Source of the DNA: Verrucomicrobium sp.
Lineage (GTDB): Bacteria > Verrucomicrobiota > Verrucomicrobiia > Methylacidiphilales > GAS474
Assembly (NCBI GenBank): GCA_028283855.1
Contig: JAPWJX010000004.1
Coordinates: 161,394 to 225,393 of the forward strand
Reading direction: 5' to 3'
Length of the DNA: 64,000 nt
The notes under the pieces were generated by a model. That model did not search any database, was not told where the DNA came from, and saw only the letters and a program-made list of their open reading frames with translations. The position numbers and the translations under genes are program-made. Position 1 is the stretch's first letter. Each line of letters begins with the position of its first letter. Of this stretch, positions 1 through 64,000 are shown in pieces.

Positions 1-239
1 AGGCCGCGCGCGGGCGGGACGCTGCCCTTTACCGAGGCCGCGAAGGGGAAGGAACGGATTTTCGCCGCCTGGAAGAAGGCCCGGGCGGTCTCCGCGATCA
101 TCCCCTCGGCGGCGTCCTCCTTCGCATGGGCGACGCGTACCGTGTTGTGGAGCTTCAGCGCCACGCCCAGGCAGTCGAAGCCGGGGCCGAGGTTGGAGCT
201 GGTCGCGGGGACGCGGACGGAGACGGCCTTAGTTTTCAT
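1..239 (-). CDS. thrB: homoserine kinase (5' part; runs off window start)
   Basis: Manual translation of the minus strand from ATG 239: [28 protein letters not shown]...VPPARGL, the GHMP homoserine kinase N-terminal motifs. Confidence 0.9.
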
Positions 240-891
240 GGGGAGGGTCGAGGGGTTCGGACGTGTGATCGGCGAAGGCGGGCGGCGCGGGGGCGGTGAC
301 GCGCCACCGGCGCATGGCGACGAAGCCGAAGAGCGCCCCGCCCAGGTGGGCGGTGTGGGCGATGGAGGGGAGCCAGCCCGCCGCCTGGCAGAGGATCTCC
401 ACGCCGACGAGGGCCAGGGCCAGCGTCCGCGCCGTCATCCGCAGCGGCAGGACGAAGAGGACCCAGACCTGCAGGGCGCGCCGGGGCGCGTAGCAGGCAT
501 AGGCGGCCAGGAGGCCGAAGACCGCGCCGCTGGCCCCCTCGATGGCGGCGTTCGGCTCCGGCTTGGTGGCCAGCCAGAGGAGGCCGGCGCAGAGGAGGGA
601 GCCCAGGTAGAGGGCCAGGAAGCGGCGCGGCCCCAGCGGCTCCTCCAGCTCCCGCCCCAGGAACTGGAGCATGAGCATGTTGAAGAGGATGTGGATGACC
701 AAGGTCTCCGAGTGGAGCCAGCCGTAGGTGAAGAGCTGCCACCACCGCCCCGCCGCGATGCCCGCCGGGGAAAGGGCGAAGGTGTCGTCAATCCAGCCCG
801 ATTCCTTCCCGTAGAAGAAAAGGAGCTGGAGGAGGAAGACGGCGCAGCAGCCCGCGATGAGGGCGAAGGTGAGGGGGGCGCGCCGCCTCAC
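229..891 (-). CDS. rhomboid family intramembrane serine protease
   Basis: C-terminal part of ORF 229..1593: [21 protein letters not shown] catalytic motif, AHLGG. GTG start at 891 overlaps the nadC stop (GTGA). Confidence 0.88.
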
Positions 892-1736
892 GAGAGGACC
901 TCCAGGGAGAAGTCGACCGCGGTGGCGCTGTGGGTCAGCGCGCCGACGGAGATGAAGTCGACCCCCGTCCGCCCGACGGCGGGGACCCGCGCCAGCGTCA
1001 TGTTTCCGGAGGCTTCCAGCTCGACGCGGCCCGCCGCTTCCCGGACGGCGGTTTCCATCTCCTCCAGGCCCATGTTGTCCAAAAGGATGCGGTCGACGTC
1101 CAACTTCAGGAGGAGGCGGACCTGGTCGAGGGTGTCGGCCTCGAACTCGAGGAGCGCGTTCGGCTTGAGCGCGCGGGCGGCGGCGATCCGCTCCCGCAGC
1201 GTGGCGGGGTCGAAGGCGGTCCAGTGGTTGTCCTTCACCAGGAAATGGTCGTGGAGGCCGGTGCGGTGGTTGGTCCCGCCACCGCAGAGGACGGCGTATT
1301 TCTCCAAATGGCGCAGGCCGGGCGTCGTCTTGCGGGTGTCCAGGAGGCGGGTCTTCGTCCCGGCCAGGGCGTCGACGAAGCGGCGGGTCAGCGTGGCGAT
1401 GCCGGAAAGGCGCTGGAGGTAGTTGAGCGCGGGCCGCTCGCCGACGAGGAGGGGATGGAGCGCCCCCTCGATCCGCAGGACGGTGGCGCCGGGCTCCAGC
1501 GCGTCGCCGTCCCGGGCTTCCGCCGTGAGGCGCAGGGACGGGTCCTCTTCCCGGAAGACCGCCTCCGCCACGGGCAGCCCCGCCAGGACGCACCGTTCCT
1601 TGGCGAAGATGCGTGCCTTGGCGTGGCTTTGCGCGGGGACGAAGATTTGCGTCGTGATGTCGCCGGGGCCGCGATCCTCCTCCAGCGCGCGGCGGGCGGC
1701 CTCGCGGAGGATCTCCGGGGACGGCGGCGGGATCAT
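888..1736 (-). CDS. nadC: nicotinate-nucleotide pyrophosphorylase (quinolinate phosphoribosyltransferase)
   Basis: EDRGPGDITT, DTRKTTPGLR, EKYAV..GGG.NHR, LLDNM, ISVGALTHS motifs. Confidence 0.96.
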   Translation of the reverse strand: MIPPPSPEILREAARRALEEDRGPGDITTQIFVPAQSHAKARIFAKERCVLAGLPVAEAVFREEDPSLRLTAEARDGDALEPGATVLRIEGALHPLLVGERPALNYLQRLSGIATLTRRFVDALAGTKTRLLDTRKTTPGLRHLEKYAVLCGGGTNHRTGLHDHFLVKDNHWTAFDPATLRERIAAARALKPNALLEFEADTLDQVRLLLKLDVDRILLDNMGLEEMETAVREAAGRVELEASGNMTLARVPAVGRTGVDFISVGALTHSATAVDFSLEVLS

Positions 1737-2465
1737 CTAAACTTTGTCGCTGACCAGGGTGCCGACCTTCTCTCCCTGGACGACGGCCTTGAGGTTTCCC
1801 GGCTTGAACATGTCGAAGACGATGATCGGCATCCGGTTGTCCATGCAGAGGGAAAAGGCGGTCGAGTCCATGACGGCCAGGCGGCCCTTGAGCGCCTCCA
1901 GGTAGCTGATCCGGTCGAAGCGCTTGGCCTCGGGGTTCTTCTTCGGGTCGGAATCGTAGATGCCGTCGACCTTCGTCGCCTTGAGGATGATCTGGGCGCC
2001 GATTTCGTTGGCGCGCAGGGCGGCGGTGGTGTCGGTGGAGAAGAAGGGGTTGCCCGTGCCGGCGACGAAGATGATGACGCGCCCCTTTTCCAGGTGGCGG
2101 ATGGCCCGGCCGCGGATGAAGGTCTCGGCGATGTTCTTCATCTCGATGGCGGTGAGCACGCGGGTGGGCACGTCGACCTTTTCCAGCGCGTCGCGCAGGC
2201 CCAGGCCGTTCATGACGGTGGCCAGCATGCCCATGTAGTCGGCGGTGCTGCGGTCCATCCCGGCGTGGGAGGGGGTCAGGCCGCGCCAGATGTTGCCGCC
2301 GCCGATGACGATGGCCACCTCGACGCCCAGCCGGTGGATTTCCGCGATCTGCTTGGCGATCTGAAGGGTGACCTGCGGATCGATCGCCTCCTCTCCGGCC
2401 AGCACCTCCCCGCTGAGTTTTAGGAGGATGCGTTTGAAGGTCGAGGGCCGGGGAGTGTCTTGCAT
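1737..2465 (-). CDS. pyrH: uridylate kinase
   Basis: [36 protein letters not shown] motifs. Confidence 0.97.
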
Positions 2466-2510
2466 TAAAGAGACAAAATCCTGGGGGGGGCGATTTTTGT
2501 CAATCTCATC

Positions 2511-3857
2511 TCATCCTCCCGCGCCGAATGTGGCGGCCGCTCCATCCACCCCCAGCTTTAAGAGCGTGCCGGGGGAGGTGACGATGGCGTGCCGCAATTT
2601 CGGCGTCAGGTCGTCGATGGGCTTTTCCGCCGTGCCGGAGAGGTGGGCCACCGCCCAGCGGTAATCGGCGGAGCGTTCCGGGTCCCGGGTGAAGAGGCTT
2701 TGGCCGTCCTTCGGCAGCCAGGCCAGGCTCTTTGGCTCCACGCCCAGGCGGATGATGCCGGTCAGGCGGCCTTTCTCGACGCGGAATTCTCCCTCCAGGC
2801 GGCAGAGGCCGGGGGCCTCCGTCACGATGCCGTCGACGTTGAAGACAGGGTCCCGCCATTCCCAGGAGGCCTGGGCTTCCCGAAGGCGGAGGTTGGCCCA
2901 CTCTTTGTTGTGGGAGAGCAGGGCCAGGAACCGCAGCGCCAGGGTGTTGCCGAAGATGACGTCGCTGACGGCGAAGTCCCCCTTGCCCCATCCGCCCTGG
3001 AGGGCGCGCGGGCCGTTCCACATCAGGTTGCCGCTGATGCGGCCGCCGCGCAGCCGGTCCCGCCAGGGGGGGTAGACCCAGCTCTTCAGCGGCAGGTCGG
3101 CGAAGGTGGCCTGGGCCTCCACGTGCTCATCCTCCGGCTGCATCCCGGCGAAGCCCCGCACCTTGAGCCAGCCGGGATCGTCCTCCTTCATGGGGGTGAG
3201 GGTGGCCCGCTCCACGATGAGGTAGGGCTTGGTGACGATGAAGGAGAGGTCGGCCACCCGCTGAAGGGGCAGCTGCGGCAGCTCGAAGGTCCCGCCGTTG
3301 CCGGTGAAGCGCCAGTCCTTTTCCCCGTAGGGAGTCACCCGCATGGGGACATGCCGCAGGCCGGACATTTTCCCGTCCACGTCCCAAAGGACCTGGGCGT
3401 CCGGGGTGAGGACCTCCTTCAGGTAGAATTTCTGCGGCATGAGCCAGACGTACCAGGGGCGGTGCCCGGCGTTGAGGGGGACCTTTTTCTTCGGGTCGGG
3501 CGGGCGCAGGGTCAGCGTGGCGTGGGCGATGGTGATGCGGTCCACCTGCCAGCGCCGCAGAAGGACGCCCCAGGGGTTGAAGCGGGCGGTGACCGTTTCC
3601 GCGTCGAGGGAGGCGATGGCCTCGCCCGGACGGCCCTTGCTGTGGAAGAAGTCGGTCCAGACGTCGCAGCCCTGGTGATGAAGGGGGGCGAAGTCCCCCT
3701 CGACCTTGAGGCCTTTGGAGGTCGACTCGGCGATTTTCTTTCGGAACGTGTCGCTGTCCAGGTAGGCGTCCAGCCGGGGCCGTTCCTGTTTCCAGGCGAC
3801 AGCCAGGCCGATCGCCAAAAGGACGAGGAAGAGGAGGAGGGCCCGGAGAAAAGTCAT
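2511..3857 (-). CDS. membrane-anchored hypothetical protein, AsmA-like beta-rich envelope protein
   Basis: 448 aa ORF in gene-like codon frame, N-terminal hydrophobic anchor followed by alternating beta-strand pattern; family assignment is a guess. Confidence 0.6.
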   Translation of the reverse strand: MTFLRALLLFLVLLAIGLAVAWKQERPRLDAYLDSDTFRKKIAESTSKGLKVEGDFAPLHHQGCDVWTDFFHSKGRPGEAIASLDAETVTARFNPWGVLLRRWQVDRITIAHATLTLRPPDPKKKVPLNAGHRPWYVWLMPQKFYLKEVLTPDAQVLWDVDGKMSGLRHVPMRVTPYGEKDWRFTGNGGTFELPQLPLQRVADLSFIVTKPYLIVERATLTPMKEDDPGWLKVRGFAGMQPEDEHVEAQATFADLPLKSWVYPPWRDRLRGGRISGNLMWNGPRALQGGWGKGDFAVSDVIFGNTLALRFLALLSHNKEWANLRLREAQASWEWRDPVFNVDGIVTEAPGLCRLEGEFRVEKGRLTGIIRLGVEPKSLAWLPKDGQSLFTRDPERSADYRWAVAHLSGTAEKPIDDLTPKLRHAIVTSPGTLLKLGVDGAAATFGAGG

Positions 3858-3889
3858 CTCCGGTTAACCTAGCCGAGAATCGGCGGGGA

Positions 3890-4672
3890 TCAACCGGCGG
3901 CGCCGCCGGCGTGGCCGTGGGGGGTCACCGCTTCCTGGGCGGAGGCGGCCAAAAATTCCCGGTTGAGGCGGACGATCAGGTCGTAGGGGATTTCCTTCGG
4001 GCAGACGGCCTCGCACGCGGTGGTGTGGGTGCAGGAGCCGAAGCCCTCCGCGTCCAGCGCGCGGACCATGCCCAGGACGCGCTCGCCGCGCTCCGGCTGG
4101 CCCTGGGGCAGGGAATTGAGGTGGGCGACCTTCGCCGCCACGAAGAGCATGGGGGAGCCGTTCTTGCAGGCGGCCGCGCAGGCGCCGCAGCCGATGCAGT
4201 GGGCGGCGTCGAAGGCGGCTTCCGCCATCCGGTGGGGGATGGGGGCGCCGTTGGCCTCCGGGGCCTGTCCGGTGCGGACGGAGACGTAGCCGCCGGCCTG
4301 GATGATGCGGTCAAAGGCGCTGCGGTCGGTCACCAGGTCGCGCAGGACGGGGAAGGCCCCGACGCGCCAGGGCTCGACGACGATGACGTCCCCGTCCTGG
4401 AAGGAGCGCATGTAGACCTGGCAGGTGGTGGTGCCCTGCGTGGGGCCGTGGGGGTCGCCATTAAGGACCAAGGAGCAGGTGCCGCAGATGCCCTCGCGGC
4501 AGTCGTGGTCGAAGGCGATGGGGGGGATGCCGCGCTTGGTGAGGTCGTCGTTGACGACGTCGAGCATCTCCAGGAAGGACATGTTGGGGTTGATGTCCTT
4601 GGCCTCGTATGTCTCGAACGCGCCGGACGCGTCGGCGTTCTTCTGCCGCCAAACCTTGAGGGTGAAGTTCAT
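3890..4672 (-). CDS. sdhB: succinate dehydrogenase/fumarate reductase iron-sulfur subunit
   Basis: [32 protein letters not shown] Fe-S motifs; adjacent to flavoprotein subunit. Confidence 0.95.
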
Positions 4673-4682
4673 AGGTGGAGGT

Positions 4683-6601
<1,919 letters not shown>

Positions 6602-6602
<1 letters not shown>

Positions 6603-7306
6603 TATTTGACGTAGCCCAGGAAGACGAGGGCCGGGATGGCCGCCATGCCCAGGAAGACGCTCCAGGCGAAGAAGCGGGCGACGGCGTTCTGGAGGGCGAA
6701 GGTGGTCCGGTTCCCCACGCCCAGGCTGCGGAGCAGGGCCGCGCCGCCGTGGTGAAGGTGGAGGGCCAGGAAGCCGAGGGAGACGATGTAGAAGAGGACG
6801 ACCCAGACGTTGCTGAAGGCCGCCACCATCATGCGGTGGACGTCGTGGACGGGGGCGGGGACGCCGGGCAGCGGCGCCTCGAACGCGCGGTAGCCGTGAT
6901 AGGGCCCGCCCATGAGGGTGAACTGGTAGAGGTGGAAGATGATGAAGGCCAGGACCACGAGGCCGCCGACGAACATGAGGCGGCTGGCCAGGGAGGCCGT
7001 CTGGGGCTTGAGCTGCGCGTAGTCCTGCGGGCGGGCGGCGCGGTTCCGGCGGGTGAGGCGGACGGCGGCGTCGACGTGCAGGAGGACGGAGAGGATGAGG
7101 ACGGCCCGGAAGGTCCAGAGCAGCCAGGGATTGCCCTGGAGGAGGTAGGCGTAGTGGTTGATCTTCTCCGGCGGGAGGAAGATTTGCAGGTTGCCCAACA
7201 TGTGGACGATGACGAACCCGAAGAGGATGAGGCCGGTGACGGCCATGATCGCTTTGAGCCCGATGCTGGAGCGGAAGAAGGAGTGCTTCTTGGAGGCGGC
7301 GGCCAT
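6602..7306 (-). CDS. sdhC: succinate dehydrogenase cytochrome b558 anchor subunit
   Basis: [17 protein letters not shown], multiple TM helices with His ligands, first gene of the sdh operon; ATG 7306 preferred over TTG 7339. Confidence 0.92.
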
Positions 7307-7314
7307 GTGGGCGC

Positions 7315-7344
7315 AGAGTACGATATCTCGTACCGCCAAGTCAA
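7315..7344 (-). promoter_or_regulatory. sigma70-like promoter of sdhCAB with overlapping palindrome
   Basis: Minus strand TTGACT-N18-TACTCT 8 nt upstream of the ATG; GTACGA-tatc-TCGTAC inverted repeat at 7318-7333. Confidence 0.55.
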
Positions 7345-7373
7345 TCGGTCACTTGCAACAGAGTTTTTGCGGA

Positions 7374-8036
7374 CTAATCCAGCGATTCTAATAGCCCTTC
7401 CAGGCCGCGCCGGGGGCGGTCCAAAAGGTAGGCGCGCAGCCCCTGGGCGCGGGCGGGGACGTCGTCGTGCGCGGCCTCGTCGCCGACCATGGCGGCCTCT
7501 TCCGGCGCGCAGTCCATGGCGGCCAGGGCCTTGCGGAAGATGAGGGGATCGGGCTTGGCGCAGCCCATTTCCGCGCTGATGAAGAGGCGCTCGAAGAAGC
7601 GGCCCAGGCCGAGCCCTTCCAGCACCGGGCGGAGCCGCGCGTCCCAGTTGGAGAGGACGGCCAGACGCGCGCCGGAGCCCTGCAGCGCCTCCAGCGTGGG
7701 CGCCACGTCTGGGAAAAGCCGCCACACCTCCGGCTGGGAGAAGTGGGTGTACAGCTCCTCGAACCACGGCTCGAAGGCGGCGGGCGCGGGCTGCCCTTCC
7801 ACGCTGAGGCGGACGACCTGCCGCCACCACGCGCGGTCGTCGCCGTTTTCCGGCACCGTTCCCGCCGCGCGCGGGCCGAGCTTGCGGAACGCGGCGCGGA
7901 AGCCTTCCTGGAGCCGCGCGGGATCCAGCTCCGCGCCGTGCGCGCGGGCGATCGCGGCGTAGGTCTCGCCGACCGGGCGGGCGGGATGGAGGAGCGTCCC
8001 CGCCGCGTCGAAGAAGTAGACGGAGGGCTTCGTCAT
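7374..8036 (-). CDS. HAD-superfamily hydrolase (HDHD3/REG-2-like)
   Basis: C-terminal part of ORF 7374..8918: FFDAAGTL, VLSNWD, KPDPLIF, MVGD motifs; ATG 8036 overlaps the folC stop. Confidence 0.88.
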   Translation of the reverse strand: MTKPSVYFFDAAGTLLHPARPVGETYAAIARAHGAELDPARLQEGFRAAFRKLGPRAAGTVPENGDDRAWWRQVVRLSVEGQPAPAAFEPWFEELYTHFSQPEVWRLFPDVAPTLEALQGSGARLAVLSNWDARLRPVLEGLGLGRFFERLFISAEMGCAKPDPLIFRKALAAMDCAPEEAAMVGDEAAHDDVPARAQGLRAYLLDRPRRGLEGLLESLD

Positions 8037-9247
8037 CGGGCGGGGGAGAGGAGCTCGTTGAGCTGGGTTTCCTCCGCGTCGGCCCCTTCGTGGAGGCGGA
8101 GGGCCTCGGCGGCCAGGGTGAGGGAGCCGAGGAGGAGGGCGGGCTCCCCCCCGAGGTCGGGCCAGAGCGCGGCGAGGGAGGGATGGACCGCCGCGCCGGG
8201 GAAGTGGGGCAGGAGGCTTTCCGGGGCGGCGGCCCGCTCGCCGGGGAGGCCGACCAGATCGACCCGCGCCGCGCCGGGCAGGAGGAGCCGCGCGGCGGCG
8301 GCGGAGTCCTTGTCGGTGAAGGCGCCGAAGACGAGGCGGTAGGGAACGCGGTAGCTTTCCTTCCACGCGGCGACGGCGGCGGCGATCCCTTCCGGGTTGT
8401 GCGCGCCGTCGACGACCAGGGGCGGCTCTTTGCGCAATACCTGGAAGCGGCCGGGCCACGCGGCGGTGGCGAAGGCGCGGGAAAGTTCCTCGTCCGCGAA
8501 GGGGAGGACGAGGCGGAGGGCTGCGGCGGCGCAGGCGGCGTTGCGCGCCTGGTGCGGGCCGCGCAGGCCAAGCGGGCCGGGGAAGCCGGTATGAAGGACG
8601 GTGAGCGGCGCGCCCTTTTCCTCCGCGCGGCGGCGCAGGACGTCCAGGGCGGGGCCCGCCTCCTGCCCGGTGACGGCGGGGACGCCGGGCTTGAAGATGC
8701 CGGCCTTCTCGGCGGCGACCGCCTCCGGCGTGTCGCCCAGGAACTCGCGGTGGTCGGTCCCGATGTTGGTGACGATGGTGACGGCGGGGGTGACGATGTT
8801 GGTCGCGTCGAGCCGCCCGCCGAGGCCGGTTTCCCAGACGGCCCATTCGACGCCCGCCTGCGCGAAGTGGCGGAGGGCGACGGCGGTGACCGCCTCGAAG
8901 AAGGTCGGCGGGCCCCATTCTTCCGGCAGGGAGACGGCGGCAACGGCGGCGATCCCGGCGGCGAAGGCCTCGCGGGAGATCGGGACGCCGTCGACCTGGA
9001 TCCGCTCCCGCACGCTGCGGAGGTGGGGGGAGGTGTAGAGGCCGGTCCGCAGGCCCCGGGCGCGGAGCGCGGCGGCGCAGAAGGCGGCGGTGGAGCCCTT
9101 TCCGTTGGTCCCCGCGATGTGGACGAAGCGGAGCTTTTTTTCCGGGGAGCCGAGGGCGGCGGCCAGGGCCTCCATCTTGCCCAGGCCCAGCTTCATCCCC
9201 AGCCGCCGGGTCTGGCCGAGCCAGGCGAGGGCCGCGGCGTAGTCCAT
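8033..9247 (-). CDS. folC: bifunctional folylpolyglutamate/dihydrofolate synthase
   Basis: HIAGTNGKGST, YTSPHL, ETGLGGRLDATN, DGAHNP. Confidence 0.95.
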   Translation of the reverse strand: MDYAAALAWLGQTRRLGMKLGLGKMEALAAALGSPEKKLRFVHIAGTNGKGSTAAFCAAALRARGLRTGLYTSPHLRSVRERIQVDGVPISREAFAAGIAAVAAVSLPEEWGPPTFFEAVTAVALRHFAQAGVEWAVWETGLGGRLDATNIVTPAVTIVTNIGTDHREFLGDTPEAVAAEKAGIFKPGVPAVTGQEAGPALDVLRRRAEEKGAPLTVLHTGFPGPLGLRGPHQARNAACAAAALRLVLPFADEELSRAFATAAWPGRFQVLRKEPPLVVDGAHNPEGIAAAVAAWKESYRVPYRLVFGAFTDKDSAAAARLLLPGAARVDLVGLPGERAAAPESLLPHFPGAAVHPSLAALWPDLGGEPALLLGSLTLAAEALRLHEGADAEETQLNELLSPAR

Positions 9248-9254
9248 GGGCGGG

Positions 9255-10100
9255 CTACTTCTTCTTCAGGTAACGGAGGATCTTGGCCAGGGTCGGCCGC
9301 ATGGAGAGGCGCGGCACGATCATGTCGATCAGGCCGCGGTCCAGGAGGAACTCGGCGGTCTGGAAGCCCTTGGGGAGGTCCTGCTTGGTCGTCTCCTTGA
9401 TGACGCGCTTGCCGGCGAAGCCGACCATGGCGTGGGGCTCGGCCAGGATGACGTCGCCCAGGGAGGCGTAGCTGGCGGTGACGCCGCCCATGGTGGGGTT
9501 GGTCAGGATGGAGATGAAGGGCAGCCCGGCCTCGTGGTGGCGGGCCAGGGCGCCGCTGGTCTTGGCCATCTGCATGAGGCTCATGGCGCCCTCGTGCATG
9601 CGGGCGCCGCCGGAGGTGGAGATGATGAGGACGGGGACCTTCGCCTTGGTGGCGCGTTCGATGGCGCGGGTGATCTTCTCCCCTACCGCCGCGCCCATGC
9701 TGCCGCCCAGGAACTTGAAGTCCATGGCGGCCAGGGAGGCCTTCTCCCCCTCGATGGAGAGGAAGCCGCTGACGACCGCTTCCCGCAGGCCGGTGCTTTT
9801 CTGATATTTCTGGATCTGCTCCGCGTAGGCCTTCACGGCCACGAAGTTGAGCGCGTCGACGGGGCCCAGGCCCGCGTCCTCTTCCTTGAAGGTGCCGGGG
9901 TCGGCCAGCAGCTCCGCCCAATCCCGGGCCCCCAGGGCGAAGTGGTGCTGGCACTTCGGGCAGACCTGGGTGTTGTCCGCCAACTGCTTGGCGTAGAGCA
10001 TCTCCCGGCAGTGCGGGCAGCTGGTCCACAGGCCATTGGGGATCTCCAGGCGGGTCTCGCCGGAGGGGATGCTGATCGCTTCGGGGGATTCGTTTTGCAT
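9255..10100 (-). CDS. accD: acetyl-CoA carboxylase carboxyltransferase beta subunit
   Basis: LWTSCPHC..CPKC zinc finger, FLGGSMG, SGGARMHEG, GFAGKRVI. Confidence 0.96.
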   Translation of the reverse strand: MQNESPEAISIPSGETRLEIPNGLWTSCPHCREMLYAKQLADNTQVCPKCQHHFALGARDWAELLADPGTFKEEDAGLGPVDALNFVAVKAYAEQIQKYQKSTGLREAVVSGFLSIEGEKASLAAMDFKFLGGSMGAAVGEKITRAIERATKAKVPVLIISTSGGARMHEGAMSLMQMAKTSGALARHHEAGLPFISILTNPTMGGVTASYASLGDVILAEPHAMVGFAGKRVIKETTKQDLPKGFQTAEFLLDRGLIDMIVPRLSMRPTLAKILRYLKKK

Positions 10101-10127
10101 GGCTCTATATATAAAGGGATTAGGAAG

Positions 10128-10823
10128 TCAGGCGCGGGCGATGGTGAGGGCGGCGACCCGGGCCGCTCCGGCCGCCAAGAGGATGCGGGCGCACGCCTCG
10201 GCGGTCGCGCCGGTGGTCAATACATCGTCGATTAGTAGCAAATGGCGGCCTTCCACGTCAAACCGGGCGTTTACCTGGAAGGCCCCCAGCAGGTTCCGCA
10301 ACCGGGGGCCGCGGCTCAGCCGGGCCTGTTGGACGGTGGGGCGCGCTCTCTTTAAACAGGGGAGGACGGGGATCCCTTGGCGCCTGCCCAGAGCCCGGGC
10401 CAGTTCCGCCGCCTGGTTGAAGCCGCGCTCCCGCCGCCGCAGAGGGTGGAGGGGGACCGGGACCAGCCCGTCCCAATTCTCCCCGGCGGCAAAGCGGCGG
10501 AAGCCGTCCTCCAGCCAGTCGGTCAGGGGAGAGAGGTAATGGGACTGGCCGCCGTATTTAAAGTGGAGGATCGCGTCGCGGACGGTCCCCTCGGCGCGAT
10601 ACGCCGCCCGGGCCCAGGCCAGGGACCATTCCCGTTCCTGGCAGTTGGCGCAGAGGAAGGGGCCGGGGAAGACGCCGGGAAAGGGCTCCCCGCACTGGCG
10701 GCAAAAGGGGGCGGCGACCCGCCGCGTGCCGGGCAGCTCCGGGTCGATCGCGGCGGGCGGGAAGAGGAGGTCGGCGCCGGTCCGGCCCCACTCCTTCGCT
10801 GCCGAATAGAGCTCAACCCACAT
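10128..10823 (-). CDS. ComF family amidophosphoribosyltransferase-like protein
   Basis: C-terminal part of ORF 10128..11861: CRQCG..CANC, VPVPLH, RGFNQA, LLIDDVLTTGAT. Confidence 0.9.
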   Translation of the reverse strand: MWVELYSAAKEWGRTGADLLFPPAAIDPELPGTRRVAAPFCRQCGEPFPGVFPGPFLCANCQEREWSLAWARAAYRAEGTVRDAILHFKYGGQSHYLSPLTDWLEDGFRRFAAGENWDGLVPVPLHPLRRRERGFNQAAELARALGRRQGIPVLPCLKRARPTVQQARLSRGPRLRNLLGAFQVNARFDVEGRHLLLIDDVLTTGATAEACARILLAAGAARVAALTIARA

Positions 10824-10828
10824 AGAGC

Positions 10829-11683
10829 TCAATCCCCACGGGGCCACCTCCGCACGATCGGCAGGATGAGGAAAAGGAGGACCAGGCTGACGGGATTTTC
10901 CAGGAAGGAGCCCCCGGCCCAATGGCCGGGCCACCCGGCGGTGAGGGCCTGGCTGGCCTTTGCGCCGACGATCCAGCCCGCGTGAAGGCCCATGGAGAGC
11001 CAAAGCCGCCCCGTGCGGAGGTAGGCCGCACCCAGGACGAGGCCGACGGCCAGGAGCGTGGCGAAGCGAAAGGCCATGTTCGGCTGGGCCAGCGCGCCGA
11101 GCGGCTCGAAGGCGTGGCCCACGGCGGCGAAGCCGGAGGCCCAGGTCACCGGCTGCGGGGCGAACGTGGCGGGGACCTTGATGAAATGGAAGAGGGCGAA
11201 GAGCGCCGCGCCGGCCAAGAGGCCCGGGACGCCGCCCCACGCGCGGACGAGGGTCCCCTGGATGACGCCCCGGAAGAGGACCTCCTCCACGAAGGCCAGG
11301 ACGGCCGCGCCGAGGGCGACGCCCGCCAGGCCGCAGAGGAAGGGGAGCGGGGGCTGCGGCGTCCAGCCCCGGCCGCCCGCCGCCACCGCCAGCGCGGCGA
11401 AGAGGAGGGCGGAGAGAAGGCCGATTTCCAGCCCGCCCAGCCAGTCCTTCCCGCGCCGGGGCGAGGGCCCCAGGCCCAGGGCCGGGGCGGAGGCCAGCCC
11501 CAGCGGCTTGCGGAAAAGGAAGAGCCCCGCCAGCGCGGCGAGCATCAGCGCCCGGTCGACGTAGCGGTGGAAGGGGTGGGCGATCCACCCGTGCCCCAGC
11601 CAATAGAGAGGCGGGGAGAGGAGCGCCGCGCCGAGGAAGACGAAGGCGATGCAGCCCCAAAGGGCGCGGCTGGAGGCGGGCAT
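10829..11683 (-). CDS. CPBP (Abi/CAAX protease-like) intramembrane metalloprotease
   Basis: Hydrophobic; EEVLFRG, FALFH, SMGLHAGW motifs. Confidence 0.85.
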   Translation of the reverse strand: MPASSRALWGCIAFVFLGAALLSPPLYWLGHGWIAHPFHRYVDRALMLAALAGLFLFRKPLGLASAPALGLGPSPRRGKDWLGGLEIGLLSALLFAALAVAAGGRGWTPQPPLPFLCGLAGVALGAAVLAFVEEVLFRGVIQGTLVRAWGGVPGLLAGAALFALFHFIKVPATFAPQPVTWASGFAAVGHAFEPLGALAQPNMAFRFATLLAVGLVLGAAYLRTGRLWLSMGLHAGWIVGAKASQALTAGWPGHWAGGSFLENPVSLVLLFLILPIVRRWPRGD

Positions 11684-13557
11684 CAGGCCTGGGTCTTTTC
11701 CGGCGCGGGGGAGATCCCCGCCACGGGCACCGTGCGGCGGCTTTGCTCGATGCCGCCGATTTCCCGGCGGGGCTGGAGGGCGGCCTCCTCCGCGCGGAGG
11801 GCGTCCATCCGCTTCTCGATGGCGGCCATCGTCTCCGGCAGCGTCTCGCCCGTCCCGTCAAAGCGGATGCCCGCCAGGGCGTAGCCCTTGTGGGCGTCGA
11901 CGGAGCCGCCCGCCTTCAGGAAGGTGATGTAGTCGGCGATGGCCCCTTCCGGATCCTTGTCGTAGCGGGCGGAAATCTGCAGCGCGCCGATGCCGGACTG
12001 GAGGTATTCGGAATAGAGCGGGGCGTTGATGAGGTGGGCGCGCTCCTGCCACTGGCCGCGGCGGAACTCCTCGTAGCCGCTCCAATCCTCGATCCCGCCG
12101 AAGCGCTCCGCCTCCTTCAGCCACTGGGCGTCCTTTTCCTCCTGCGTGCTTTCCGGGTGGGCGTAGACCCAGTGCTGGAAGGCGTCGGTGGAGGCCACCT
12201 TCAGCACGTAGTTGAAGAAGTCGGCGATCATGAAGCGCTGGGCGCGCAGCTTTTCCGAAGGGTCCTGGTAGACGACGCCCAGCTTGTTCGGGACGACCAG
12301 CTCCTGCGTCATGGAGGCCAGCTCGCACAGTTCCATGCCGGGCTCGCCGCGGTAGGAGGAGAGGTCCTGGTCCTTGCAGAAATAGGCGTGGCTGCCGTGG
12401 CCCAGGCCCTCGTGGGCGGCGGTGGCGATGCCCTCCTGCGTCAGCGCGTTGTTCACGCAGAGGAACTGGCGGCGGGAGAGGGGCAGGGTGGCGCAGAAGC
12501 CGTAGCACGGCGTCTTGCCGGGGCGGTCCTCCGCGTCGAGCAGGCCGTCCCGCGCCGCCTCCTCCAGGGAGGGGGCCAGCCGGGGGTCGACGGCGTTGGC
12601 CAGCTGGATCATCCCGGGGACGAATTCTTCCTGGCTGGCGAAGGGCTTGAGAGGCGGCAGGCCGTCCGGATCGACGGTGAGGTCCCACGGGCGGAGCTTT
12701 TCCCCCTTTTGCAGCTGGCCGGAGGCGGCCATCTTTTCCTGCACATCCCGCTGGAACGCGCGGAAGAAGGGGACGATGTGGTCCTCGATCGCCTGATGGA
12801 GCTGGAGCGTCTCCTCCGGCGTCGAGTTGCGGCCCCGCGCGGCGTAGCCGTAGTGGAGGTAGTCCCCCGTCTCCGGCCGGCCGGGCAGGGCGTAGCCGGC
12901 GTTCTTTGCCATCTGGCAGCGGAGGTCCACCTGCTGGGCGAAAATCTCGTTGAACTCCTGCCGGTGGGCCAGGCGGGCTTCCTTTTCCTTTACCCAGGCT
13001 TCCTGGCGCTTGGCGCGGTCGGTGCCTTCCAGGACCGGTTTGATCTGCTGGGAGGTGAGGGTCTTTCCGTCCAGCTCGACGGTCAGGTTGGACGTGGCTT
13101 CCTCATAGGCGCTGGCCAGGTTGGTGTCCTGGGTGCCCAGCTCGGTGTTTTCCTCCCGATAAAGGGTGACGGCGGTGTTGATCCCCTTCCGCAGCTCGTC
13201 GAAATAGGGGGGCAGGGCCTGGAAGGCGGGATGGGCCTGGAGCTTCTTTTGCAGCGCGGCGTCGATGTCCTGGATCGGCGGGCTCACCTCGTTGACCAGC
13301 CGGTCGTAGGCGGCCTTATATTCCGGATTGTTCGTGTCGGAATCGCGGTCGAGGGTCACGGCCTGCCATGCTTCGCCGGAGGCGTCTTCGAATTCGTCGC
13401 TCAGCTCGATCCAGGCCCGCATGTCGGCCTCGGTCTTTACCTCGCCCAGGCGCGCGTCGAGATCGGCGTAGATCTTTTCCAGCGTGGGGAGGTCGAGGAA
13501 GTCGGCTCCTTCCAGCAGGGGGTAAGTCAGCGGCTTGTAGGGAGGGAGCTTCTTCAT
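11683..13557 (-). CDS. M3B oligoendopeptidase F-like protein, divergent (HExxxH) with C-terminal extension
   Basis: LRPWDL, RPGK, HEGLGH, E in CELASM, DAFQHWVY, HL..P.Y..Y..GALQ match the PepF layout; stop overlaps the next gene start (TGATG). Confidence 0.85.
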   Translation of the reverse strand: MKKLPPYKPLTYPLLEGADFLDLPTLEKIYADLDARLGEVKTEADMRAWIELSDEFEDASGEAWQAVTLDRDSDTNNPEYKAAYDRLVNEVSPPIQDIDAALQKKLQAHPAFQALPPYFDELRKGINTAVTLYREENTELGTQDTNLASAYEEATSNLTVELDGKTLTSQQIKPVLEGTDRAKRQEAWVKEKEARLAHRQEFNEIFAQQVDLRCQMAKNAGYALPGRPETGDYLHYGYAARGRNSTPEETLQLHQAIEDHIVPFFRAFQRDVQEKMAASGQLQKGEKLRPWDLTVDPDGLPPLKPFASQEEFVPGMIQLANAVDPRLAPSLEEAARDGLLDAEDRPGKTPCYGFCATLPLSRRQFLCVNNALTQEGIATAAHEGLGHGSHAYFCKDQDLSSYRGEPGMELCELASMTQELVVPNKLGVVYQDPSEKLRAQRFMIADFFNYVLKVASTDAFQHWVYAHPESTQEEKDAQWLKEAERFGGIEDWSGYEEFRRGQWQERAHLINAPLYSEYLQSGIGALQISARYDKDPEGAIADYITFLKAGGSVDAHKGYALAGIRFDGTGETLPETMAAIEKRMDALRAEEAALQPRREIGGIEQSRRTVPVAGISPAPEKTQA

Positions 13558-13561
13558 GGGG

Positions 13562-13572
13562 ATAATTGTTAA
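13562..13572 (-). promoter_or_regulatory. possible degenerate copy of the TAGCCGAATTA element
   Basis: TTAACAATTAT-CCCC-ATG versus TTAGCCGAATTAT-ACCCC-ATG at nadE; both are also preceded by TTTTT(C/G)GCCCC about 11-12 nt further upstream. Confidence 0.35.
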
Positions 13573-13647
13573 GATGGGTTAATCGGGGCGAAAAAATCGC
13601 GTTGTAAGAAGGGGCGGAGGATGGCAAAAGAGTCGATTCCATTCAAG

Positions 13648-14664
13648 ATGAGTTCTCGTTCCGCCACCGCCGCCGCGCCCGCCGCGCGGCCCATCACCCC
13701 CCTCGAGTTCGAGAAGCCGGTCGCCGAGCTGGAAAAAATGCTCGCCGAGCTGAAGACCCGCTCGGAGGCCCATGACGTCGACCTGGGCGGGGAGATCACC
13801 CGGCTGGAGAAGAAAATCGCCGAGGAGCGGGCGGAACTCTACACGAAGCTGACTCCCTGGCAGCGCGTCCAGATCGCCCGCCACCCGCAGCGCCCCTATT
13901 TCCTGGACTACGCCCAGCGCCTCTTCACCGACTTCACCGAGCTGGCGGGGGACCGCGTCTACGGCAACGACCGCGCGACCGTCGGCGGCCTGGCCACCCT
14001 GGACGGGGAGCGGGTCGTCGTCATCGGCCAGCAAAAGGGCCGGGACGTGAAGGAGAACCTCCTGCGCAACTTCGGCATGTCCCACCCGGAAGGCTACCGC
14101 AAGGCCCTTCGCCTCATGCAGATGGCGGACAAGTTCGGCCTGCCCATCCTGTGCTTCATCGACACCCCGGGGGCCTACCCCGGCCTGGCCTCCGAGGAAC
14201 GCCACGTCGGCGAGGCGATCGCCAAGAACCTGCGGGAAATGTTCTCCCTGCGCGTCCCCATCGTCGCCACCGTGCTGGGCGAGGGGGGGAGCGGCGGCGC
14301 CCTGGGCATCGGCGTGGCCGACCGCGTCCTCCTCATGGAGAACGCCTACTACTCCGTCATTTCCCCGGAGGGCTGCGCCTCCATCCTCTGGCACTCCGCC
14401 GCCCAGGCCCCGAAGGCGGCCGAGGCGATGAAGATCAGTTCCGCCGAGCTTTTCAAAATGAAGCTGGTGGAGGAAGTCATCCCCGAGCCCCTCGGCGGCG
14501 CGCACCGCAACTGGGACGCCGCCGCGGCCTCCCTCAAGGACGCCATCCTCCGCCACCTGCGCCAGCTGCAGAAGCTGGGCGTCTCCGCCCTGCAGGAAGG
14601 CCGCTACGAGAAGTTCCGCCAATACGGCGCCTTTGAAGAGCGCGCGGGCAAGTCCGGCAAGTAG
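13648..14664 (+). CDS. accA: acetyl-CoA carboxylase carboxyltransferase alpha subunit
   Basis: LEFEKP, ARHPQRP, NFGMSHPEGYRKA, DTPGAYPG, GEGGSGGAL; alternative start 13621. Confidence 0.96.
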   Translation: MSSRSATAAAPAARPITPLEFEKPVAELEKMLAELKTRSEAHDVDLGGEITRLEKKIAEERAELYTKLTPWQRVQIARHPQRPYFLDYAQRLFTDFTELAGDRVYGNDRATVGGLATLDGERVVVIGQQKGRDVKENLLRNFGMSHPEGYRKALRLMQMADKFGLPILCFIDTPGAYPGLASEERHVGEAIAKNLREMFSLRVPIVATVLGEGGSGGALGIGVADRVLLMENAYYSVISPEGCASILWHSAAQAPKAAEAMKISSAELFKMKLVEEVIPEPLGGAHRNWDAAAASLKDAILRHLRQLQKLGVSALQEGRYEKFRQYGAFEERAGKSGK

Positions 14665-14670
14665 CTTTTG

Positions 14671-16458
<1,788 letters not shown>

Positions 16459-16506
16459 TTCCATAGCTCATCACGAGGCCTTCTTTCCTCCCCTAACCCT
16501 ACCCAC

Positions 16507-17166
16507 GTGGCTCGCCCTCCTAGAAACTTCAATAGCGGCCGGTTCAGCAACCATACCGTCCGCGCCAATCACTTCATCCGCGCCCGCGAGGTCTTCGTCA
16601 TCGACGGGGACGGCAAGCCGGTCGGCAACATGCCGACCCCCGCCGCCCTCGACCTGGCCAAGCGTTCCGGCCTCGACCTGGTCGAGATCTCCCCGAACGC
16701 CAACCCGCCGGTCTGCAAGATCCTCGACTACGGCAAATACCGCTACGAGATCGCCAAGAAGGACAAAGACTCCAAAAAGCACGGCGGCGCCTCCAAGGTG
16801 AAGGAGATGCAGTTCCACCTGAACATCGATCCCCACGACTACGCCACCAAGCTGCGCCACGCCGAGCAGTTCATGTGGAAGGGCATGAAGGTGAAGCTCT
16901 CCCTCTTCCTCCGCGGCCGGGAAAACCTGCATAAGGACCTGGGGGAGGCGCTCATGCGCCGCGTCCGGGCCGACCTCTCCCACATCGGCGCCGCCGATCA
17001 GGAGCCAAAATTTGTTGGCAAAAGCATTTCGATGATGCTAACACCCTTCCCCCTGCAAAAACGGACCCGGAAGTTCACAGAGGCCGATGAGGCCGAGGAA
17101 CCCGAGGGGGAGGAAGAGGAAACGACCGAATCTTCCGCCGACGGACAGCCCGAATCGGCCGCCTAA
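16507..17166 (+). CDS. infC: translation initiation factor IF-3
   Basis: N..IRAREV.VI, LDLVEISPNA.PPVCKILDYGKY; GTG start; position between thrS and rpmI. Confidence 0.95.
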   Translation: MARPPRNFNSGRFSNHTVRANHFIRAREVFVIDGDGKPVGNMPTPAALDLAKRSGLDLVEISPNANPPVCKILDYGKYRYEIAKKDKDSKKHGGASKVKEMQFHLNIDPHDYATKLRHAEQFMWKGMKVKLSLFLRGRENLHKDLGEALMRRVRADLSHIGAADQEPKFVGKSISMMLTPFPLQKRTRKFTEADEAEEPEGEEEETTESSADGQPESAA

Positions 17167-17192
17167 TGCGGGTAGAATAAGAGAGAAAATAT

Positions 17193-17408
17193 ATGCCGAA
17201 AGCCGTTGCCCGCCGTAAGACTAAGAAGTCTGTCGCCAAGCGTTTCAAGATCACCGCCACCGGGAAGGTCCTGACCTCCCGCGCCGGACGCCGCCACCTT
17301 GCCGGTTCCAAGAACCGCAAGCGCATGCGCAGCCTGGGGAAGGTCAAACGCGTCAGCGAGACCGACGAATACCGGATCAAATCGAACCTGCCTTTCAGCC
17401 GCCGTTAA
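17193..17408 (+). CDS. rpmI: 50S ribosomal protein L35
   Basis: KTKKSVAKRFKITATGK motif; infC-rpmI-rplT order. Confidence 0.96.
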   Translation: MPKAVARRKTKKSVAKRFKITATGKVLTSRAGRRHLAGSKNRKRMRSLGKVKRVSETDEYRIKSNLPFSRR

Positions 17409-17505
17409 GGCGCTGTAATCGCAGCCCGAAGGCCAGATTTGCCTTTACAGCCTGCCCGAACCGGGCATGCTAACCCCTCCATTTTAACTAAAAGAGAGAA
17501 CTGAT

Positions 17506-17853
17506 ATGGCACGTACCACTAACGCCCCCGCCTCCCGCGAGCGCCGCAAGCGCGTCGTTTCCGCCGCGAAAGGCTACCGCGGCCGCCGCAGCAAGCTTTT
17601 CCGCTACGCCAAGGATGCGCGGATGAAGGCTCAATACTGGTCCTACCGCGACCGCAAGACCCGGAAGCGCAACTTCCGCGCCCTCTGGCTCACCCGCATT
17701 TCCGCCGCCTGCAAGGCCCACGGCATCACCTACAGCCGCTTCGCCGAGGCGCTGAAGAAGGCCCAGATCGAGCTGGACCGCAAGGTCCTGGCCGACCTGG
17801 CCGTTGCCGAGCCGACCGCCTTTGCCGCCCTCGTCGGCGCGCTCAAGGCCTAG
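17506..17853 (+). CDS. rplT: 50S ribosomal protein L20
   Basis: AKGYRGRRS, YRDRKTRKRNFRALW..RI.AA, LDRKVLADLA. Confidence 0.97.
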   Translation: MARTTNAPASRERRKRVVSAAKGYRGRRSKLFRYAKDARMKAQYWSYRDRKTRKRNFRALWLTRISAACKAHGITYSRFAEALKKAQIELDRKVLADLAVAEPTAFAALVGALKA

Positions 17854-17880
17854 CGGACCTCCGGTTTTAGATAAGAGCCA

Positions 17881-17920
17881 AAGAAAAAGGCGCCTCCCGT
17901 AAGGGAGGCGCCTTTTTCTT
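17881..17920. terminator. bidirectional intrinsic terminator
   Basis: Perfect 18-bp inverted repeat AAGAAAAAGGCGCCTCCC-gtaa-GGGAGGCGCCTTTTTCTT between convergent rplT and 17939..18226. Confidence 0.93.
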
Positions 17921-17938
17921 TAGGGGCGGAAAGGGGTT

Positions 17939-18226
17939 TTAGTGGGTGTGGCTGCGGGGATCCAGCAGGCCGGCCTGCAAGGCGTGGTTGTGCGCCCGGA
18001 CGTAGCGGGCGACGTTGATCTCTTCCCCCTTGCTCTGGCGGACGAGTTCTTCCTTATGCAGGCTGGTAAACTGGGCGCGCTCGACGGGATCGGGCAGGGC
18101 GGCGACGGTGACCTCGTGCCGGACCAACTTGGCTTCGGGCGAGTCGGTCTTCACGCATGCTTTTTCCAGGACGCCCTTCAGCCGGGCTTCGGTGTGGTCG
18201 GGGAGGGGAGGGAGGAGGGTGGGCAT
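17939..18226 (-). CDS. hypothetical protein (95 aa orphan) preceded by the TAGCCGAATTA element
   Basis: ATG start, GC-rich third positions, fills the gap between nadE and the terminator; no family recognised. Confidence 0.75.
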   Translation of the reverse strand: MPTLLPPLPDHTEARLKGVLEKACVKTDSPEAKLVRHEVTVAALPDPVERAQFTSLHKEELVRQSKGEEINVARYVRAHNHALQAGLLDPRSHTH

Positions 18227-18243
18227 GGAGGTTTCTTTTTAGG

Positions 18244-18259
18244 TAATTCGGCTATTTCC
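18244..18259 (-). promoter_or_regulatory. conserved upstream element copy 1 (GGAAATAGCCGAATTA)
   Basis: Read directly; GCCGAATT ends 18 nt before ATG 18226. Confidence 0.8.
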
Positions 18260-18293
18260 CGGGCAACTTTCCCGGAAAAAGCAGGTTCCAGGC

Positions 18294-20405
18294 CTATTTC
18301 TCGCGCTGGGGCGCCTTTTTCTCCGGGGAAGGGAGGGGGGCGACCGGCGGACGGGTCGCTTCCGCCAAAAGGGAGCGGGCTTGCCGCTTTTCCTGTTCCC
18401 GCTGCGCGCAGGCTTCCACGACGCCCCACATGGTTTCCAGCTCCTTCTTGAAGCCGCCGGAAAGCAGGGGCATGCGGTTGCCCGTCTTCGGGTCCAGGTT
18501 GTGGTCGTCCAGGTGGAAGGAGGGGGCTTCCCGGTCCCGCTTCCACTGGGTGCCGAAGTAGAGGTCGACGACTTTCCTGATATCGTTCCCCAACTCGTGC
18601 GGGGTCAGCTCCGGCAGTTCGGGCCGGAGCCGCTGGAAGATCTCCGCCGGGACCTGCTTGTCCCGGACCAGGGCCCGCTCGATCATGTTGAGGACCCGGT
18701 GGGGCATGAGGTCCTTTTCGTCGGTCTGGTTTTCGACGAGGGGGCGCAGCTCGCCGGAGGGCGGCTTGGCGAAGACCTTTTCCAGGGCGGTGATGGGGCC
18801 GAAGCCGATGGGGCCTTCCTTTTGCAGCCACGGCAGCCAGCTTTCCCGGAGGAATTCCTTGTCGACGCCGGCCAGCGGGGCCAGGCCGCCGGCGGTGTCG
18901 CCGTCCTGGGTGGAGTAGCCGACGGTCGCTTCCGAGCGGTTGGTGGTGACCAGGAGGAGGGCGTTGCGGAGGTTGGCGGCCAGCCAGATGCCGGGGGCGC
19001 GGACGCGGGCCTGGATGTTCTGCCGGGCGTGGTCGTCCCGCTCCCAGTCCAGGGGGCGGCCGGTGATCTGCTCGCCAAGTTTTTCGTAGGCGTCGACGAG
19101 GGGCTGGATGTCGAACTCGTGGTATTCGGCCCCCAGTTCCTTGGAAACGGCGCGGGCCGCCGCGCGGGTTTCGGCGGAGCTGTTTTCCCCGCCCTGGTAG
19201 GCGCAGAGGGTGTGGCGGCTCATGAAGTCGCCGGGCGTCCGGGATTGTTCGATGCCGGGGATGTGGGAGAGCTTTTTCTGGAATCCTGCGACGCCCAGCT
19301 CGTCCATGGCGAATTTCGCCGCGATGCCCTGCAGGGAGAGGACGGCGGCGGAGTCGACGCCGCCGCTTAGGGAGGTGGCGAGGCTGTGGAGCTGCGGGTT
19401 TTTGCGGAAGTAGTCGAAGAGGGCCAGGGCTTCGGCACGGGTGAACTCCTCCTCCTTGTGATGGGGGCTCAATTCCCAGGCCGGAGCGGCGGGCGGCGTG
19501 GCCTTTTCATTCTCCACGGCGGGCCAGGGGAAGGGGATGGCGACGAGGCCCGGCTCCACCGCCTCGAAGCGCGGCTGGAAGCTGGCGGAGGCGCGCTGGG
19601 CGGTGCGGGTGGCGTCGATGTCCAGGACGGCGGGGGTCACCAGCACGTCGCGGAAGGAGAGGCGCGGCCCCTCGGCCATCAGCTCGCCCCGGCTGGCGAT
19701 CAGCGCGCCGCCGTCGTAGATCATGCGGCCCGCCTCGTTGCCCAGCAGGTTGCTGTAGAGGTAGTGGGCGTTGAAGGCGCGGGAGCCTTCCAGGACGATG
19801 CGCTTGCGCACCTCGTGCTTGCCGAAGGAGAAGTGGCTGGCGCTGGAATTGAGGATGAGGTCGGCGCCGCGCTGGGCCAGGGGAGTGCCGGGGCGGTTGG
19901 CCACCCAGGCGTCCTCGCACGTTTCCAGGCCGATGCGGACGCCGCCGATGTCGAAAAGGAGGTCGCCGATGGGGTAGGCCTTCCCGCCCAGGGTGACGGT
20001 CGATTGGACCCCTTCCGGCCATTCCTTGAACCAGCGGGACTCGTAGTGGTTGCCGTCGTTGGCCAGGTGCTGCTTCGGCACGAAGCCCTTGATCTCCCCG
20101 TCGACGCAGACGGCCTGCGCGTTGAAAAGGCCGTTATGGTAGGGCAGGGGAAGGCCCAGGGTGGCGACCATGCCCTTGGTTTCCGGCAGGAGGCGCTGGA
20201 GCATCTCCCAGGCCTGCTGCTGGACGCCGAGGTATTGGAAGGCGTCCTCGCACCCGTAGCCGGTAATGCAGAGTTCCGGCAGGCAGGCGACGGAGGCTTC
20301 CTGGGCGCGGCTTTCCCGCAGGGCCTGGCGGATGCGCGCCTCGTTCCCCTCCCAATCCAGGGGGGTCTGATTCAGGGCGACGGCGGCGGCCTTGACCAAT
20401 TGCAT
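18294..20405 (-). CDS. nadE: glutamine-dependent NAD+ synthetase, divergent, with Pro/Lys-rich tail
   Basis: C-terminal 703 aa of ORF 18294..21545: nitrilase-fold triad (LPE, VPK, TCEDAW), SLSGGVDS PP-loop, QNIQARVR, QTDEKDLMP, QWKR..APSFHLD. Confidence 0.92.
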   Translation of the reverse strand: MQLVKAAAVALNQTPLDWEGNEARIRQALRESRAQEASVACLPELCITGYGCEDAFQYLGVQQQAWEMLQRLLPETKGMVATLGLPLPYHNGLFNAQAVCVDGEIKGFVPKQHLANDGNHYESRWFKEWPEGVQSTVTLGGKAYPIGDLLFDIGGVRIGLETCEDAWVANRPGTPLAQRGADLILNSSASHFSFGKHEVRKRIVLEGSRAFNAHYLYSNLLGNEAGRMIYDGGALIASRGELMAEGPRLSFRDVLVTPAVLDIDATRTAQRASASFQPRFEAVEPGLVAIPFPWPAVENEKATPPAAPAWELSPHHKEEEFTRAEALALFDYFRKNPQLHSLATSLSGGVDSAAVLSLQGIAAKFAMDELGVAGFQKKLSHIPGIEQSRTPGDFMSRHTLCAYQGGENSSAETRAAARAVSKELGAEYHEFDIQPLVDAYEKLGEQITGRPLDWERDDHARQNIQARVRAPGIWLAANLRNALLLVTTNRSEATVGYSTQDGDTAGGLAPLAGVDKEFLRESWLPWLQKEGPIGFGPITALEKVFAKPPSGELRPLVENQTDEKDLMPHRVLNMIERALVRDKQVPAEIFQRLRPELPELTPHELGNDIRKVVDLYFGTQWKRDREAPSFHLDDHNLDPKTGNRMPLLSGGFKKELETMWGVVEACAQREQEKRQARSLLAEATRPPVAPLPSPEKKAPQREK

Positions 20406-20410
20406 GGGGT

Positions 20411-20423
20411 ATAATTCGGCTAA
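20411..20423 (-). promoter_or_regulatory. conserved upstream element copy 2 (TTAGCCGAATTAT)
   Basis: Read directly; GCCGAATT ends 7 nt before nadE ATG 20405. Confidence 0.8.
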
Positions 20424-20495
20424 ATAGAGGGGAAGGGGCCAAAAATATGCTTTTCCCCGGGGCTGGGAGGGGCGATTTTCTTCCCCTTCCCCCCT

Positions 20496-21539
20496 ATGGA
20501 AAACGACCTGCAGAACCTGGAAGCCGAGATCGGCTCCGCCCTGGCCGCCGTGGCCGACACCCCCGCGCTGGAGGCGGTGCGCATCAAGTATTTCGCCAAG
20601 AGCGGCCTGATCACCTCCCTGATGGAGAAGGTGGGCCAGGCGCCGAAGGAGCAGCGCCCCGTCCTGGGCAAGCAGGTCAACGAGTTCAAGGGCCGGGTCA
20701 ACGCCGCTTTCGAGGAGAAGAAGAGCGCCCTGGAGAGCAAGGCGGAGGCCGCGGGCGTCGACGAGACGCTGCCGGGCCGCCCCGTGCCCGCCGGTTCCCT
20801 CCACCCGATCTACGCCGCGCGGGACCGCGCCATCGCCATCTTCCGCCGCCTGGGCTTCTCCCTGGCGGAGGGGCCGGACGTGGAGACGGAGCACTACAAT
20901 TTCGACGCGCTGAACACCCCCGCCGACCACCCGGCGCGGAACGAGGGGGACACCTTCTACCTGGCCGACCAGTCCCTCCGCCTGGCCGCCGACGGCGACC
21001 GGGACCGCCGGGGCCGCCTGCTCCTGCGCACGCAGACCTCCCCCGTCCAGATCCGCGTCCTGGAAAAGGCGACGCCGCCCGTCCGCATCATCGCCCCGGG
21101 CCGCTGCTACCGCCGGGACGAGATCGACGCCACCCACGGCATCGCCTTCCACCAGATGGAGGGCCTCGTCGTCGCGGAGGGGGTCTCCCTGGCGGAGATG
21201 AAGGGGACCATGGAGCTCTTCTTCCGCGAGCTCTTGGGCCACGACCTCAAGTTCCGCTTCCGCCCCCACTTCTTCCCCTTCACCGAGCCGAGCTTCGAGG
21301 TCGACGCCTCCCGCCCGGGCAACCTGGTCAAGGGCAAGGAATGGCTGGAGATCTGCGGCTGCGGCATGGTCCATCCCAAGGTGCTGCAGAACGCGGGCAT
21401 CGACCCGGAGAAATACACCGGCTTCGCCTTCGGCTTCGGCATCGAGCGGATCGCCATGATGCTCCACCACGTGAACGACCTGCGCCTCTTCACGGAGGGC
21501 GACGCCCGCTTCCTGCGCCAACTTTCCCCTGCCGTCTAA
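20496..21539 (+). CDS. pheS: phenylalanine--tRNA ligase alpha subunit
   Basis: NFDALN.P.DHPAR...DTFY, LLRTQTSPVQIR, FHQMEGL, FRPHFFPFTEPS, GFAFGFGIER. Confidence 0.97.
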   Translation: MENDLQNLEAEIGSALAAVADTPALEAVRIKYFAKSGLITSLMEKVGQAPKEQRPVLGKQVNEFKGRVNAAFEEKKSALESKAEAAGVDETLPGRPVPAGSLHPIYAARDRAIAIFRRLGFSLAEGPDVETEHYNFDALNTPADHPARNEGDTFYLADQSLRLAADGDRDRRGRLLLRTQTSPVQIRVLEKATPPVRIIAPGRCYRRDEIDATHGIAFHQMEGLVVAEGVSLAEMKGTMELFFRELLGHDLKFRFRPHFFPFTEPSFEVDASRPGNLVKGKEWLEICGCGMVHPKVLQNAGIDPEKYTGFAFGFGIERIAMMLHHVNDLRLFTEGDARFLRQLSPAV

Positions 21540-21543
21540 GCCC

Positions 21544-24240
21544 ATGAGCGAAACCGCCGATTACAAGTCCACCGTCCTCCTTCCCCGCACCGACTTCCCG
21601 ATGCGGGCGGAGCTGCCCAAGCGGGAGCCGGAAACCCTGGCCCGCTGGCAGCAGGAAAAGCTCTACGAGAAGGTGCTGCAAAACCGCGCCGGGGCGCCGA
21701 AGTTCGTCTTCCACGACGGTCCCCCCTTCGCCAACGGCAACGCCCACATGGGCCACGCGCTGAACAAGACGCTGAAGGACATCGTCGTGAAGTACAAGAC
21801 GATGTCCGGCTTCCAGGTCCCCTACATCCCGGGCTGGGACTGCCACGGCCTCCCCATCGAGCACAAGGTGATGAAGGAGCTGCCGGAGGCCAACCGCACC
21901 CCCGTGCAGATCCGCGAGGCGAGCGAGGCCTACGCGCGGAAATACGTCGCCCTCCAGCGCGGCCAGTTCGAGCGGCTCGGCGTCTTCGCCGATTGGGAAC
22001 ACCCCTACCTGACCCTCAACCCCGGCTACGAGGCGGAGCAGCTCCGCCTCTTCGCCACGCTGGTGGAGAAGGGCCTGGTCTACGAGGGGCTCCGCCCCGT
22101 CCACTGGAGCACCGGCTGCCAGACCGCGCTGGCGGAGGCGGAGATCGAGTACGCCAGCCAGGTCGACCCCGCCGCCTACGTGAAGTTCCCGCTGACGGCG
22201 GAGAGCAAGAAGGCGCTGGGCCTGGAATCTTTCAAGCAGGCCTCCCTCCTCATCTGGACGACGACGCCCTGGACCCTGCCCGCCAACCTGGCCGTGGCCG
22301 TTTCCCCGGAGCTTTCCTACGGACTGTTCGAGAAAGACGGCGAGGGCGTCGTCATCGCCACCGCGCTGCAGGCGCAGATCCCCGACTTCGCGGGTTGGAC
22401 CGCCTCCGCCAAGGCCTGGGCGCGCGGCACGGAGCTGGCGGGGGCCGCGTACCACCATCCCTTCCTGGACCGCACGGGGAAGGTTTATGAGGCCGCCTTC
22501 GTCACCGCCGATTCCGGCACCGGCCTGGTCCACATCGCGCCGGGGCACGGCATGGACGACTATCTCCTGGGCCAGGAGAAGGGGCTGCCCGTCCTCGCCC
22601 CCGTCGACGACCGCGGCTGCCTCACGGCGGAAGCGGGCGTGCCGGAACTGACCGGCGTCTACGTCTTCAAGGCCAACCCGCTGGTCCTGCAGATCCTGCG
22701 GGACAAGGGCCTCCTCCACCACAGCCACGACTACCCGCACGACTATCCCCACTGCTGGCGCTCGAAGACCCCCATCGTCTTCCGCGCGGTGAAGCAGTGG
22801 TTCATCAAGGTCGACGCCTTCCGCCAGCAGGCGCTGGAGGCGATCGACGAGGTGGAGTGGATCCCCAAGTGGGGCATCAACCGGATCAAGGGCGCCGTCC
22901 AGGCCCGCGCCGACTGGTGCATCTCCCGCCAGCGCACCTGGGGCGTGCCGATCCCCGTCTTCTACGACGGGGAGAAGGCGGTCCTCAAGCCGGAGGTGAT
23001 CCGCGCCTTCGCCGCCATCGCCGAGACGCGCGGGACCAACGCCTGGTTTGAAGCCGACGCCGACGCGCTGGCCAAGGAACTGGGCCTGCCCGCCGGGCTG
23101 CGGAAGGGGATCGACACCCTCGACGTCTGGATCGACTCCGGCAGCAGCCACGCCGCCGTCCTGGCGAAGCGCGGGGAATTCCCCGCCGACCTTTACCTGG
23201 AAGGCAGCGACCAGCACCGCGGCTGGTTCCAGTCCTCCCTCCTCCTCTCCGTCGCCACGCGCGGGAAGCCCCCCTACAAGCGGGTGCTGACGAACGGCTT
23301 CGTCGTCGACGTCGACGGCAAGAAGCTCTCCAAGTCGAGCGGCGCGAAGGGGATGGTCGACTACATCGACCAATACGGCGCCGACGTGCTCCGCCTCTGG
23401 GTGGCCAGCACCGACTACCGGGACGACGTGCCGTTCTCCCAGGAGATCTTCACCCGCGTCGCCGACACCTACCGGACGCTGCGCAACACCCTGCGCATCC
23501 TCCTGGGGAACCTCTTCGACTTCGACCCGGCGCGGGACGCCGTGGCGGAAAAGGACCTGACGGAGATCGACCGCTATCTTCTGGCCAAGCTGCGGGAGCT
23601 GGCCAAGGGCTGCGCCGCCGCCTACGAGGCGTATGAGTTCCACCAGGTCTACCACCTGCTCAACCGCTTCTGCGCGGTCGACCTCTCCGCCTTCTACGTC
23701 GACGTTCTCAAGGACCGGATGTATTGCGACGGGGCCGCCTGGCCGACGCGCCGCTCCTCCCAGACCGTCATGCGGGAAGCGGCGGAGACGATCCTGAAGC
23801 TCCTGGCCCCCCTGGCGCCGTTCACGGCGGAAGAGGGGTGGCTGGCCTTGGGCCATAAGGACTCCGTTCACCTCCAATCGATGCCCGCCGCCGATCTCCC
23901 GAGCGCGGGCGCCGACTTCCTGGGCCGCTGGGAGAAATTCCTCTCCCTGCGCGCGCAAGTGAACGAGGCCCTGGAAAAGGCCCGCCAGGCCAAGACGATC
24001 GGCAAGAGCCTGGAGGCCGCCGTCGTCCTGACTGCGCCGGGCGTGGCGGAAGACCGCGCGCTGCTGCGGGAACTCTTCCTGGTCTCCCGCCTCGACGTGC
24101 GGGAAGGGGAGGAAGTCTCCGTGGCCGTCTCCCGCGCGGAGGGGAAGAAGTGCCTCCGCTGCTGGAAGTATGAGGAGGGGATCGGCACCGTCGCCGCCCA
24201 CCCGGAACTCTGCCCCCGCTGCGCAAAGGCCGTGGGCTAG
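21544..24240 (+). CDS. ileS: isoleucine--tRNA ligase (type 1)
   Basis: HDGPPFANG..HMGH, GWDCHGLPIE, WTTTPWTLPAN, DWCISRQR, EGSDQHRGWFQSS, KLSKS, C-terminal CxxC..CxxC. Confidence 0.97.
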   Translation: MSETADYKSTVLLPRTDFPMRAELPKREPETLARWQQEKLYEKVLQNRAGAPKFVFHDGPPFANGNAHMGHALNKTLKDIVVKYKTMSGFQVPYIPGWDCHGLPIEHKVMKELPEANRTPVQIREASEAYARKYVALQRGQFERLGVFADWEHPYLTLNPGYEAEQLRLFATLVEKGLVYEGLRPVHWSTGCQTALAEAEIEYASQVDPAAYVKFPLTAESKKALGLESFKQASLLIWTTTPWTLPANLAVAVSPELSYGLFEKDGEGVVIATALQAQIPDFAGWTASAKAWARGTELAGAAYHHPFLDRTGKVYEAAFVTADSGTGLVHIAPGHGMDDYLLGQEKGLPVLAPVDDRGCLTAEAGVPELTGVYVFKANPLVLQILRDKGLLHHSHDYPHDYPHCWRSKTPIVFRAVKQWFIKVDAFRQQALEAIDEVEWIPKWGINRIKGAVQARADWCISRQRTWGVPIPVFYDGEKAVLKPEVIRAFAAIAETRGTNAWFEADADALAKELGLPAGLRKGIDTLDVWIDSGSSHAAVLAKRGEFPADLYLEGSDQHRGWFQSSLLLSVATRGKPPYKRVLTNGFVVDVDGKKLSKSSGAKGMVDYIDQYGADVLRLWVASTDYRDDVPFSQEIFTRVADTYRTLRNTLRILLGNLFDFDPARDAVAEKDLTEIDRYLLAKLRELAKGCAAAYEAYEFHQVYHLLNRFCAVDLSAFYVDVLKDRMYCDGAAWPTRRSSQTVMREAAETILKLLAPLAPFTAEEGWLALGHKDSVHLQSMPAADLPSAGADFLGRWEKFLSLRAQVNEALEKARQAKTIGKSLEAAVVLTAPGVAEDRALLRELFLVSRLDVREGEEVSVAVSRAEGKKCLRCWKYEEGIGTVAAHPELCPRCAKAVG

Positions 24241-24245
24241 CCTCG

Positions 24246-24258
24246 ATAGCCGAATTAT
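24246..24258 (+). promoter_or_regulatory. conserved upstream element copy 3 (ATAGCCGAATTAT)
   Basis: Read directly; GCCGAATT ends 7 nt before ATG 24264; part of the ATAGCC-N8-GGCTAT inverted repeat. Confidence 0.8.
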
Positions 24259-24263
24259 AGGCT

Positions 24264-25409
24264 ATGGCGTCCCCGCTCTACCCGCAGCCGACCTTCGCCG
24301 CCGATCCCGAGCTGGCGTCGTTCGTCGCGCAGATCCCGAAGACGGAGACGCACCTTCACCTGGAAGGGGCGCTTCCCTTCCTCCTCCTCCAGGAGAAGGA
24401 CCCCAAGAAGCCGCTGCCGGAATTCTGGGCGGCCGACTTCCGCTACCGGGACTTCGGCCACTTCCTGGGGAAGATCCTCGACCCGGAGGCCAACTACTAC
24501 ACCTCCGCCGCCCACTACGGCCGCGCGGCGGGGCTCATCTTCGGCGGGTTGGCGGCGCAGAACGTCCGCTACGTGGAGAGCATCGTCCACCTGCCCACCA
24601 TCGTGGAGGCCGACGGCGGCCCCCTGGCCGTCCTCGACGCGATCCGCCAGGCCGCGGCCGACCACGCCCCGGGCCTCTCCCTCAAGATCAAGGCGGGGAT
24701 GACCCGCGACAACTGGGCCACCCACGCCGGGCCGATCCAGGAAGCCCTGAAATGGAAGGAGCTGGACGGCGTCGGCATCCACGGGACGGAGGAGATCCCC
24801 TTCGAGCCCTGGACGGCGGCGATGTGGCGGCGCTTCCGCGACGCGGGCAAATTCACCGAGGTCCACGCGGGCGAGTTCGGCTCCGTCGAGTCGGTCCGCC
24901 ACGCGGCGACGGTCCTGGGCGTCGACCGGATCGAGCACGGCATCGCCGCCGTGAAGGACCCGGAGCTGATGGCCCTCCTCAAGGAAAAGAAGATCGGCCT
25001 CGACGTCTGCCCGATCAGCAACTGGCGGCTCCGCGCCGTCGAGTCCCTGGCCGCCCATCCCCTGCCGGTCCTGCACCGGGCGGGACTCCTCTGCACCCTC
25101 AGCACGGACGATCCCTATTTCTTCGGCAACACGTTGAGCGAGGAATACGCCCGGGCGGTGAGGGACGTCGGCCTTTCCCGCGCGGAGGTCCTCCAATTGG
25201 CCCGCAACGGCTTTGAGGTGGCCCGCATCCCGGACGCCGCCAAGGCGGAGCCCCTGGCGGAACTCGCCCGGCTGGCGGCGAAGGAGGCGGGGCCCCGCGT
25301 CCCGGCGGGCCGGGAACGGGTGGAGGAGCTTCAGGCCGCCCCGCTCCGTCCGGCGGGGGAAACCGGCCGGAACCTCCCGGACGGGCCTGACTTTTTACGT
25401 ACTCGCTAG
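24264..25409 (+). CDS. adenosine/adenine deaminase family protein (copy 1)
   Basis: PKTETHLHLEG, HAGE, RIEHG, CPISN, STDDP metal and catalytic motifs; about 50 aa C-terminal tail. Confidence 0.9.
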   Translation: MASPLYPQPTFAADPELASFVAQIPKTETHLHLEGALPFLLLQEKDPKKPLPEFWAADFRYRDFGHFLGKILDPEANYYTSAAHYGRAAGLIFGGLAAQNVRYVESIVHLPTIVEADGGPLAVLDAIRQAAADHAPGLSLKIKAGMTRDNWATHAGPIQEALKWKELDGVGIHGTEEIPFEPWTAAMWRRFRDAGKFTEVHAGEFGSVESVRHAATVLGVDRIEHGIAAVKDPELMALLKEKKIGLDVCPISNWRLRAVESLAAHPLPVLHRAGLLCTLSTDDPYFFGNTLSEEYARAVRDVGLSRAEVLQLARNGFEVARIPDAAKAEPLAELARLAAKEAGPRVPAGRERVEELQAAPLRPAGETGRNLPDGPDFLRTR

Positions 25410-25483
25410 ACGCGAGCCGTTTCCAAATCGTCACACTTCCGCAACGGGGGTTTCTTAATTCGAATCTAGGAGTTTCTACTCCT

Positions 25484-25500
25484 GGAAATAGCCGAATTAT
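25484..25500 (+). promoter_or_regulatory. conserved upstream element copy 4 (GGAAATAGCCGAATTAT)
   Basis: Read directly; 16-mer identical to copy 1, same 18-nt gap to ATG 25517. Confidence 0.8.
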
Positions 25501-25516
25501 AAAGTAAGCCCCTCTC

Positions 25517-26752
25517 ATGGAAGCGCGCATCGACCCGGACAAGGCCCCATTCCTGTCGCTTTACCCGCAGCCGCTCTCCCAGCTCCACCCGGAGCTGTCC
25601 CGCTTCGTCCAGTCGCTGCCCAAGACGGAAAGCCACTTCCACCTGGAAGGGGCGCTCCCGCTGCCGCTCCTCCAGCAGCTCGACCTGCCGATCTTCGACG
25701 GCTTCTTCGGCGGCACCCCGCCCTACGCCGACCGGAACTTCCGCTTCCGCAACTTCACCCAGTTCGCCCGCGACTACAAGGAGCACAGCCGCGCCTGGTT
25801 CACCTCCCCGGAGCGCTACGCGGAGGCCGCCGCCATGGTCCTGGCCGACCTGCGGCGGCACAATGTCCGCTACGTGGAGTTGAGCATCGGGATGAAGGAC
25901 GCCAGCTATGACGCGGAGAAGGGCCGCTGCGTCCCGGGCCGCCTGCCCGCCATCATCGACGCCGTCCACGCCGCCGCCAAGGCGATGGAGCCGGACATCA
26001 CCACCCGCATCTACGCCACCATGCGCCGGAAGGACTACGAGGGCTACTCCGAGATCATCGAGGAGACGATCCGCCATCCGAAGCTCTTCGGCATCGACCT
26101 TTCCGGCAGCGAGGCGCGCCCCATCGAGCCCTGGACGTCCGACGTCTGGTCCCGCGCGCGGGACGTCTACGGCAAGAAGCTCAAGGCCCACGCGGGCGAG
26201 TTCCACAAGCGGCCGGAATCGGCCAAGGCCGTCCGCCACGCCATCGAAGAGCTGGGCGTCTGCCAGGTGGAGCACGGCATCGCCGCCGTCCACCACCCGG
26301 AACTGATCGACCTCATCAAGCAGAAGGACATCACCCTGGGCACCTGCCCGCAGAGCAATTACAAGCTGCACGCGGTGAAAACCCTGCACGACCATCCGAT
26401 CAAGGACCTCATGAAGGAAGGCGTCCGCTGCACGGTCAATTCGGACGATCCGTTCTACTTCGGCGGGATCAACGACGTCTACGTCGCCCTGGCCACGCAG
26501 ACCGGCCTTTCCAAGTCCGAGCTGGCCGAGCTGGCGCTCAACGGCTTCCAGGCCGCCCACCTGGCGCCGGAGGAAAAGGCCGCCCCCATGGCCGAGCTGC
26601 GCCGGATCATCGAGCGGGAGAGGCAGGCGGAGGACGCCGCCCTCCAGCGGAAGGCCGCCCTGCAGAACGCGCCCTTCCCCTCCCGCACGCCTGCTTCCGG
26701 CCCCTCCCAGGGTCCCGACCGCCGGGCTTCCCAAGAGCCGACGAAAAGCTAG
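25517..26752 (+). CDS. adenosine/adenine deaminase family protein (copy 2)
   Basis: PKTESHFHLEG, HAGE, VEHG, CPQSN, NSDDP; N- and C-terminal extensions. Confidence 0.9.
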   Translation: MEARIDPDKAPFLSLYPQPLSQLHPELSRFVQSLPKTESHFHLEGALPLPLLQQLDLPIFDGFFGGTPPYADRNFRFRNFTQFARDYKEHSRAWFTSPERYAEAAAMVLADLRRHNVRYVELSIGMKDASYDAEKGRCVPGRLPAIIDAVHAAAKAMEPDITTRIYATMRRKDYEGYSEIIEETIRHPKLFGIDLSGSEARPIEPWTSDVWSRARDVYGKKLKAHAGEFHKRPESAKAVRHAIEELGVCQVEHGIAAVHHPELIDLIKQKDITLGTCPQSNYKLHAVKTLHDHPIKDLMKEGVRCTVNSDDPFYFGGINDVYVALATQTGLSKSELAELALNGFQAAHLAPEEKAAPMAELRRIIERERQAEDAALQRKAALQNAPFPSRTPASGPSQGPDRRASQEPTKS

Positions 26753-26762
26753 CGTGCAGGGC

Positions 26763-27251
26763 ATGTCTTTCCGCCGGTTCCCACGCGCCTACGCCTGGCT
26801 GCTGGCCGCGCTCTGCCTCCTCCTGGACCAGGGGACGAAGTTCTGGGCGGAAGCGGCCCTGGCCGAAAATTCCCGCACGGTCGTCCCCGGCTTCTTCGAC
26901 CTGGTGCTGCGGGGGAACACGGGCATCGCCTTCAGTTTCTTCCTGGGCGGCAACCGCTGGCTGGCGGTGGCCACGGGGGCGCTCATCGGGGCCGTCGCCT
27001 ACGTCGGCCTGCGGCGGCGGCTGGTCGATTGGACGCCCCACCTCGTCAACGTCGCCGCGGCGTTCATCGCCGCCGGGGCGGTCGGCAACTGGATCGACCG
27101 GGTGCGGCTCGGCTGCGTCGTCGACTTCCTCGACTTCTACTGGCGGGGGCACCATTACCCGACGTTCAACGTGGCCGACAGCTGCATCACCGTCGGCGTT
27201 TTCCTCCTGCTGGGGCGGAGCCTGATTGCCTCCCGCGCGGCGGCGCGGTAG
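26763..27251 (+). CDS. lspA: lipoprotein signal peptidase II
   Basis: DQGTK, NTGIAFS, GAVGNWIDR, VVDFLD, FNVADSCI. Confidence 0.95.
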   Translation: MSFRRFPRAYAWLLAALCLLLDQGTKFWAEAALAENSRTVVPGFFDLVLRGNTGIAFSFFLGGNRWLAVATGALIGAVAYVGLRRRLVDWTPHLVNVAAAFIAAGAVGNWIDRVRLGCVVDFLDFYWRGHHYPTFNVADSCITVGVFLLLGRSLIASRAAAR

Positions 27252-27259
27252 ATTTTGGA

Positions 27260-28183
27260 ATGACGCCGCTTCAGGAAAAGGTCCTCCGCCTCAAGAAGGA
27301 GAAGAACGCCGTTCTCCTGGCGCACAACTACCAGGTGAAGGAAATCCAGGAGGTCGCCGACTACGTGGGCGATTCCCTGGGCCTTTCCTACCACGCGCGC
27401 GAGGCGAAGGCCGACTGGATCGTCTTCTGCGGCGTCCATTTCATGGCGGAGACGGCCAAGATCGTGAACCCGCAAAAGAAGGTCTCCATCCCGGACCTCG
27501 GCGCGGGCTGTTCCCTGGCCGACGCCTGCGACCCCGCCGACCTGGCCGCCTACAAGGAGAAGAACCCGGGCCTCTACGTCGTCTCCTACATCAACTGCTC
27601 CGCCGGCGTGAAGGCCCTGAGCGACGTCATCTGCACTTCCGGCAACGCCGTCCGCATCGTCAACCAGGTGCCGCCGGACCGGGAGATCCTTTTTGTCCCG
27701 GACCAGAACCTGGGGGAGTGGGTGCAGGAAAAGACCGGCCGGCCCATGCGCCTGTGGCAGGGGAACTGTTACGTCCATGTGGAGTACACCCACGCCAGCA
27801 TCCAGCGCATCCGCCGGGAGCACCCGGACGCCCCCGTCGTCGCCCACCCGGAATGCACCCGCCCGGTCCGCTTGCTGGCGGACGAGGTCTGCTCGACCGA
27901 GAAGATGATCGACTTCTGCCGGGCGAACCCGTCCCGGGACTTCATCATCGCCACGGAGTCCGGGATGCTGGAGCGGCTCCGCCGGGAGTTGCCGGAGAAG
28001 CATTTCATCCCCGCGCCGACTGACCACTGCGCCTGCGCCGACTGCCGCTACATGAAGATGATCACCCTGGAAAAGCTGGCGCACACCCTGGAGACGGGGG
28101 AGGGAGAGATCGTGCTGAATTCCGAGGTGCAGGAAAAGGCGCGCGCCCCGCTGGAGCGGATGCTCGACTGGAGCCGGAACTAG
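27260..28183 (+). CDS. nadA: quinolinate synthase
   Basis: LLAHNYQ, GDSL.LS, FCGVHFMAETAK, GCSLAD, SYINCS, VAHPEC. Confidence 0.96.
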   Translation: MTPLQEKVLRLKKEKNAVLLAHNYQVKEIQEVADYVGDSLGLSYHAREAKADWIVFCGVHFMAETAKIVNPQKKVSIPDLGAGCSLADACDPADLAAYKEKNPGLYVVSYINCSAGVKALSDVICTSGNAVRIVNQVPPDREILFVPDQNLGEWVQEKTGRPMRLWQGNCYVHVEYTHASIQRIRREHPDAPVVAHPECTRPVRLLADEVCSTEKMIDFCRANPSRDFIIATESGMLERLRRELPEKHFIPAPTDHCACADCRYMKMITLEKLAHTLETGEGEIVLNSEVQEKARAPLERMLDWSRN

Positions 28184-28239
28184 CTTCGGGCCCAAGGGGT
28201 TAGCGCGGACGCGTTTTCCTGGTTAACGCGTATTAAGGG

Positions 28240-28268
28240 TTGGCATGCCCGCGGGGGGCTGCTACTTA
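28240..28268 (+). promoter_or_regulatory. candidate promoter TTGGCA-N17-TACTTA (lptD)
   Basis: Same hexamers, spacing and TGC as the purA upstream region; 11 nt before the GTG. Confidence 0.5.
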
Positions 28269-28279
28269 AATCGGCCCTA

Positions 28280-30529
28280 GTGTTTGCGTTCCGGGCCATC
28301 CTCTGCCTTTTAGCGTTTTCGAGCTGCGCCCTTGCGCAGGTCGGGCCCGCGCCCGCCCCGGCCAAGCCAAAGGGCGGGGAGAAGCACGGCGCCGCCTCCG
28401 TCCCCATCGAAATCACGGCGGACGGGGACACCCGCTTCGTCGCCGGCATTGCCACGGCCAACGAGAACGTCGTCGTCCGCCACGGAACCGATCTCCTCTA
28501 CGCCGACCACGTCAGCTACGACGTTTCCCAGCATATCGCCTCGGCCGACGGGAACGTCCGCATCTACTCCGGGAGCAAGGTCTACCGGGGCGACCACATC
28601 GTCTTCAACTTCCTGACGAAGGAGATCACCTCCACGAATTTCTCCGCCGCGGAGTTCCCCGTCTTCGCCAAGGGGGAATCGGTCACCACGCCGGAGCCGG
28701 ACCACTACCACCTGACCAACGGCTACCTGACCACGGACAACCGCGCCCACCCCAGCTTCCGCCTGCGCGCGCACACCATGGAGATCTACCCGGACGACCG
28801 CGTGGTGCTGAAGGACGTTGTCCTCTACGTGGAAAACGTCCCCGTCTTCTGGGTGCCGATCTATTCCCAGTCCCTCAAGTCCCAGGAATCGACCTTCCGC
28901 GTCCAGGGCGGCTCCAGCTCCCGCTTCGGCGACGAGGTCATGGCCACCTTCAACTGGCGGGTGAGCGACAACCTGACCATGATCTTTCACGAGGACTACC
29001 GCTCCAAGCGCGGCGACGGCGGCGGCCTGGACATGCGCTACAAGCCGGTCAAGGACGGCTACGGCCTCTTCTCCGGCTACTACCTGCACGACAAGGAATA
29101 TTACGAGAATCCCACCGCGCTCCCCCGCTCCCCCATGGGGCCGGACCGTTACCGCTTCACCCTCCAGCAGTTCACCCCGCTGGGAGAGGGGCTGGAGGCG
29201 AAGATCAACGCCAACGTCTGGAGCGACCCCTACATCACGGAGGACTTCTTCCAGCGGGAATATTCCCGCCAGCGCATGCCGGACAACACGCTGGAAGTCA
29301 TCAACCGCGGCGGCGACTACGAGATTTCCGTCCTGGGCCGCGCGCAGATCAACCGCTTCTTCGACACCACGGAGCGCGCGCCGGAGTTCCGCATCGAGAC
29401 GAAGCCGATCAAGGTCTTCAACACCGGCCTGGAATACGAGAGCGAGACGAGCATGGTCCACTTCCAGCAGAGCTATTCCAACCAGCTCTACAACTTCGGC
29501 ACCATCCCGAAGGCCTACAGCGCCGACCGCTGGGACACCTACCACGAGCTGCTCTATCCGAAGCAATACTTCGGCTGGCTCAACGTGACGCCGCACGTCG
29601 GCCTGCGCGGCACCGCCTGGAGCCACGACAACCTGGACATCGCCAGCACCACGGCGGACGAGACGGGCAAGTCGGTGGAACGCGGCGTGATCGACGGAGG
29701 CGTCGACCTCTCCTTCAAGGTCTCCCGCACCTGGACCGACCTGAAGAGCCCCACCCTGGGCATCGACGGCATCCGCCACGTGGTCGAGCCCTTCGTCCAC
29801 GCCCAGGCCGTGCTCCCCAGCGTGGGCAGCGACGCCGTGCGCGGCTTCGACGACCGCGTGGCCAACACCTGGGCCAATCCCATCGGCTTCCCGTTCTACA
29901 ACTCGATCGACTCCATCAACCGCCAGATGGTCGCCCGCACCGGCGTCCGCAATCAGATCCAGACGAAGCGGGACGGCCAGAACGTCACCCTGGTGGACTG
30001 GTCGGTCTTCTCCGACCTGAACGCCACCAGCCACTATGACGAGCAGAACGTCCTGACGGACGACACCTTCAGCCACGTCTACTCGGACTTCGTCCTCCAG
30101 CCGACCAACTGGCTGACCTTCCAATCCCGCGACGCCATCGACACCGGCAGCGCCAGCTACAACATGTACGACAACAGCCTCTCCTGGCAGCCGAACCGCG
30201 CGTACAAGTTCACCCTGGGCGACCGCCTCCTGGAGGGCCTGAACATGGTCGACACCTACGGCCTGCCCATCCCCAACAGCAACCAGGTCTACTTCCGCTT
30301 TTTCTACCGCCTCAACGAGCACTGGCAGTTCGAGACCCGGCACAGCTTCAACACCGACGACAGCAACCTGCAGGAGCAGTCCTACACCGTCTTCCGCGAC
30401 ATGTCCGCGTGGCAGATGGGCGTGACCTACTCCGAGATCAACAACCACGAGAGCACCAGCCAGTCGGTCTTCTACGTCACGCTCACCCTCAAGGCCTTCC
30501 CCTCCGCCACGGCGCGCGCGGTGCAGTAG
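28280..30529 (+). CDS. lptD: LPS assembly outer-membrane protein LptD-like
   Basis: Signal peptide, OstA-like N-domain (ITAD..., L.AD.V.Y), large beta-barrel with aromatic alternating C-terminus. Confidence 0.8.
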   Translation: MFAFRAILCLLAFSSCALAQVGPAPAPAKPKGGEKHGAASVPIEITADGDTRFVAGIATANENVVVRHGTDLLYADHVSYDVSQHIASADGNVRIYSGSKVYRGDHIVFNFLTKEITSTNFSAAEFPVFAKGESVTTPEPDHYHLTNGYLTTDNRAHPSFRLRAHTMEIYPDDRVVLKDVVLYVENVPVFWVPIYSQSLKSQESTFRVQGGSSSRFGDEVMATFNWRVSDNLTMIFHEDYRSKRGDGGGLDMRYKPVKDGYGLFSGYYLHDKEYYENPTALPRSPMGPDRYRFTLQQFTPLGEGLEAKINANVWSDPYITEDFFQREYSRQRMPDNTLEVINRGGDYEISVLGRAQINRFFDTTERAPEFRIETKPIKVFNTGLEYESETSMVHFQQSYSNQLYNFGTIPKAYSADRWDTYHELLYPKQYFGWLNVTPHVGLRGTAWSHDNLDIASTTADETGKSVERGVIDGGVDLSFKVSRTWTDLKSPTLGIDGIRHVVEPFVHAQAVLPSVGSDAVRGFDDRVANTWANPIGFPFYNSIDSINRQMVARTGVRNQIQTKRDGQNVTLVDWSVFSDLNATSHYDEQNVLTDDTFSHVYSDFVLQPTNWLTFQSRDAIDTGSASYNMYDNSLSWQPNRAYKFTLGDRLLEGLNMVDTYGLPIPNSNQVYFRFFYRLNEHWQFETRHSFNTDDSNLQEQSYTVFRDMSAWQMGVTYSEINNHESTSQSVFYVTLTLKAFPSATARAVQ

Positions 30530-30557
30530 CCCTTTTTAGTTTCCCGTTTTTTTCAGC

Positions 30558-31847
30558 ATGAAACTCGCCATCATCGGTTCCGGTTACGTCGGCCTCACCA
30601 CGGGCACCTGCTTTGCGGAGGTCGGCCACGAAGTCATCTGCGTCGACAACGACAAGAAAAAGGTCGAAACCCTCAAGCAGGGAAAGATCCCCATCTACGA
30701 GCCCGGCCTGGAAGACCTCATCAAGAAGAACGTGGCGAGCGGCCGCCTTCGCTTCACCGACTCCATCGCGGAAGGCGTGGCGGAGAGCGAGGTGGTCTTC
30801 ATCGCCGTCCCCACCCCGCCCCAGCCGGACGGCAGCGTCGACCTGACCTTCATGGAGAAGGTGGCGCGGGAAATCTCCGCCGTCCTGCCCGGCTACCGCG
30901 TCATCGTCGACAAGAGCACCGTGCCCGTGAAGACGGGGGAAAAGGTGCGCCAGACCATCGGCCGCTACCACGCGGGCGGCACCGAGTTCGACGTGGTGAG
31001 CAACCCCGAGTTCCTGCGGGAGGGCTCCGCCGTGGCCGACCTCATGAAGCCGGACCGCATCGTCGTGGGCGCCGACTCCGAGCGCGCCGCGGAGATCATG
31101 AAGAAGGTCTATGCCCCCTTCAACGCCCCCATCCTGATCACCGACCTCAACTCCGCCGAGCTGATCAAGCACGCCGCCAACAGCTTCCTGGCCCTCAAGA
31201 TCTCCTACATCAACGCCCTCTCCCAGATCTGCGAGGCCTCCGGGGCCAACGTGGAAATGGTGGCTGACGGCATGGGCGCCGACCACCGCATCGGCCGCGC
31301 CTTCCTCAATGCGGGCCTGGGTTACGGCGGCTCCTGCTTCCCGAAGGACCTCTCCGCCTTCATCAAGATCTCCGAGGACCTGGGCTACGACTTCGCCCTG
31401 CTCAAGGAAGTCTCCCGCATCAACGTCCAGCAGCGGGACCGCTTCGTGAAGAAGGTCCGCGACGCCCTCTGGGTGCTCAAGGACAAGCGGATCGGCCTCC
31501 TGGGCCTCGCCTTCAAGGGGAACACGGACGACGTCCGCAGCAGCGTGGCGATGGACATCGCGGAGATCCTCCTTAAGGAAGGCGCCCACGTCCGCGCTTA
31601 CGATCCCCAGGGCATGGAAAAGGCCAAGGCCCTCCTGCCGGGCGTCGAGCTTTGCCAGAGCGGCGAGGAAGTGGCCGAGAAGGCCGACGCCGTCATCGTG
31701 GCCACGGAGTGGAAGGAATTCCGCGACCTGGACTGGGCCGCCATGAAGAAGAAGATGGTCAGCCCCCTTCTTTTCGACGGGCGCAACCTGCTCGATCCGG
31801 CGGCCCTCAAGGCCCTGGGCTTCGACTACGCCAGCATCGGCCGCTGA
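30558..31847 (+). CDS. ugd: UDP-glucose/GDP-mannose dehydrogenase family protein
   Basis: IGSGYVGL, KSTVPV, SNPEFLREGSA, GYGGSCFPKD, GLAFK.NTDD.R. Confidence 0.92.
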   Translation: MKLAIIGSGYVGLTTGTCFAEVGHEVICVDNDKKKVETLKQGKIPIYEPGLEDLIKKNVASGRLRFTDSIAEGVAESEVVFIAVPTPPQPDGSVDLTFMEKVAREISAVLPGYRVIVDKSTVPVKTGEKVRQTIGRYHAGGTEFDVVSNPEFLREGSAVADLMKPDRIVVGADSERAAEIMKKVYAPFNAPILITDLNSAELIKHAANSFLALKISYINALSQICEASGANVEMVADGMGADHRIGRAFLNAGLGYGGSCFPKDLSAFIKISEDLGYDFALLKEVSRINVQQRDRFVKKVRDALWVLKDKRIGLLGLAFKGNTDDVRSSVAMDIAEILLKEGAHVRAYDPQGMEKAKALLPGVELCQSGEEVAEKADAVIVATEWKEFRDLDWAAMKKKMVSPLLFDGRNLLDPAALKALGFDYASIGR

Positions 31848-31853
31848 ATCTCA

Positions 31854-31882
31854 TTGGCAGGCCGTTGTCCGCCTGCTACTTA
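31854..31882 (+). promoter_or_regulatory. candidate promoter TTGGCA-N17-TACTTA (purA)
   Basis: Identical -35/-10-like hexamers and spacing to the lptD upstream region. Confidence 0.5.
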
Positions 31883-31929
31883 GTTGCCCCTTTGCGCGGG
31901 TTTCGGCCCGGGCAAAGACACGCACAACT

Positions 31930-33189
31930 ATGAACATCATTTTGGTCGGCGCCCAGTGGGGCGATGAAGGGAAAGGCAAGATCATCGACTACCTCACGGG
32001 GGAGGTCGACATCGTCGTCCGCTGCCAGGGCGGGAACAACGCCGGGCACACCGTGGAGGTGGGCAAGGAGAAGTTCGTCCTCCAGCTGATTCCCTCCGGC
32101 ATCCTCTGGCCGGGCAAGCAGTGCGTGATCGGCAACGGCGTCGTCATCGACATGCCCGCCCTCGTCGGCGAGCTGGACGCCCTGGAAAAGCGCGGCGTCA
32201 AGACCAAGGGCCGCCTCCTCCTGAGCGCCACCGCCCACCTCGTCTTCCCCTACCACCGCCGCCTGGACGAGCAGCGGGAACTGCGCAAGGGCAAGATCGG
32301 CACCACCAAGCGCGGCATCGGCCCGGCCTACAGCGACAAGGTCGCCCGCGTCGGCTTGCGCCTGGCGGACATCCTCAAGCCCGACGTGTTCAAGGAAAAG
32401 CTTAAGGAGCGGATCGACACGAACAATCTGGCCCTGAAGGCCTTCGGCGCCGAGCCGCTCTCCTTCAAGAAGGTCCACGCCGAGTATGAGGCCGCCGCCC
32501 GCCGCCTCCGCCCCTACCTGGGCAACACCGTCGTCTGGCTGCACGAGGCCCTTTCCCGCAAGAAGCGCATCCTCTTCGAGGGCGCGCAGGGCACCTTCCT
32601 GGACATCGACTTCGGCACCTATCCCTACGTCACCTCCTCCAACACGACGGCGGGCGGCGCGGTGACCGGCTCCGGCATCCCGCCGCACCGGATGGACCGC
32701 GTCGTCGGCTGCATGAAGGCCTACACCACCCGCGTCGGGGAGGGGGCCCTCCCCACGGAGAGCGAGGAGCTGGGCGACCTCTTCCACGGCATGGGCCGGG
32801 AATTCGGCGCCAACACGCGCCGCCCGCGCCGCTGCGGCTGGTTCGACGCCGTGGCCACCCGCTACGCCTGCATGGTCAACGGTTTCGACGAGCTGGCCGT
32901 GACCAACCTGGACGGCCTCGACTCCCTCAAGGAAATCAAGGTCTGCGTCGCCTACAAGGTGCGCGGCAAGACCCTGCGCTATCCCCCCGTCGACTTCCGC
33001 GACTGGGACGCCTGCAAGCCGGTTTACAAGACCTTCCCCGGCTGGCAGCAGGACACCTCCAAGGTGCGCGACTTCAAGAAGCTCCCCCTCAAGGCCCGCC
33101 AATACCTCAAGGCCATCTGCGAGCTGACCGGCGCGCCCCTGAAGATCGCCTCCGTCGGCCCGCAGCGCGACGCGACGCTGCGCGTCTGA
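31930..33189 (+). CDS. purA: adenylosuccinate synthetase
   Basis: GAQWGDEGKGK, GGNNAGHT, GTTKRGIGPAY, FEGAQG..LDIDFGTYPYVTSS. Confidence 0.97.
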   Translation: MNIILVGAQWGDEGKGKIIDYLTGEVDIVVRCQGGNNAGHTVEVGKEKFVLQLIPSGILWPGKQCVIGNGVVIDMPALVGELDALEKRGVKTKGRLLLSATAHLVFPYHRRLDEQRELRKGKIGTTKRGIGPAYSDKVARVGLRLADILKPDVFKEKLKERIDTNNLALKAFGAEPLSFKKVHAEYEAAARRLRPYLGNTVVWLHEALSRKKRILFEGAQGTFLDIDFGTYPYVTSSNTTAGGAVTGSGIPPHRMDRVVGCMKAYTTRVGEGALPTESEELGDLFHGMGREFGANTRRPRRCGWFDAVATRYACMVNGFDELAVTNLDGLDSLKEIKVCVAYKVRGKTLRYPPVDFRDWDACKPVYKTFPGWQQDTSKVRDFKKLPLKARQYLKAICELTGAPLKIASVGPQRDATLRV

Positions 33190-33202
33190 TTTCCGCCGCC
33201 CC

Positions 33203-33919
33203 GTGAGCGCCGCCTCCTCCAAGATCCCGCGCCACGTCGCCATCATCATGGACGGCAATGGGCGCTGGGCCCGCTCCCGCAAGCTGCCCCGCGTGCGCGG
33301 GCACCGGGCGGGCGCGGAGTCGGTCCGGGAGGTCGTCCGCGCGGCGGGGGAGATGGGCGTCCAGTTCCTCACTCTCTACGCCTTCTCCGTGGAGAACTGG
33401 GACCGCCCCGCCGCGGAGGTGAAGACCCTCATGCTCCTCCTGGAGGAGTTCCTGCGCGGCCAGGTGGAGGAGCTGAACAAGAACAACGTCCGCCTCCAGG
33501 CCATCGGCCGCCTGGGGGACCTGCCGCCCCGCGTGCAGAAGCAGCTGCACAAGACCATCGAGGCGACGAAGGAAAACACCGGCCTGACCCTCATCCTGGC
33601 CCTGAGCTACAGCGGGCGGGTGGAGATCATCGAGGCCCTCCAGTCAGTCCTCCGGGAGGTGCAGCTGGGCCACCTGGACACGGCGCAGATCGACGCCAAC
33701 GTCTTCCAGCACCACCTCTACACCCGCTACTACCCGGACCCCGACCTCCTCATCCGCACCAGCGGGGAGATGCGCCTTTCCAACTTCCTGCTCTGGCAGC
33801 TCTCCTACACGGAGATCTACGTCACCCAGACTCTCTGGCCCGAGTTCCGCCGCAAGGAATTCCTGGCCGCCCTGGACGACTACGCGGGCCGCTCCCGCCG
33901 CTTCGGGAAAGTGGAGTAG
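33203..33919 (+). CDS. uppS: undecaprenyl diphosphate synthase
   Basis: HVAIIMDGNGRWA, YAFSVENW.RP, PDLLIRTSGE.RLSNFLLWQ. Confidence 0.96.
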   Translation: MSAASSKIPRHVAIIMDGNGRWARSRKLPRVRGHRAGAESVREVVRAAGEMGVQFLTLYAFSVENWDRPAAEVKTLMLLLEEFLRGQVEELNKNNVRLQAIGRLGDLPPRVQKQLHKTIEATKENTGLTLILALSYSGRVEIIEALQSVLREVQLGHLDTAQIDANVFQHHLYTRYYPDPDLLIRTSGEMRLSNFLLWQLSYTEIYVTQTLWPEFRRKEFLAALDDYAGRSRRFGKVE

Positions 33920-33931
33920 ACCAAACGATTT

Positions 33932-34801
33932 ATGGACCGCGCCGTATTGCTCAAGCGTAGCTTCTCCACCGTCGTCCTCTGGGTGACGGTCTTAGGCATG
34001 ATCTTCTCCGGTTGGAAGACCGGCTGCGTGGTGCTGCTGGGCGTCGCCGCCCTGCTGGCCCAGTGGGAATTCTACCGCATCCAGGAGGAGAAGAAGTTCC
34101 GCGTCTTCAAGAAGTGGGGCGTCACCTGCGGGGCGATCCTTTACGTCGGCTGCTGGTTCCTGCTCCTGCACGCCTCCGCCTACGCGGGGCGTTTCGCCCT
34201 GTGGGAGCACCTGGTCTTCGTCGCCCTCACCATCGGCGTCCTCCTGCGGCTGGTCGTCTTCCCGGATCCCTTGGAAACGCCGATCGTCAGCGTCGCCCTG
34301 ACCCTCTTCGGCTTCTTCTACGTGCCGTATCTCTTTTCCTTCGTCGCGCAGGTCGCCTTCCTGCCCGGCGCGCCGTACGAGGCGACGTTCACTATCCTCT
34401 ACCTTCTGGCCGTGACGAAGTTCTGCGACGCGGGGGCCTACGTCGTCGGTTCCCTCTGGGGACGGCACAAGATGATCCCCCGCATCAGCCCGGGGAAGAC
34501 CTGGGAGGGCTTCGCGGGCGGCATCCTCACCTCCATGGCGGTCAGCATCTTCCTCTGGCGGCTTCATCCCCAGGGGCTTCCCCCCTTCGGATGGGGGGAC
34601 GCCCTGGTTTGCGGCTTCCTTTTGGCCCTGGCCAGCGTCGTCGGCGATTTGGCCGAGTCGGTCGTAAAGCGGGACGCCCACGTGAAGGACTCCGGCCACG
34701 CCTTCCCGGGCATCGGGGGGGTCCTGGACCTGATCGACAGCCTCCTTTTCACCGCTCCGGTCTTTTATTTCTATGTCGCCCTCGTCGTCCGGTGGCGGTA
34801 G
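33932..34801 (+). CDS. cdsA: phosphatidate cytidylyltransferase
   Basis: ISPGKTWEG, GDLAESVVKR...VKDSG..FPG.GG.LD.IDS. Confidence 0.95.
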   Translation: MDRAVLLKRSFSTVVLWVTVLGMIFSGWKTGCVVLLGVAALLAQWEFYRIQEEKKFRVFKKWGVTCGAILYVGCWFLLLHASAYAGRFALWEHLVFVALTIGVLLRLVVFPDPLETPIVSVALTLFGFFYVPYLFSFVAQVAFLPGAPYEATFTILYLLAVTKFCDAGAYVVGSLWGRHKMIPRISPGKTWEGFAGGILTSMAVSIFLWRLHPQGLPPFGWGDALVCGFLLALASVVGDLAESVVKRDAHVKDSGHAFPGIGGVLDLIDSLLFTAPVFYFYVALVVRWR

Positions 34802-34817
34802 CTTCGGTAACCCTTTT

Positions 34818-35975
34818 ATGCGCAAGAAAGTCATCCTCCTCGGCTCGACCGGTTCCATCGGCCTCTCCGCCCTCAAGGTGGCGCGGGACTTGCCGGAGCG
34901 CATGGAGATCGTCGGCCTGGCCGCCGGAACCCAGGGCAAGGCCCTTTTGGAGCAGGCCCGGGAGTTCAAGCCGCGCGGCGTCGCCCTCTTCGACACGAAG
35001 GGCCTGGCCGACCTGAAGGCGGGGCTGCCCGCCGGGACCGCCTGCTACGGCGGGGCCGAGGGCCTCGTCGAGCTGGTGGAGAAGACGGAGGCGGACATGG
35101 TCCTCGTCTCCATCGTCGGCACGGAAGGGCTTCATCCCGCGCTGGCCGCCATCGAGAAGGGCCGCGCGCTGGCCGTGGCCAGCAAGGAGATCCTGGTCAT
35201 GGCCGGGGAGATCGTCACCGCCGCCGCCAAGCGGAAGAACGTCCCCCTCCTGCCGGTCGACAGCGAGCACAACGCCATCTTCCAGTGCCTCCACGGCGAG
35301 TCGCCGAAGCACGTCCGCCGCCTCATCCTGACCGCCTCCGGCGGCCCCTTCCGCAAAACCTCGAAGGAGGATCTGGCCAAGGTGACCCTGGAGCAGGCCC
35401 TGAAGCACCCCACCTGGCAGATGGGGCGGAAGATCACCCTCGACTCCGCCACCCTCTTCAACAAGGGGCTGGAGATGATCGAGGCCCGCTGGCTCTTCGA
35501 CGTTCCCATGAGCCAGGTCGACGTCGTCGTCCACCCGCAGAGCATCGTCCACTCCCTCGTCGAGTTCGTCGACGGCTCCCAGCTGGCCCAGCTGAGCCAT
35601 TCGGACATGTGTTTCCCCATCCAATACGCCGTCACCTACCCGGACCGCCTTCCCAACAACTTGAAGCCGTTAGACTTGGCGAAGGTCGGCCAGCTCCTCT
35701 TCGAGGCTCCGGACGCCGACCGCTTCCCCTCCATCAACCTGGCCCGCCGGGCCGGGGAGACTTGCGGGACGTTGCCTTCGGTCTTCAACGCTGCTAATGA
35801 GGTAGCTGTGCAAGCGTTCATCGACGGGGCCATCCGCTTCGACGAGATCGCCACCTGCGTCGGGGCGGTCATGGACGACCATGCCGTCATTCATCAGCCC
35901 GATCTGGACGCCATCCTGTCCGCCGACGCCTGGGCCCGCCGCGCCGCCGCCGACTGGGCCGAGGTCACGGTATGA
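34818..35975 (+). CDS. dxr: 1-deoxy-D-xylulose 5-phosphate reductoisomerase
   Basis: LLGSTGSIG, LPVDSEHNAIFQ, ILTASGGPF, HPTWQMG.KIT.DSAT. Confidence 0.97.
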   Translation: MRKKVILLGSTGSIGLSALKVARDLPERMEIVGLAAGTQGKALLEQAREFKPRGVALFDTKGLADLKAGLPAGTACYGGAEGLVELVEKTEADMVLVSIVGTEGLHPALAAIEKGRALAVASKEILVMAGEIVTAAAKRKNVPLLPVDSEHNAIFQCLHGESPKHVRRLILTASGGPFRKTSKEDLAKVTLEQALKHPTWQMGRKITLDSATLFNKGLEMIEARWLFDVPMSQVDVVVHPQSIVHSLVEFVDGSQLAQLSHSDMCFPIQYAVTYPDRLPNNLKPLDLAKVGQLLFEAPDADRFPSINLARRAGETCGTLPSVFNAANEVAVQAFIDGAIRFDEIATCVGAVMDDHAVIHQPDLDAILSADAWARRAAADWAEVTV

Positions 35976-37396
35976 CTCTTTCCTACGTCCTCCGCTTCCT
36001 CTTCATCCTGGGAGAGGTCCTTTTCTTCTATAACCTCCTGATCCTCGTCCACGAGATCGGCCACTTCCTGGCCGCCCGCTGGCGGGGGCTGGTGGTCGAC
36101 AAATTCGGCATCTGGTTCGGCAAGCCGATTTGGAAGAAACGGATCGGCGGGGTCGAATACCGCTTCGGCACGCTGCCCTTCGGCGGCTTCGTCGCCCTGC
36201 CGCAGATGGCCCCCATGGAGGTCATCGAGGGGAAGACCGACACGGAGACGGCCAAGCTTTCCGCCAACCTCCCGCCGGTCAAGCCGCTGGACAAGATCAT
36301 CGTCGCCCTGGCCGGGCCGATCTTCAGCTTCGGGCTGGCCATCGTCTTCGCCTTCCTCGTCTGGTGGATCGGCCGCCCCGTGAGCGAGAGCGAGGGGACC
36401 ACCACCGTCGGCTACGTGCTGAAGGATTCCCCCGCGGAGAAGGCGGGAATCCACGCCGGCGACCGCATCCTGCGCGTCGACAACCACGCCGTCACCCGCT
36501 TTGCCGGCATGGCCAATGACGCCATCACCTGGCGCATCGTCCGCAGCGAGGGGGCCACGATTCCCATCGACGTCGACCGGGACGGGCAGCCTCTCCACTT
36601 CGAGGTGGCGCCGAAGAAGGCCAAGCAGTCCTTCTTCCGCCGCCAGAGCCTGCGCCAGATCGAGATCCTGCCCGCCCAGACGCCCATCGTCGGCAGCGTC
36701 TTCCCGGGCAGCCCGGCGGCCGGCGCGGGGCTCCAGCCGGGGGACCAGATCCTGTCCGTCGACGGGCAGCGCCTCCACTCCCTCCAGGCCCTCGGGGAAT
36801 ACATCGTGGCCCACCACGGCCAGGTGACGCTCGACGTCCGCCGCAAGGGGGAGGTTTTTCCCGTTTCCCTCACGCCGGAAGTGCCCGTCGGGGAAACCGA
36901 TCCGCGCATCGGCATCGTCTGGGACGCCTCGGGCATCATGCAGCTGACCCACCCGAAGCCGTGGGAGCAGATCCGCGCCAGCGTCGCCACCATGGGGAAC
37001 ACCCTGGCGGCGGTCTTCTCCCCCAAATCGGACATCAAGGCCCAGCACCTTTCCGGCCCCATCGGCATCATGCGCTTCAACTACATCCTCTTTGAGAGCG
37101 ACAACGGCTGGAAGCTGGTCCTCTGGTTCGGGGTGCTCATCAACGTCAACCTGGCCCTGCTCAACCTCCTGCCCATCCCGGTCCTGGACGGCGGCCACAT
37201 CCTCCTGGCCCTCATTGAGTGGGTCCGGGGCCGTCCCATGAGCGTCCGCGTCCTGGAGGTGATCCAGACCGGCTGCGCCATGCTGGTCATCGGATATATC
37301 CTTTACGTCAGCTTCTTCGATATCCAAGATCTCTCCCTGCCCGACCGCCAGAAGGCGTTGCCGCAGATGAAGTTCGCTCCTCATCCCCCGTCTTAA
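35972..37396 (+). CDS. rseP: RIP metalloprotease RseP with PDZ domains
   Basis: HEIGH zinc motif, AGP, two PDZ-like repeats, NLLPIPVLDGG. Confidence 0.93.
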   Translation: MTLSYVLRFLFILGEVLFFYNLLILVHEIGHFLAARWRGLVVDKFGIWFGKPIWKKRIGGVEYRFGTLPFGGFVALPQMAPMEVIEGKTDTETAKLSANLPPVKPLDKIIVALAGPIFSFGLAIVFAFLVWWIGRPVSESEGTTTVGYVLKDSPAEKAGIHAGDRILRVDNHAVTRFAGMANDAITWRIVRSEGATIPIDVDRDGQPLHFEVAPKKAKQSFFRRQSLRQIEILPAQTPIVGSVFPGSPAAGAGLQPGDQILSVDGQRLHSLQALGEYIVAHHGQVTLDVRRKGEVFPVSLTPEVPVGETDPRIGIVWDASGIMQLTHPKPWEQIRASVATMGNTLAAVFSPKSDIKAQHLSGPIGIMRFNYILFESDNGWKLVLWFGVLINVNLALLNLLPIPVLDGGHILLALIEWVRGRPMSVRVLEVIQTGCAMLVIGYILYVSFFDIQDLSLPDRQKALPQMKFAPHPPS

Positions 37397-37403
37397 TCGT
37401 CCC

Positions 37404-39185
37404 ATGAAACATTGCGAGAATCCCTACCAGACCCACCGCCGTAGCAGCCGCGAAGTCCTCGTCGGAGGCGTCGGCTTCGGCGGAAAGAACCCGATCCGCG
37501 TCCAGTCGATGATCACCTGCGACACCATGGACACGGAAAAGTCGGTCGCGCAGACCGCGCAGCTGGCCAAGGCGGGCTGCACCCTGGTCCGCATCACCGC
37601 CCCCACCGTCAAGGACGCCGCCAACCTGGGCCCCATCATCCAGAAGCTCCGCGCGGCGGGCGTCACCGTCCCCATCGTGGCCGACATCCACTTCAAGCCG
37701 GAAGCGGCCATGGAAGCGGCCAAGTGGGTCGACAAGGTCCGCATCAATCCCGGCAACTTCGCCGACAAGAAGAAATTCAACGTCCGCGAGTACACCGACG
37801 CGGAATACGCGGAGGAAATCGTCCGCATCGAGGAGGCCTTCGTCCCCCTCCTGGACCTCTGCAAGCAGCGGAAAATCGCCCTGCGCATCGGCACCAACCA
37901 CGGCTCCCTTTCCGACCGCCTCATGAACCGCTACGGCGACTCCCCGCACGGCATGGTGGAGAGCGCCCTGGAATACGCCCGCATCGCGCGCAAGCACGGC
38001 TTCCATGACTTCGTCTTCTCGATGAAGTCCTCCAACCCCAAGGTGATGATCGAGGCCTACCGCCTCCTCGTCGCCACGCTGGCCAAGCTGGGCCCCGACT
38101 GGAACTACCCCATCCACCTGGGCGTGACCGAGGCGGGCGACGGCGAGGACGGCCGCATCAAGAGCGCCATCGGCATCGGCGCGCTCCTGGCCGACGGCAT
38201 CGGCGACACCCTGCGCGTCTCCCTGACGGAAGACAGCATTCATGAGATCCCCGTCGGGCAGGCCCTGGTCCGCTTTGCCGGCCGCATGGCGCAGTATCCC
38301 GCGCCGCCGGCCGCTCCCGCGCTCTCCTTCGATCCCTTCGTCTACGGGCGCCGCGCCAGCCAGACGGCCTCCGTCAGCGGCTGCAACGTCGGCGGCACGG
38401 AGCCGGTCCGCGTCGCGGTGACGGAGAAAAACTACCAGCTCCTGGTTTCCGCCAACCCCACCTTCGGCGACGTCGCGCCGGAGTTCACCTACGAGAAGAG
38501 CGGCGCGATCGAGGTCGACCTGGCCGACGAGCAGGCCTTCGCCTACCTGGCCAAGGAGACCCAGCCCCGCCTGGTCACCGTCAAGGACGGCACCGCCTGC
38601 TCCCCCATCGCCGCCTTCCGCTTCCTGGCGGCGAAGATCCCGGCCCACCACCCCATCCTCCTCAAGGACACCTTCACGCCCCCGGCGGAAGGGAGCCAGC
38701 CGGAGCCCCTGGACGCCATGCTCAACGCGGCGGCCCAGATCGGGGCGCTGCTGTGCGACGGCATCGGCGACGCCATCCTGGTCCGGGGCGAGCCCGGCGC
38801 GGGCGGCGCGCTGCGCCTCTCCTACAACATCCTGCAGGCCTCCGGGAACCGCATCTTCAAGACCGACTACGTCGCCTGCCCGTCCTGCGGCCGCACCCTC
38901 TTCGACCTCCAGTCGACGACGGCGAACATCCGCGCGGCGACGAACCACCTCAAGGGCGTGAAGATCGCCATCATGGGCTGCATCGTCAACGGCCCGGGCG
39001 AGATGGCCGACGCCGACTTCGGCTACGTCGGCGGCGCGCCGGGGAAGATCAACCTCTACGTGGGCAAGACCGCGGTGAAGTTCAACATCCCCGAGGGCGA
39101 GGCCGTCAACCGCCTGGTCGACCTGATCCGCGAGCACGGCAAGTGGGTCGACGCGCCGGAAACGGCGGGTGCTTCCGCCAACTAA
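37404..39185 (+). CDS. ispG: 4-hydroxy-3-methylbut-2-enyl diphosphate synthase, long form with inserted domain
   Basis: IRVQSM, VADIHF, RINPGN, RIGTNHGSLS, HLGVTEAG, ACPSCGRT, MGCIVNGPGE. Confidence 0.96.
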   Translation: MKHCENPYQTHRRSSREVLVGGVGFGGKNPIRVQSMITCDTMDTEKSVAQTAQLAKAGCTLVRITAPTVKDAANLGPIIQKLRAAGVTVPIVADIHFKPEAAMEAAKWVDKVRINPGNFADKKKFNVREYTDAEYAEEIVRIEEAFVPLLDLCKQRKIALRIGTNHGSLSDRLMNRYGDSPHGMVESALEYARIARKHGFHDFVFSMKSSNPKVMIEAYRLLVATLAKLGPDWNYPIHLGVTEAGDGEDGRIKSAIGIGALLADGIGDTLRVSLTEDSIHEIPVGQALVRFAGRMAQYPAPPAAPALSFDPFVYGRRASQTASVSGCNVGGTEPVRVAVTEKNYQLLVSANPTFGDVAPEFTYEKSGAIEVDLADEQAFAYLAKETQPRLVTVKDGTACSPIAAFRFLAAKIPAHHPILLKDTFTPPAEGSQPEPLDAMLNAAAQIGALLCDGIGDAILVRGEPGAGGALRLSYNILQASGNRIFKTDYVACPSCGRTLFDLQSTTANIRAATNHLKGVKIAIMGCIVNGPGEMADADFGYVGGAPGKINLYVGKTAVKFNIPEGEAVNRLVDLIREHGKWVDAPETAGASAN

Positions 39186-39194
39186 GCAGGACGG

Positions 39195-39434
39195 ATGCTC
39201 ATCATACCCTGGGCGGGACGCCGTGGCGGTTCCGGCGGCGTCGTGCGCTTGCGCACCGTGCCGGGCGCTCCCAATCCCTTCGTGGAGGCCGATAAGCAGC
39301 GCCGCGCCGCGGCGGGGGCTTCCGGCACGCCCGCGCGCGACCTGTCTCCCCTTAAATCGCAGGCCCGCCGCTCCCAGCCGGTGGAGGAGCGGAAGCGGGA
39401 AGATGCGGGCCCGCAGTTCCTGATTTTGCCTTAA
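39195..39434 (+). CDS. possible small hypothetical protein (79 aa)
   Basis: ATG 9 nt after the ispG stop; fills the gap; stop overlaps the convergent aroD stop; no family recognised. Confidence 0.35.
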   Translation: MLIIPWAGRRGGSGGVVRLRTVPGAPNPFVEADKQRRAAAGASGTPARDLSPLKSQARRSQPVEERKREDAGPQFLILP

Positions 39435-40108
39435 TCGACGAGCGAAGCCGCGCTCGGCTGGTTCGGCGCGGCGGGCTTGTCCAGGTAGCCGTAGCGCAGG
39501 GCCGTGCCCAGCGCGCCCAGGGCGATGCGGGAGGCCGCCGCCTGCGGCCCCGTCCCCATCACCGCCCAGGCCGGGCCGGGACGCTCGCTTTCCTCTAAAA
39601 AGAGCCGCGCCAGCGCGCGCAGGTGGGCGGCGGTCTCCGCCTTCGCCGCGATCTTCGCCACGTCGGGCCGGGCCTTCCGCAGAGCGGCGGCCCAGCGGCG
39701 GAGCGCGGCGGGGGAGGGGGCTTCGGCAAGGGAATGGACGGAGAGGACCAGTTTCTTGCCCGCCTGGCGGGCTGCGGCGGCCTCCGCTTTGAGGGAGGGA
39801 AGGGAGGCCAGCTCCAGGTCGAAGGCCTCGGCGTGCGGCAGGAGGTGGCGCAGGGTCTCCTTCCGCTCCCCTCTTTCCCACGCGTAAAGGCCGCCTTCCT
39901 CCGGGATGCGGCAGGTGAGGAGGACGGGGACTTTACGGCGGCGCAGGGCGTGGAGGATTTCCGCCAGGAGGAGGCCGTCCTGCAGGAGCGCGTCGGCGCG
40001 CACCTCTACCAGCCCGATGCCCTGCGGCGGCCGGGCCAGCTTGGCCAGGCCCGCGCCGGTGACGACGGTGCCGACGACGCGCGGCGCGGAGAAGTCGAGC
40101 GGCTTCAT
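39431..40108 (-). CDS. aroD: type I 3-dehydroquinate dehydratase
   Basis: VEVRAD, LLTCR...EGG, DLE, LSVH, DVAKIA (Schiff-base Lys), MG....SR. Confidence 0.85.
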   Translation of the reverse strand: MKPLDFSAPRVVGTVVTGAGLAKLARPPQGIGLVEVRADALLQDGLLLAEILHALRRRKVPVLLTCRIPEEGGLYAWERGERKETLRHLLPHAEAFDLELASLPSLKAEAAAARQAGKKLVLSVHSLAEAPSPAALRRWAAALRKARPDVAKIAAKAETAAHLRALARLFLEESERPGPAWAVMGTGPQAAASRIALGALGTALRYGYLDKPAAPNQPSAASLVD

Positions 40109-40719
40109 GCGCTGAAGGGAAAGCCGTCCCCGGGGTTCTGGCGGCGCAGGCTGCGGAGGACTTTTTGCAGCCGCTTCTTCACGTCCAGCTCTTCCAGGAG
40201 GGCCTGCTTCGTCGGGATGTCGTCGATGAAGGTGTAGGTCACCAGGTCGGAGAGGATGTCGAAGTCCTTCAGCTCGTTCATGAACTGGACCATCCAGGGG
40301 GGGACGTTCTCGTCCTTGCCCTGGCTGAGGCCGACCATCTCGATGATCTTGGCGACGAGGGCGTCGGCCTCCACGTCGTCCTCCTCCACGGTGTTGGAGG
40401 TGAGCGGCTCGATGTCGCCCACGAAGTAGGGCGCGGCCTGGGAAAAGCGGGTGAAGCGGACGCGGGAAAGGCCCTGCAACACCAGGTTGGAGGTGCCGTC
40501 CTTGTTGTGGACGCAGGCGCGGATCAGGCCCACGCCGCCGATCTCCCGGGGCCGCTCCTTCGCGTCCGTGAGGGCCACCGCGAACATCCGCTGGTCCTCC
40601 AGGGATTGCGTCAGCAGTTCCCGGTAGCGGGGCTCGAAAATGTAGAGGGGAAGCAGCGCCTGGGGGAACAGGATGGCGTTCGGCAGGGTCATGACCCCCA
40701 CCTGAGAGGGGAGCTTCAT
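40105..40719 (-). CDS. LON peptidase N-terminal (substrate-binding) domain protein
   Basis: LFPQALLPLYIFEPRYR, G.SNLVLQG..RVR motifs; no ATPase or protease domain. Confidence 0.88.
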   Translation of the reverse strand: MKLPSQVGVMTLPNAILFPQALLPLYIFEPRYRELLTQSLEDQRMFAVALTDAKERPREIGGVGLIRACVHNKDGTSNLVLQGLSRVRFTRFSQAAPYFVGDIEPLTSNTVEEDDVEADALVAKIIEMVGLSQGKDENVPPWMVQFMNELKDFDILSDLVTYTFIDDIPTKQALLEELDVKKRLQKVLRSLRRQNPGDGFPFSA

Positions 40720-40730
40720 CTTCGTCTAGG

Positions 40731-41414
40731 TTACGCCTCCGGCGGGCGGGTGCAAGAGCCTAAGGCGAGGAGGTCTGGGACTTCCAGCACCCGCTTCGGC
40801 GCGCCCTCCCGGGCGGCGCGGATCATGGCCCGGCCCAGCTCCTCGGTGGTGATGACGGCGTTGGGATAGAGGCGCCTGGCCAGGGGGTAGAGGGGCTTGA
40901 AGAAGGGGAGAAGGGCGTTGTAGAGGGGCGTCTACGACCGCTCCCCGTGGGCCGGGTGGATGTAGCCGGGCCGGACCATAAAGGCGCGGGGGAAGAGGCG
41001 CAGCAGGGCATTCTCCGTCTCCCCCTTCACGCGGGCCCACATGGAGCGGCCTTTCTCCGTGCCGTCGGTGTGGGCGCCGGAGACGTAGAGGAAGGCCAGG
41101 CCGGGATTGCGCTCCGCCAGCACGCGGGCGGCGGCCAGGGTCAGATCGCGGGTGACGCGGCGGTAGTCGGCCTCCTTCATCCCGGCGGAGGAGACGCCCA
41201 GGCAGAAGAGGCAGGCGTCAAAACCGTTCAGGGCGTCGGCCACGCCGGAGAAATCGTAGAAATCGGGAGGCACCAGCGAGCGGAGTTTGGGGTCCCGCTG
41301 GGCGGGAACGCTCCGGCCGACGGCGAGCACCTCCGTGACGCCGGGATCGCGGAGGCATTCCCGCAAGACCCCCTGGCCGACCATTCCGGTCGCTCCGAAA
41401 AGAATAATCTTCAT
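40731..41414 (-). pseudogene. NAD(P)-binding Rossmann / epimerase-like protein interrupted by an in-frame TAG at 40932-40934
   Basis: ILFGATGMVG, CLFCLG, W.RVKGE.EN, RPG.I.P.HG.RS*TPLY; the same frame continues 66 codons (...TTEELGRAMI...) to TAA 40731. Confidence 0.8.
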
Positions 41415-41530
41415 ATATCTTAATATTAAGGACGCTACGATTGACCTTGACGGTGCCCCCCGGCAATCTGTACAACCCGCGGACTGCCTTTGTGCAGATG
41501 ATTTATACTCAAGCTCTTTAACCATTTTCT

Positions 41531-42562
<1,032 letters not shown>

Positions 42563-42631
42563 ACGTGCGGTAAGCGGCTTTCCCAAGCCTCCCTTCCTCC
42601 CGTTTCGGAATTCCCTCCACTCCGCGCGGTC

Positions 42632-43460
42632 ATGCACCAGCGCCTGAACGTCCTCCTGCCTGCGGCGGTGGCGCTGCTCATCGCCGTCGTCCTGGTTCTG
42701 CCGCAGAACTGGAAGACGGAGCTGCGCGGCCTGCTGCTGGACGTCTTCTCCCCGGCCATCCGGCTTTACGACCGGGAACGCCACTTCTACGAGCAGGTGC
42801 GCGGCGGCTTCACCTCCCTGGACCACGCGCAGAAGGAAGCGGCGCGCCTGCGGCAGGAGAACGCCGCCCTCCTGACGGAGAACAACGTCCTGCGCGACCT
42901 GCGCGCGGAGAACGGCCGCCTGCGGGAGATGCTCGGCTTCAAGAAGGGCTCGCAATACTCCCTCCTGGCCTGCCGCGTGGTGAGCCGCGATCCCTCCAAC
43001 TGGTGGAACACCGTCATCGTCAACCGCGGCTGGACGGACAACGAGCGCCTCACCTCCGACCTGCCCGTGGTCACCCCGCGCGGCGTGGTGGGGTAAGACC
43101 GGCCTGGTTTCCCGCAACGTGACGGAGGTGATCCTGATGATCAACCAGAACTGCAAGATCTCCGCCACGGTGGAAAATTCCCACAACCAGGGCGTCGTCG
43201 TGGGCATGGGCGCCCCGGCGGAAGGCAGCCCGCGCGTGCGCATGGACTTCCTGCCGCGCAGCGCGCAGCTGGCCATCGGGGAGCGCGTCTTTACCAGCGG
43301 CCTGGGCGGGGTGTTCCCGCCGGGCCTGTTCCTAGGCACCATCATCGAGGCCCCGCCGCTCAACGCGGGGCGCAACTTCGGACTCTACCGGGAGGCGGTC
43401 ATCGACCCCGCGCTCGACCTCACCTCCCTGGACGAGCTCTTCATCATCCTGCCGAACTAG
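42632..43460 (+). pseudogene. mreC: rod shape-determining protein MreC, split by an apparent +1 frameshift at G-run 43090-43093
   Basis: ORF 42632..43096 (TM, coiled coil, ...VVTPRGVVG*) and ORF 43119..43460 (..GE.VFTSGLGGVFP.GL..G) join as VVGKTGLVSRNVTEV if one G is removed. Confidence 0.85.
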
Positions 43461-43482
43461 GCCGGGCACGGAAAGGCTCCCC

Positions 43483-43986
43483 ATGTTGCTCTTACTCTTC
43501 CTCTGCGGGGCGGGGGCCATCCTTCTTCAGATGATCGTGCCGAAGCTCCCCTTGGTGGAGATCCACCCCTTCCTCGTCGCCCTGCCGGTCCTCTACGCCG
43601 CCATGCGGCTGAAGGGAGGCGGCCCCCTGGCGCTGGCGCTGGGCCTCGGCCTCGTCATCGACCTTCTCTCCCCGCAGAAGCTGGGAACGGGCGGCTTCGT
43701 CCTCTGCCTGGTCGTCGGCATCGCCTGGAGCCAGCGGGAGAACCTGCCCTTCGACCACTGGGGCTCGGTCGCCTTCCTGGCGCTGGTGGCCACCTTCGGC
43801 GCGCTCATCGCCGACTACGCCCTCTTCTGCTGGGAGTCGGGCACGCGGGACTGGCGCTTCATCCTCTGGGTCCGCCTGGCCTGGGTGGCGGTGCTCAACG
43901 CCGTCTTGGCCGTGCCCTTCTTCGTCCTGTGCGACCTTTTCCTGAGCCTGCGCCGGAGAGGCGACGAGGAGGACTATGCTCTTTGA
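43483..43986 (+). CDS. mreD: rod shape-determining protein MreD
   Basis: Fully hydrophobic 167 aa protein between mreC and PBP2; GLVIDLLS pattern. Confidence 0.8.
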   Translation: MLLLLFLCGAGAILLQMIVPKLPLVEIHPFLVALPVLYAAMRLKGGGPLALALGLGLVIDLLSPQKLGTGGFVLCLVVGIAWSQRENLPFDHWGSVAFLALVATFGALIADYALFCWESGTRDWRFILWVRLAWVAVLNAVLAVPFFVLCDLFLSLRRRGDEEDYAL

Positions 43987-45922
43987 GCCGTTCTCCGTTC
44001 CCCGGAGCCGCTTCTACGTCCTGGCCATCCTTTGCGTGGCGGGGACGATGACGCTCCTCGTCCGCCTCTGGAACGTGCAGGTCTCCCACGGCCAATCCTA
44101 TACGGACCGCCTGCGGGACCAGACCACGGTGGCCGTCCGCCTCTCCCCGGCGCGCGGCGCCATCCTGGACCGCAACGGCGTTCCCCTGGCGGAGAACCGC
44201 GCCAGCTTCGACATCGATTTCTACCTGGACGAGCTGGTCCGCAACTACTCCCAGGAGCACCGGGGCCGCCTGCCGCGCATCGAGATCACGCGCAAGACGG
44301 GGAAGAAGACCACGGTCCGCCGGGAGGTCGACATCTGCAAGATCGTCCGCAACTACCTGGAGCCGATCTCCCGCAGCCTCGGCTTCCCCATCCAGCTGGA
44401 CGAGGCGGCCCTCCGCCGCCACTACGCCCAGTCCCCCACCGTCCCGTTCCCCTACAAGACGGACCTCAACTTCACCACCCTCTCCCAGTTTTCCGAGCGC
44501 AACCTGGGCGTGCCCGGTATCCAGATCGCCGTGCGCCCCGTGCGCCATTACGACTACGGCGCCTTCGCCTCCCACATCCTCGGCTACGTGGGGGACGTGG
44601 AGGAGGTCGACGGGACGCCGCAGGACGGCCAGCCGGAGAGCGTCGGCAAGCACGGCGTGGAGAAAGTCTACGACGCCCAGCTCCAGGGCCAGCCCGGCGG
44701 GCGCATCCTGCAGATCAACTACCGCGGCTACATCGAGAAGGAGGAAGGCTTCACCCCGCCGGTCATGGGCAAGTCGCTCAACCTGACCCTCGACGCCCGC
44801 GTCCAATACATCGTCGAGCAGGCGCTGCGCCGCCAGGGGCGCGCCGCCGCCGTCGTCATGGACCCGTGGACCGGGGACATCCTGGCCATGGCCTCCGTGC
44901 CCAGCTTCGATCCCAACGACTTCATCCCCCGCATCACCACGGAGAAGTGGAAGACCCTCCGCAACGATCCCACCACGCCGCTCCTCAATCGCGCCGTCTC
45001 CGCCTACGCCCCGGGCTCCACCTTCAAGGTCCTGGTCAGCATGGCCGCGCTGGAGAAGGGGACCATCACGCCGAACACCGTCCTTTTCTGCCCGGCGGTC
45101 TACGTCGTCGACGGCCACCCGTTCCACGACGACGTCGATTACGACCGCGGCAACATCACCCTGCACGACGCGCTGCGCGTCTCCTGCGACACCTACTTTT
45201 ACCAGGTCGGCATCCGCACCGGCATCGACCAGATCCACGACGTGGCCATAGGCCAGGCCGGCCTGGGCGAGCCGACCGGCTTCCCCCTGCCGGAGGACAA
45301 GGGCCTCATCCCCGATCCGGCCTGGCTGAAGGCGACGTATCCCAAGGAACGCTGGACCCAGGCCTATACGGCCAACGTCTCCATCGGCCAGGGCGCGGTG
45401 CTGGCCTCCCCCCTGCAGATGGCCTCCTTCATGTGCGCGGTGGCCAACGGCGGCACCCTTTATTATCCGCGCCTCATCAAGGGCGTGACCGACGGCGACG
45501 GGGCGGAAGTCATCTCCGTTCCCACCCGCGTCCACCACATGCTCGACGTCCGCCCCTCCGACCTGGCCGCCATCCGCCAGGGCCTCGTGGAAGTCGTCAA
45601 GGCGGGCACCGCCACCACCGTCCAGCTGCCGGACGTCACCGTGGCGGGAAAGACCGGCACCGCCCAGTTCAACCAGCGGCTCAACGGCTCCCTGGTGAAG
45701 GACCTCCGCACCTGGTTCTACTGCTACGCCCCCTTCGAGCAGCCGCGCTACGTCGTCTGCGTCATGGTGGAAGGCGGCGTCGCCGGCGGCGTCACCGCCG
45801 GCCCGATCGTGCACGACATTCTCCAGGCCCTCTTCACCATGGATAAGACGGGCAAGGCCCCCACGCTCACCTACCTGACCCCGGCCATCGGCAACTTCAG
45901 CGGCGTCTCCCAATACCGATGA
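43976..45922 (+). CDS. mrdA: penicillin-binding protein 2
   Basis: ARGAILDRNG, APGSTFK (SxxK), SCD (SxN variant), AGKTGTAQ. Confidence 0.93.
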   Translation: MLFEPFSVPRSRFYVLAILCVAGTMTLLVRLWNVQVSHGQSYTDRLRDQTTVAVRLSPARGAILDRNGVPLAENRASFDIDFYLDELVRNYSQEHRGRLPRIEITRKTGKKTTVRREVDICKIVRNYLEPISRSLGFPIQLDEAALRRHYAQSPTVPFPYKTDLNFTTLSQFSERNLGVPGIQIAVRPVRHYDYGAFASHILGYVGDVEEVDGTPQDGQPESVGKHGVEKVYDAQLQGQPGGRILQINYRGYIEKEEGFTPPVMGKSLNLTLDARVQYIVEQALRRQGRAAAVVMDPWTGDILAMASVPSFDPNDFIPRITTEKWKTLRNDPTTPLLNRAVSAYAPGSTFKVLVSMAALEKGTITPNTVLFCPAVYVVDGHPFHDDVDYDRGNITLHDALRVSCDTYFYQVGIRTGIDQIHDVAIGQAGLGEPTGFPLPEDKGLIPDPAWLKATYPKERWTQAYTANVSIGQGAVLASPLQMASFMCAVANGGTLYYPRLIKGVTDGDGAEVISVPTRVHHMLDVRPSDLAAIRQGLVEVVKAGTATTVQLPDVTVAGKTGTAQFNQRLNGSLVKDLRTWFYCYAPFEQPRYVVCVMVEGGVAGGVTAGPIVHDILQALFTMDKTGKAPTLTYLTPAIGNFSGVSQYR

Positions 45923-47055
45923 GAACCCTCCTCCTCAAGCTGGGCCGCCTCCACTGGCCCCTCCTCTTCCTCACCCTGGCCCTTTGCGTCGCCAGCGTCT
46001 TCTTCGTCTACAGCGCCACCTATTTTTCCGAGGGGAACGAATTCCACAACGCCTGGCTCTCCCAGATCTTTTGGCTCGGCGTCGGGCTGGGGGTCTTCTT
46101 CGTCATCGCCCTGGTCGACTACCATTTCTGGATCGAGCAGGGGCCGCTCTTCTTCGCCGGGGTCTTCGCCCTTCTCCTGGCCGTGCTGGCCATCGGCATC
46201 CGCGTCTACGGGGCCAAGCGGTGGATCAGCCTCGGTCCCATCGGCCTCCAGCCCTCGGAGCTGGAGAAGCTCTCCTTCATCCTCATGCTCGCCTGGCTCC
46301 TCTGCCGCGTGCGGGAACGGGGCTTCAAGCTCTGCCTGCTCGTCGGCGGCCTCATCATGCTCCCGGCGGGGCTCATCCTCCTCCAGCCGGACCTCGGCTC
46401 GGCCTCCGTCCTCTTCCCCGTCGCCCTGGCCATGCTCTACGTGGCGGGGCTCAAGAAGCGCTACCTCCTCCTGCCGCTCCTGGCCGTCGTGGCGGTGGTG
46501 CTCTACACCTACATCGGCGTGCACAAGCTGGGCTGGACCATCCCGGGCCTAAAGCCCTACCAGATGGCGCGCATCCGCACCTTCTACGATCCCAGCCTTG
46601 ATCCCCTTAACCGCGGCTGGACGATCAACCAGTCCCTCATCGCCATCGGCTCCGGCGGGTTCGAGGGGAAGGGCTACCTGAAGGGGACCCAGAACATGCT
46701 CGGCTTCCTGCCCCGGAACATCTCCTACACCGATTTCATCTTCGCCGTCGTCGGGGAGGACTGGGGCTTCCGCGGCGCCGGGCTGGTCATCGCGGCCCTT
46801 TCCGCGCTCATCCTCCTTTCCGTCCACGTCGCCCACGAGGCGGAGGACAACGCCGGGGCCCTCCTGGCCACCGGCGTCGCCGCCATGCTCTTCACCCACT
46901 TTTTCGTGAACGTGGGCATGACCATCAAGGTCGTGCCCATCACCGGTATCCCACTGCCCTTCATCAGCTATGGAGGCACCTTCATGGTCATTTGCCTGGC
47001 TTCGGTCGGCATGGTGCAGAGCGTCTGGATCCACCGGCGGATGCGTTCCGATTAA
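45919..47055 (+). CDS. rodA: rod shape-determining protein RodA (SEDS family)
   Basis: GAKRWI, QPSE..K, QPDLGSA, TDFIFAV.GE..G, GIPLPFISYGG. Confidence 0.94.
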   Translation: MRTLLLKLGRLHWPLLFLTLALCVASVFFVYSATYFSEGNEFHNAWLSQIFWLGVGLGVFFVIALVDYHFWIEQGPLFFAGVFALLLAVLAIGIRVYGAKRWISLGPIGLQPSELEKLSFILMLAWLLCRVRERGFKLCLLVGGLIMLPAGLILLQPDLGSASVLFPVALAMLYVAGLKKRYLLLPLLAVVAVVLYTYIGVHKLGWTIPGLKPYQMARIRTFYDPSLDPLNRGWTINQSLIAIGSGGFEGKGYLKGTQNMLGFLPRNISYTDFIFAVVGEDWGFRGAGLVIAALSALILLSVHVAHEAEDNAGALLATGVAAMLFTHFFVNVGMTIKVVPITGIPLPFISYGGTFMVICLASVGMVQSVWIHRRMRSD

Positions 47056-47079
47056 CCCGCACACACAAAGGAAAACCCC

Positions 47080-48768
47080 ATGATCCTCGGAAAACTTCGC
47101 GACATGCTCGGCATCAAGAAACAGGGTGACGAGAAGGAGATCATCATCAGCTGCGAGCGCCTGGAGCGCCGCGTCGCCCTCCTGGAGGGGGGCCGCCTGG
47201 AGGAATTCGCCATCGAGCGCGACGGCGACCGCCAGATCTCCGGCAACATCTACAAGGGCCGCGTCCGCAACCTGGAGTCCGGCCTCAAGGCCATGTTCGT
47301 CGACATCGGCATCGACAAGAACGCCTTCCTCCACTACTGGGACGCCATTCCGGCGGCCCTCGACTCCAGCGTCGAGACCATCGAGCGCGGCGGCAAGAAG
47401 GCCAAGCAGCAGCAGAAGCAGAAAAAGCGCCGCATCACCGCCGACGACATCCCGAAGCTCTACCCGCCCGGCTCCGACGTCATTGTCCAGGTGACCAAGG
47501 GCCCCATCGGCACCAAGGGCCCCCGCATCACCACCAACATCAGCCTGGCCGGGCGCTACCTGGTCCTCATGCCCTTCACCGACCAGTTCGGCATCTCCCG
47601 CAAGATCGAGAGCCAGAAGGAGCGCCAGCGCCTGCGCAAGATCCTGGAGGAGCTCGACGTGCCGGAGGGCATGGGCGTCATCATCCGCACCGTGGGGGAG
47701 GGGCAGCGCTCCCGCTTCTTCGTGCGGGACCTGGCCGTCCTCCTGGACCAGTGGAAGCGCGTCGACCAGAAGCTGCAGAGCGCCCAGGCGCCCGCCCTCC
47801 TCCTGGCGGAGCCCGACCTGATCGAGCGCACCGTGCGCGACTTCCTGACCGACGAGATCGACCGCATCGTCGTCGACAACCAGGACGCCGCCACCCGGAT
47901 CGGGGAGCTGATCGGGCCCATCTCCAAGCGCTCCCAGCGGAAGGTCCGCTACTACAACGAGCCGACGCCCATCTTCGAGCGCTTCAACGTCGACAAGCAG
48001 ATCGACGGCGCCTTCCGCCGCCAGGTCTGGCTGCCGTGCGGCGGCTACCTGGTCATCGACGAGACGGAGGCCCTGGTGGCCATCGACGTCAACACCGGCC
48101 GCAACAAGGGCACCGGCGGGAAGGGGGACCAGGCCAAGACCATCCTCCAGACCAACCTGGAGGCGGCGGAGGAAGTCGCCCGCCAGCTCCGCCTGCGGAA
48201 CATCGGCGGCCTGGTCATCATCGACTTCATCGACATGAAGGACCGGCGCGACCAGCAGGCCGTCACCGCCAAGCTCAAGGAGCACGTCCGCCGGGACAAG
48301 GCCAAGACCAACATCCTGCCCATCTCCAGCCTGGGCCTTTTGGAGATGACCCGCCAGCGCGTGCAGGAGAGCATCAGCCGCTCCCTCTACATCGAGTGCC
48401 CGCACTGCAGCGGCCGGGGCCTCATCAAAAGCCCGGAAACCATGAGCGTGGAGATCCAGCGCGCCATCATCCGCACCCTGCGCCTCCAGCCGGACGTGCA
48501 CGAACTGCGCATCCACGTTCCGCTCTCCGTCATGGAGCGGCTGAAGAACGAGGACGAGCAGCTCCTCATCGAGCTGGAGCGCCGCTTCCAGGGCCGCCTG
48601 ACCTTCCGCCCGGACCCGAAGCTGCCGCAGGACCAGTTCAAGCTGGTCAACGCCGCCACGGAGGAGGAAATCGGCCAGAAGCCGGAGCCCGCCCCCACCC
48701 AGGCGGAGCGCGGCCAGCGCCGCGACCGGCGCGAGCGCCGCGGCCGCGAAGAGCGCGAGGAAGAGTAG
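47080..48768 (+). CDS. Rne/Rng family ribonuclease
   Basis: GNIYKGRV, AMFVDIG, VQVTK.PIG.KGPR, IDETEALVAIDVNTG, IDFIDM, CPHC.G.G. Confidence 0.93.
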   Translation: MILGKLRDMLGIKKQGDEKEIIISCERLERRVALLEGGRLEEFAIERDGDRQISGNIYKGRVRNLESGLKAMFVDIGIDKNAFLHYWDAIPAALDSSVETIERGGKKAKQQQKQKKRRITADDIPKLYPPGSDVIVQVTKGPIGTKGPRITTNISLAGRYLVLMPFTDQFGISRKIESQKERQRLRKILEELDVPEGMGVIIRTVGEGQRSRFFVRDLAVLLDQWKRVDQKLQSAQAPALLLAEPDLIERTVRDFLTDEIDRIVVDNQDAATRIGELIGPISKRSQRKVRYYNEPTPIFERFNVDKQIDGAFRRQVWLPCGGYLVIDETEALVAIDVNTGRNKGTGGKGDQAKTILQTNLEAAEEVARQLRLRNIGGLVIIDFIDMKDRRDQQAVTAKLKEHVRRDKAKTNILPISSLGLLEMTRQRVQESISRSLYIECPHCSGRGLIKSPETMSVEIQRAIIRTLRLQPDVHELRIHVPLSVMERLKNEDEQLLIELERRFQGRLTFRPDPKLPQDQFKLVNAATEEEIGQKPEPAPTQAERGQRRDRRERRGREEREEE

Positions 48769-48777
48769 GCGGCGCTC

Positions 48778-50028
48778 ATGGCCTGGCCCCTGGAACTGGC
48801 CGTCGCGCTGCGCTACCTGCGCCCGCGGCGGACCTTTGTCTCCGTCATCACCGTCCTCTCCGTCCTGGGGGTGACGCTGGCGGTGATGGTCCTCATCGTC
48901 GTCCTCTCCGTCATGGCGGGGTTCGAGAAGGAGCTGCAGCAGAAGATCATCGGCTTCAACGCCCACCTGATCGTCCGCAACGGCGGCATCATCGACAAGG
49001 AGCGGGACGTCCTCTCCCTCCTGCGGAAGGAGCCGGGCGTCCTGGGGGCGGCCCCCTTCGTCTCCGGGCCCGTTTTCGCCAAGTGCGGCGGGCGCGTTTC
49101 CGCGCCCATCCTGCGCGGAATCGATCCGGAGGCGGAGGAGACCGTCCTCCCCCTGCGGCGCTACCTGGCCTCCGGCGACTTCGAGCTGCGCGGGGATACC
49201 GTCCTCGTCGGCTCCCAGTGGGCGCGGCAGAATCACGCCTGGGTGGGGGACAAGGTCCTCATCTACGGCCCGCGCCAATTGCAGAGCCTGGAGGCGGCGC
49301 GGGATCCGCACCAGGCCGTCATCCTCCCCACGGAGCTGCTCATCACCGGCATCTTCGAGACCGGCCTCTACGAGTACGACCTGAACTTCCTCATCGTTTC
49401 CCTCGAGACGGCGCAATATCTCTACACCCTGCCGGACGGCTCCGTGCACGGCTTCGCCCTCCGCGCGGCCGATCCGATGAAGCTCGACCCCCTGCGCGAC
49501 CGGCTCAACAAGACCCTGCCGAAGCCGCTCTCCGTCTTCACCTGGATGGACCAGAACAAGTCCCTCTTCACCGCCATCGCCACGGAGCGGGTGGCCATGG
49601 CCTTCATCCTTTTCTTCATCATGATCGTGGCCGCCTTCGGCCTCTGCAGCACCCTCATCACCATCACGGTGCAGAAGGCGCGGGAGATCGGCCTGCTCAA
49701 GGCCCTGGGCGCGGCCGACCGGCAGGTGCTGGGCATCTTCGTCGCGCACGGGCTTTTGGTCGGCGTCCTGGGCGCGGTGAGCGGCGTCGGCCTGGCCGCC
49801 GTCGTCCTTTACTACCGCAATCCCTTCCGCGAGTTCCTGGACCGCCGCCTGGGCATCGACGTCTTCGCGCCGGACATCTACAACTTCGCCAGCATTCCGG
49901 CGGAAGTCTCCCTCACGCAGGTCGGCCTCATCGCCCTTTCCGCCGTCGTCGTCTGCGTCCTGGCCGCCCTCATCCCCGCGCAGGCGGCCGCCCGCCTGGA
50001 ACCCGCCAAGGCCCTCCGCTATGAATGA
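48778..50028 (+). CDS. lolE: lipoprotein-releasing ABC transporter permease LolC/E family
   Basis: ALRYL, SVLGV...V..LIVVLSVM.GF, REIGLLKALGA, PA..AA.L.PA.ALRYE. Confidence 0.88.
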   Translation: MAWPLELAVALRYLRPRRTFVSVITVLSVLGVTLAVMVLIVVLSVMAGFEKELQQKIIGFNAHLIVRNGGIIDKERDVLSLLRKEPGVLGAAPFVSGPVFAKCGGRVSAPILRGIDPEAEETVLPLRRYLASGDFELRGDTVLVGSQWARQNHAWVGDKVLIYGPRQLQSLEAARDPHQAVILPTELLITGIFETGLYEYDLNFLIVSLETAQYLYTLPDGSVHGFALRAADPMKLDPLRDRLNKTLPKPLSVFTWMDQNKSLFTAIATERVAMAFILFFIMIVAAFGLCSTLITITVQKAREIGLLKALGAADRQVLGIFVAHGLLVGVLGAVSGVGLAAVVLYYRNPFREFLDRRLGIDVFAPDIYNFASIPAEVSLTQVGLIALSAVVVCVLAALIPAQAAARLEPAKALRYE

Positions 50029-50689
50029 GATGCCCCTGTTGGAATCCCGCGGCCTGGGAAAGAGCTACCGCATGGGCTCCCAGCCGGTCCACGTCCTGCA
50101 GGGGATCGACGCGGCCTTTCCCGAAGGGTCCTTCACCACCATCCAGGGGGCGTCCGGTTCCGGGAAGACCACCTTCCTCCAGGTCCTCGGCACGCTCCAG
50201 CGGCCCGACGCGGGCGGCGTCTATTGGCGCGGCGCCTCGTTGGAAGGGCAGGGGCGCGGCAGGCTGGCCGCCTGGCGGAACAGGCACGTCGGCTTCATCT
50301 TCCAGTCCTACCAGCTCCTGCCGGAATTCTCCGCCTTGGAGAACGTCGACCTGGCCGCCCGCATCGCGGGGCGGGGAGACCTGGAACGGAGCCGGGAGCT
50401 GCTGGCCCGCGTGGGCCTGGCGGAGCGGGCGGAGCACCGCCCGGGGGAACTTTCCGGCGGGGAGCAGCAGCGCGTCGCCATCGCCCGCGCCCTGCGGAAC
50501 GATCCGGACCTGATCCTGGCCGACGAGCCGACCGGCAATCTCGACCGGGAGACGGGCCGCCAGATCATCGAGCTTTTGGAGCGGCTGCACCGGGATTCCG
50601 GGAAGACGCTGATCTTGGTCACCCACGATGACGAGATCGCCGCGCGCGGCGGCCACCGGCTGCGGATGACCGGCGGGCGGCTGATGTGA
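50021..50689 (+). CDS. lolD: lipoprotein-releasing ABC transporter ATP-binding protein
   Basis: [38 protein letters not shown]. Confidence 0.9.
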
Positions 50690-50696
50690 TCCCCGG

Positions 50697-52883
50697 CTAG
50701 GGATTTTCGATTTTTTCTTCCGGGAAGGGGACGACGGGCGGGATCGAGCTGTTGTCCGGCCGGGGCGGCTTAGGCTTGGTCTGGACGCGGTTGAGCGTCA
50801 CCTGCATGGAGAGGGGCGCGCCGCCCTGCGGAGTCACCGGCAGATAGTAAGTCTCAAAGCCCTGCATCTTTATGGCCACGCTCTGCGCGACGGGCGGCAG
50901 GGAAACCTCCAGCGGCGTGAAGCCGAAGTCTTCCCCGTTGAGCGAGACGACGGCCCCCTGGGGGTGGCTGTCGATCCGTACGCGGGAGAAGCGGAAGTCG
51001 GGGGTGAAGGCCGTCACCTCGTGCACCAGGACTTCCAGGGGCACGCTGTAGGAGCGGTTCCGCTGGCTGAGGCGGACCAGGTAGCGGCCCGGACGGAGGC
51101 GGAGGTTCACGGCGTCCTCCGCCTTGAGGGTGCCGGAGGCGGCCAGATCGGTCCGATCGACGCGGTGCGCCTCGTACCGGTAGCCCTCCTCCGCCGACTG
51201 GAGGCGCAGGAAACCGCCCTCCGGCTTGAGTTCGATGGGCGGCAGGACGAGGTGCTCGGCGGGGTGGAGGCGGACGACCTGGTGGTGGGCCAGGTATTCG
51301 GGCGCGACGACGGTGAGCCGGTAGGGGCCTTCGCGGAGGTGGCGGAAGGTGGCTTTCAGCCCGGTTTCCGAGTCCATCCCCAGCACGATGGTGGGGGAGG
51401 CCTCCCCGGCCAGCAGGGGCTTTACTTCCACGGCGACGGAGCCGTTCTGCACGCGCAGCGCGTCGAAGGCCAGATAGCCCGCCACCGCCGTCATGCCCAG
51501 GAAGCCGGCCACGGAGGCCAGGCTAAGGAGCTGGAGGAAGCGCTCCGCCTTCCGGTGCAGGCGGATCAGCCGCTCCAGCCGCTCGCGCAGGCGGCCCAGC
51601 TCGGCCTCCATGTCCTGGTGGAAGTCGGTGCCGCGGACGGAGGCCAGCAGGCGGGCCTTTTCCGCCAGGGCGGTGGGAACCTTCGTCAAAAGGGCCCGTG
51701 CCGCGCGGGCGGGCGCGAAGCCGAACCAGAACCGCCGGAAAGCCTTTTCCAGGAGCGCCTCCGCCTGGTCCATGGGGTGTCCCAGGCGCTGGTCGATGTC
51801 GGTGAGCTCGTTCCGCCAGCGGGCCGCCTCGCGCGCGGGAGCCTCGTAGTCGAGGTCGGCGAAGACCGGCTTGAGCGGGGCGGCGGTTTCCTGCGCCTTC
51901 CGGTAATTGCCTTCCCGGGCCAGGGTGATGGCCTTGTCCAGGGTGCGGAGGTGCTTGGAATAGGTTTCCAGCCAGCGCTTGCAGCGGGCCTCGTCCTGCT
52001 TGAGGGCGGCCAGCCGGGCGCGGCGCAGGGAGCTGGAGGCGTCGTCGTCCAGGTAGCGGAAAATCTCCGGCAGGTCGAGGCGGTGGAGGAGGTGGTCGGG
52101 ATGAAGCAGGGTGGCGAAGCCGTAGAGTTCCGGCTGGAGGTCCTTTCCGCTGCGCCACGAGCCGGCGGGAAGGCCCAGCCGCAGCTCGCGGACGTGGTGG
52201 GAGATCTCCGCGATTTCCGAGCGGATCTGCTCGTGGAGGGCTTCCAGCCCGGCTTGGGAGAGGGCGCCCGGCTCCGGGTTTTCCAGGGCGGCGCGCCAGG
52301 CGGGCGCCTCGGAAGTCTCCGTGTGGACGGCGGCGGCGACAGTGCCGATCCTCTCCACCGTCTGGCCGAAGTGGTCGAGCGGATCGTCGACCAGCGCGCT
52401 GGCGGGCAGGTTGGCGTTGGCGAAGTGGTCCAGCTCCTTCCCCAGCTCAGCCAGGGCGCCCAGGACGGGGGTCTTCTCCGCCTCCATGAGGCCCTCGGCG
52501 CGGAGGAGGTAGGCCACCTTGGCCTGGAGGACCTGAAGGTGGAAGGTCTGCTCTTCCAGGTTGGTGCCCCAGGCGCTCTTGATGCGGAGCCATTCGATGG
52601 AGGCGTCCTCCACCAGGTCGGCCAGGCTCTGCCGGTATTTTTCCAGCACCTTGTCCTGCTCGTAGCCGGAGCGGTGCAGGGCGTTGTTGATTTGGTGGAT
52701 CTTGGTCTTTTGGGCGATGCTGGCGCCCTGGACGCGCAGGGAGGCCAGCTCGGCCGTCAGCCCGGCGATGCGGTCCCGCACCTCCGTGGCCCATTGGTGG
52801 AGGCCCGCCAGCTCCTTGTAGCCGGGAAAGATATTCTCCAGGTCGGGCTTGGCGTTCTTGGCCGGGGCGGGCTTGGGCTCCAC
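50697..52883 (-). CDS. bitopic membrane protein: long helical N-terminal region, one TM, C-terminal beta/PEGA domains
   Basis: Helical coiled-coil-like first 450 aa, hydrophobic segment [24 protein letters not shown]-like [19 protein letters not shown]. Confidence 0.7.
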
Positions 52884-52911
52884 TGCCCGGCAGTATGATG
52901 GCTTGCCGGGA

Positions 52912-53656
52912 TCAGGGCAATATCAAGTAAGCCAGGGAACAGCCGGCGGCGACGGGGACGGCGTCGGTCCGCAGGGCCAGGGAGGCGGCGGTGGTCCCCG
53001 CCGCGACGACGCGCGCGCCGAAGGCGCTCTCCGCCGCCGTCGGCGTAAGGAGGGTGAAGAGCGCCCCGCGCGGCGCGCCGGGCAGGTGCAGGGAGGCGAG
53101 GTCGATCGCGTAGTCGCTCTGCCCCACGACGAGGGGAAGGATGCCGGTCAGGCCGGTGGTGAGGAGGGAGGCGGCGGTCGGGTAGGCGGGGTTGCCCTCC
53201 GTGGGCAGGCCTTCGTCGTCCTTGATCACGTCGTTGTAGATGACGACGGAGAAAGTCCGGGTGCTCGTCTCGTAGCCGCCCGGGGTGATCCAGGCGATTT
53301 CCCCCATGAGGGTGACCTGGGCCAGGTCGCCGCCCGCGGGATTAAGCAGGGCGTTGAGGGGGGAGGTGTTGAAGCTGGGCTGGAGGGCGTAGGCGGTGGC
53401 GGGCGCGGCGGGCGTGGCCCAGACGTCGCAAAAGACGACGAAGTCCCCGTCGTATTGCCCCTGCTGCTTGAGGCCGAATTTGAACGTGGTGCCGGAAGGG
53501 AGCGTCACCGGCGTGTAGCCGTTGCTCCCCAGTTGCTGAAAGGTCACCTGCAGGGGGGCGACGTCCCCCCGTTTGAAGGAAAGGGTGGTGACGGGCGCCG
53601 CTGTTGCTGGAGCCGGCCACCAGCTGGGCCCGGTCTAGGTCGATGTAGAGGTTCAT
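52912..53656 (-). pseudogene. orphan phage tail/baseplate-like protein with apparent +1 frameshift near 53600
   Basis: ORF from ATG 53656 (MNLYIDLDRAQLVAG) and ORF ending 52912 (APVTTLSFKRGD..LQVTF...) differ by one base; span 745 nt = 248 codons +1. Phage resemblance is from recollection only. Confidence 0.6.
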
Positions 53657-53751
53657 GGGGGTCTGGCGCGGCATCCTACCCGGGAGCGGGGCGGCGCGTC
53701 TTGGACGGGGGGAACGGAGGGCAGGGAAGGGGTGCTTGACCGCCCGGCCGG

Positions 53752-54249
53752 ATGGCGCAGCATGGGAAAGACGATGAACGCGTTTTTCCCGGAGGCCGGG
53801 CGCTGAAAGCCCTGCGCATCGGCGTCATCGCCGACACCCACGGACGGATCCATCCGCGCCTGGAGGCTCTTTTCCGGGACGTCGACGAAATCTGGCACCT
53901 GGGCGACGTCTGCGAGGAGGCGGTCCTCGATTTTCTCCGCGGCCTTTGCCCCCGCCTGACCGTGGTGCTGGGGAATAACGACTTTTCCTTCTCCGCCCCG
54001 CTGACGCTCGATTTGGAGCGGGAAGGGGAGCGCTTCCACCTGGTCCACATCCCGCCGCGCTCCTTTCCCGCGCGGGAGGGGTGGTTCCTCCACGGACACA
54101 CCCATGTCCCCCGCGATGAACGAATCGGCGCGTTGCGTGTCTTTAATCCCGGCAGCGCGGGTTTGGCGAACAAGGGAGCTCCCTTGCACGTCGGCTTCCT
54201 GGAAAAGGAGCCGGGGAAGCCTTTCTCCGCGCGGCTGGAACCCCTCTAA
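53752..54249 (+). CDS. metallophosphoesterase (YfcE/MJ0936 family)
   Basis: IADTHG, HLGD, LGNND, HGHTH, FNPGS; true start may be downstream. Confidence 0.88.
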   Translation: MAQHGKDDERVFPGGRALKALRIGVIADTHGRIHPRLEALFRDVDEIWHLGDVCEEAVLDFLRGLCPRLTVVLGNNDFSFSAPLTLDLEREGERFHLVHIPPRSFPAREGWFLHGHTHVPRDERIGALRVFNPGSAGLANKGAPLHVGFLEKEPGKPFSARLEPL

Positions 54250-54297
54250 CCTTGCAGTCCCCCTCATTCTGAACCATCCTGGAAGCCCTTTCCCCCT

Positions 54298-55896
54298 ATG
54301 AAGCGCACCCGCCTTTCCGCCTGCGTCCTCCTCCTTTCCCTTAGCCTGCCGGTCCTCGGCTCCGCCGCCACACCCTGGTGGAAATGGGGCGCCTCCCCGA
54401 CAAACGCCCCGGCCGCTGAGGCGGAAAAGTCCGCCCCCGCCTCCCTGGGCGAGGCCAAGCCGGAAACCGCTCCCGCCCCCGGCGGCGGGCCGGCCATGGT
54501 GACCAGCTTCGCCCCCATTGTGAAGAAGGTGGCGCCCAGCGTCGTCACCGTCTTCACCACCAAGAAGGTGAAGGAGCAGGACGTCCGCAACCCCTTCATG
54601 GGCGATCCCTTCTTCCAGCGCTTCTTCGGCAACATGCCGGGGATGCCGGGCAACGGCAACGGCGGCGGCGCTCCGGCGAAACCCCGCTTCCAGGAGCAGC
54701 AGGGGCTGGGCTCCGGCGTCATCGTCTCCGCCGACGGCTACATCCTGACCAACGTCCACGTCGTCGACGTGGCGGACGAGATCAAGGTCCGCATCGGCAA
54801 CGAGAAGAAGGACTACGCCGCCAAGGTCATCGGCAAGGACCCGCTCTCCGACATCGCCCTCATCAAAATCACTGCCACCGGCCTGACTGCCATCCCCCTG
54901 GCCGATTCCAGCAAGGTGGAAGTGGGAGACGTCGTCCTGGCCCTGGGCAACCCCTTCGCCCTCGGCCAGACCGTCACCATGGGCATCGTCAGCGCGCTGG
55001 ACCGCACGCCGGACGAGCTGGGCGCGGGCACCCTCGACCAGTTCATCCAGACCGACGCGGCGATCAACCCCGGCAACTCCGGCGGCCCCCTCGTCGACAC
55101 CGCGGGCCGCATGATCGGAATCAACAGCGCCATCTACACCCGCAGCGGCGGCAACATGGGCATCGGCTTCGCCATTCCCAGCAACATGGCCCGCCACGTC
55201 ATGGAGAGCCTGCTCAAGCAGGGCCGCGTCATCCGCGGCTTCCTGGGCGTCAGCGCCAACGCCCTGACCCCGGACCTGGTGAAGAAATTCAGCCTGCCGG
55301 ACGACAACGGCGTCCTCGTCGCCCAGGTGGAGTCGAAGTCGGCCGCGGAAGCCGCGGGCGTCCAGGTCGGCGACGTCATCACCGAGTTCAACGGCAAGAA
55401 GATCTCCGACTACCACGACCTGCGCACCGCCGTCACGGAGACCGCCCCCGGCAAGAAAGTCCGCCTGGCCCTGATCCGCAACGGGCATCCGAAGACCCTG
55501 GACGTCACCCTCAAGGAGATGCCCGCCGCCGCGTCCAAGCCGGAGGCGGACGACGCCGCCCAGGACGAGCCGGCGGAGCCCGCCACGGAAAAGCTCCTGC
55601 CCGGCGTGCAGATCGCCGACCTGAACGACGCGGGCCGCCACCAGTTCGACGCCATCCAATATCCCGCCGACCTGAAGGGCGCCCTGGTCGTCGACGTGCA
55701 GCAGGACTCCCCCGCCGCCAAGCCCGGGGCCGCCGGCCTCCAGCCGGGCGACGTCATCCTGGAGGTGGAGCACAAGGAGGTCCACTCCGCGAAGGAAGCG
55801 GTCCTCGCCGCCCATAAGGCCAAGGGCGGCCTCCTCCTGCGCGTCTGGACGCGCGGCAATCCCCGCTACCTGGTCATCCAGAACAGCGACCAATGA
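54298..55896 (+). CDS. degP: Do/DegP (HtrA) serine protease with two PDZ domains
   Basis: Signal peptide, GSGVI, TNVHVV, DIALIK, QTDAAINPGNSGGPL. Confidence 0.93.
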   Translation: MKRTRLSACVLLLSLSLPVLGSAATPWWKWGASPTNAPAAEAEKSAPASLGEAKPETAPAPGGGPAMVTSFAPIVKKVAPSVVTVFTTKKVKEQDVRNPFMGDPFFQRFFGNMPGMPGNGNGGGAPAKPRFQEQQGLGSGVIVSADGYILTNVHVVDVADEIKVRIGNEKKDYAAKVIGKDPLSDIALIKITATGLTAIPLADSSKVEVGDVVLALGNPFALGQTVTMGIVSALDRTPDELGAGTLDQFIQTDAAINPGNSGGPLVDTAGRMIGINSAIYTRSGGNMGIGFAIPSNMARHVMESLLKQGRVIRGFLGVSANALTPDLVKKFSLPDDNGVLVAQVESKSAAEAAGVQVGDVITEFNGKKISDYHDLRTAVTETAPGKKVRLALIRNGHPKTLDVTLKEMPAAASKPEADDAAQDEPAEPATEKLLPGVQIADLNDAGRHQFDAIQYPADLKGALVVDVQQDSPAAKPGAAGLQPGDVILEVEHKEVHSAKEAVLAAHKAKGGLLLRVWTRGNPRYLVIQNSDQ

Positions 55897-57518
55897 GCGA
55901 TACGCTTTCCACGCCCCCCGCCTTCGTCCCCGGCCCCACGCCGGAGGAGAAACTGAAGATGGAAAAGGACGGCCTGGACGTCATCCACGACCTCCACCGC
56001 TACGCCCACACGGGCTTCGCCTCCATCACGGAGGACGATTTCTCCCGCTTCAAGTGGTACGGCTTCTACCGCCAGAAGCCGAAGGAAAGCGGCTACTTCA
56101 TGCTCCGGCTGCGGCTGCCCGGCGGGCGGCTGACCCCGGAGCAGGCGGAGGCCGTCGCCTCCGTCGCCCAGGACTTCGCCCACGGCTTTTGCGACGTCAC
56201 CACCCGGCAGACCTTCCAGTTCCACTGGCTCACCATCGAGCAGGCGCCGGAAGTCTTCGCCCGGCTGGAGTCCGCCGGGGTCTACACCAGCGGCGCCTGC
56301 GGCGACATCGCCCGCAACGTCGTCGGCTGCCCCGTGGCCGGGTGCGACGGGGAGGAGATCCTCGACGCCACCCCGCAGCTGGAGGCGGTCAACGCCCACC
56401 TCTTCAACAACAAGGAATTCTCCAACCTGCCCCGGAAGTACAAGATCAGCGTCTCCGGCTGCCGCATCCACTGCGCCCAGCCGGACATCAACGACCTGGG
56501 CTTCTTCGGCCTGGAGCGGGGAGGGGAGGCGGGCTTCGGCCTGAAGATCGGCGGCGGCCTTTCCTCCGCCCCCCACCTGGCGCAGGTCCTGCCCGTCTTC
56601 CTCCGGCCGGAGGAGGTCCTGCCCATGGCCCACTACGCATCGGTCCTCTACCGGGACTTCGGCTACCGGGAAAAGCGCAACCGCGCCCGGCTCAAGTTCC
56701 TCGTCGCCGACTGGGGCGCGGAAAAGGTCCTGGCCAAGATCGAGGAGCTGGCGGGCCGCCGCTTCGAGCGGTACGAGGGGTTCCAATTCCCGACCGATCC
56801 GGAGACCGACCACCTGGGCGTCCGCCCGCAGAAGCAGGCGGGGCTCCACTACGTCGGCGTCTGCTTCGCCGGGGGGCGCGTCCGCGCCCATCAGCTGCGG
56901 GAATTGGCGGAGCTTTCCCGCCGCTTCGCCTCGCCCGGCCAGGCCCGCCTGGGGGCGACGAACAAACAGAACATCATCCTCTTCAACATCCCGGAGGCGA
57001 ACGTCGCCGCGCTCAAGGCGGAGCTCGACGCGCGGGAGCTGGTCTGGAACCCGACGGTCTTCCGCTCCGGCTGCGTCTCCTGCACCGGCATCGAGTTCTG
57101 CAACCTGGCCATCGCGGAGACAAAGAACCGGATGATCTCCCTCGTCGGCCAGCTGGAGGAGGAGTGCGCGGGCTACCGGGACAAGATCCGCATCCATTTC
57201 AGCGGCTGCCCCAGCTCCTGCGGCCAGCACCAGATCGCCGACATCGGCTTCCGCGGCGGCATGACGAAGGTCAACGGCGTCTCCACCGAGTGTTTCGACA
57301 TGTTCCTGGGCGGCAAGCTGGGGAGCGAGGCCCGCTTCAACGAGCTGGTCCGCGGTAAAATCCCCGCCGCCGACATCCACAAGGTCGTCGGCCAGACCCT
57401 CCGCTACTACCAGGCGAATCGCCAGGGGACGGAGACCTTCGCCGACTTTTCCCGCCGTTTGGGGAAGGATGCCATGAAGACGGCCCTGGCCCCGGAAAAT
57501 CCGGCCGCTCCCGCGTAA
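55893..57518 (+). CDS. ferredoxin-dependent nitrite/sulfite reductase (siroheme, 4Fe-4S)
   Basis: DVTTRQ.FQFH, CGD..RNV.GCP, LPRKYKI..SGC, CTG.EFC, SGCPSSCGQH; substrate not determinable. Confidence 0.92.
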   Translation: MSDTLSTPPAFVPGPTPEEKLKMEKDGLDVIHDLHRYAHTGFASITEDDFSRFKWYGFYRQKPKESGYFMLRLRLPGGRLTPEQAEAVASVAQDFAHGFCDVTTRQTFQFHWLTIEQAPEVFARLESAGVYTSGACGDIARNVVGCPVAGCDGEEILDATPQLEAVNAHLFNNKEFSNLPRKYKISVSGCRIHCAQPDINDLGFFGLERGGEAGFGLKIGGGLSSAPHLAQVLPVFLRPEEVLPMAHYASVLYRDFGYREKRNRARLKFLVADWGAEKVLAKIEELAGRRFERYEGFQFPTDPETDHLGVRPQKQAGLHYVGVCFAGGRVRAHQLRELAELSRRFASPGQARLGATNKQNIILFNIPEANVAALKAELDARELVWNPTVFRSGCVSCTGIEFCNLAIAETKNRMISLVGQLEEECAGYRDKIRIHFSGCPSSCGQHQIADIGFRGGMTKVNGVSTECFDMFLGGKLGSEARFNELVRGKIPAADIHKVVGQTLRYYQANRQGTETFADFSRRLGKDAMKTALAPENPAAPA

Positions 57519-57531
57519 AATAGCCGAATTA
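57518..57531 (+). promoter_or_regulatory. conserved upstream element copy 5 (AAATAGCCGAATTA)
   Basis: Read directly; abuts the reductase stop; followed by AGGAG and ATG 57540 (9-nt gap). Confidence 0.8.
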
Positions 57532-57539
57532 AGGAGAGT

Positions 57540-57752
57540 ATGGCATTTCCACTCTCCGACGAGGCGTTCCGGGCTGAAATGAAGGGCATGGGCTTTGGCG
57601 AAAAGCAGGCGCAAAAGCTGCGCGTCTCCTTGCAGAAGCCCGCTCCCAAGGTGCCCGAGGCCCCTTACAGCCGTCCCGAGGCGAGCAGCCAGGCTGACGG
57701 TTTTACCGAGACCGGCCCCATCACCCCGCAGGAAAAGTGGCTTTTCCGCTAA
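57540..57752 (+). CDS. small hypothetical protein (70 aa), N-terminus similar to 58384..58584
   Basis: ATG with AGGAG; SDEAFRAEMKGMG motif shared with the downstream paralog. Confidence 0.75.
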   Translation: MAFPLSDEAFRAEMKGMGFGEKQAQKLRVSLQKPAPKVPEAPYSRPEASSQADGFTETGPITPQEKWLFR

Positions 57753-57775
57753 GCGAGCCATTGCCGGAGCGCTCC

Positions 57776-58378
57776 ATGCCCGAAGTCTCCCTGCCCAAGA
57801 ACTTCTATCCCGACGGCTTCACCCCCGAAGTCGACGACGACGTGTACGATCAGAAGCCGAAGCACCCCCTCCTGCGCCACGTCCTCTGGGAGGCGCTGAA
57901 GCAGGCGAAGGACTGGTCCCACCTGCCCGAAAACCGCCAGGAAGCGTGGGCCGCCGCGGCCAACGCCCTGGGCGCCGCCCCGGAAGGGGACAATGAGGTT
58001 TCCCGCTTCCTGAAAAGCCAGGAAGGGGAGGCCGCCCGCCGCGACTTCGCCTACGCCGGTCCGCTGCCCGGCATCGTCACCCGCTACCTTTCCGGTTCCA
58101 GCCAGGAAAAGCGCCTGGCCGAGTTCCAGGAGGCGATTCCCGAGGCCTACGGCATGCTGCTGGAAGGCTTCGGCGAGAAGGAGGGACTGAAGAAGATGGG
58201 CCGCGAGCCGCTGCCCCAGTGGGCCTATGCGAAGGTTCCGCACCCCAACCCGCTCCCCTACACCCCTTTTAGCGCCGTCCGCTGGACGAAGGATGACCTC
58301 AATCTCCTGCGCGGGATGCGGATCGAGACGCAGGGCCTTGCCGTCGACCAGCCGGTGCGCGGCGGCCACACCCGCTAA
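57776..58378 (+). CDS. hypothetical protein (200 aa orphan)
   Basis: ATG 57776 within ORF 57737..58378; GC-rich third positions; no family recognised. Confidence 0.75.
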   Translation: MPEVSLPKNFYPDGFTPEVDDDVYDQKPKHPLLRHVLWEALKQAKDWSHLPENRQEAWAAAANALGAAPEGDNEVSRFLKSQEGEAARRDFAYAGPLPGIVTRYLSGSSQEKRLAEFQEAIPEAYGMLLEGFGEKEGLKKMGREPLPQWAYAKVPHPNPLPYTPFSAVRWTKDDLNLLRGMRIETQGLAVDQPVRGGHTR

Positions 58379-58383
58379 TTTTT

Positions 58384-58584
58384 ATGACCCCCGACGAACA
58401 GTTCCGCACCGAGATGGAGAAGATGGGCTGCAGCGAGAGCGAGCTCATCAAGACCCTGGCCGAGATCAAGAACCCCGCCGCCCAGGCCTTCGGGGACGTT
58501 TCCGACGCGGCGCGCCGCGCCGGTTTCAAGACCGACACCGCCCCCGGCGAAGTCCGCAATCCCGGCTGGGACGTGGAACAGTAG
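58384..58584 (+). CDS. small hypothetical protein (66 aa), paralog of 57540..57752
   Basis: PDEQFRTEMEKMG motif; ATG 5 nt after the upstream stop. Confidence 0.75.
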   Translation: MTPDEQFRTEMEKMGCSESELIKTLAEIKNPAAQAFGDVSDAARRAGFKTDTAPGEVRNPGWDVEQ

Positions 58585-58585
58585 T

Positions 58586-60589
58586 TTAGCGCGTTTCCGC
58601 GCGCCCCTCGACGATCTCGACGGGGCACTTCGGCAGCATCGCCATGAACGATTTGCCGTAATTCTTGCTCAGGACCCGCTGGTCGAGGATGACCACGATC
58701 CCCTGGTCCTGCTTCGACCGGATGAGGCGGCCCACCCCCTGGCGGAATTTGAGGATCGCCTCCGGCAGGGAATAGTCCCGGAAGGCGTCGCCCCCCGCCG
58801 CCTCGATCCGCTCCAGCCGCGCCTGCGTCAGCGGGTGGTCCGGCACGGCGAAGGGGAGGCGGGTCAGGATCACGTTCCCCAGCGCGTCCCCCGGCACGTC
58901 GACCCCCTGCCAGAAGCTGTCCGTGCCGTAGAGGACGGCGCGGGGGGAGGTCTTGAACTTCTGCAGCAGCTTGTGCCGCGTCATGCTCCCGTCCTGGATG
59001 AGAAAGGTGTAGCCGTGGCTGCGGAAGAAGAGGTCGGTCCGCTCCGCCACCGCCTGCATCGTCCGGTAGCTGGTGAAGAGGACGAAGGCGCGCCCCTCCG
59101 TCATGGAGGTGAAGTGCTCGATCCACTGCTGGAGGGCGCGGACGTATTCGTCGGCCCGGGCCGGTTCCGGCATGTGGCGGGGGACGTAGACCTTCATCTG
59201 CCGCTCGAAGTCGAAGGGGGAGTCCAGCTTCAGCGCGGCGGCGTCCTCCGCGCCCAGGCGTTTCTGGAAGAACTGGAGGTCCCGCGCCACGGCCAGGGTG
59301 GCGCTGGTGAGGACGGCGGTCTGGTCCGGGCGGAAGATGAGCTGCCGCATGAGCGGGGCCACGTCGACGGGGGCGGCCAGGAGCTGGATTTCCTGCGCCT
59401 TCGGCGTCCGCTCCACCCAGTAGACGTGCCCCTCCCGGGATTGGGTGAGGAACTCGGAGATGCCGGTGCGCAGGGCGGCCAGGCGGCTGGCGCTTTCCCG
59501 CACCTCGGCCAGCAGGTCCTCGTCGGAGACGTCCTCCTGGCTGTCGCAGAGGGCGCGGTGGATCTGCGCCAGGGGGAGGCTCAGGGTGTCCTCCACCAGG
59601 TCGGGGCGGCTGACGCGGACCTCGCCCCCGCGGGTGAAGTCGACCTGCCGCTCGATGGCGCCGAAGAAGGCGTCGGCGGTCTGCTGGGTTTCTCCCAGGA
59701 GCCGGATGGCGTCCCCCTGCCGGAGGACCTGCAGGAGGCCCTTTTGCGTGCGGCTGTTGTAGAGGCGGGTGAAGAGGTGGCGGATGCGCGTCTGGGAAAG
59801 GCCCAGGCCCAGATGGCGGGAGGCGACGTTTTCCAGGGTGTGCGCCTCGTCGAAGACGACGAAGTCGTCGTGGAAGAGGAAGCCCTTCTCGTTTTCCAGC
59901 GGCTCCTGGTTCGCGTCGGAGCCCAGGAGGGAGAAGAAGAGGGAGTGGTTGACCACGACGACCTGCGCCTCCTTCGCCCGGGAGCGGAGGCGCTGGTAGA
60001 AGCAGCGCGGGTCGGCCCCGCAGGTGCGCGGGGTGCAGACGTGGGGCTCGGAGCAGACCTGGGCCCAGACCTTCGGGTCGGGCATGGGGTCGAGGTCGGC
60101 CAGGGTGCCGTCCTCCGTCTGCTGATGCCATTCCCAGAGGCGCTTCAGCTCGGCCGCCTCGGAGGAGGCGAAGAGGTCGCCCGCGTGGCTCATCGCCTTC
60201 TGCAGGCGGCGGGGGCAGAGGTAGTTCTGCCGCCCCTTCAGCAGGACGGCGGTGAAGGCCTCCGGCACCAGCTTTTGCACCAGGGGGATGTCCTTGTGGA
60301 AGAGCTGCTCCTGGAGGTTGATGGTGTGGGTGGAGAGGATGGCCTGCCGCCCCTGCTCGATCCCGTGCAGGATGGAGGGGATCAGGTAGGCCAGGCTCTT
60401 CCCCGTGCCGGTCCCCGCCTCGACGACGAGGTGCGTGCGCTCGTCGAGCGCCCGGGCGACGGCCGCCGCCATCTGCTGCTGCTGGGGCCGGGCCTCGAAG
60501 TTCTTCGCCTTGGCCAGGGGGCCCCGCTCGGAGAAGAACTCCTCCACGCGCCCCGCGAGCGTGGAAATGGAATCGCGGGGCGCAATCAC
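58586..60589 (-). CDS. DinG/YoaA family ATP-dependent helicase
   Basis: EAGTGTGKSLAY, KGRQNYLC, DEAH, SATL, LFTSY, WQGVDVPG, QGVGRLIR. Confidence 0.95.
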   Translation of the reverse strand: MIAPRDSISTLAGRVEEFFSERGPLAKAKNFEARPQQQQMAAAVARALDERTHLVVEAGTGTGKSLAYLIPSILHGIEQGRQAILSTHTINLQEQLFHKDIPLVQKLVPEAFTAVLLKGRQNYLCPRRLQKAMSHAGDLFASSEAAELKRLWEWHQQTEDGTLADLDPMPDPKVWAQVCSEPHVCTPRTCGADPRCFYQRLRSRAKEAQVVVVNHSLFFSLLGSDANQEPLENEKGFLFHDDFVVFDEAHTLENVASRHLGLGLSQTRIRHLFTRLYNSRTQKGLLQVLRQGDAIRLLGETQQTADAFFGAIERQVDFTRGGEVRVSRPDLVEDTLSLPLAQIHRALCDSQEDVSDEDLLAEVRESASRLAALRTGISEFLTQSREGHVYWVERTPKAQEIQLLAAPVDVAPLMRQLIFRPDQTAVLTSATLAVARDLQFFQKRLGAEDAAALKLDSPFDFERQMKVYVPRHMPEPARADEYVRALQQWIEHFTSMTEGRAFVLFTSYRTMQAVAERTDLFFRSHGYTFLIQDGSMTRHKLLQKFKTSPRAVLYGTDSFWQGVDVPGDALGNVILTRLPFAVPDHPLTQARLERIEAAGGDAFRDYSLPEAILKFRQGVGRLIRSKQDQGIVVILDQRVLSKNYGKSFMAMLPKCPVEIVEGRAETR

Positions 60590-60596
60590 AAGGGCC

Positions 60597-61841
60597 TTAC
60601 CAGGTGAAGGTGAAGCGGCTGAGGCGCTTTTCCAGCTCCGCCACGACGCGCTTTTCCTCCGCTTCCCCGCCAGGGGCGGAGAAGGTGACGCTGAAACGGA
60701 CGCAGGCGCCCGCGTCGTCCCACGGAACGGTGGAGACGAGGTTTTCCGTGATCATCCACTGGGAGAAAGTCTCCGCGTCGGGGAAGGAGACGGTCTTCCC
60801 TTCGCCCGCGGCCTGCTTCGGCGCGGGGACGTAGAGGAAGAAGGAGCCCTTCGGCTTCTGCGCCTGGAAGCCGAGGCGCTGGAGCGCGCCGACCAGCAGG
60901 TCCATGCGGCGGCTGTATTTGGCGGCGATCTTTTCCGTGATCTCCGGGTGGTCGAAGCAGTAGGCCACGGCGTTCTGGATGCCGAGGAACTGGCCGGAAT
61001 CGGTGTTGTCCTTCACGGTGGCGTAGGCCTTCACCAGCAGGGGGTTGCCCGCCACGAAGCCGCAGCGCCAGCCGGTCATGTTGAAGTTCTTGCTGGCGGA
61101 GTGCAGCTCCACGCCCACGTCCATGGCGCCCGGGGTGGAGAGGAAGGAGAGGGGCTTCCCCTCGAAGACCAGGGCCGCGTAGGCGAAGTCGTGGATGACG
61201 ACGAGGCTGTTCTTCTTGGCGAAGGCGACGACCTTGGCGAAGAACTCCGGCGTGGCGCTGGCGCCCGTGGGGTTGTTCGGGTAGTTGATGACCAGCACCT
61301 TGGCCCGGGAGAGGACGTCGGCGGGGATATTGTCCAGGTCGGGCAGGTAGCCGTTTTCCTTCGTCAGCTTCAGGTTGTGCACCTCGCCGCCGTAGTAGCG
61401 GGCGTGGGTGCCGAAGACCGGGTAGCCCGGCACGGTCATGAGGACGACGTCCCCGGGGTTGATAAGGCAGGCGGGGAGGATGGAGAGGGCGGCCTTCGAG
61501 CCGATGGAGTGGCAGACCTGCGTCTCCGGGTCGAGGGTGACGCCGCAGACGTTCTTCAGGTAGCGGGCGGCGGCTTCCTTCAGCAGCGGGCCGCCGTTGT
61601 CGGCGTAGCCGCGGTTGCCGGGCTTGGCCGCTTCCTCGTTGAGGCGGGCGACGACGTCGGCCGGGGGCATCTCGTCCGGCTCGCCCACGCCCAGGTCAAA
61701 GAGTTCGCCGCCGGGATTGGCCTCCAGGGCGGCGCGTTTGGCGCGCTTGATCTTCTCGAACTTGTAGATGGCGGTGTCTTTGCCGAAGCGGTCTCCGCCG
61801 ATGCGCTGGGCGAAGAGGGATTGGATGTAGGAATCGCTCAT
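60597..61841 (-). CDS. dapL: LL-diaminopimelate aminotransferase (class I PLP)
   Basis: DLGVGEPD, INYPNNPTGA, DFAY, HSASK.FNMTGWR; N-terminus typical of DapL. Confidence 0.8.
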   Translation of the reverse strand: MSDSYIQSLFAQRIGGDRFGKDTAIYKFEKIKRAKRAALEANPGGELFDLGVGEPDEMPPADVVARLNEEAAKPGNRGYADNGGPLLKEAAARYLKNVCGVTLDPETQVCHSIGSKAALSILPACLINPGDVVLMTVPGYPVFGTHARYYGGEVHNLKLTKENGYLPDLDNIPADVLSRAKVLVINYPNNPTGASATPEFFAKVVAFAKKNSLVVIHDFAYAALVFEGKPLSFLSTPGAMDVGVELHSASKNFNMTGWRCGFVAGNPLLVKAYATVKDNTDSGQFLGIQNAVAYCFDHPEITEKIAAKYSRRMDLLVGALQRLGFQAQKPKGSFFLYVPAPKQAAGEGKTVSFPDAETFSQWMITENLVSTVPWDDAGACVRFSVTFSAPGGEAEEKRVVAELEKRLSRFTFTW

Positions 61842-61908
61842 GGGGGAACGGATATCTTAAGAGCCGAGGGCGGCCTGGCAATGGATTACTTGTGAAAGGG
61901 CCCGCGAT

Positions 61909-63291
61909 ATGCTTTTTAGCGTGGTGCTCCTGACCAATATGACCCGCGCCAATGAGATTGGCGCCAATTCCTATCTTCTCGACCTAGGGCAGGAGGGCTC
62001 CGTCATCCTCGACGCCGGCTCCCACCCCCGCCTGGACGGCTACGAGGGGACGCCCGACTTCGCCCCCTCCGGAGGCAAGGACGTCCGCGCCATCTTCCTG
62101 ACCCACGCCCACCACGACCACACCGGCTCCCTGCCGCTGGCCATGCGCGCCCATCCGAAGGCCCGCGTCTTCATGAGCGAGGGGACCTACTTCCTGGCCG
62201 ACCCCCTCCTGCACAATTCCGTGGAGGTGATGACCAAGCAGCGCAGCGAGCTGGGCATCAGCGAATACCCCCTCTACACCCACGGGGAGCTGGCGCAGCT
62301 GACCCAGCGCTGGCAGGCCTGCGGCCTGGGCAAGTCCTGGTCCCTGGACGGCTATCCCAACCCCAAGAACGAGCCGGTCTCCTTCAGCCTGCACGACGCG
62401 GGGCACATTCTGGGCTCCGTCGGCGTCCGCATCGAGCACCGGGGCCGCAGCCTCTTCTACACCGGGGACATCAACTTCGCCGACCAGCGCCTGATGAAGG
62501 CGGCCAGCTTCCCCACCAGCGGCATCGACATCCTGGTCACGGAGACGACGCGCGGCGGCAGCCCCCGCAAGGAGGCCCGCGGGCCGGTGATCGAGCGTTT
62601 CTTCCAGGCGATGGACGAGACCTTCGCCCAGGGCGGGGCCGTCCTGGTCCCCATCTTCGCCATGGGGAAGACGCAGGAGCTTTTGGCCGAGATCTACATC
62701 CGCTGGCGGGAGGGCCGCTTCGGCCGCCGCCCGCTCTACATCGGGGGGCTGAGCAAGACCTTCTCCGCCATCTACGACAAGCTGGCCCAGCGCTCCGTCC
62801 GCGCCCACCCGGACATCAAGCTGCTCAACGACAAGATGCCGGAAATCATGGACGGCCGCCGCCTGAAGGGCTTCAAGCCGCGCAAGGGGGACCTCTACCT
62901 CCTTTCCTCCGGCATGATGACGCCGAAGACCCTCTCCAACACCCTGGGCCAGCGCTTCCTCTCGGAGGAGAAGAACAGCGTCTTCTTCGTCGGCTACTGC
63001 GATCCGGAGTCCCCCGCCGGGGCGCTCCTGGAAACGCCGAAGGGCGGCCACGTCGTCCTGGACCCCATCACCGGGGAGCTGGAGGTGAAGTGCCGCGTCG
63101 AGCACTTCGACATGACCGCCCACGCCCAGCGGGAGGACATCCTCGACTACATTCTCAAGACCGATCCGAAGGTCTGCGTCCTGGTCCACGGCGATCCGCC
63201 GGCCCTGGAATGGTTCCAGGCCCAGCTCCGCGAGCTGCGGCCGAACATGAAGATCGTCATCCCGCCGCCCGGCCAGCCCGTCGCGCTCTGA
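61909..63291 (+). CDS. MBL-fold beta-CASP ribonuclease
   Basis: THAHHDH, DAGHILGS, YTGD, FAMGKTQE, AHA, LVHGD; start may be 61921-61939. Confidence 0.9.
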   Translation: MLFSVVLLTNMTRANEIGANSYLLDLGQEGSVILDAGSHPRLDGYEGTPDFAPSGGKDVRAIFLTHAHHDHTGSLPLAMRAHPKARVFMSEGTYFLADPLLHNSVEVMTKQRSELGISEYPLYTHGELAQLTQRWQACGLGKSWSLDGYPNPKNEPVSFSLHDAGHILGSVGVRIEHRGRSLFYTGDINFADQRLMKAASFPTSGIDILVTETTRGGSPRKEARGPVIERFFQAMDETFAQGGAVLVPIFAMGKTQELLAEIYIRWREGRFGRRPLYIGGLSKTFSAIYDKLAQRSVRAHPDIKLLNDKMPEIMDGRRLKGFKPRKGDLYLLSSGMMTPKTLSNTLGQRFLSEEKNSVFFVGYCDPESPAGALLETPKGGHVVLDPITGELEVKCRVEHFDMTAHAQREDILDYILKTDPKVCVLVHGDPPALEWFQAQLRELRPNMKIVIPPPGQPVAL

Positions 63292-63295
63292 TCTC

Positions 63296-63925
63296 ATGAC
63301 TCCGGCCCTCCCGGTCGACGCCCGCCAGGCGGCCAAGCTGCTGGCGAAGGCCGATCCGGTGCTGGGGGCGGTGATCGCGCGCGTGGGCGCCCACACGGGG
63401 GAGCCCACGCCGGGGAAGGATCTTTTCCCCGCCCTGCTGCGCTCCATCATCTCCCAGCAGCTCCACGGGAAGGCGGCGGAGGCGATCCACGGGCGCGTCC
63501 TAAAGCAGATCGGCCGGGGCCGCGCGGGAGCCCGGGCCCTCCTTTCCCTCCCGGACGAGGCCTTGCGCGGCGCGGGCCTTTCCGCGAACAAGCTGCTGGC
63601 CCTGCGGGATCTGGCGGCCAAGGCCCTGGACGGCACCGTCCCCACGCCGCGGGCCGCCGCGAAGCTTTCCGACGCGGAATTGATCGAGCACCTGACGCGC
63701 GTCCGGGGAATCGGGCCGTGGACGGTCCACATGCTCCTCATCTTCCATCTGGGGCGCCCCGACGTGCTGCCCACGGGGGATTACGCGATCCGCAAGGCCT
63801 TCAGCCTCCTCTACCGGAAGGGCCGCGCCGTGACCCCCGCCGCCATCGAGCGGCACGCAAAGCGGTGGCAGCCCTACCGCTCCATCGCCAGCTGGTATCT
63901 CTGGCGCTCGCTCGACCTCGATTAG
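63296..63925 (+). CDS. alkA: DNA-3-methyladenine glycosylase II (HhH-GPD)
   Basis: SIISQQL..KAA, LT.VRGIGPWT, DVLP.GD, WQPYRS.ASWYLW. Confidence 0.9.
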   Translation: MTPALPVDARQAAKLLAKADPVLGAVIARVGAHTGEPTPGKDLFPALLRSIISQQLHGKAAEAIHGRVLKQIGRGRAGARALLSLPDEALRGAGLSANKLLALRDLAAKALDGTVPTPRAAAKLSDAELIEHLTRVRGIGPWTVHMLLIFHLGRPDVLPTGDYAIRKAFSLLYRKGRAVTPAAIERHAKRWQPYRSIASWYLWRSLDLD

Positions 63926-63927
63926 GC

Positions 63928-64000
63928 CTAGCGGACGTCCTTCGGCGCGGGGCCGAGCTTCCAGACGTAGTAGCGGGTCACATTCTCCCCGGCCTGGGAC
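63928..64000 (-). CDS. 3' end of an unidentified gene entering from beyond the window
   Basis: Minus-strand frame SQAGENVTRYYVWKLGPAPKDVR* converging on alkA. Confidence 0.5.
   Translation of the reverse strand, partial: SQAGENVTRYYVWKLGPAPKDVR

Follow-up and report, generated by a model that had tools for sequence, protein, structure and literature searches.

The DNA analysed here, a stretch of 64 kb referred to below as the window, derives from an uncultured soil/plant-associated Verrucomicrobium of the GAS474/Methylacidiphilales lineage. Its GC content is about 0.68 overall (0.63-0.72 per 2 kb), close to the 70% or so that a preliminary description of the sequence had judged by eye, and coding sequence makes up 90.8% of it, leaving some 9% non-coding; a search of the whole window against Rfam 15 returned no match at the gathering score, and no tRNA or tmRNA. 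Family-level relatives share the gene order accA-thrS-infC-rpmI-rplT-X-pheS-ileS-lspA-nadA-…-rseP, which the window keeps with c1, nadE, ADA1, ADA2 and an M3 oligoendopeptidase gene (an insertion relative to GAS474) added to it. The nadE gene (18294..20405, minus strand), encoding a glutamine-dependent NAD synthetase of 703 aa, lies between rplT and pheS on the opposite strand, as does c1 (17939..18226, minus strand), an orphan ORF of 95 aa with a GC3 of 0.85, to which none of 1.84 billion representative proteins is homologous. ADA1 (24264..25409, plus strand; 381 aa) is inserted between ileS and lspA together with ADA2 (25517..26752, plus strand; 411 aa), likewise of the adenosine-deaminase family and 39% identical to ADA1; the ADA2 stop codon falls 1-11 nt short of the lspA start. 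Farther along, the orphan c5 (57540..57752, plus strand; 70 aa), the N-terminus of which is paralogous to a 66-aa ORF, leads a trio of unannotated ORFs (the other two at 57737-58378 and 58384-58584).

Ahead of each of these five genes, c1, nadE, ADA1, ADA2 and c5, stands an exact copy of the 11-mer TAGCCGAATTA, which never arose in 100 dinucleotide-preserving shuffles of the window. Copy 1 (18244..18254, minus strand) precedes the ATG of c1 by 17 nt, and copy 2 (20412..20422, minus strand) precedes that of nadE by 6 nt within the 90-bp divergent nadE/pheS intergenic region; copy 3 (24247..24257, plus strand) has the ileS stop 6 nt to its 5' side and the ADA1 ATG 6 nt to its 3' side, copy 4 (25489..25499, plus strand) lies 17 nt ahead of the ADA2 ATG, and copy 5 (57521..57531, plus strand) is flanked by a sulfite/nitrite reductase stop 2 nt upstream and the c5 ATG 8 nt downstream. 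All are intergenic and oriented like the ORF that follows, the 3' end of the motif thus lying 6-17 nt from the ATG in five of five cases; from copy 1 to copy 5, GCCGAATT itself stops 18, 7, 7, 18 and 9 nt short of the ATG, and copies 1 and 4 have GGAAATAGCCGAATTA in common. The preliminary description had reported these copies, their placement, spacings and shared sequence, the genes that they precede, a separate copy for each tandem gene and a frequency far above chance, and the recomputation bore it out on every one of these points. The motif is not palindromic, has no internal repeat and carries 22 bits of information as a cis-element, and in every copy the seventh base past it is a purine. 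Only four further sites match with up to two mismatches, against a chance expectation of 3.7, so that no halo of degenerate copies surrounds the exact ones; nadA and nadC, also in the window, do not carry the 11-mer. The M3 gene had been proposed to have a degenerate copy, and it does show AATTAT (13562..13567, minus strand; 4 nt ahead of its ATG) and a shared CCCCATG, although this is only the A/T half of the motif and the remainder is absent. The 11-mer is non-random, and its position and orientation are fixed.

What the motif marks becomes apparent from synteny. The comparable block is the one that the window has in common with the relatives L122, L123 and L125, a comparison of which c5 is not a part. 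Its five non-syntenic genes account for four exact copies and one partial one (AATTAT at the M3 gene), whereas some 17 syntenic genes have none, and a Fisher-type calculation puts the association of motif and insertion at p ~7e-4. Within the comparable block, the exact motif goes exclusively with inserted genes and thereby separates them from the vertically inherited operon backbone. The targets had been described as accessory, and for c1, nadE, ADA1 and ADA2, four of the five, this is borne out, all four being lineage-specific insertions; the companion statement that no housekeeping gene is preceded by the motif needs qualification, since nadE serves a core function, but the copy in the window is a xenolog, and its best homologues (53-58% identity) come from mixed taxa.

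The motif has also been retained over time. A congeneric relative, diverged by about 8-10%, permits comparison of copies 1, 2, 3 and 5, copy 4 falling outside its contigs, and three of these four, copies 2, 3 and 5, show no change there and are embedded in conserved footprints. The block around copy 2 (20340-20466) differs at 3 positions in 127 nt while the adjoining nadE coding sequence differs by about 10%, and the stretch with copy 5 (57513-57571) shows no difference in 59 nt, compared with 19 in 178 nt overall and flanks that are approximately 10-20% diverged. At copy 1 the congener is degenerate, reading TAGCCAAATCTA with the GAAAGTT of a -35-like element kept, and the sequence downstream, where the window has c1, does not align. 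The motif is under purifying selection in the congener.

These properties may well be those of a compact, orientation-specific -10-type promoter element, the interpretation of TAGCCGAATTA that is tentatively preferred here; a promoter role, the sigma factor that reads it, the position of the transcription start and the co-regulation of the tagged genes as a regulon are all matters that we infer. As nadE and c1 run opposite to the rplT and pheS-ileS genes, they require a promoter of their own, and copy 2, in its divergent region, is placed for a start at the nadE ATG; a weak terminator-like hairpin 3' of ADA1, 38 nt ahead of copy 4, is a further point in favour. A single, non-palindromic and strictly oriented 11-mer, moreover, fits a sigma factor better than a dimeric regulator. 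On this proposal, TAGCCGAATTA would be read, largely without a -35 element, by one sigma factor that is of the sigma28/group-3 kind or else a paralogue. Transcription would begin about 7 nt past the last A of the motif, which for nadE and ADA1 is the first base of the ATG (these mRNAs would be leaderless), for c5 a point 2 nt ahead of the ATG and for c1 and ADA2 one 11 nt ahead of it; each gene inserted into the conserved operon block would in this way be supplied with its own transcription start. Some observations sit uneasily with a promoter, among them that a promoter class without degenerate copies is unusual and that the targets have no obvious common function.

The likeness to sigma28 (FliA/WhiG) promoters, to which the preliminary description had drawn attention, holds in part. 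A classic sigma28 target is flgM, and in GAS474 and a 79%-identical metagenomic relative its promoter is kept as TAAACTT(T/A)-N12-GCCGAAG(T/A)-N7-ATG even though the spacer and the 7-nt discriminator differ; the flgM promoter of these two family-level relatives is of the sigma28 type, and its distance from octamer to ATG is that of copies 2 and 3, which backs the likeness indirectly. The 11-mer has in common with sigma28 promoters the GCCGA core, the composite -10 layout of GC plus core and an octamer with some 6-7 nt between it and the start point, here the ATG; it differs in the additional invariant bases, TA upstream and A downstream, that extend it to 11 nt, and in targets that are metabolic or orphan genes instead of motility genes. 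Measured against the published consensus TAAAGTTT-n11-GCCGATAA, for which transcription starts 6 bp past the octamer (PMC2859248), GCCGAATT agrees with the -10 element at 5 of 8 positions ungapped and at 7 of 8 with one single-base gap; nor is it the octamer found at flgM in this lineage, GCCGAAG. In E. coli both the -35 and the -10 elements of sigma28 promoters are essential (PMC2859248). Copy 1 does read GAAAGTTG-N11-GCCGAATT, as had been noticed, the -35-like GAAAGTTG (18264..18271, minus strand) matching TAAAGTTT at 6 of 8 positions 11 nt 5' of GCCGAATT; the other four copies lack that element, the best match at copy 4 being 5 of 8 at N15 and those at copies 2, 3 and 5 being at most 3 of 8, with GC-rich sequence at the expected place in copies 2-5. 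That four of the five copies have no -35 at 11 (±1) nt speaks against a canonical sigma28 promoter. Sigma28 regulons need not be flagellar, as is known from hctB and tsp in Chlamydia, a member of the same PVC superphylum (PMC12282069). Among the annotated genes of the window no sigma or flagellar gene is found, and the 5.8 kb beyond the window ends were checked for such genes by the Pfam labels of called genes only.

A second known class with which the motif can be compared is that of leaderless promoters. For free-living Verrucomicrobia there is, to our knowledge, almost no report on promoters, on what sigma factors recognise or on translation signals. High-GC bacteria such as Mycobacterium and Deinococcus use -10-only leaderless promoters with TANNNT about 7 nt ahead of the start codon. 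The tagged genes resemble these in part, in having an A/T-rich element 5-8 nt from the ATG, no -35 and no Shine-Dalgarno sequence; they differ in that the motif is not TANNNT and comprises 11 invariant nucleotides as opposed to a loose hexamer, and in that two copies would leave 11-nt leaders. A leaderless -10 may be defined as an A/T hexamer whose second base is A and whose sixth is T, situated 5-8 nt from the start; in the window, AATTAT lies 5 nt ahead of the ATG at copies 2 and 3 and AATTAA at 7 nt at copy 5, while the hexamers of copies 1 and 4 (AATTAC and AATTAT, respectively) are 16 nt away; accD (TATATAgagccATG) and the M3 gene (AATTATccccATG) are other genes of the window with this look. 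The lack of a Shine-Dalgarno sequence is no argument for leaderless mRNAs: only 6 of 51 genes have one, so that its absence is a genome-wide trait and no evidence at the tagged genes in particular.

This scarcity, together with A/U-rich patches ahead of many start codons, those of operon-internal genes included, means that the AATTA half could be a translation signal instead of belonging to a -10, and it lends some credit to the idea that the motif works on RNA or on the elongation complex, in transcripts that start upstream. At the RNA level it might be a translation-initiation enhancer or landing pad used without a Shine-Dalgarno sequence, or an RNase E/G-type site (GA|AUU); on the elongation complex it might be an ops-like site at which a NusG paralogue is loaded, coupling the translation of acquired genes to their transcription. 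The genes in front of copies 3 and 5 run in the same direction as these and stop 6 and 2 nt before them, respectively, no terminator intervening; both copies would hence be part of read-through RNA. The ops element (GGCGGTAGnnTG) offers a precedent, being an exact, oriented 12-mer ahead of horizontally acquired operons. It resembles the motif in exactness, orientation, length (about 12 nt) and position before acquired genes without a Shine-Dalgarno sequence, yet its sequence is a different one, and it depends on a promoter upstream of the long transcribed leader in which it lies. Identity with RfaH ops was rejected, only TAGC being shared, and a NusG paralogue is absent from the window. As no RNA fold is common to the five copies (z-scores around zero or positive), Rfam gives no match, the AUG may be as near as 6 nt or as far as 17 nt and no pairing partner was identified for the invariant UAGCCG half, an action on RNA or on elongation is considered unlikely.

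Also unlikely, though somewhat less so, is that a sequence-specific transcription factor, probably a monomer, has TAGCCGAATTA as its operator, the site lying over a generic A/T-rich -10/initiation region and defining a small regulon. That regulon would consist of acquired nucleotide-metabolism genes (NAD synthetase and two adenine/adenosine deaminase-family enzymes) and small unknown proteins. Identity at 11 of 11 positions in five copies without a degenerate halo would suit a DNA-binding protein of high specificity, the congener conserves the motif, adenine nucleotides are acted on by nadE and the ADA genes alike, and the reading is compatible with an AATTA half that serves as a general signal near starts, such as the M3 gene has. 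Most bacterial operators, however, are palindromic or internally repeated, which the motif is not, and neither strict co-orientation nor narrow spacing to the ATG is demanded of them; nor is a regulator gene linked to any copy. The loci of the nearest nadE homologues have an NrtR box (TTAGTGTACTACTAACACTAA) at pncB, which the motif does not resemble, and no 11-mer. An NrtR operator (a 21-bp palindrome of the TTAGTGT-N7-ACACTAA type) was also tried for the 11-mer itself and set aside as unrelated.

The exclusive occurrence of the motif at the 5' edges of inserted genes raises the further question of whether it is a junction or recombination core of gene insertion, in the manner of cassettes or phage morons, with no role in expression needed. 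It would have arrived with each inserted gene or have served as a crossover site. Copy 3 begins 6 nt past the ileS stop, the ADA1-ADA2 insert fills the gap from there to the lspA start to within 1-11 nt, in the congener the slot after nadE is taken by a different sequence and still has the motif-like TAGCCAAATCTA, and the up to 16 nt common between copies suggest copy-and-paste; short direct repeats flank the inserts as well (GCTAGC for ADA1-ADA2 and the 13-mer GGCGCCTTTTTCT for c1), but these are no longer than chance in 10 kb. Integron cassettes and phage morons are similar in that the genes stand in tandem, were inserted one by one, are partly orphans and have a short conserved sequence upstream of each, and in that the occupant of one slot differs between close relatives; they are dissimilar in that the window has no attC, integrase or terminal site, carries large metabolic enzymes, and has its element on the 5' side, where it resembles an expression signal. 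The distal ends of both arrays are devoid of motif and half-site, attC-like imperfect palindromes are missing apart from a weak one ahead of copy 4, integrases and transposases are absent from the window, with no recombinase among its Pfam-annotated ORFs, and the nearest nadE homologues have no motif. The insertions, furthermore, predate the split from the congener and the motif is nevertheless exact, which argues for an ongoing function; a role confined to insertion thus appears very unlikely, and would, if true, represent a new kind of gene-capture signal.

The preferred promoter reading can be carried further, to a conjecture that is distinctly unlikely as it stands: the 11-mer may be a self-contained "expression tag" that newly inserted genes bring along or have installed on them, a minimal portable promoter for which a sigma28-family factor independent of a -35 would be dedicated. 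In this verrucomicrobial genus, acquired genes would thereby make up a layer of the genome that can be switched separately, comparable in function to phage morons or integron cassettes, though by a different and undescribed mechanism. A -35-independent sigma28-like promoter would widen the known recognition modes of that family and show how a host with few Shine-Dalgarno sequences and probably many leaderless mRNAs integrates acquired genes into its expression. Whether promoter or insertion signal, the single 11-mer provides a precise probe for genome-wide and transcriptomic tests. An inverted degenerate copy, TAGATTCGAATTA (25456..25468, minus strand), lies 20 nt upstream of copy 4, and together with copy 4 it brackets a small hairpin, AGGAGtttctaCTCCT. 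An integron cassette array was rejected, this weak inverted pair being the only one and nothing comparable following ADA2 or c1.

The exact 11-mer TAGCCGAATTA occurs five times in the window, at 18244 (-), 20412 (-), 24247 (+), 25489 (+), and 57521 (+) (copies 1-5, upstream of c1, nadE, ADA1, ADA2, and c5, respectively), and in none of 100 dinucleotide-preserving shuffles of it. In a window of ~68% GC, 90.8% of which is coding according to the analysis' own gene model, all five copies are intergenic and share the orientation of the next ORF; they end 17, 6, 6, 17, and 8 nt before the ATG, are each followed by a purine as the seventh base, and are identical to one another over as many as 16 nt. 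The coordinates, spacings, and 16-mer common to two copies had all been described correctly, as had the GAAAGTTG-N11 feature of copy 1. Allowing up to two mismatches adds only four sites in the window, which equal the chance level and look like chance, so that the motif lacks a degenerate halo. No further copy lies in the 5.8 kb of contig beyond the window, and a scan of genome contigs for TAGCCGAATTA-N0-30-ATG returned chance matches only, mostly in-frame V-A-E-L coding sequence of low-GC genomes; in the literature, the motif was encountered solely in PCR primers, and no verrucomicrobial study of transcription start sites was found.

By protein searches, the window belongs to Verrucomicrobiota, close to 'Verrucomicrobium sp. 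GAS474' and MAGs of Candidatus Methylacidiphilales, its IleRS sharing 72-74% identity with the nearest relatives. Comparison of gene order reveals an unusual property of the motif: in the comparable block, it marks exactly the inserted genes. The ileS loci of the family-level relative GAS474 and of three metagenomic relatives have one gene order in common, accA-thrS-infC-rpmI-rplT-(~200-aa membrane protein)-pheS-ileS-lspA-nadA-(749 aa)-ugd-purA-uppS-cdsA-dxr-rseP, which the window retains at 60-86% protein identity with three differences: c1 and nadE, on the opposite strand, occupy the expected place of the membrane-protein gene, a homologue of which is absent from the window; ADA1 and ADA2 separate the ileS stop from the lspA start, their insert being delimited to within 6 nt on its left side and 1-11 nt on its right; and the gene for an M3 peptidase lies between an Rce1-like gene and accA. 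The exact 11-mer accompanies four of these five inserted genes (c1, nadE, ADA1, and ADA2) and none of the ~17 syntenic genes of the block; of the degenerate copy proposed for the M3 gene, only AATTATccccATG was found. The remaining genes of the window are housekeeping genes (aminoacyl-tRNA synthetases, infC-rpmI-rplT, acc, sdh, the isoprenoid pathway, mreBCD-pbp2-rodA, RNase G, etc.). The conserved block of GAS474 carries an insertion of its own: rpmI and rplT are separated there by a methyl-accepting chemotaxis gene on the other strand (L122 5837-7450).

Run X3 contains a congener with ~8-10% DNA divergence and the same insertions, permitting comparison of copies 1, 2, 3, and 5. Copies 2 and 3 are unchanged, the former within a 127-nt block with 3 differences that adjoins nadE coding sequence differing by ~10%; copy 5 falls in a 59-nt stretch (stop codon, motif, ATG, and the first 32 nt of c5) with no differences, in surroundings with 19 differences over 178 nt, that stretch included. 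The copy 1 site reads TAGCCAAATCTA in the congener, where what follows cannot be aligned to c1 at ≥80%, so the slot after nadE is variable. This variable slot, the exclusive link of the motif to inserted genes, and the identity of up to 16 nt between copies would suit an insertion junction or cassette core, a reading that is nevertheless highly improbable: neither a distal site, an attC, nor a recombinase was found in the window, and the motif has stayed exact from before the split with the congener, which points to ongoing function. Readings as an integron with attC sites and as a target-site duplication were rejected, as the flanking repeats assessed (GCTAGC, the 13-mer GGCGCCTTTTTCT, and GGGGAAGGGG-like runs) either do not exceed chance or recur commonly in the window. 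Its conservation marks the motif as a functional element and not a recent relic. Small indels occur in the c5 region of the congener at 57755, 57781, and 58473.

Since nadE and c1 are opposite in strand to their neighbours, each requires its own promoter; this requirement, together with the non-palindromic, strictly oriented motif fixed to start codons, fits a -10-type element. As such an element, with its last A at position -7, the motif would start transcription at the A of the ATG for nadE and ADA1, 2 nt upstream of it for c5, and at an A 11 nt upstream of it for c1 and ADA2. At accD, M3, and a Lon-N domain gene of the window, too, an A/T-rich hexamer lies 5-8 nt upstream of the ATG, and canonical two-hexamer sigma70 promoters were not detected in 18 kb. 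The reverse complement of copies 2-4, TATAATTCGGCTA, contains a perfect TATAAT hexamer (20409-20414 (+), 24256-24261 (-), and 25498-25503 (-)); that of copy 2 is directed at pheS, and this A/T patch could be a bidirectional -10 for nadE and pheS.

The sigma28 promoter suggested in the preliminary description gains indirect support from relatives. Upstream of flgM lies TAAACTTTgaacccctttctGCCGAAGTAacccctATG in GAS474 and TAAACTTAgtccccttttctGCCGAAGAcgaagttATG in a metagenomic relative (79% FlgM identity); the spacer and 7-nt discriminator vary between them, the two boxes are conserved, and the element is a sigma28-type promoter. It has a GCCGAA core and the octamer-N7-ATG geometry of copies 2 and 3. 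The sigma28 consensus is TAAAGTTT-n11-GCCGATAA, in which neither box is dispensable and transcription begins 6 bp beyond the octamer (PMC2859248); in Chlamydia, of the same superphylum, sigma28 drives non-flagellar genes (PMC12282069). The motif, however, differs from both this consensus and the flgM octamer and has extra invariant bases (TA upstream and A downstream), and a -35-like box is found at copy 1 only, copies 2, 3, and 5 being GC-rich there. No fliA or flagellar gene is annotated in the window or the 5.8 kb beyond, and the locus turned up in none of the RNA runs searched. Given these limits, a compact promoter read by a sigma28-like or other alternative sigma factor is proposed tentatively, at slightly less than even confidence. 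More generally, the motif is a lineage-specific form of a known kind of element, a start-proximal promoter-like signal; the original observation is confirmed and its interpretation supported in part.

Shine-Dalgarno cores (GGAG/GAGG/AGGA at -18 to -4) precede just 6 of 51 genes in the whole window, start codons typically following C/T-rich runs (ccccATG, cctccATG) and an A/U-rich patch, which suggests Shine-Dalgarno-independent initiation genome-wide. Because the absence is genome-wide, it is uninformative on leaderless mRNAs, and that argument was dropped. As A/U-rich patches precede many starts, including those of operon-internal genes, the AATTA half of the motif could serve as a translation signal. 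A signal at the level of the RNA or of the elongation complex would agree with the placement of copies 3 and 5, which follow a co-directional stop codon by 6 and 2 nt, yet it is quite unlikely: no fold is common to the copies (a shared RNA structure was rejected on fold analysis), Rfam and tRNA searches of the window were negative, and no partner was found for UAGCCG.

The nadE gene, which encodes a 703-aa glutamine-dependent NAD synthetase, is apparently a xenolog: the homologues closest to it are only 53-58% identical and belong to Chthoniobacterales, Planctomycetes, and other groups. The nearest homologues sit in pncB-macro-prs-nadE operons (with -nadK or -nrtR-pncA) that lack the 11-mer and have a palindromic NrtR-type box upstream, TTAGTGTACTACTAACACTAA or TAGTGTAATAGCAACACTAA (L133 1040-1095; L134 1040-1098). 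The motif is unrelated to this box, and an NrtR/NAD-regulon operator was rejected. A high-specificity operator of another kind would account for the all-or-none conservation, yet it leaves the asymmetry and fixed geometry of the motif unexplained and is considered unlikely. The nadE product is ~40 aa longer than its homologues.

ADA1 and ADA2 (24264-26752; 39% identity) belong to the adenosine-deaminase family, although their substrate is uncertain because they score well below the NCBIfam equivalog cut-offs. Both hit the PADLOC CARF-ADA model in its deaminase domain (E 4e-23 and 2e-20) and lack a CARF domain. In GAS474, an ADA-family gene is divergently paired with flgM (L121 9556-11050), and an unannotated 346-aa ORF of similar size, presumed to be an ADA homologue, holds the same divergent position in another relative (L130); TAAAAAGCGAG is kept upstream of both, whereas the motif is absent upstream of ADA orthologues in relatives. 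The 95-aa orphan c1 has no homologue among 1.84 billion representative proteins and, showing no similarity, was rejected as a FlgM-like anti-sigma factor. The 70-aa orphan c5 is the first of three unannotated ORFs (57540-58584); it shares an N-terminal FRxEMxxMG segment with a 66-aa ORF (58384-58584; 41% identity over 29 aa) and an (M/V)AFPLS start with a 213-aa ORF. Searches of the orphans against Pfam, NCBIfam, PHROGs, and PADLOC gave no significant match, the sole hit being a marginal CARF match of the 213-aa ORF (E = 0.0045).

Convergent rplT and c1 share a perfect bidirectional intrinsic terminator, aaaaaGGCGCCTCCCgtaaGGGAGGCGCCttttt (17878-17923), whose 13-mer GGCGCCTTTTTCT recurs at 18310-18322 within the 3' end of nadE. 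The mreC gene appears split into ORFs 42632-43096 and 43119-43460, each matching Pfam MreC; a frameshift or stop, a misassembly, or genuine splitting of the gene could account for this. By a GC3 criterion, no gene is confidently called in 1-887, 7340-8032, 10101-10828, 40720-41530, and 53548-54297, some of which contain ORFs of weaker codon bias, e.g., 40932-41528 (-) and 53740-54249 (+). Lastly, the organism reaches a contig word depth of ~350 in a plant-associated sample, and DNA of the window is present in a plant-metagenome run.
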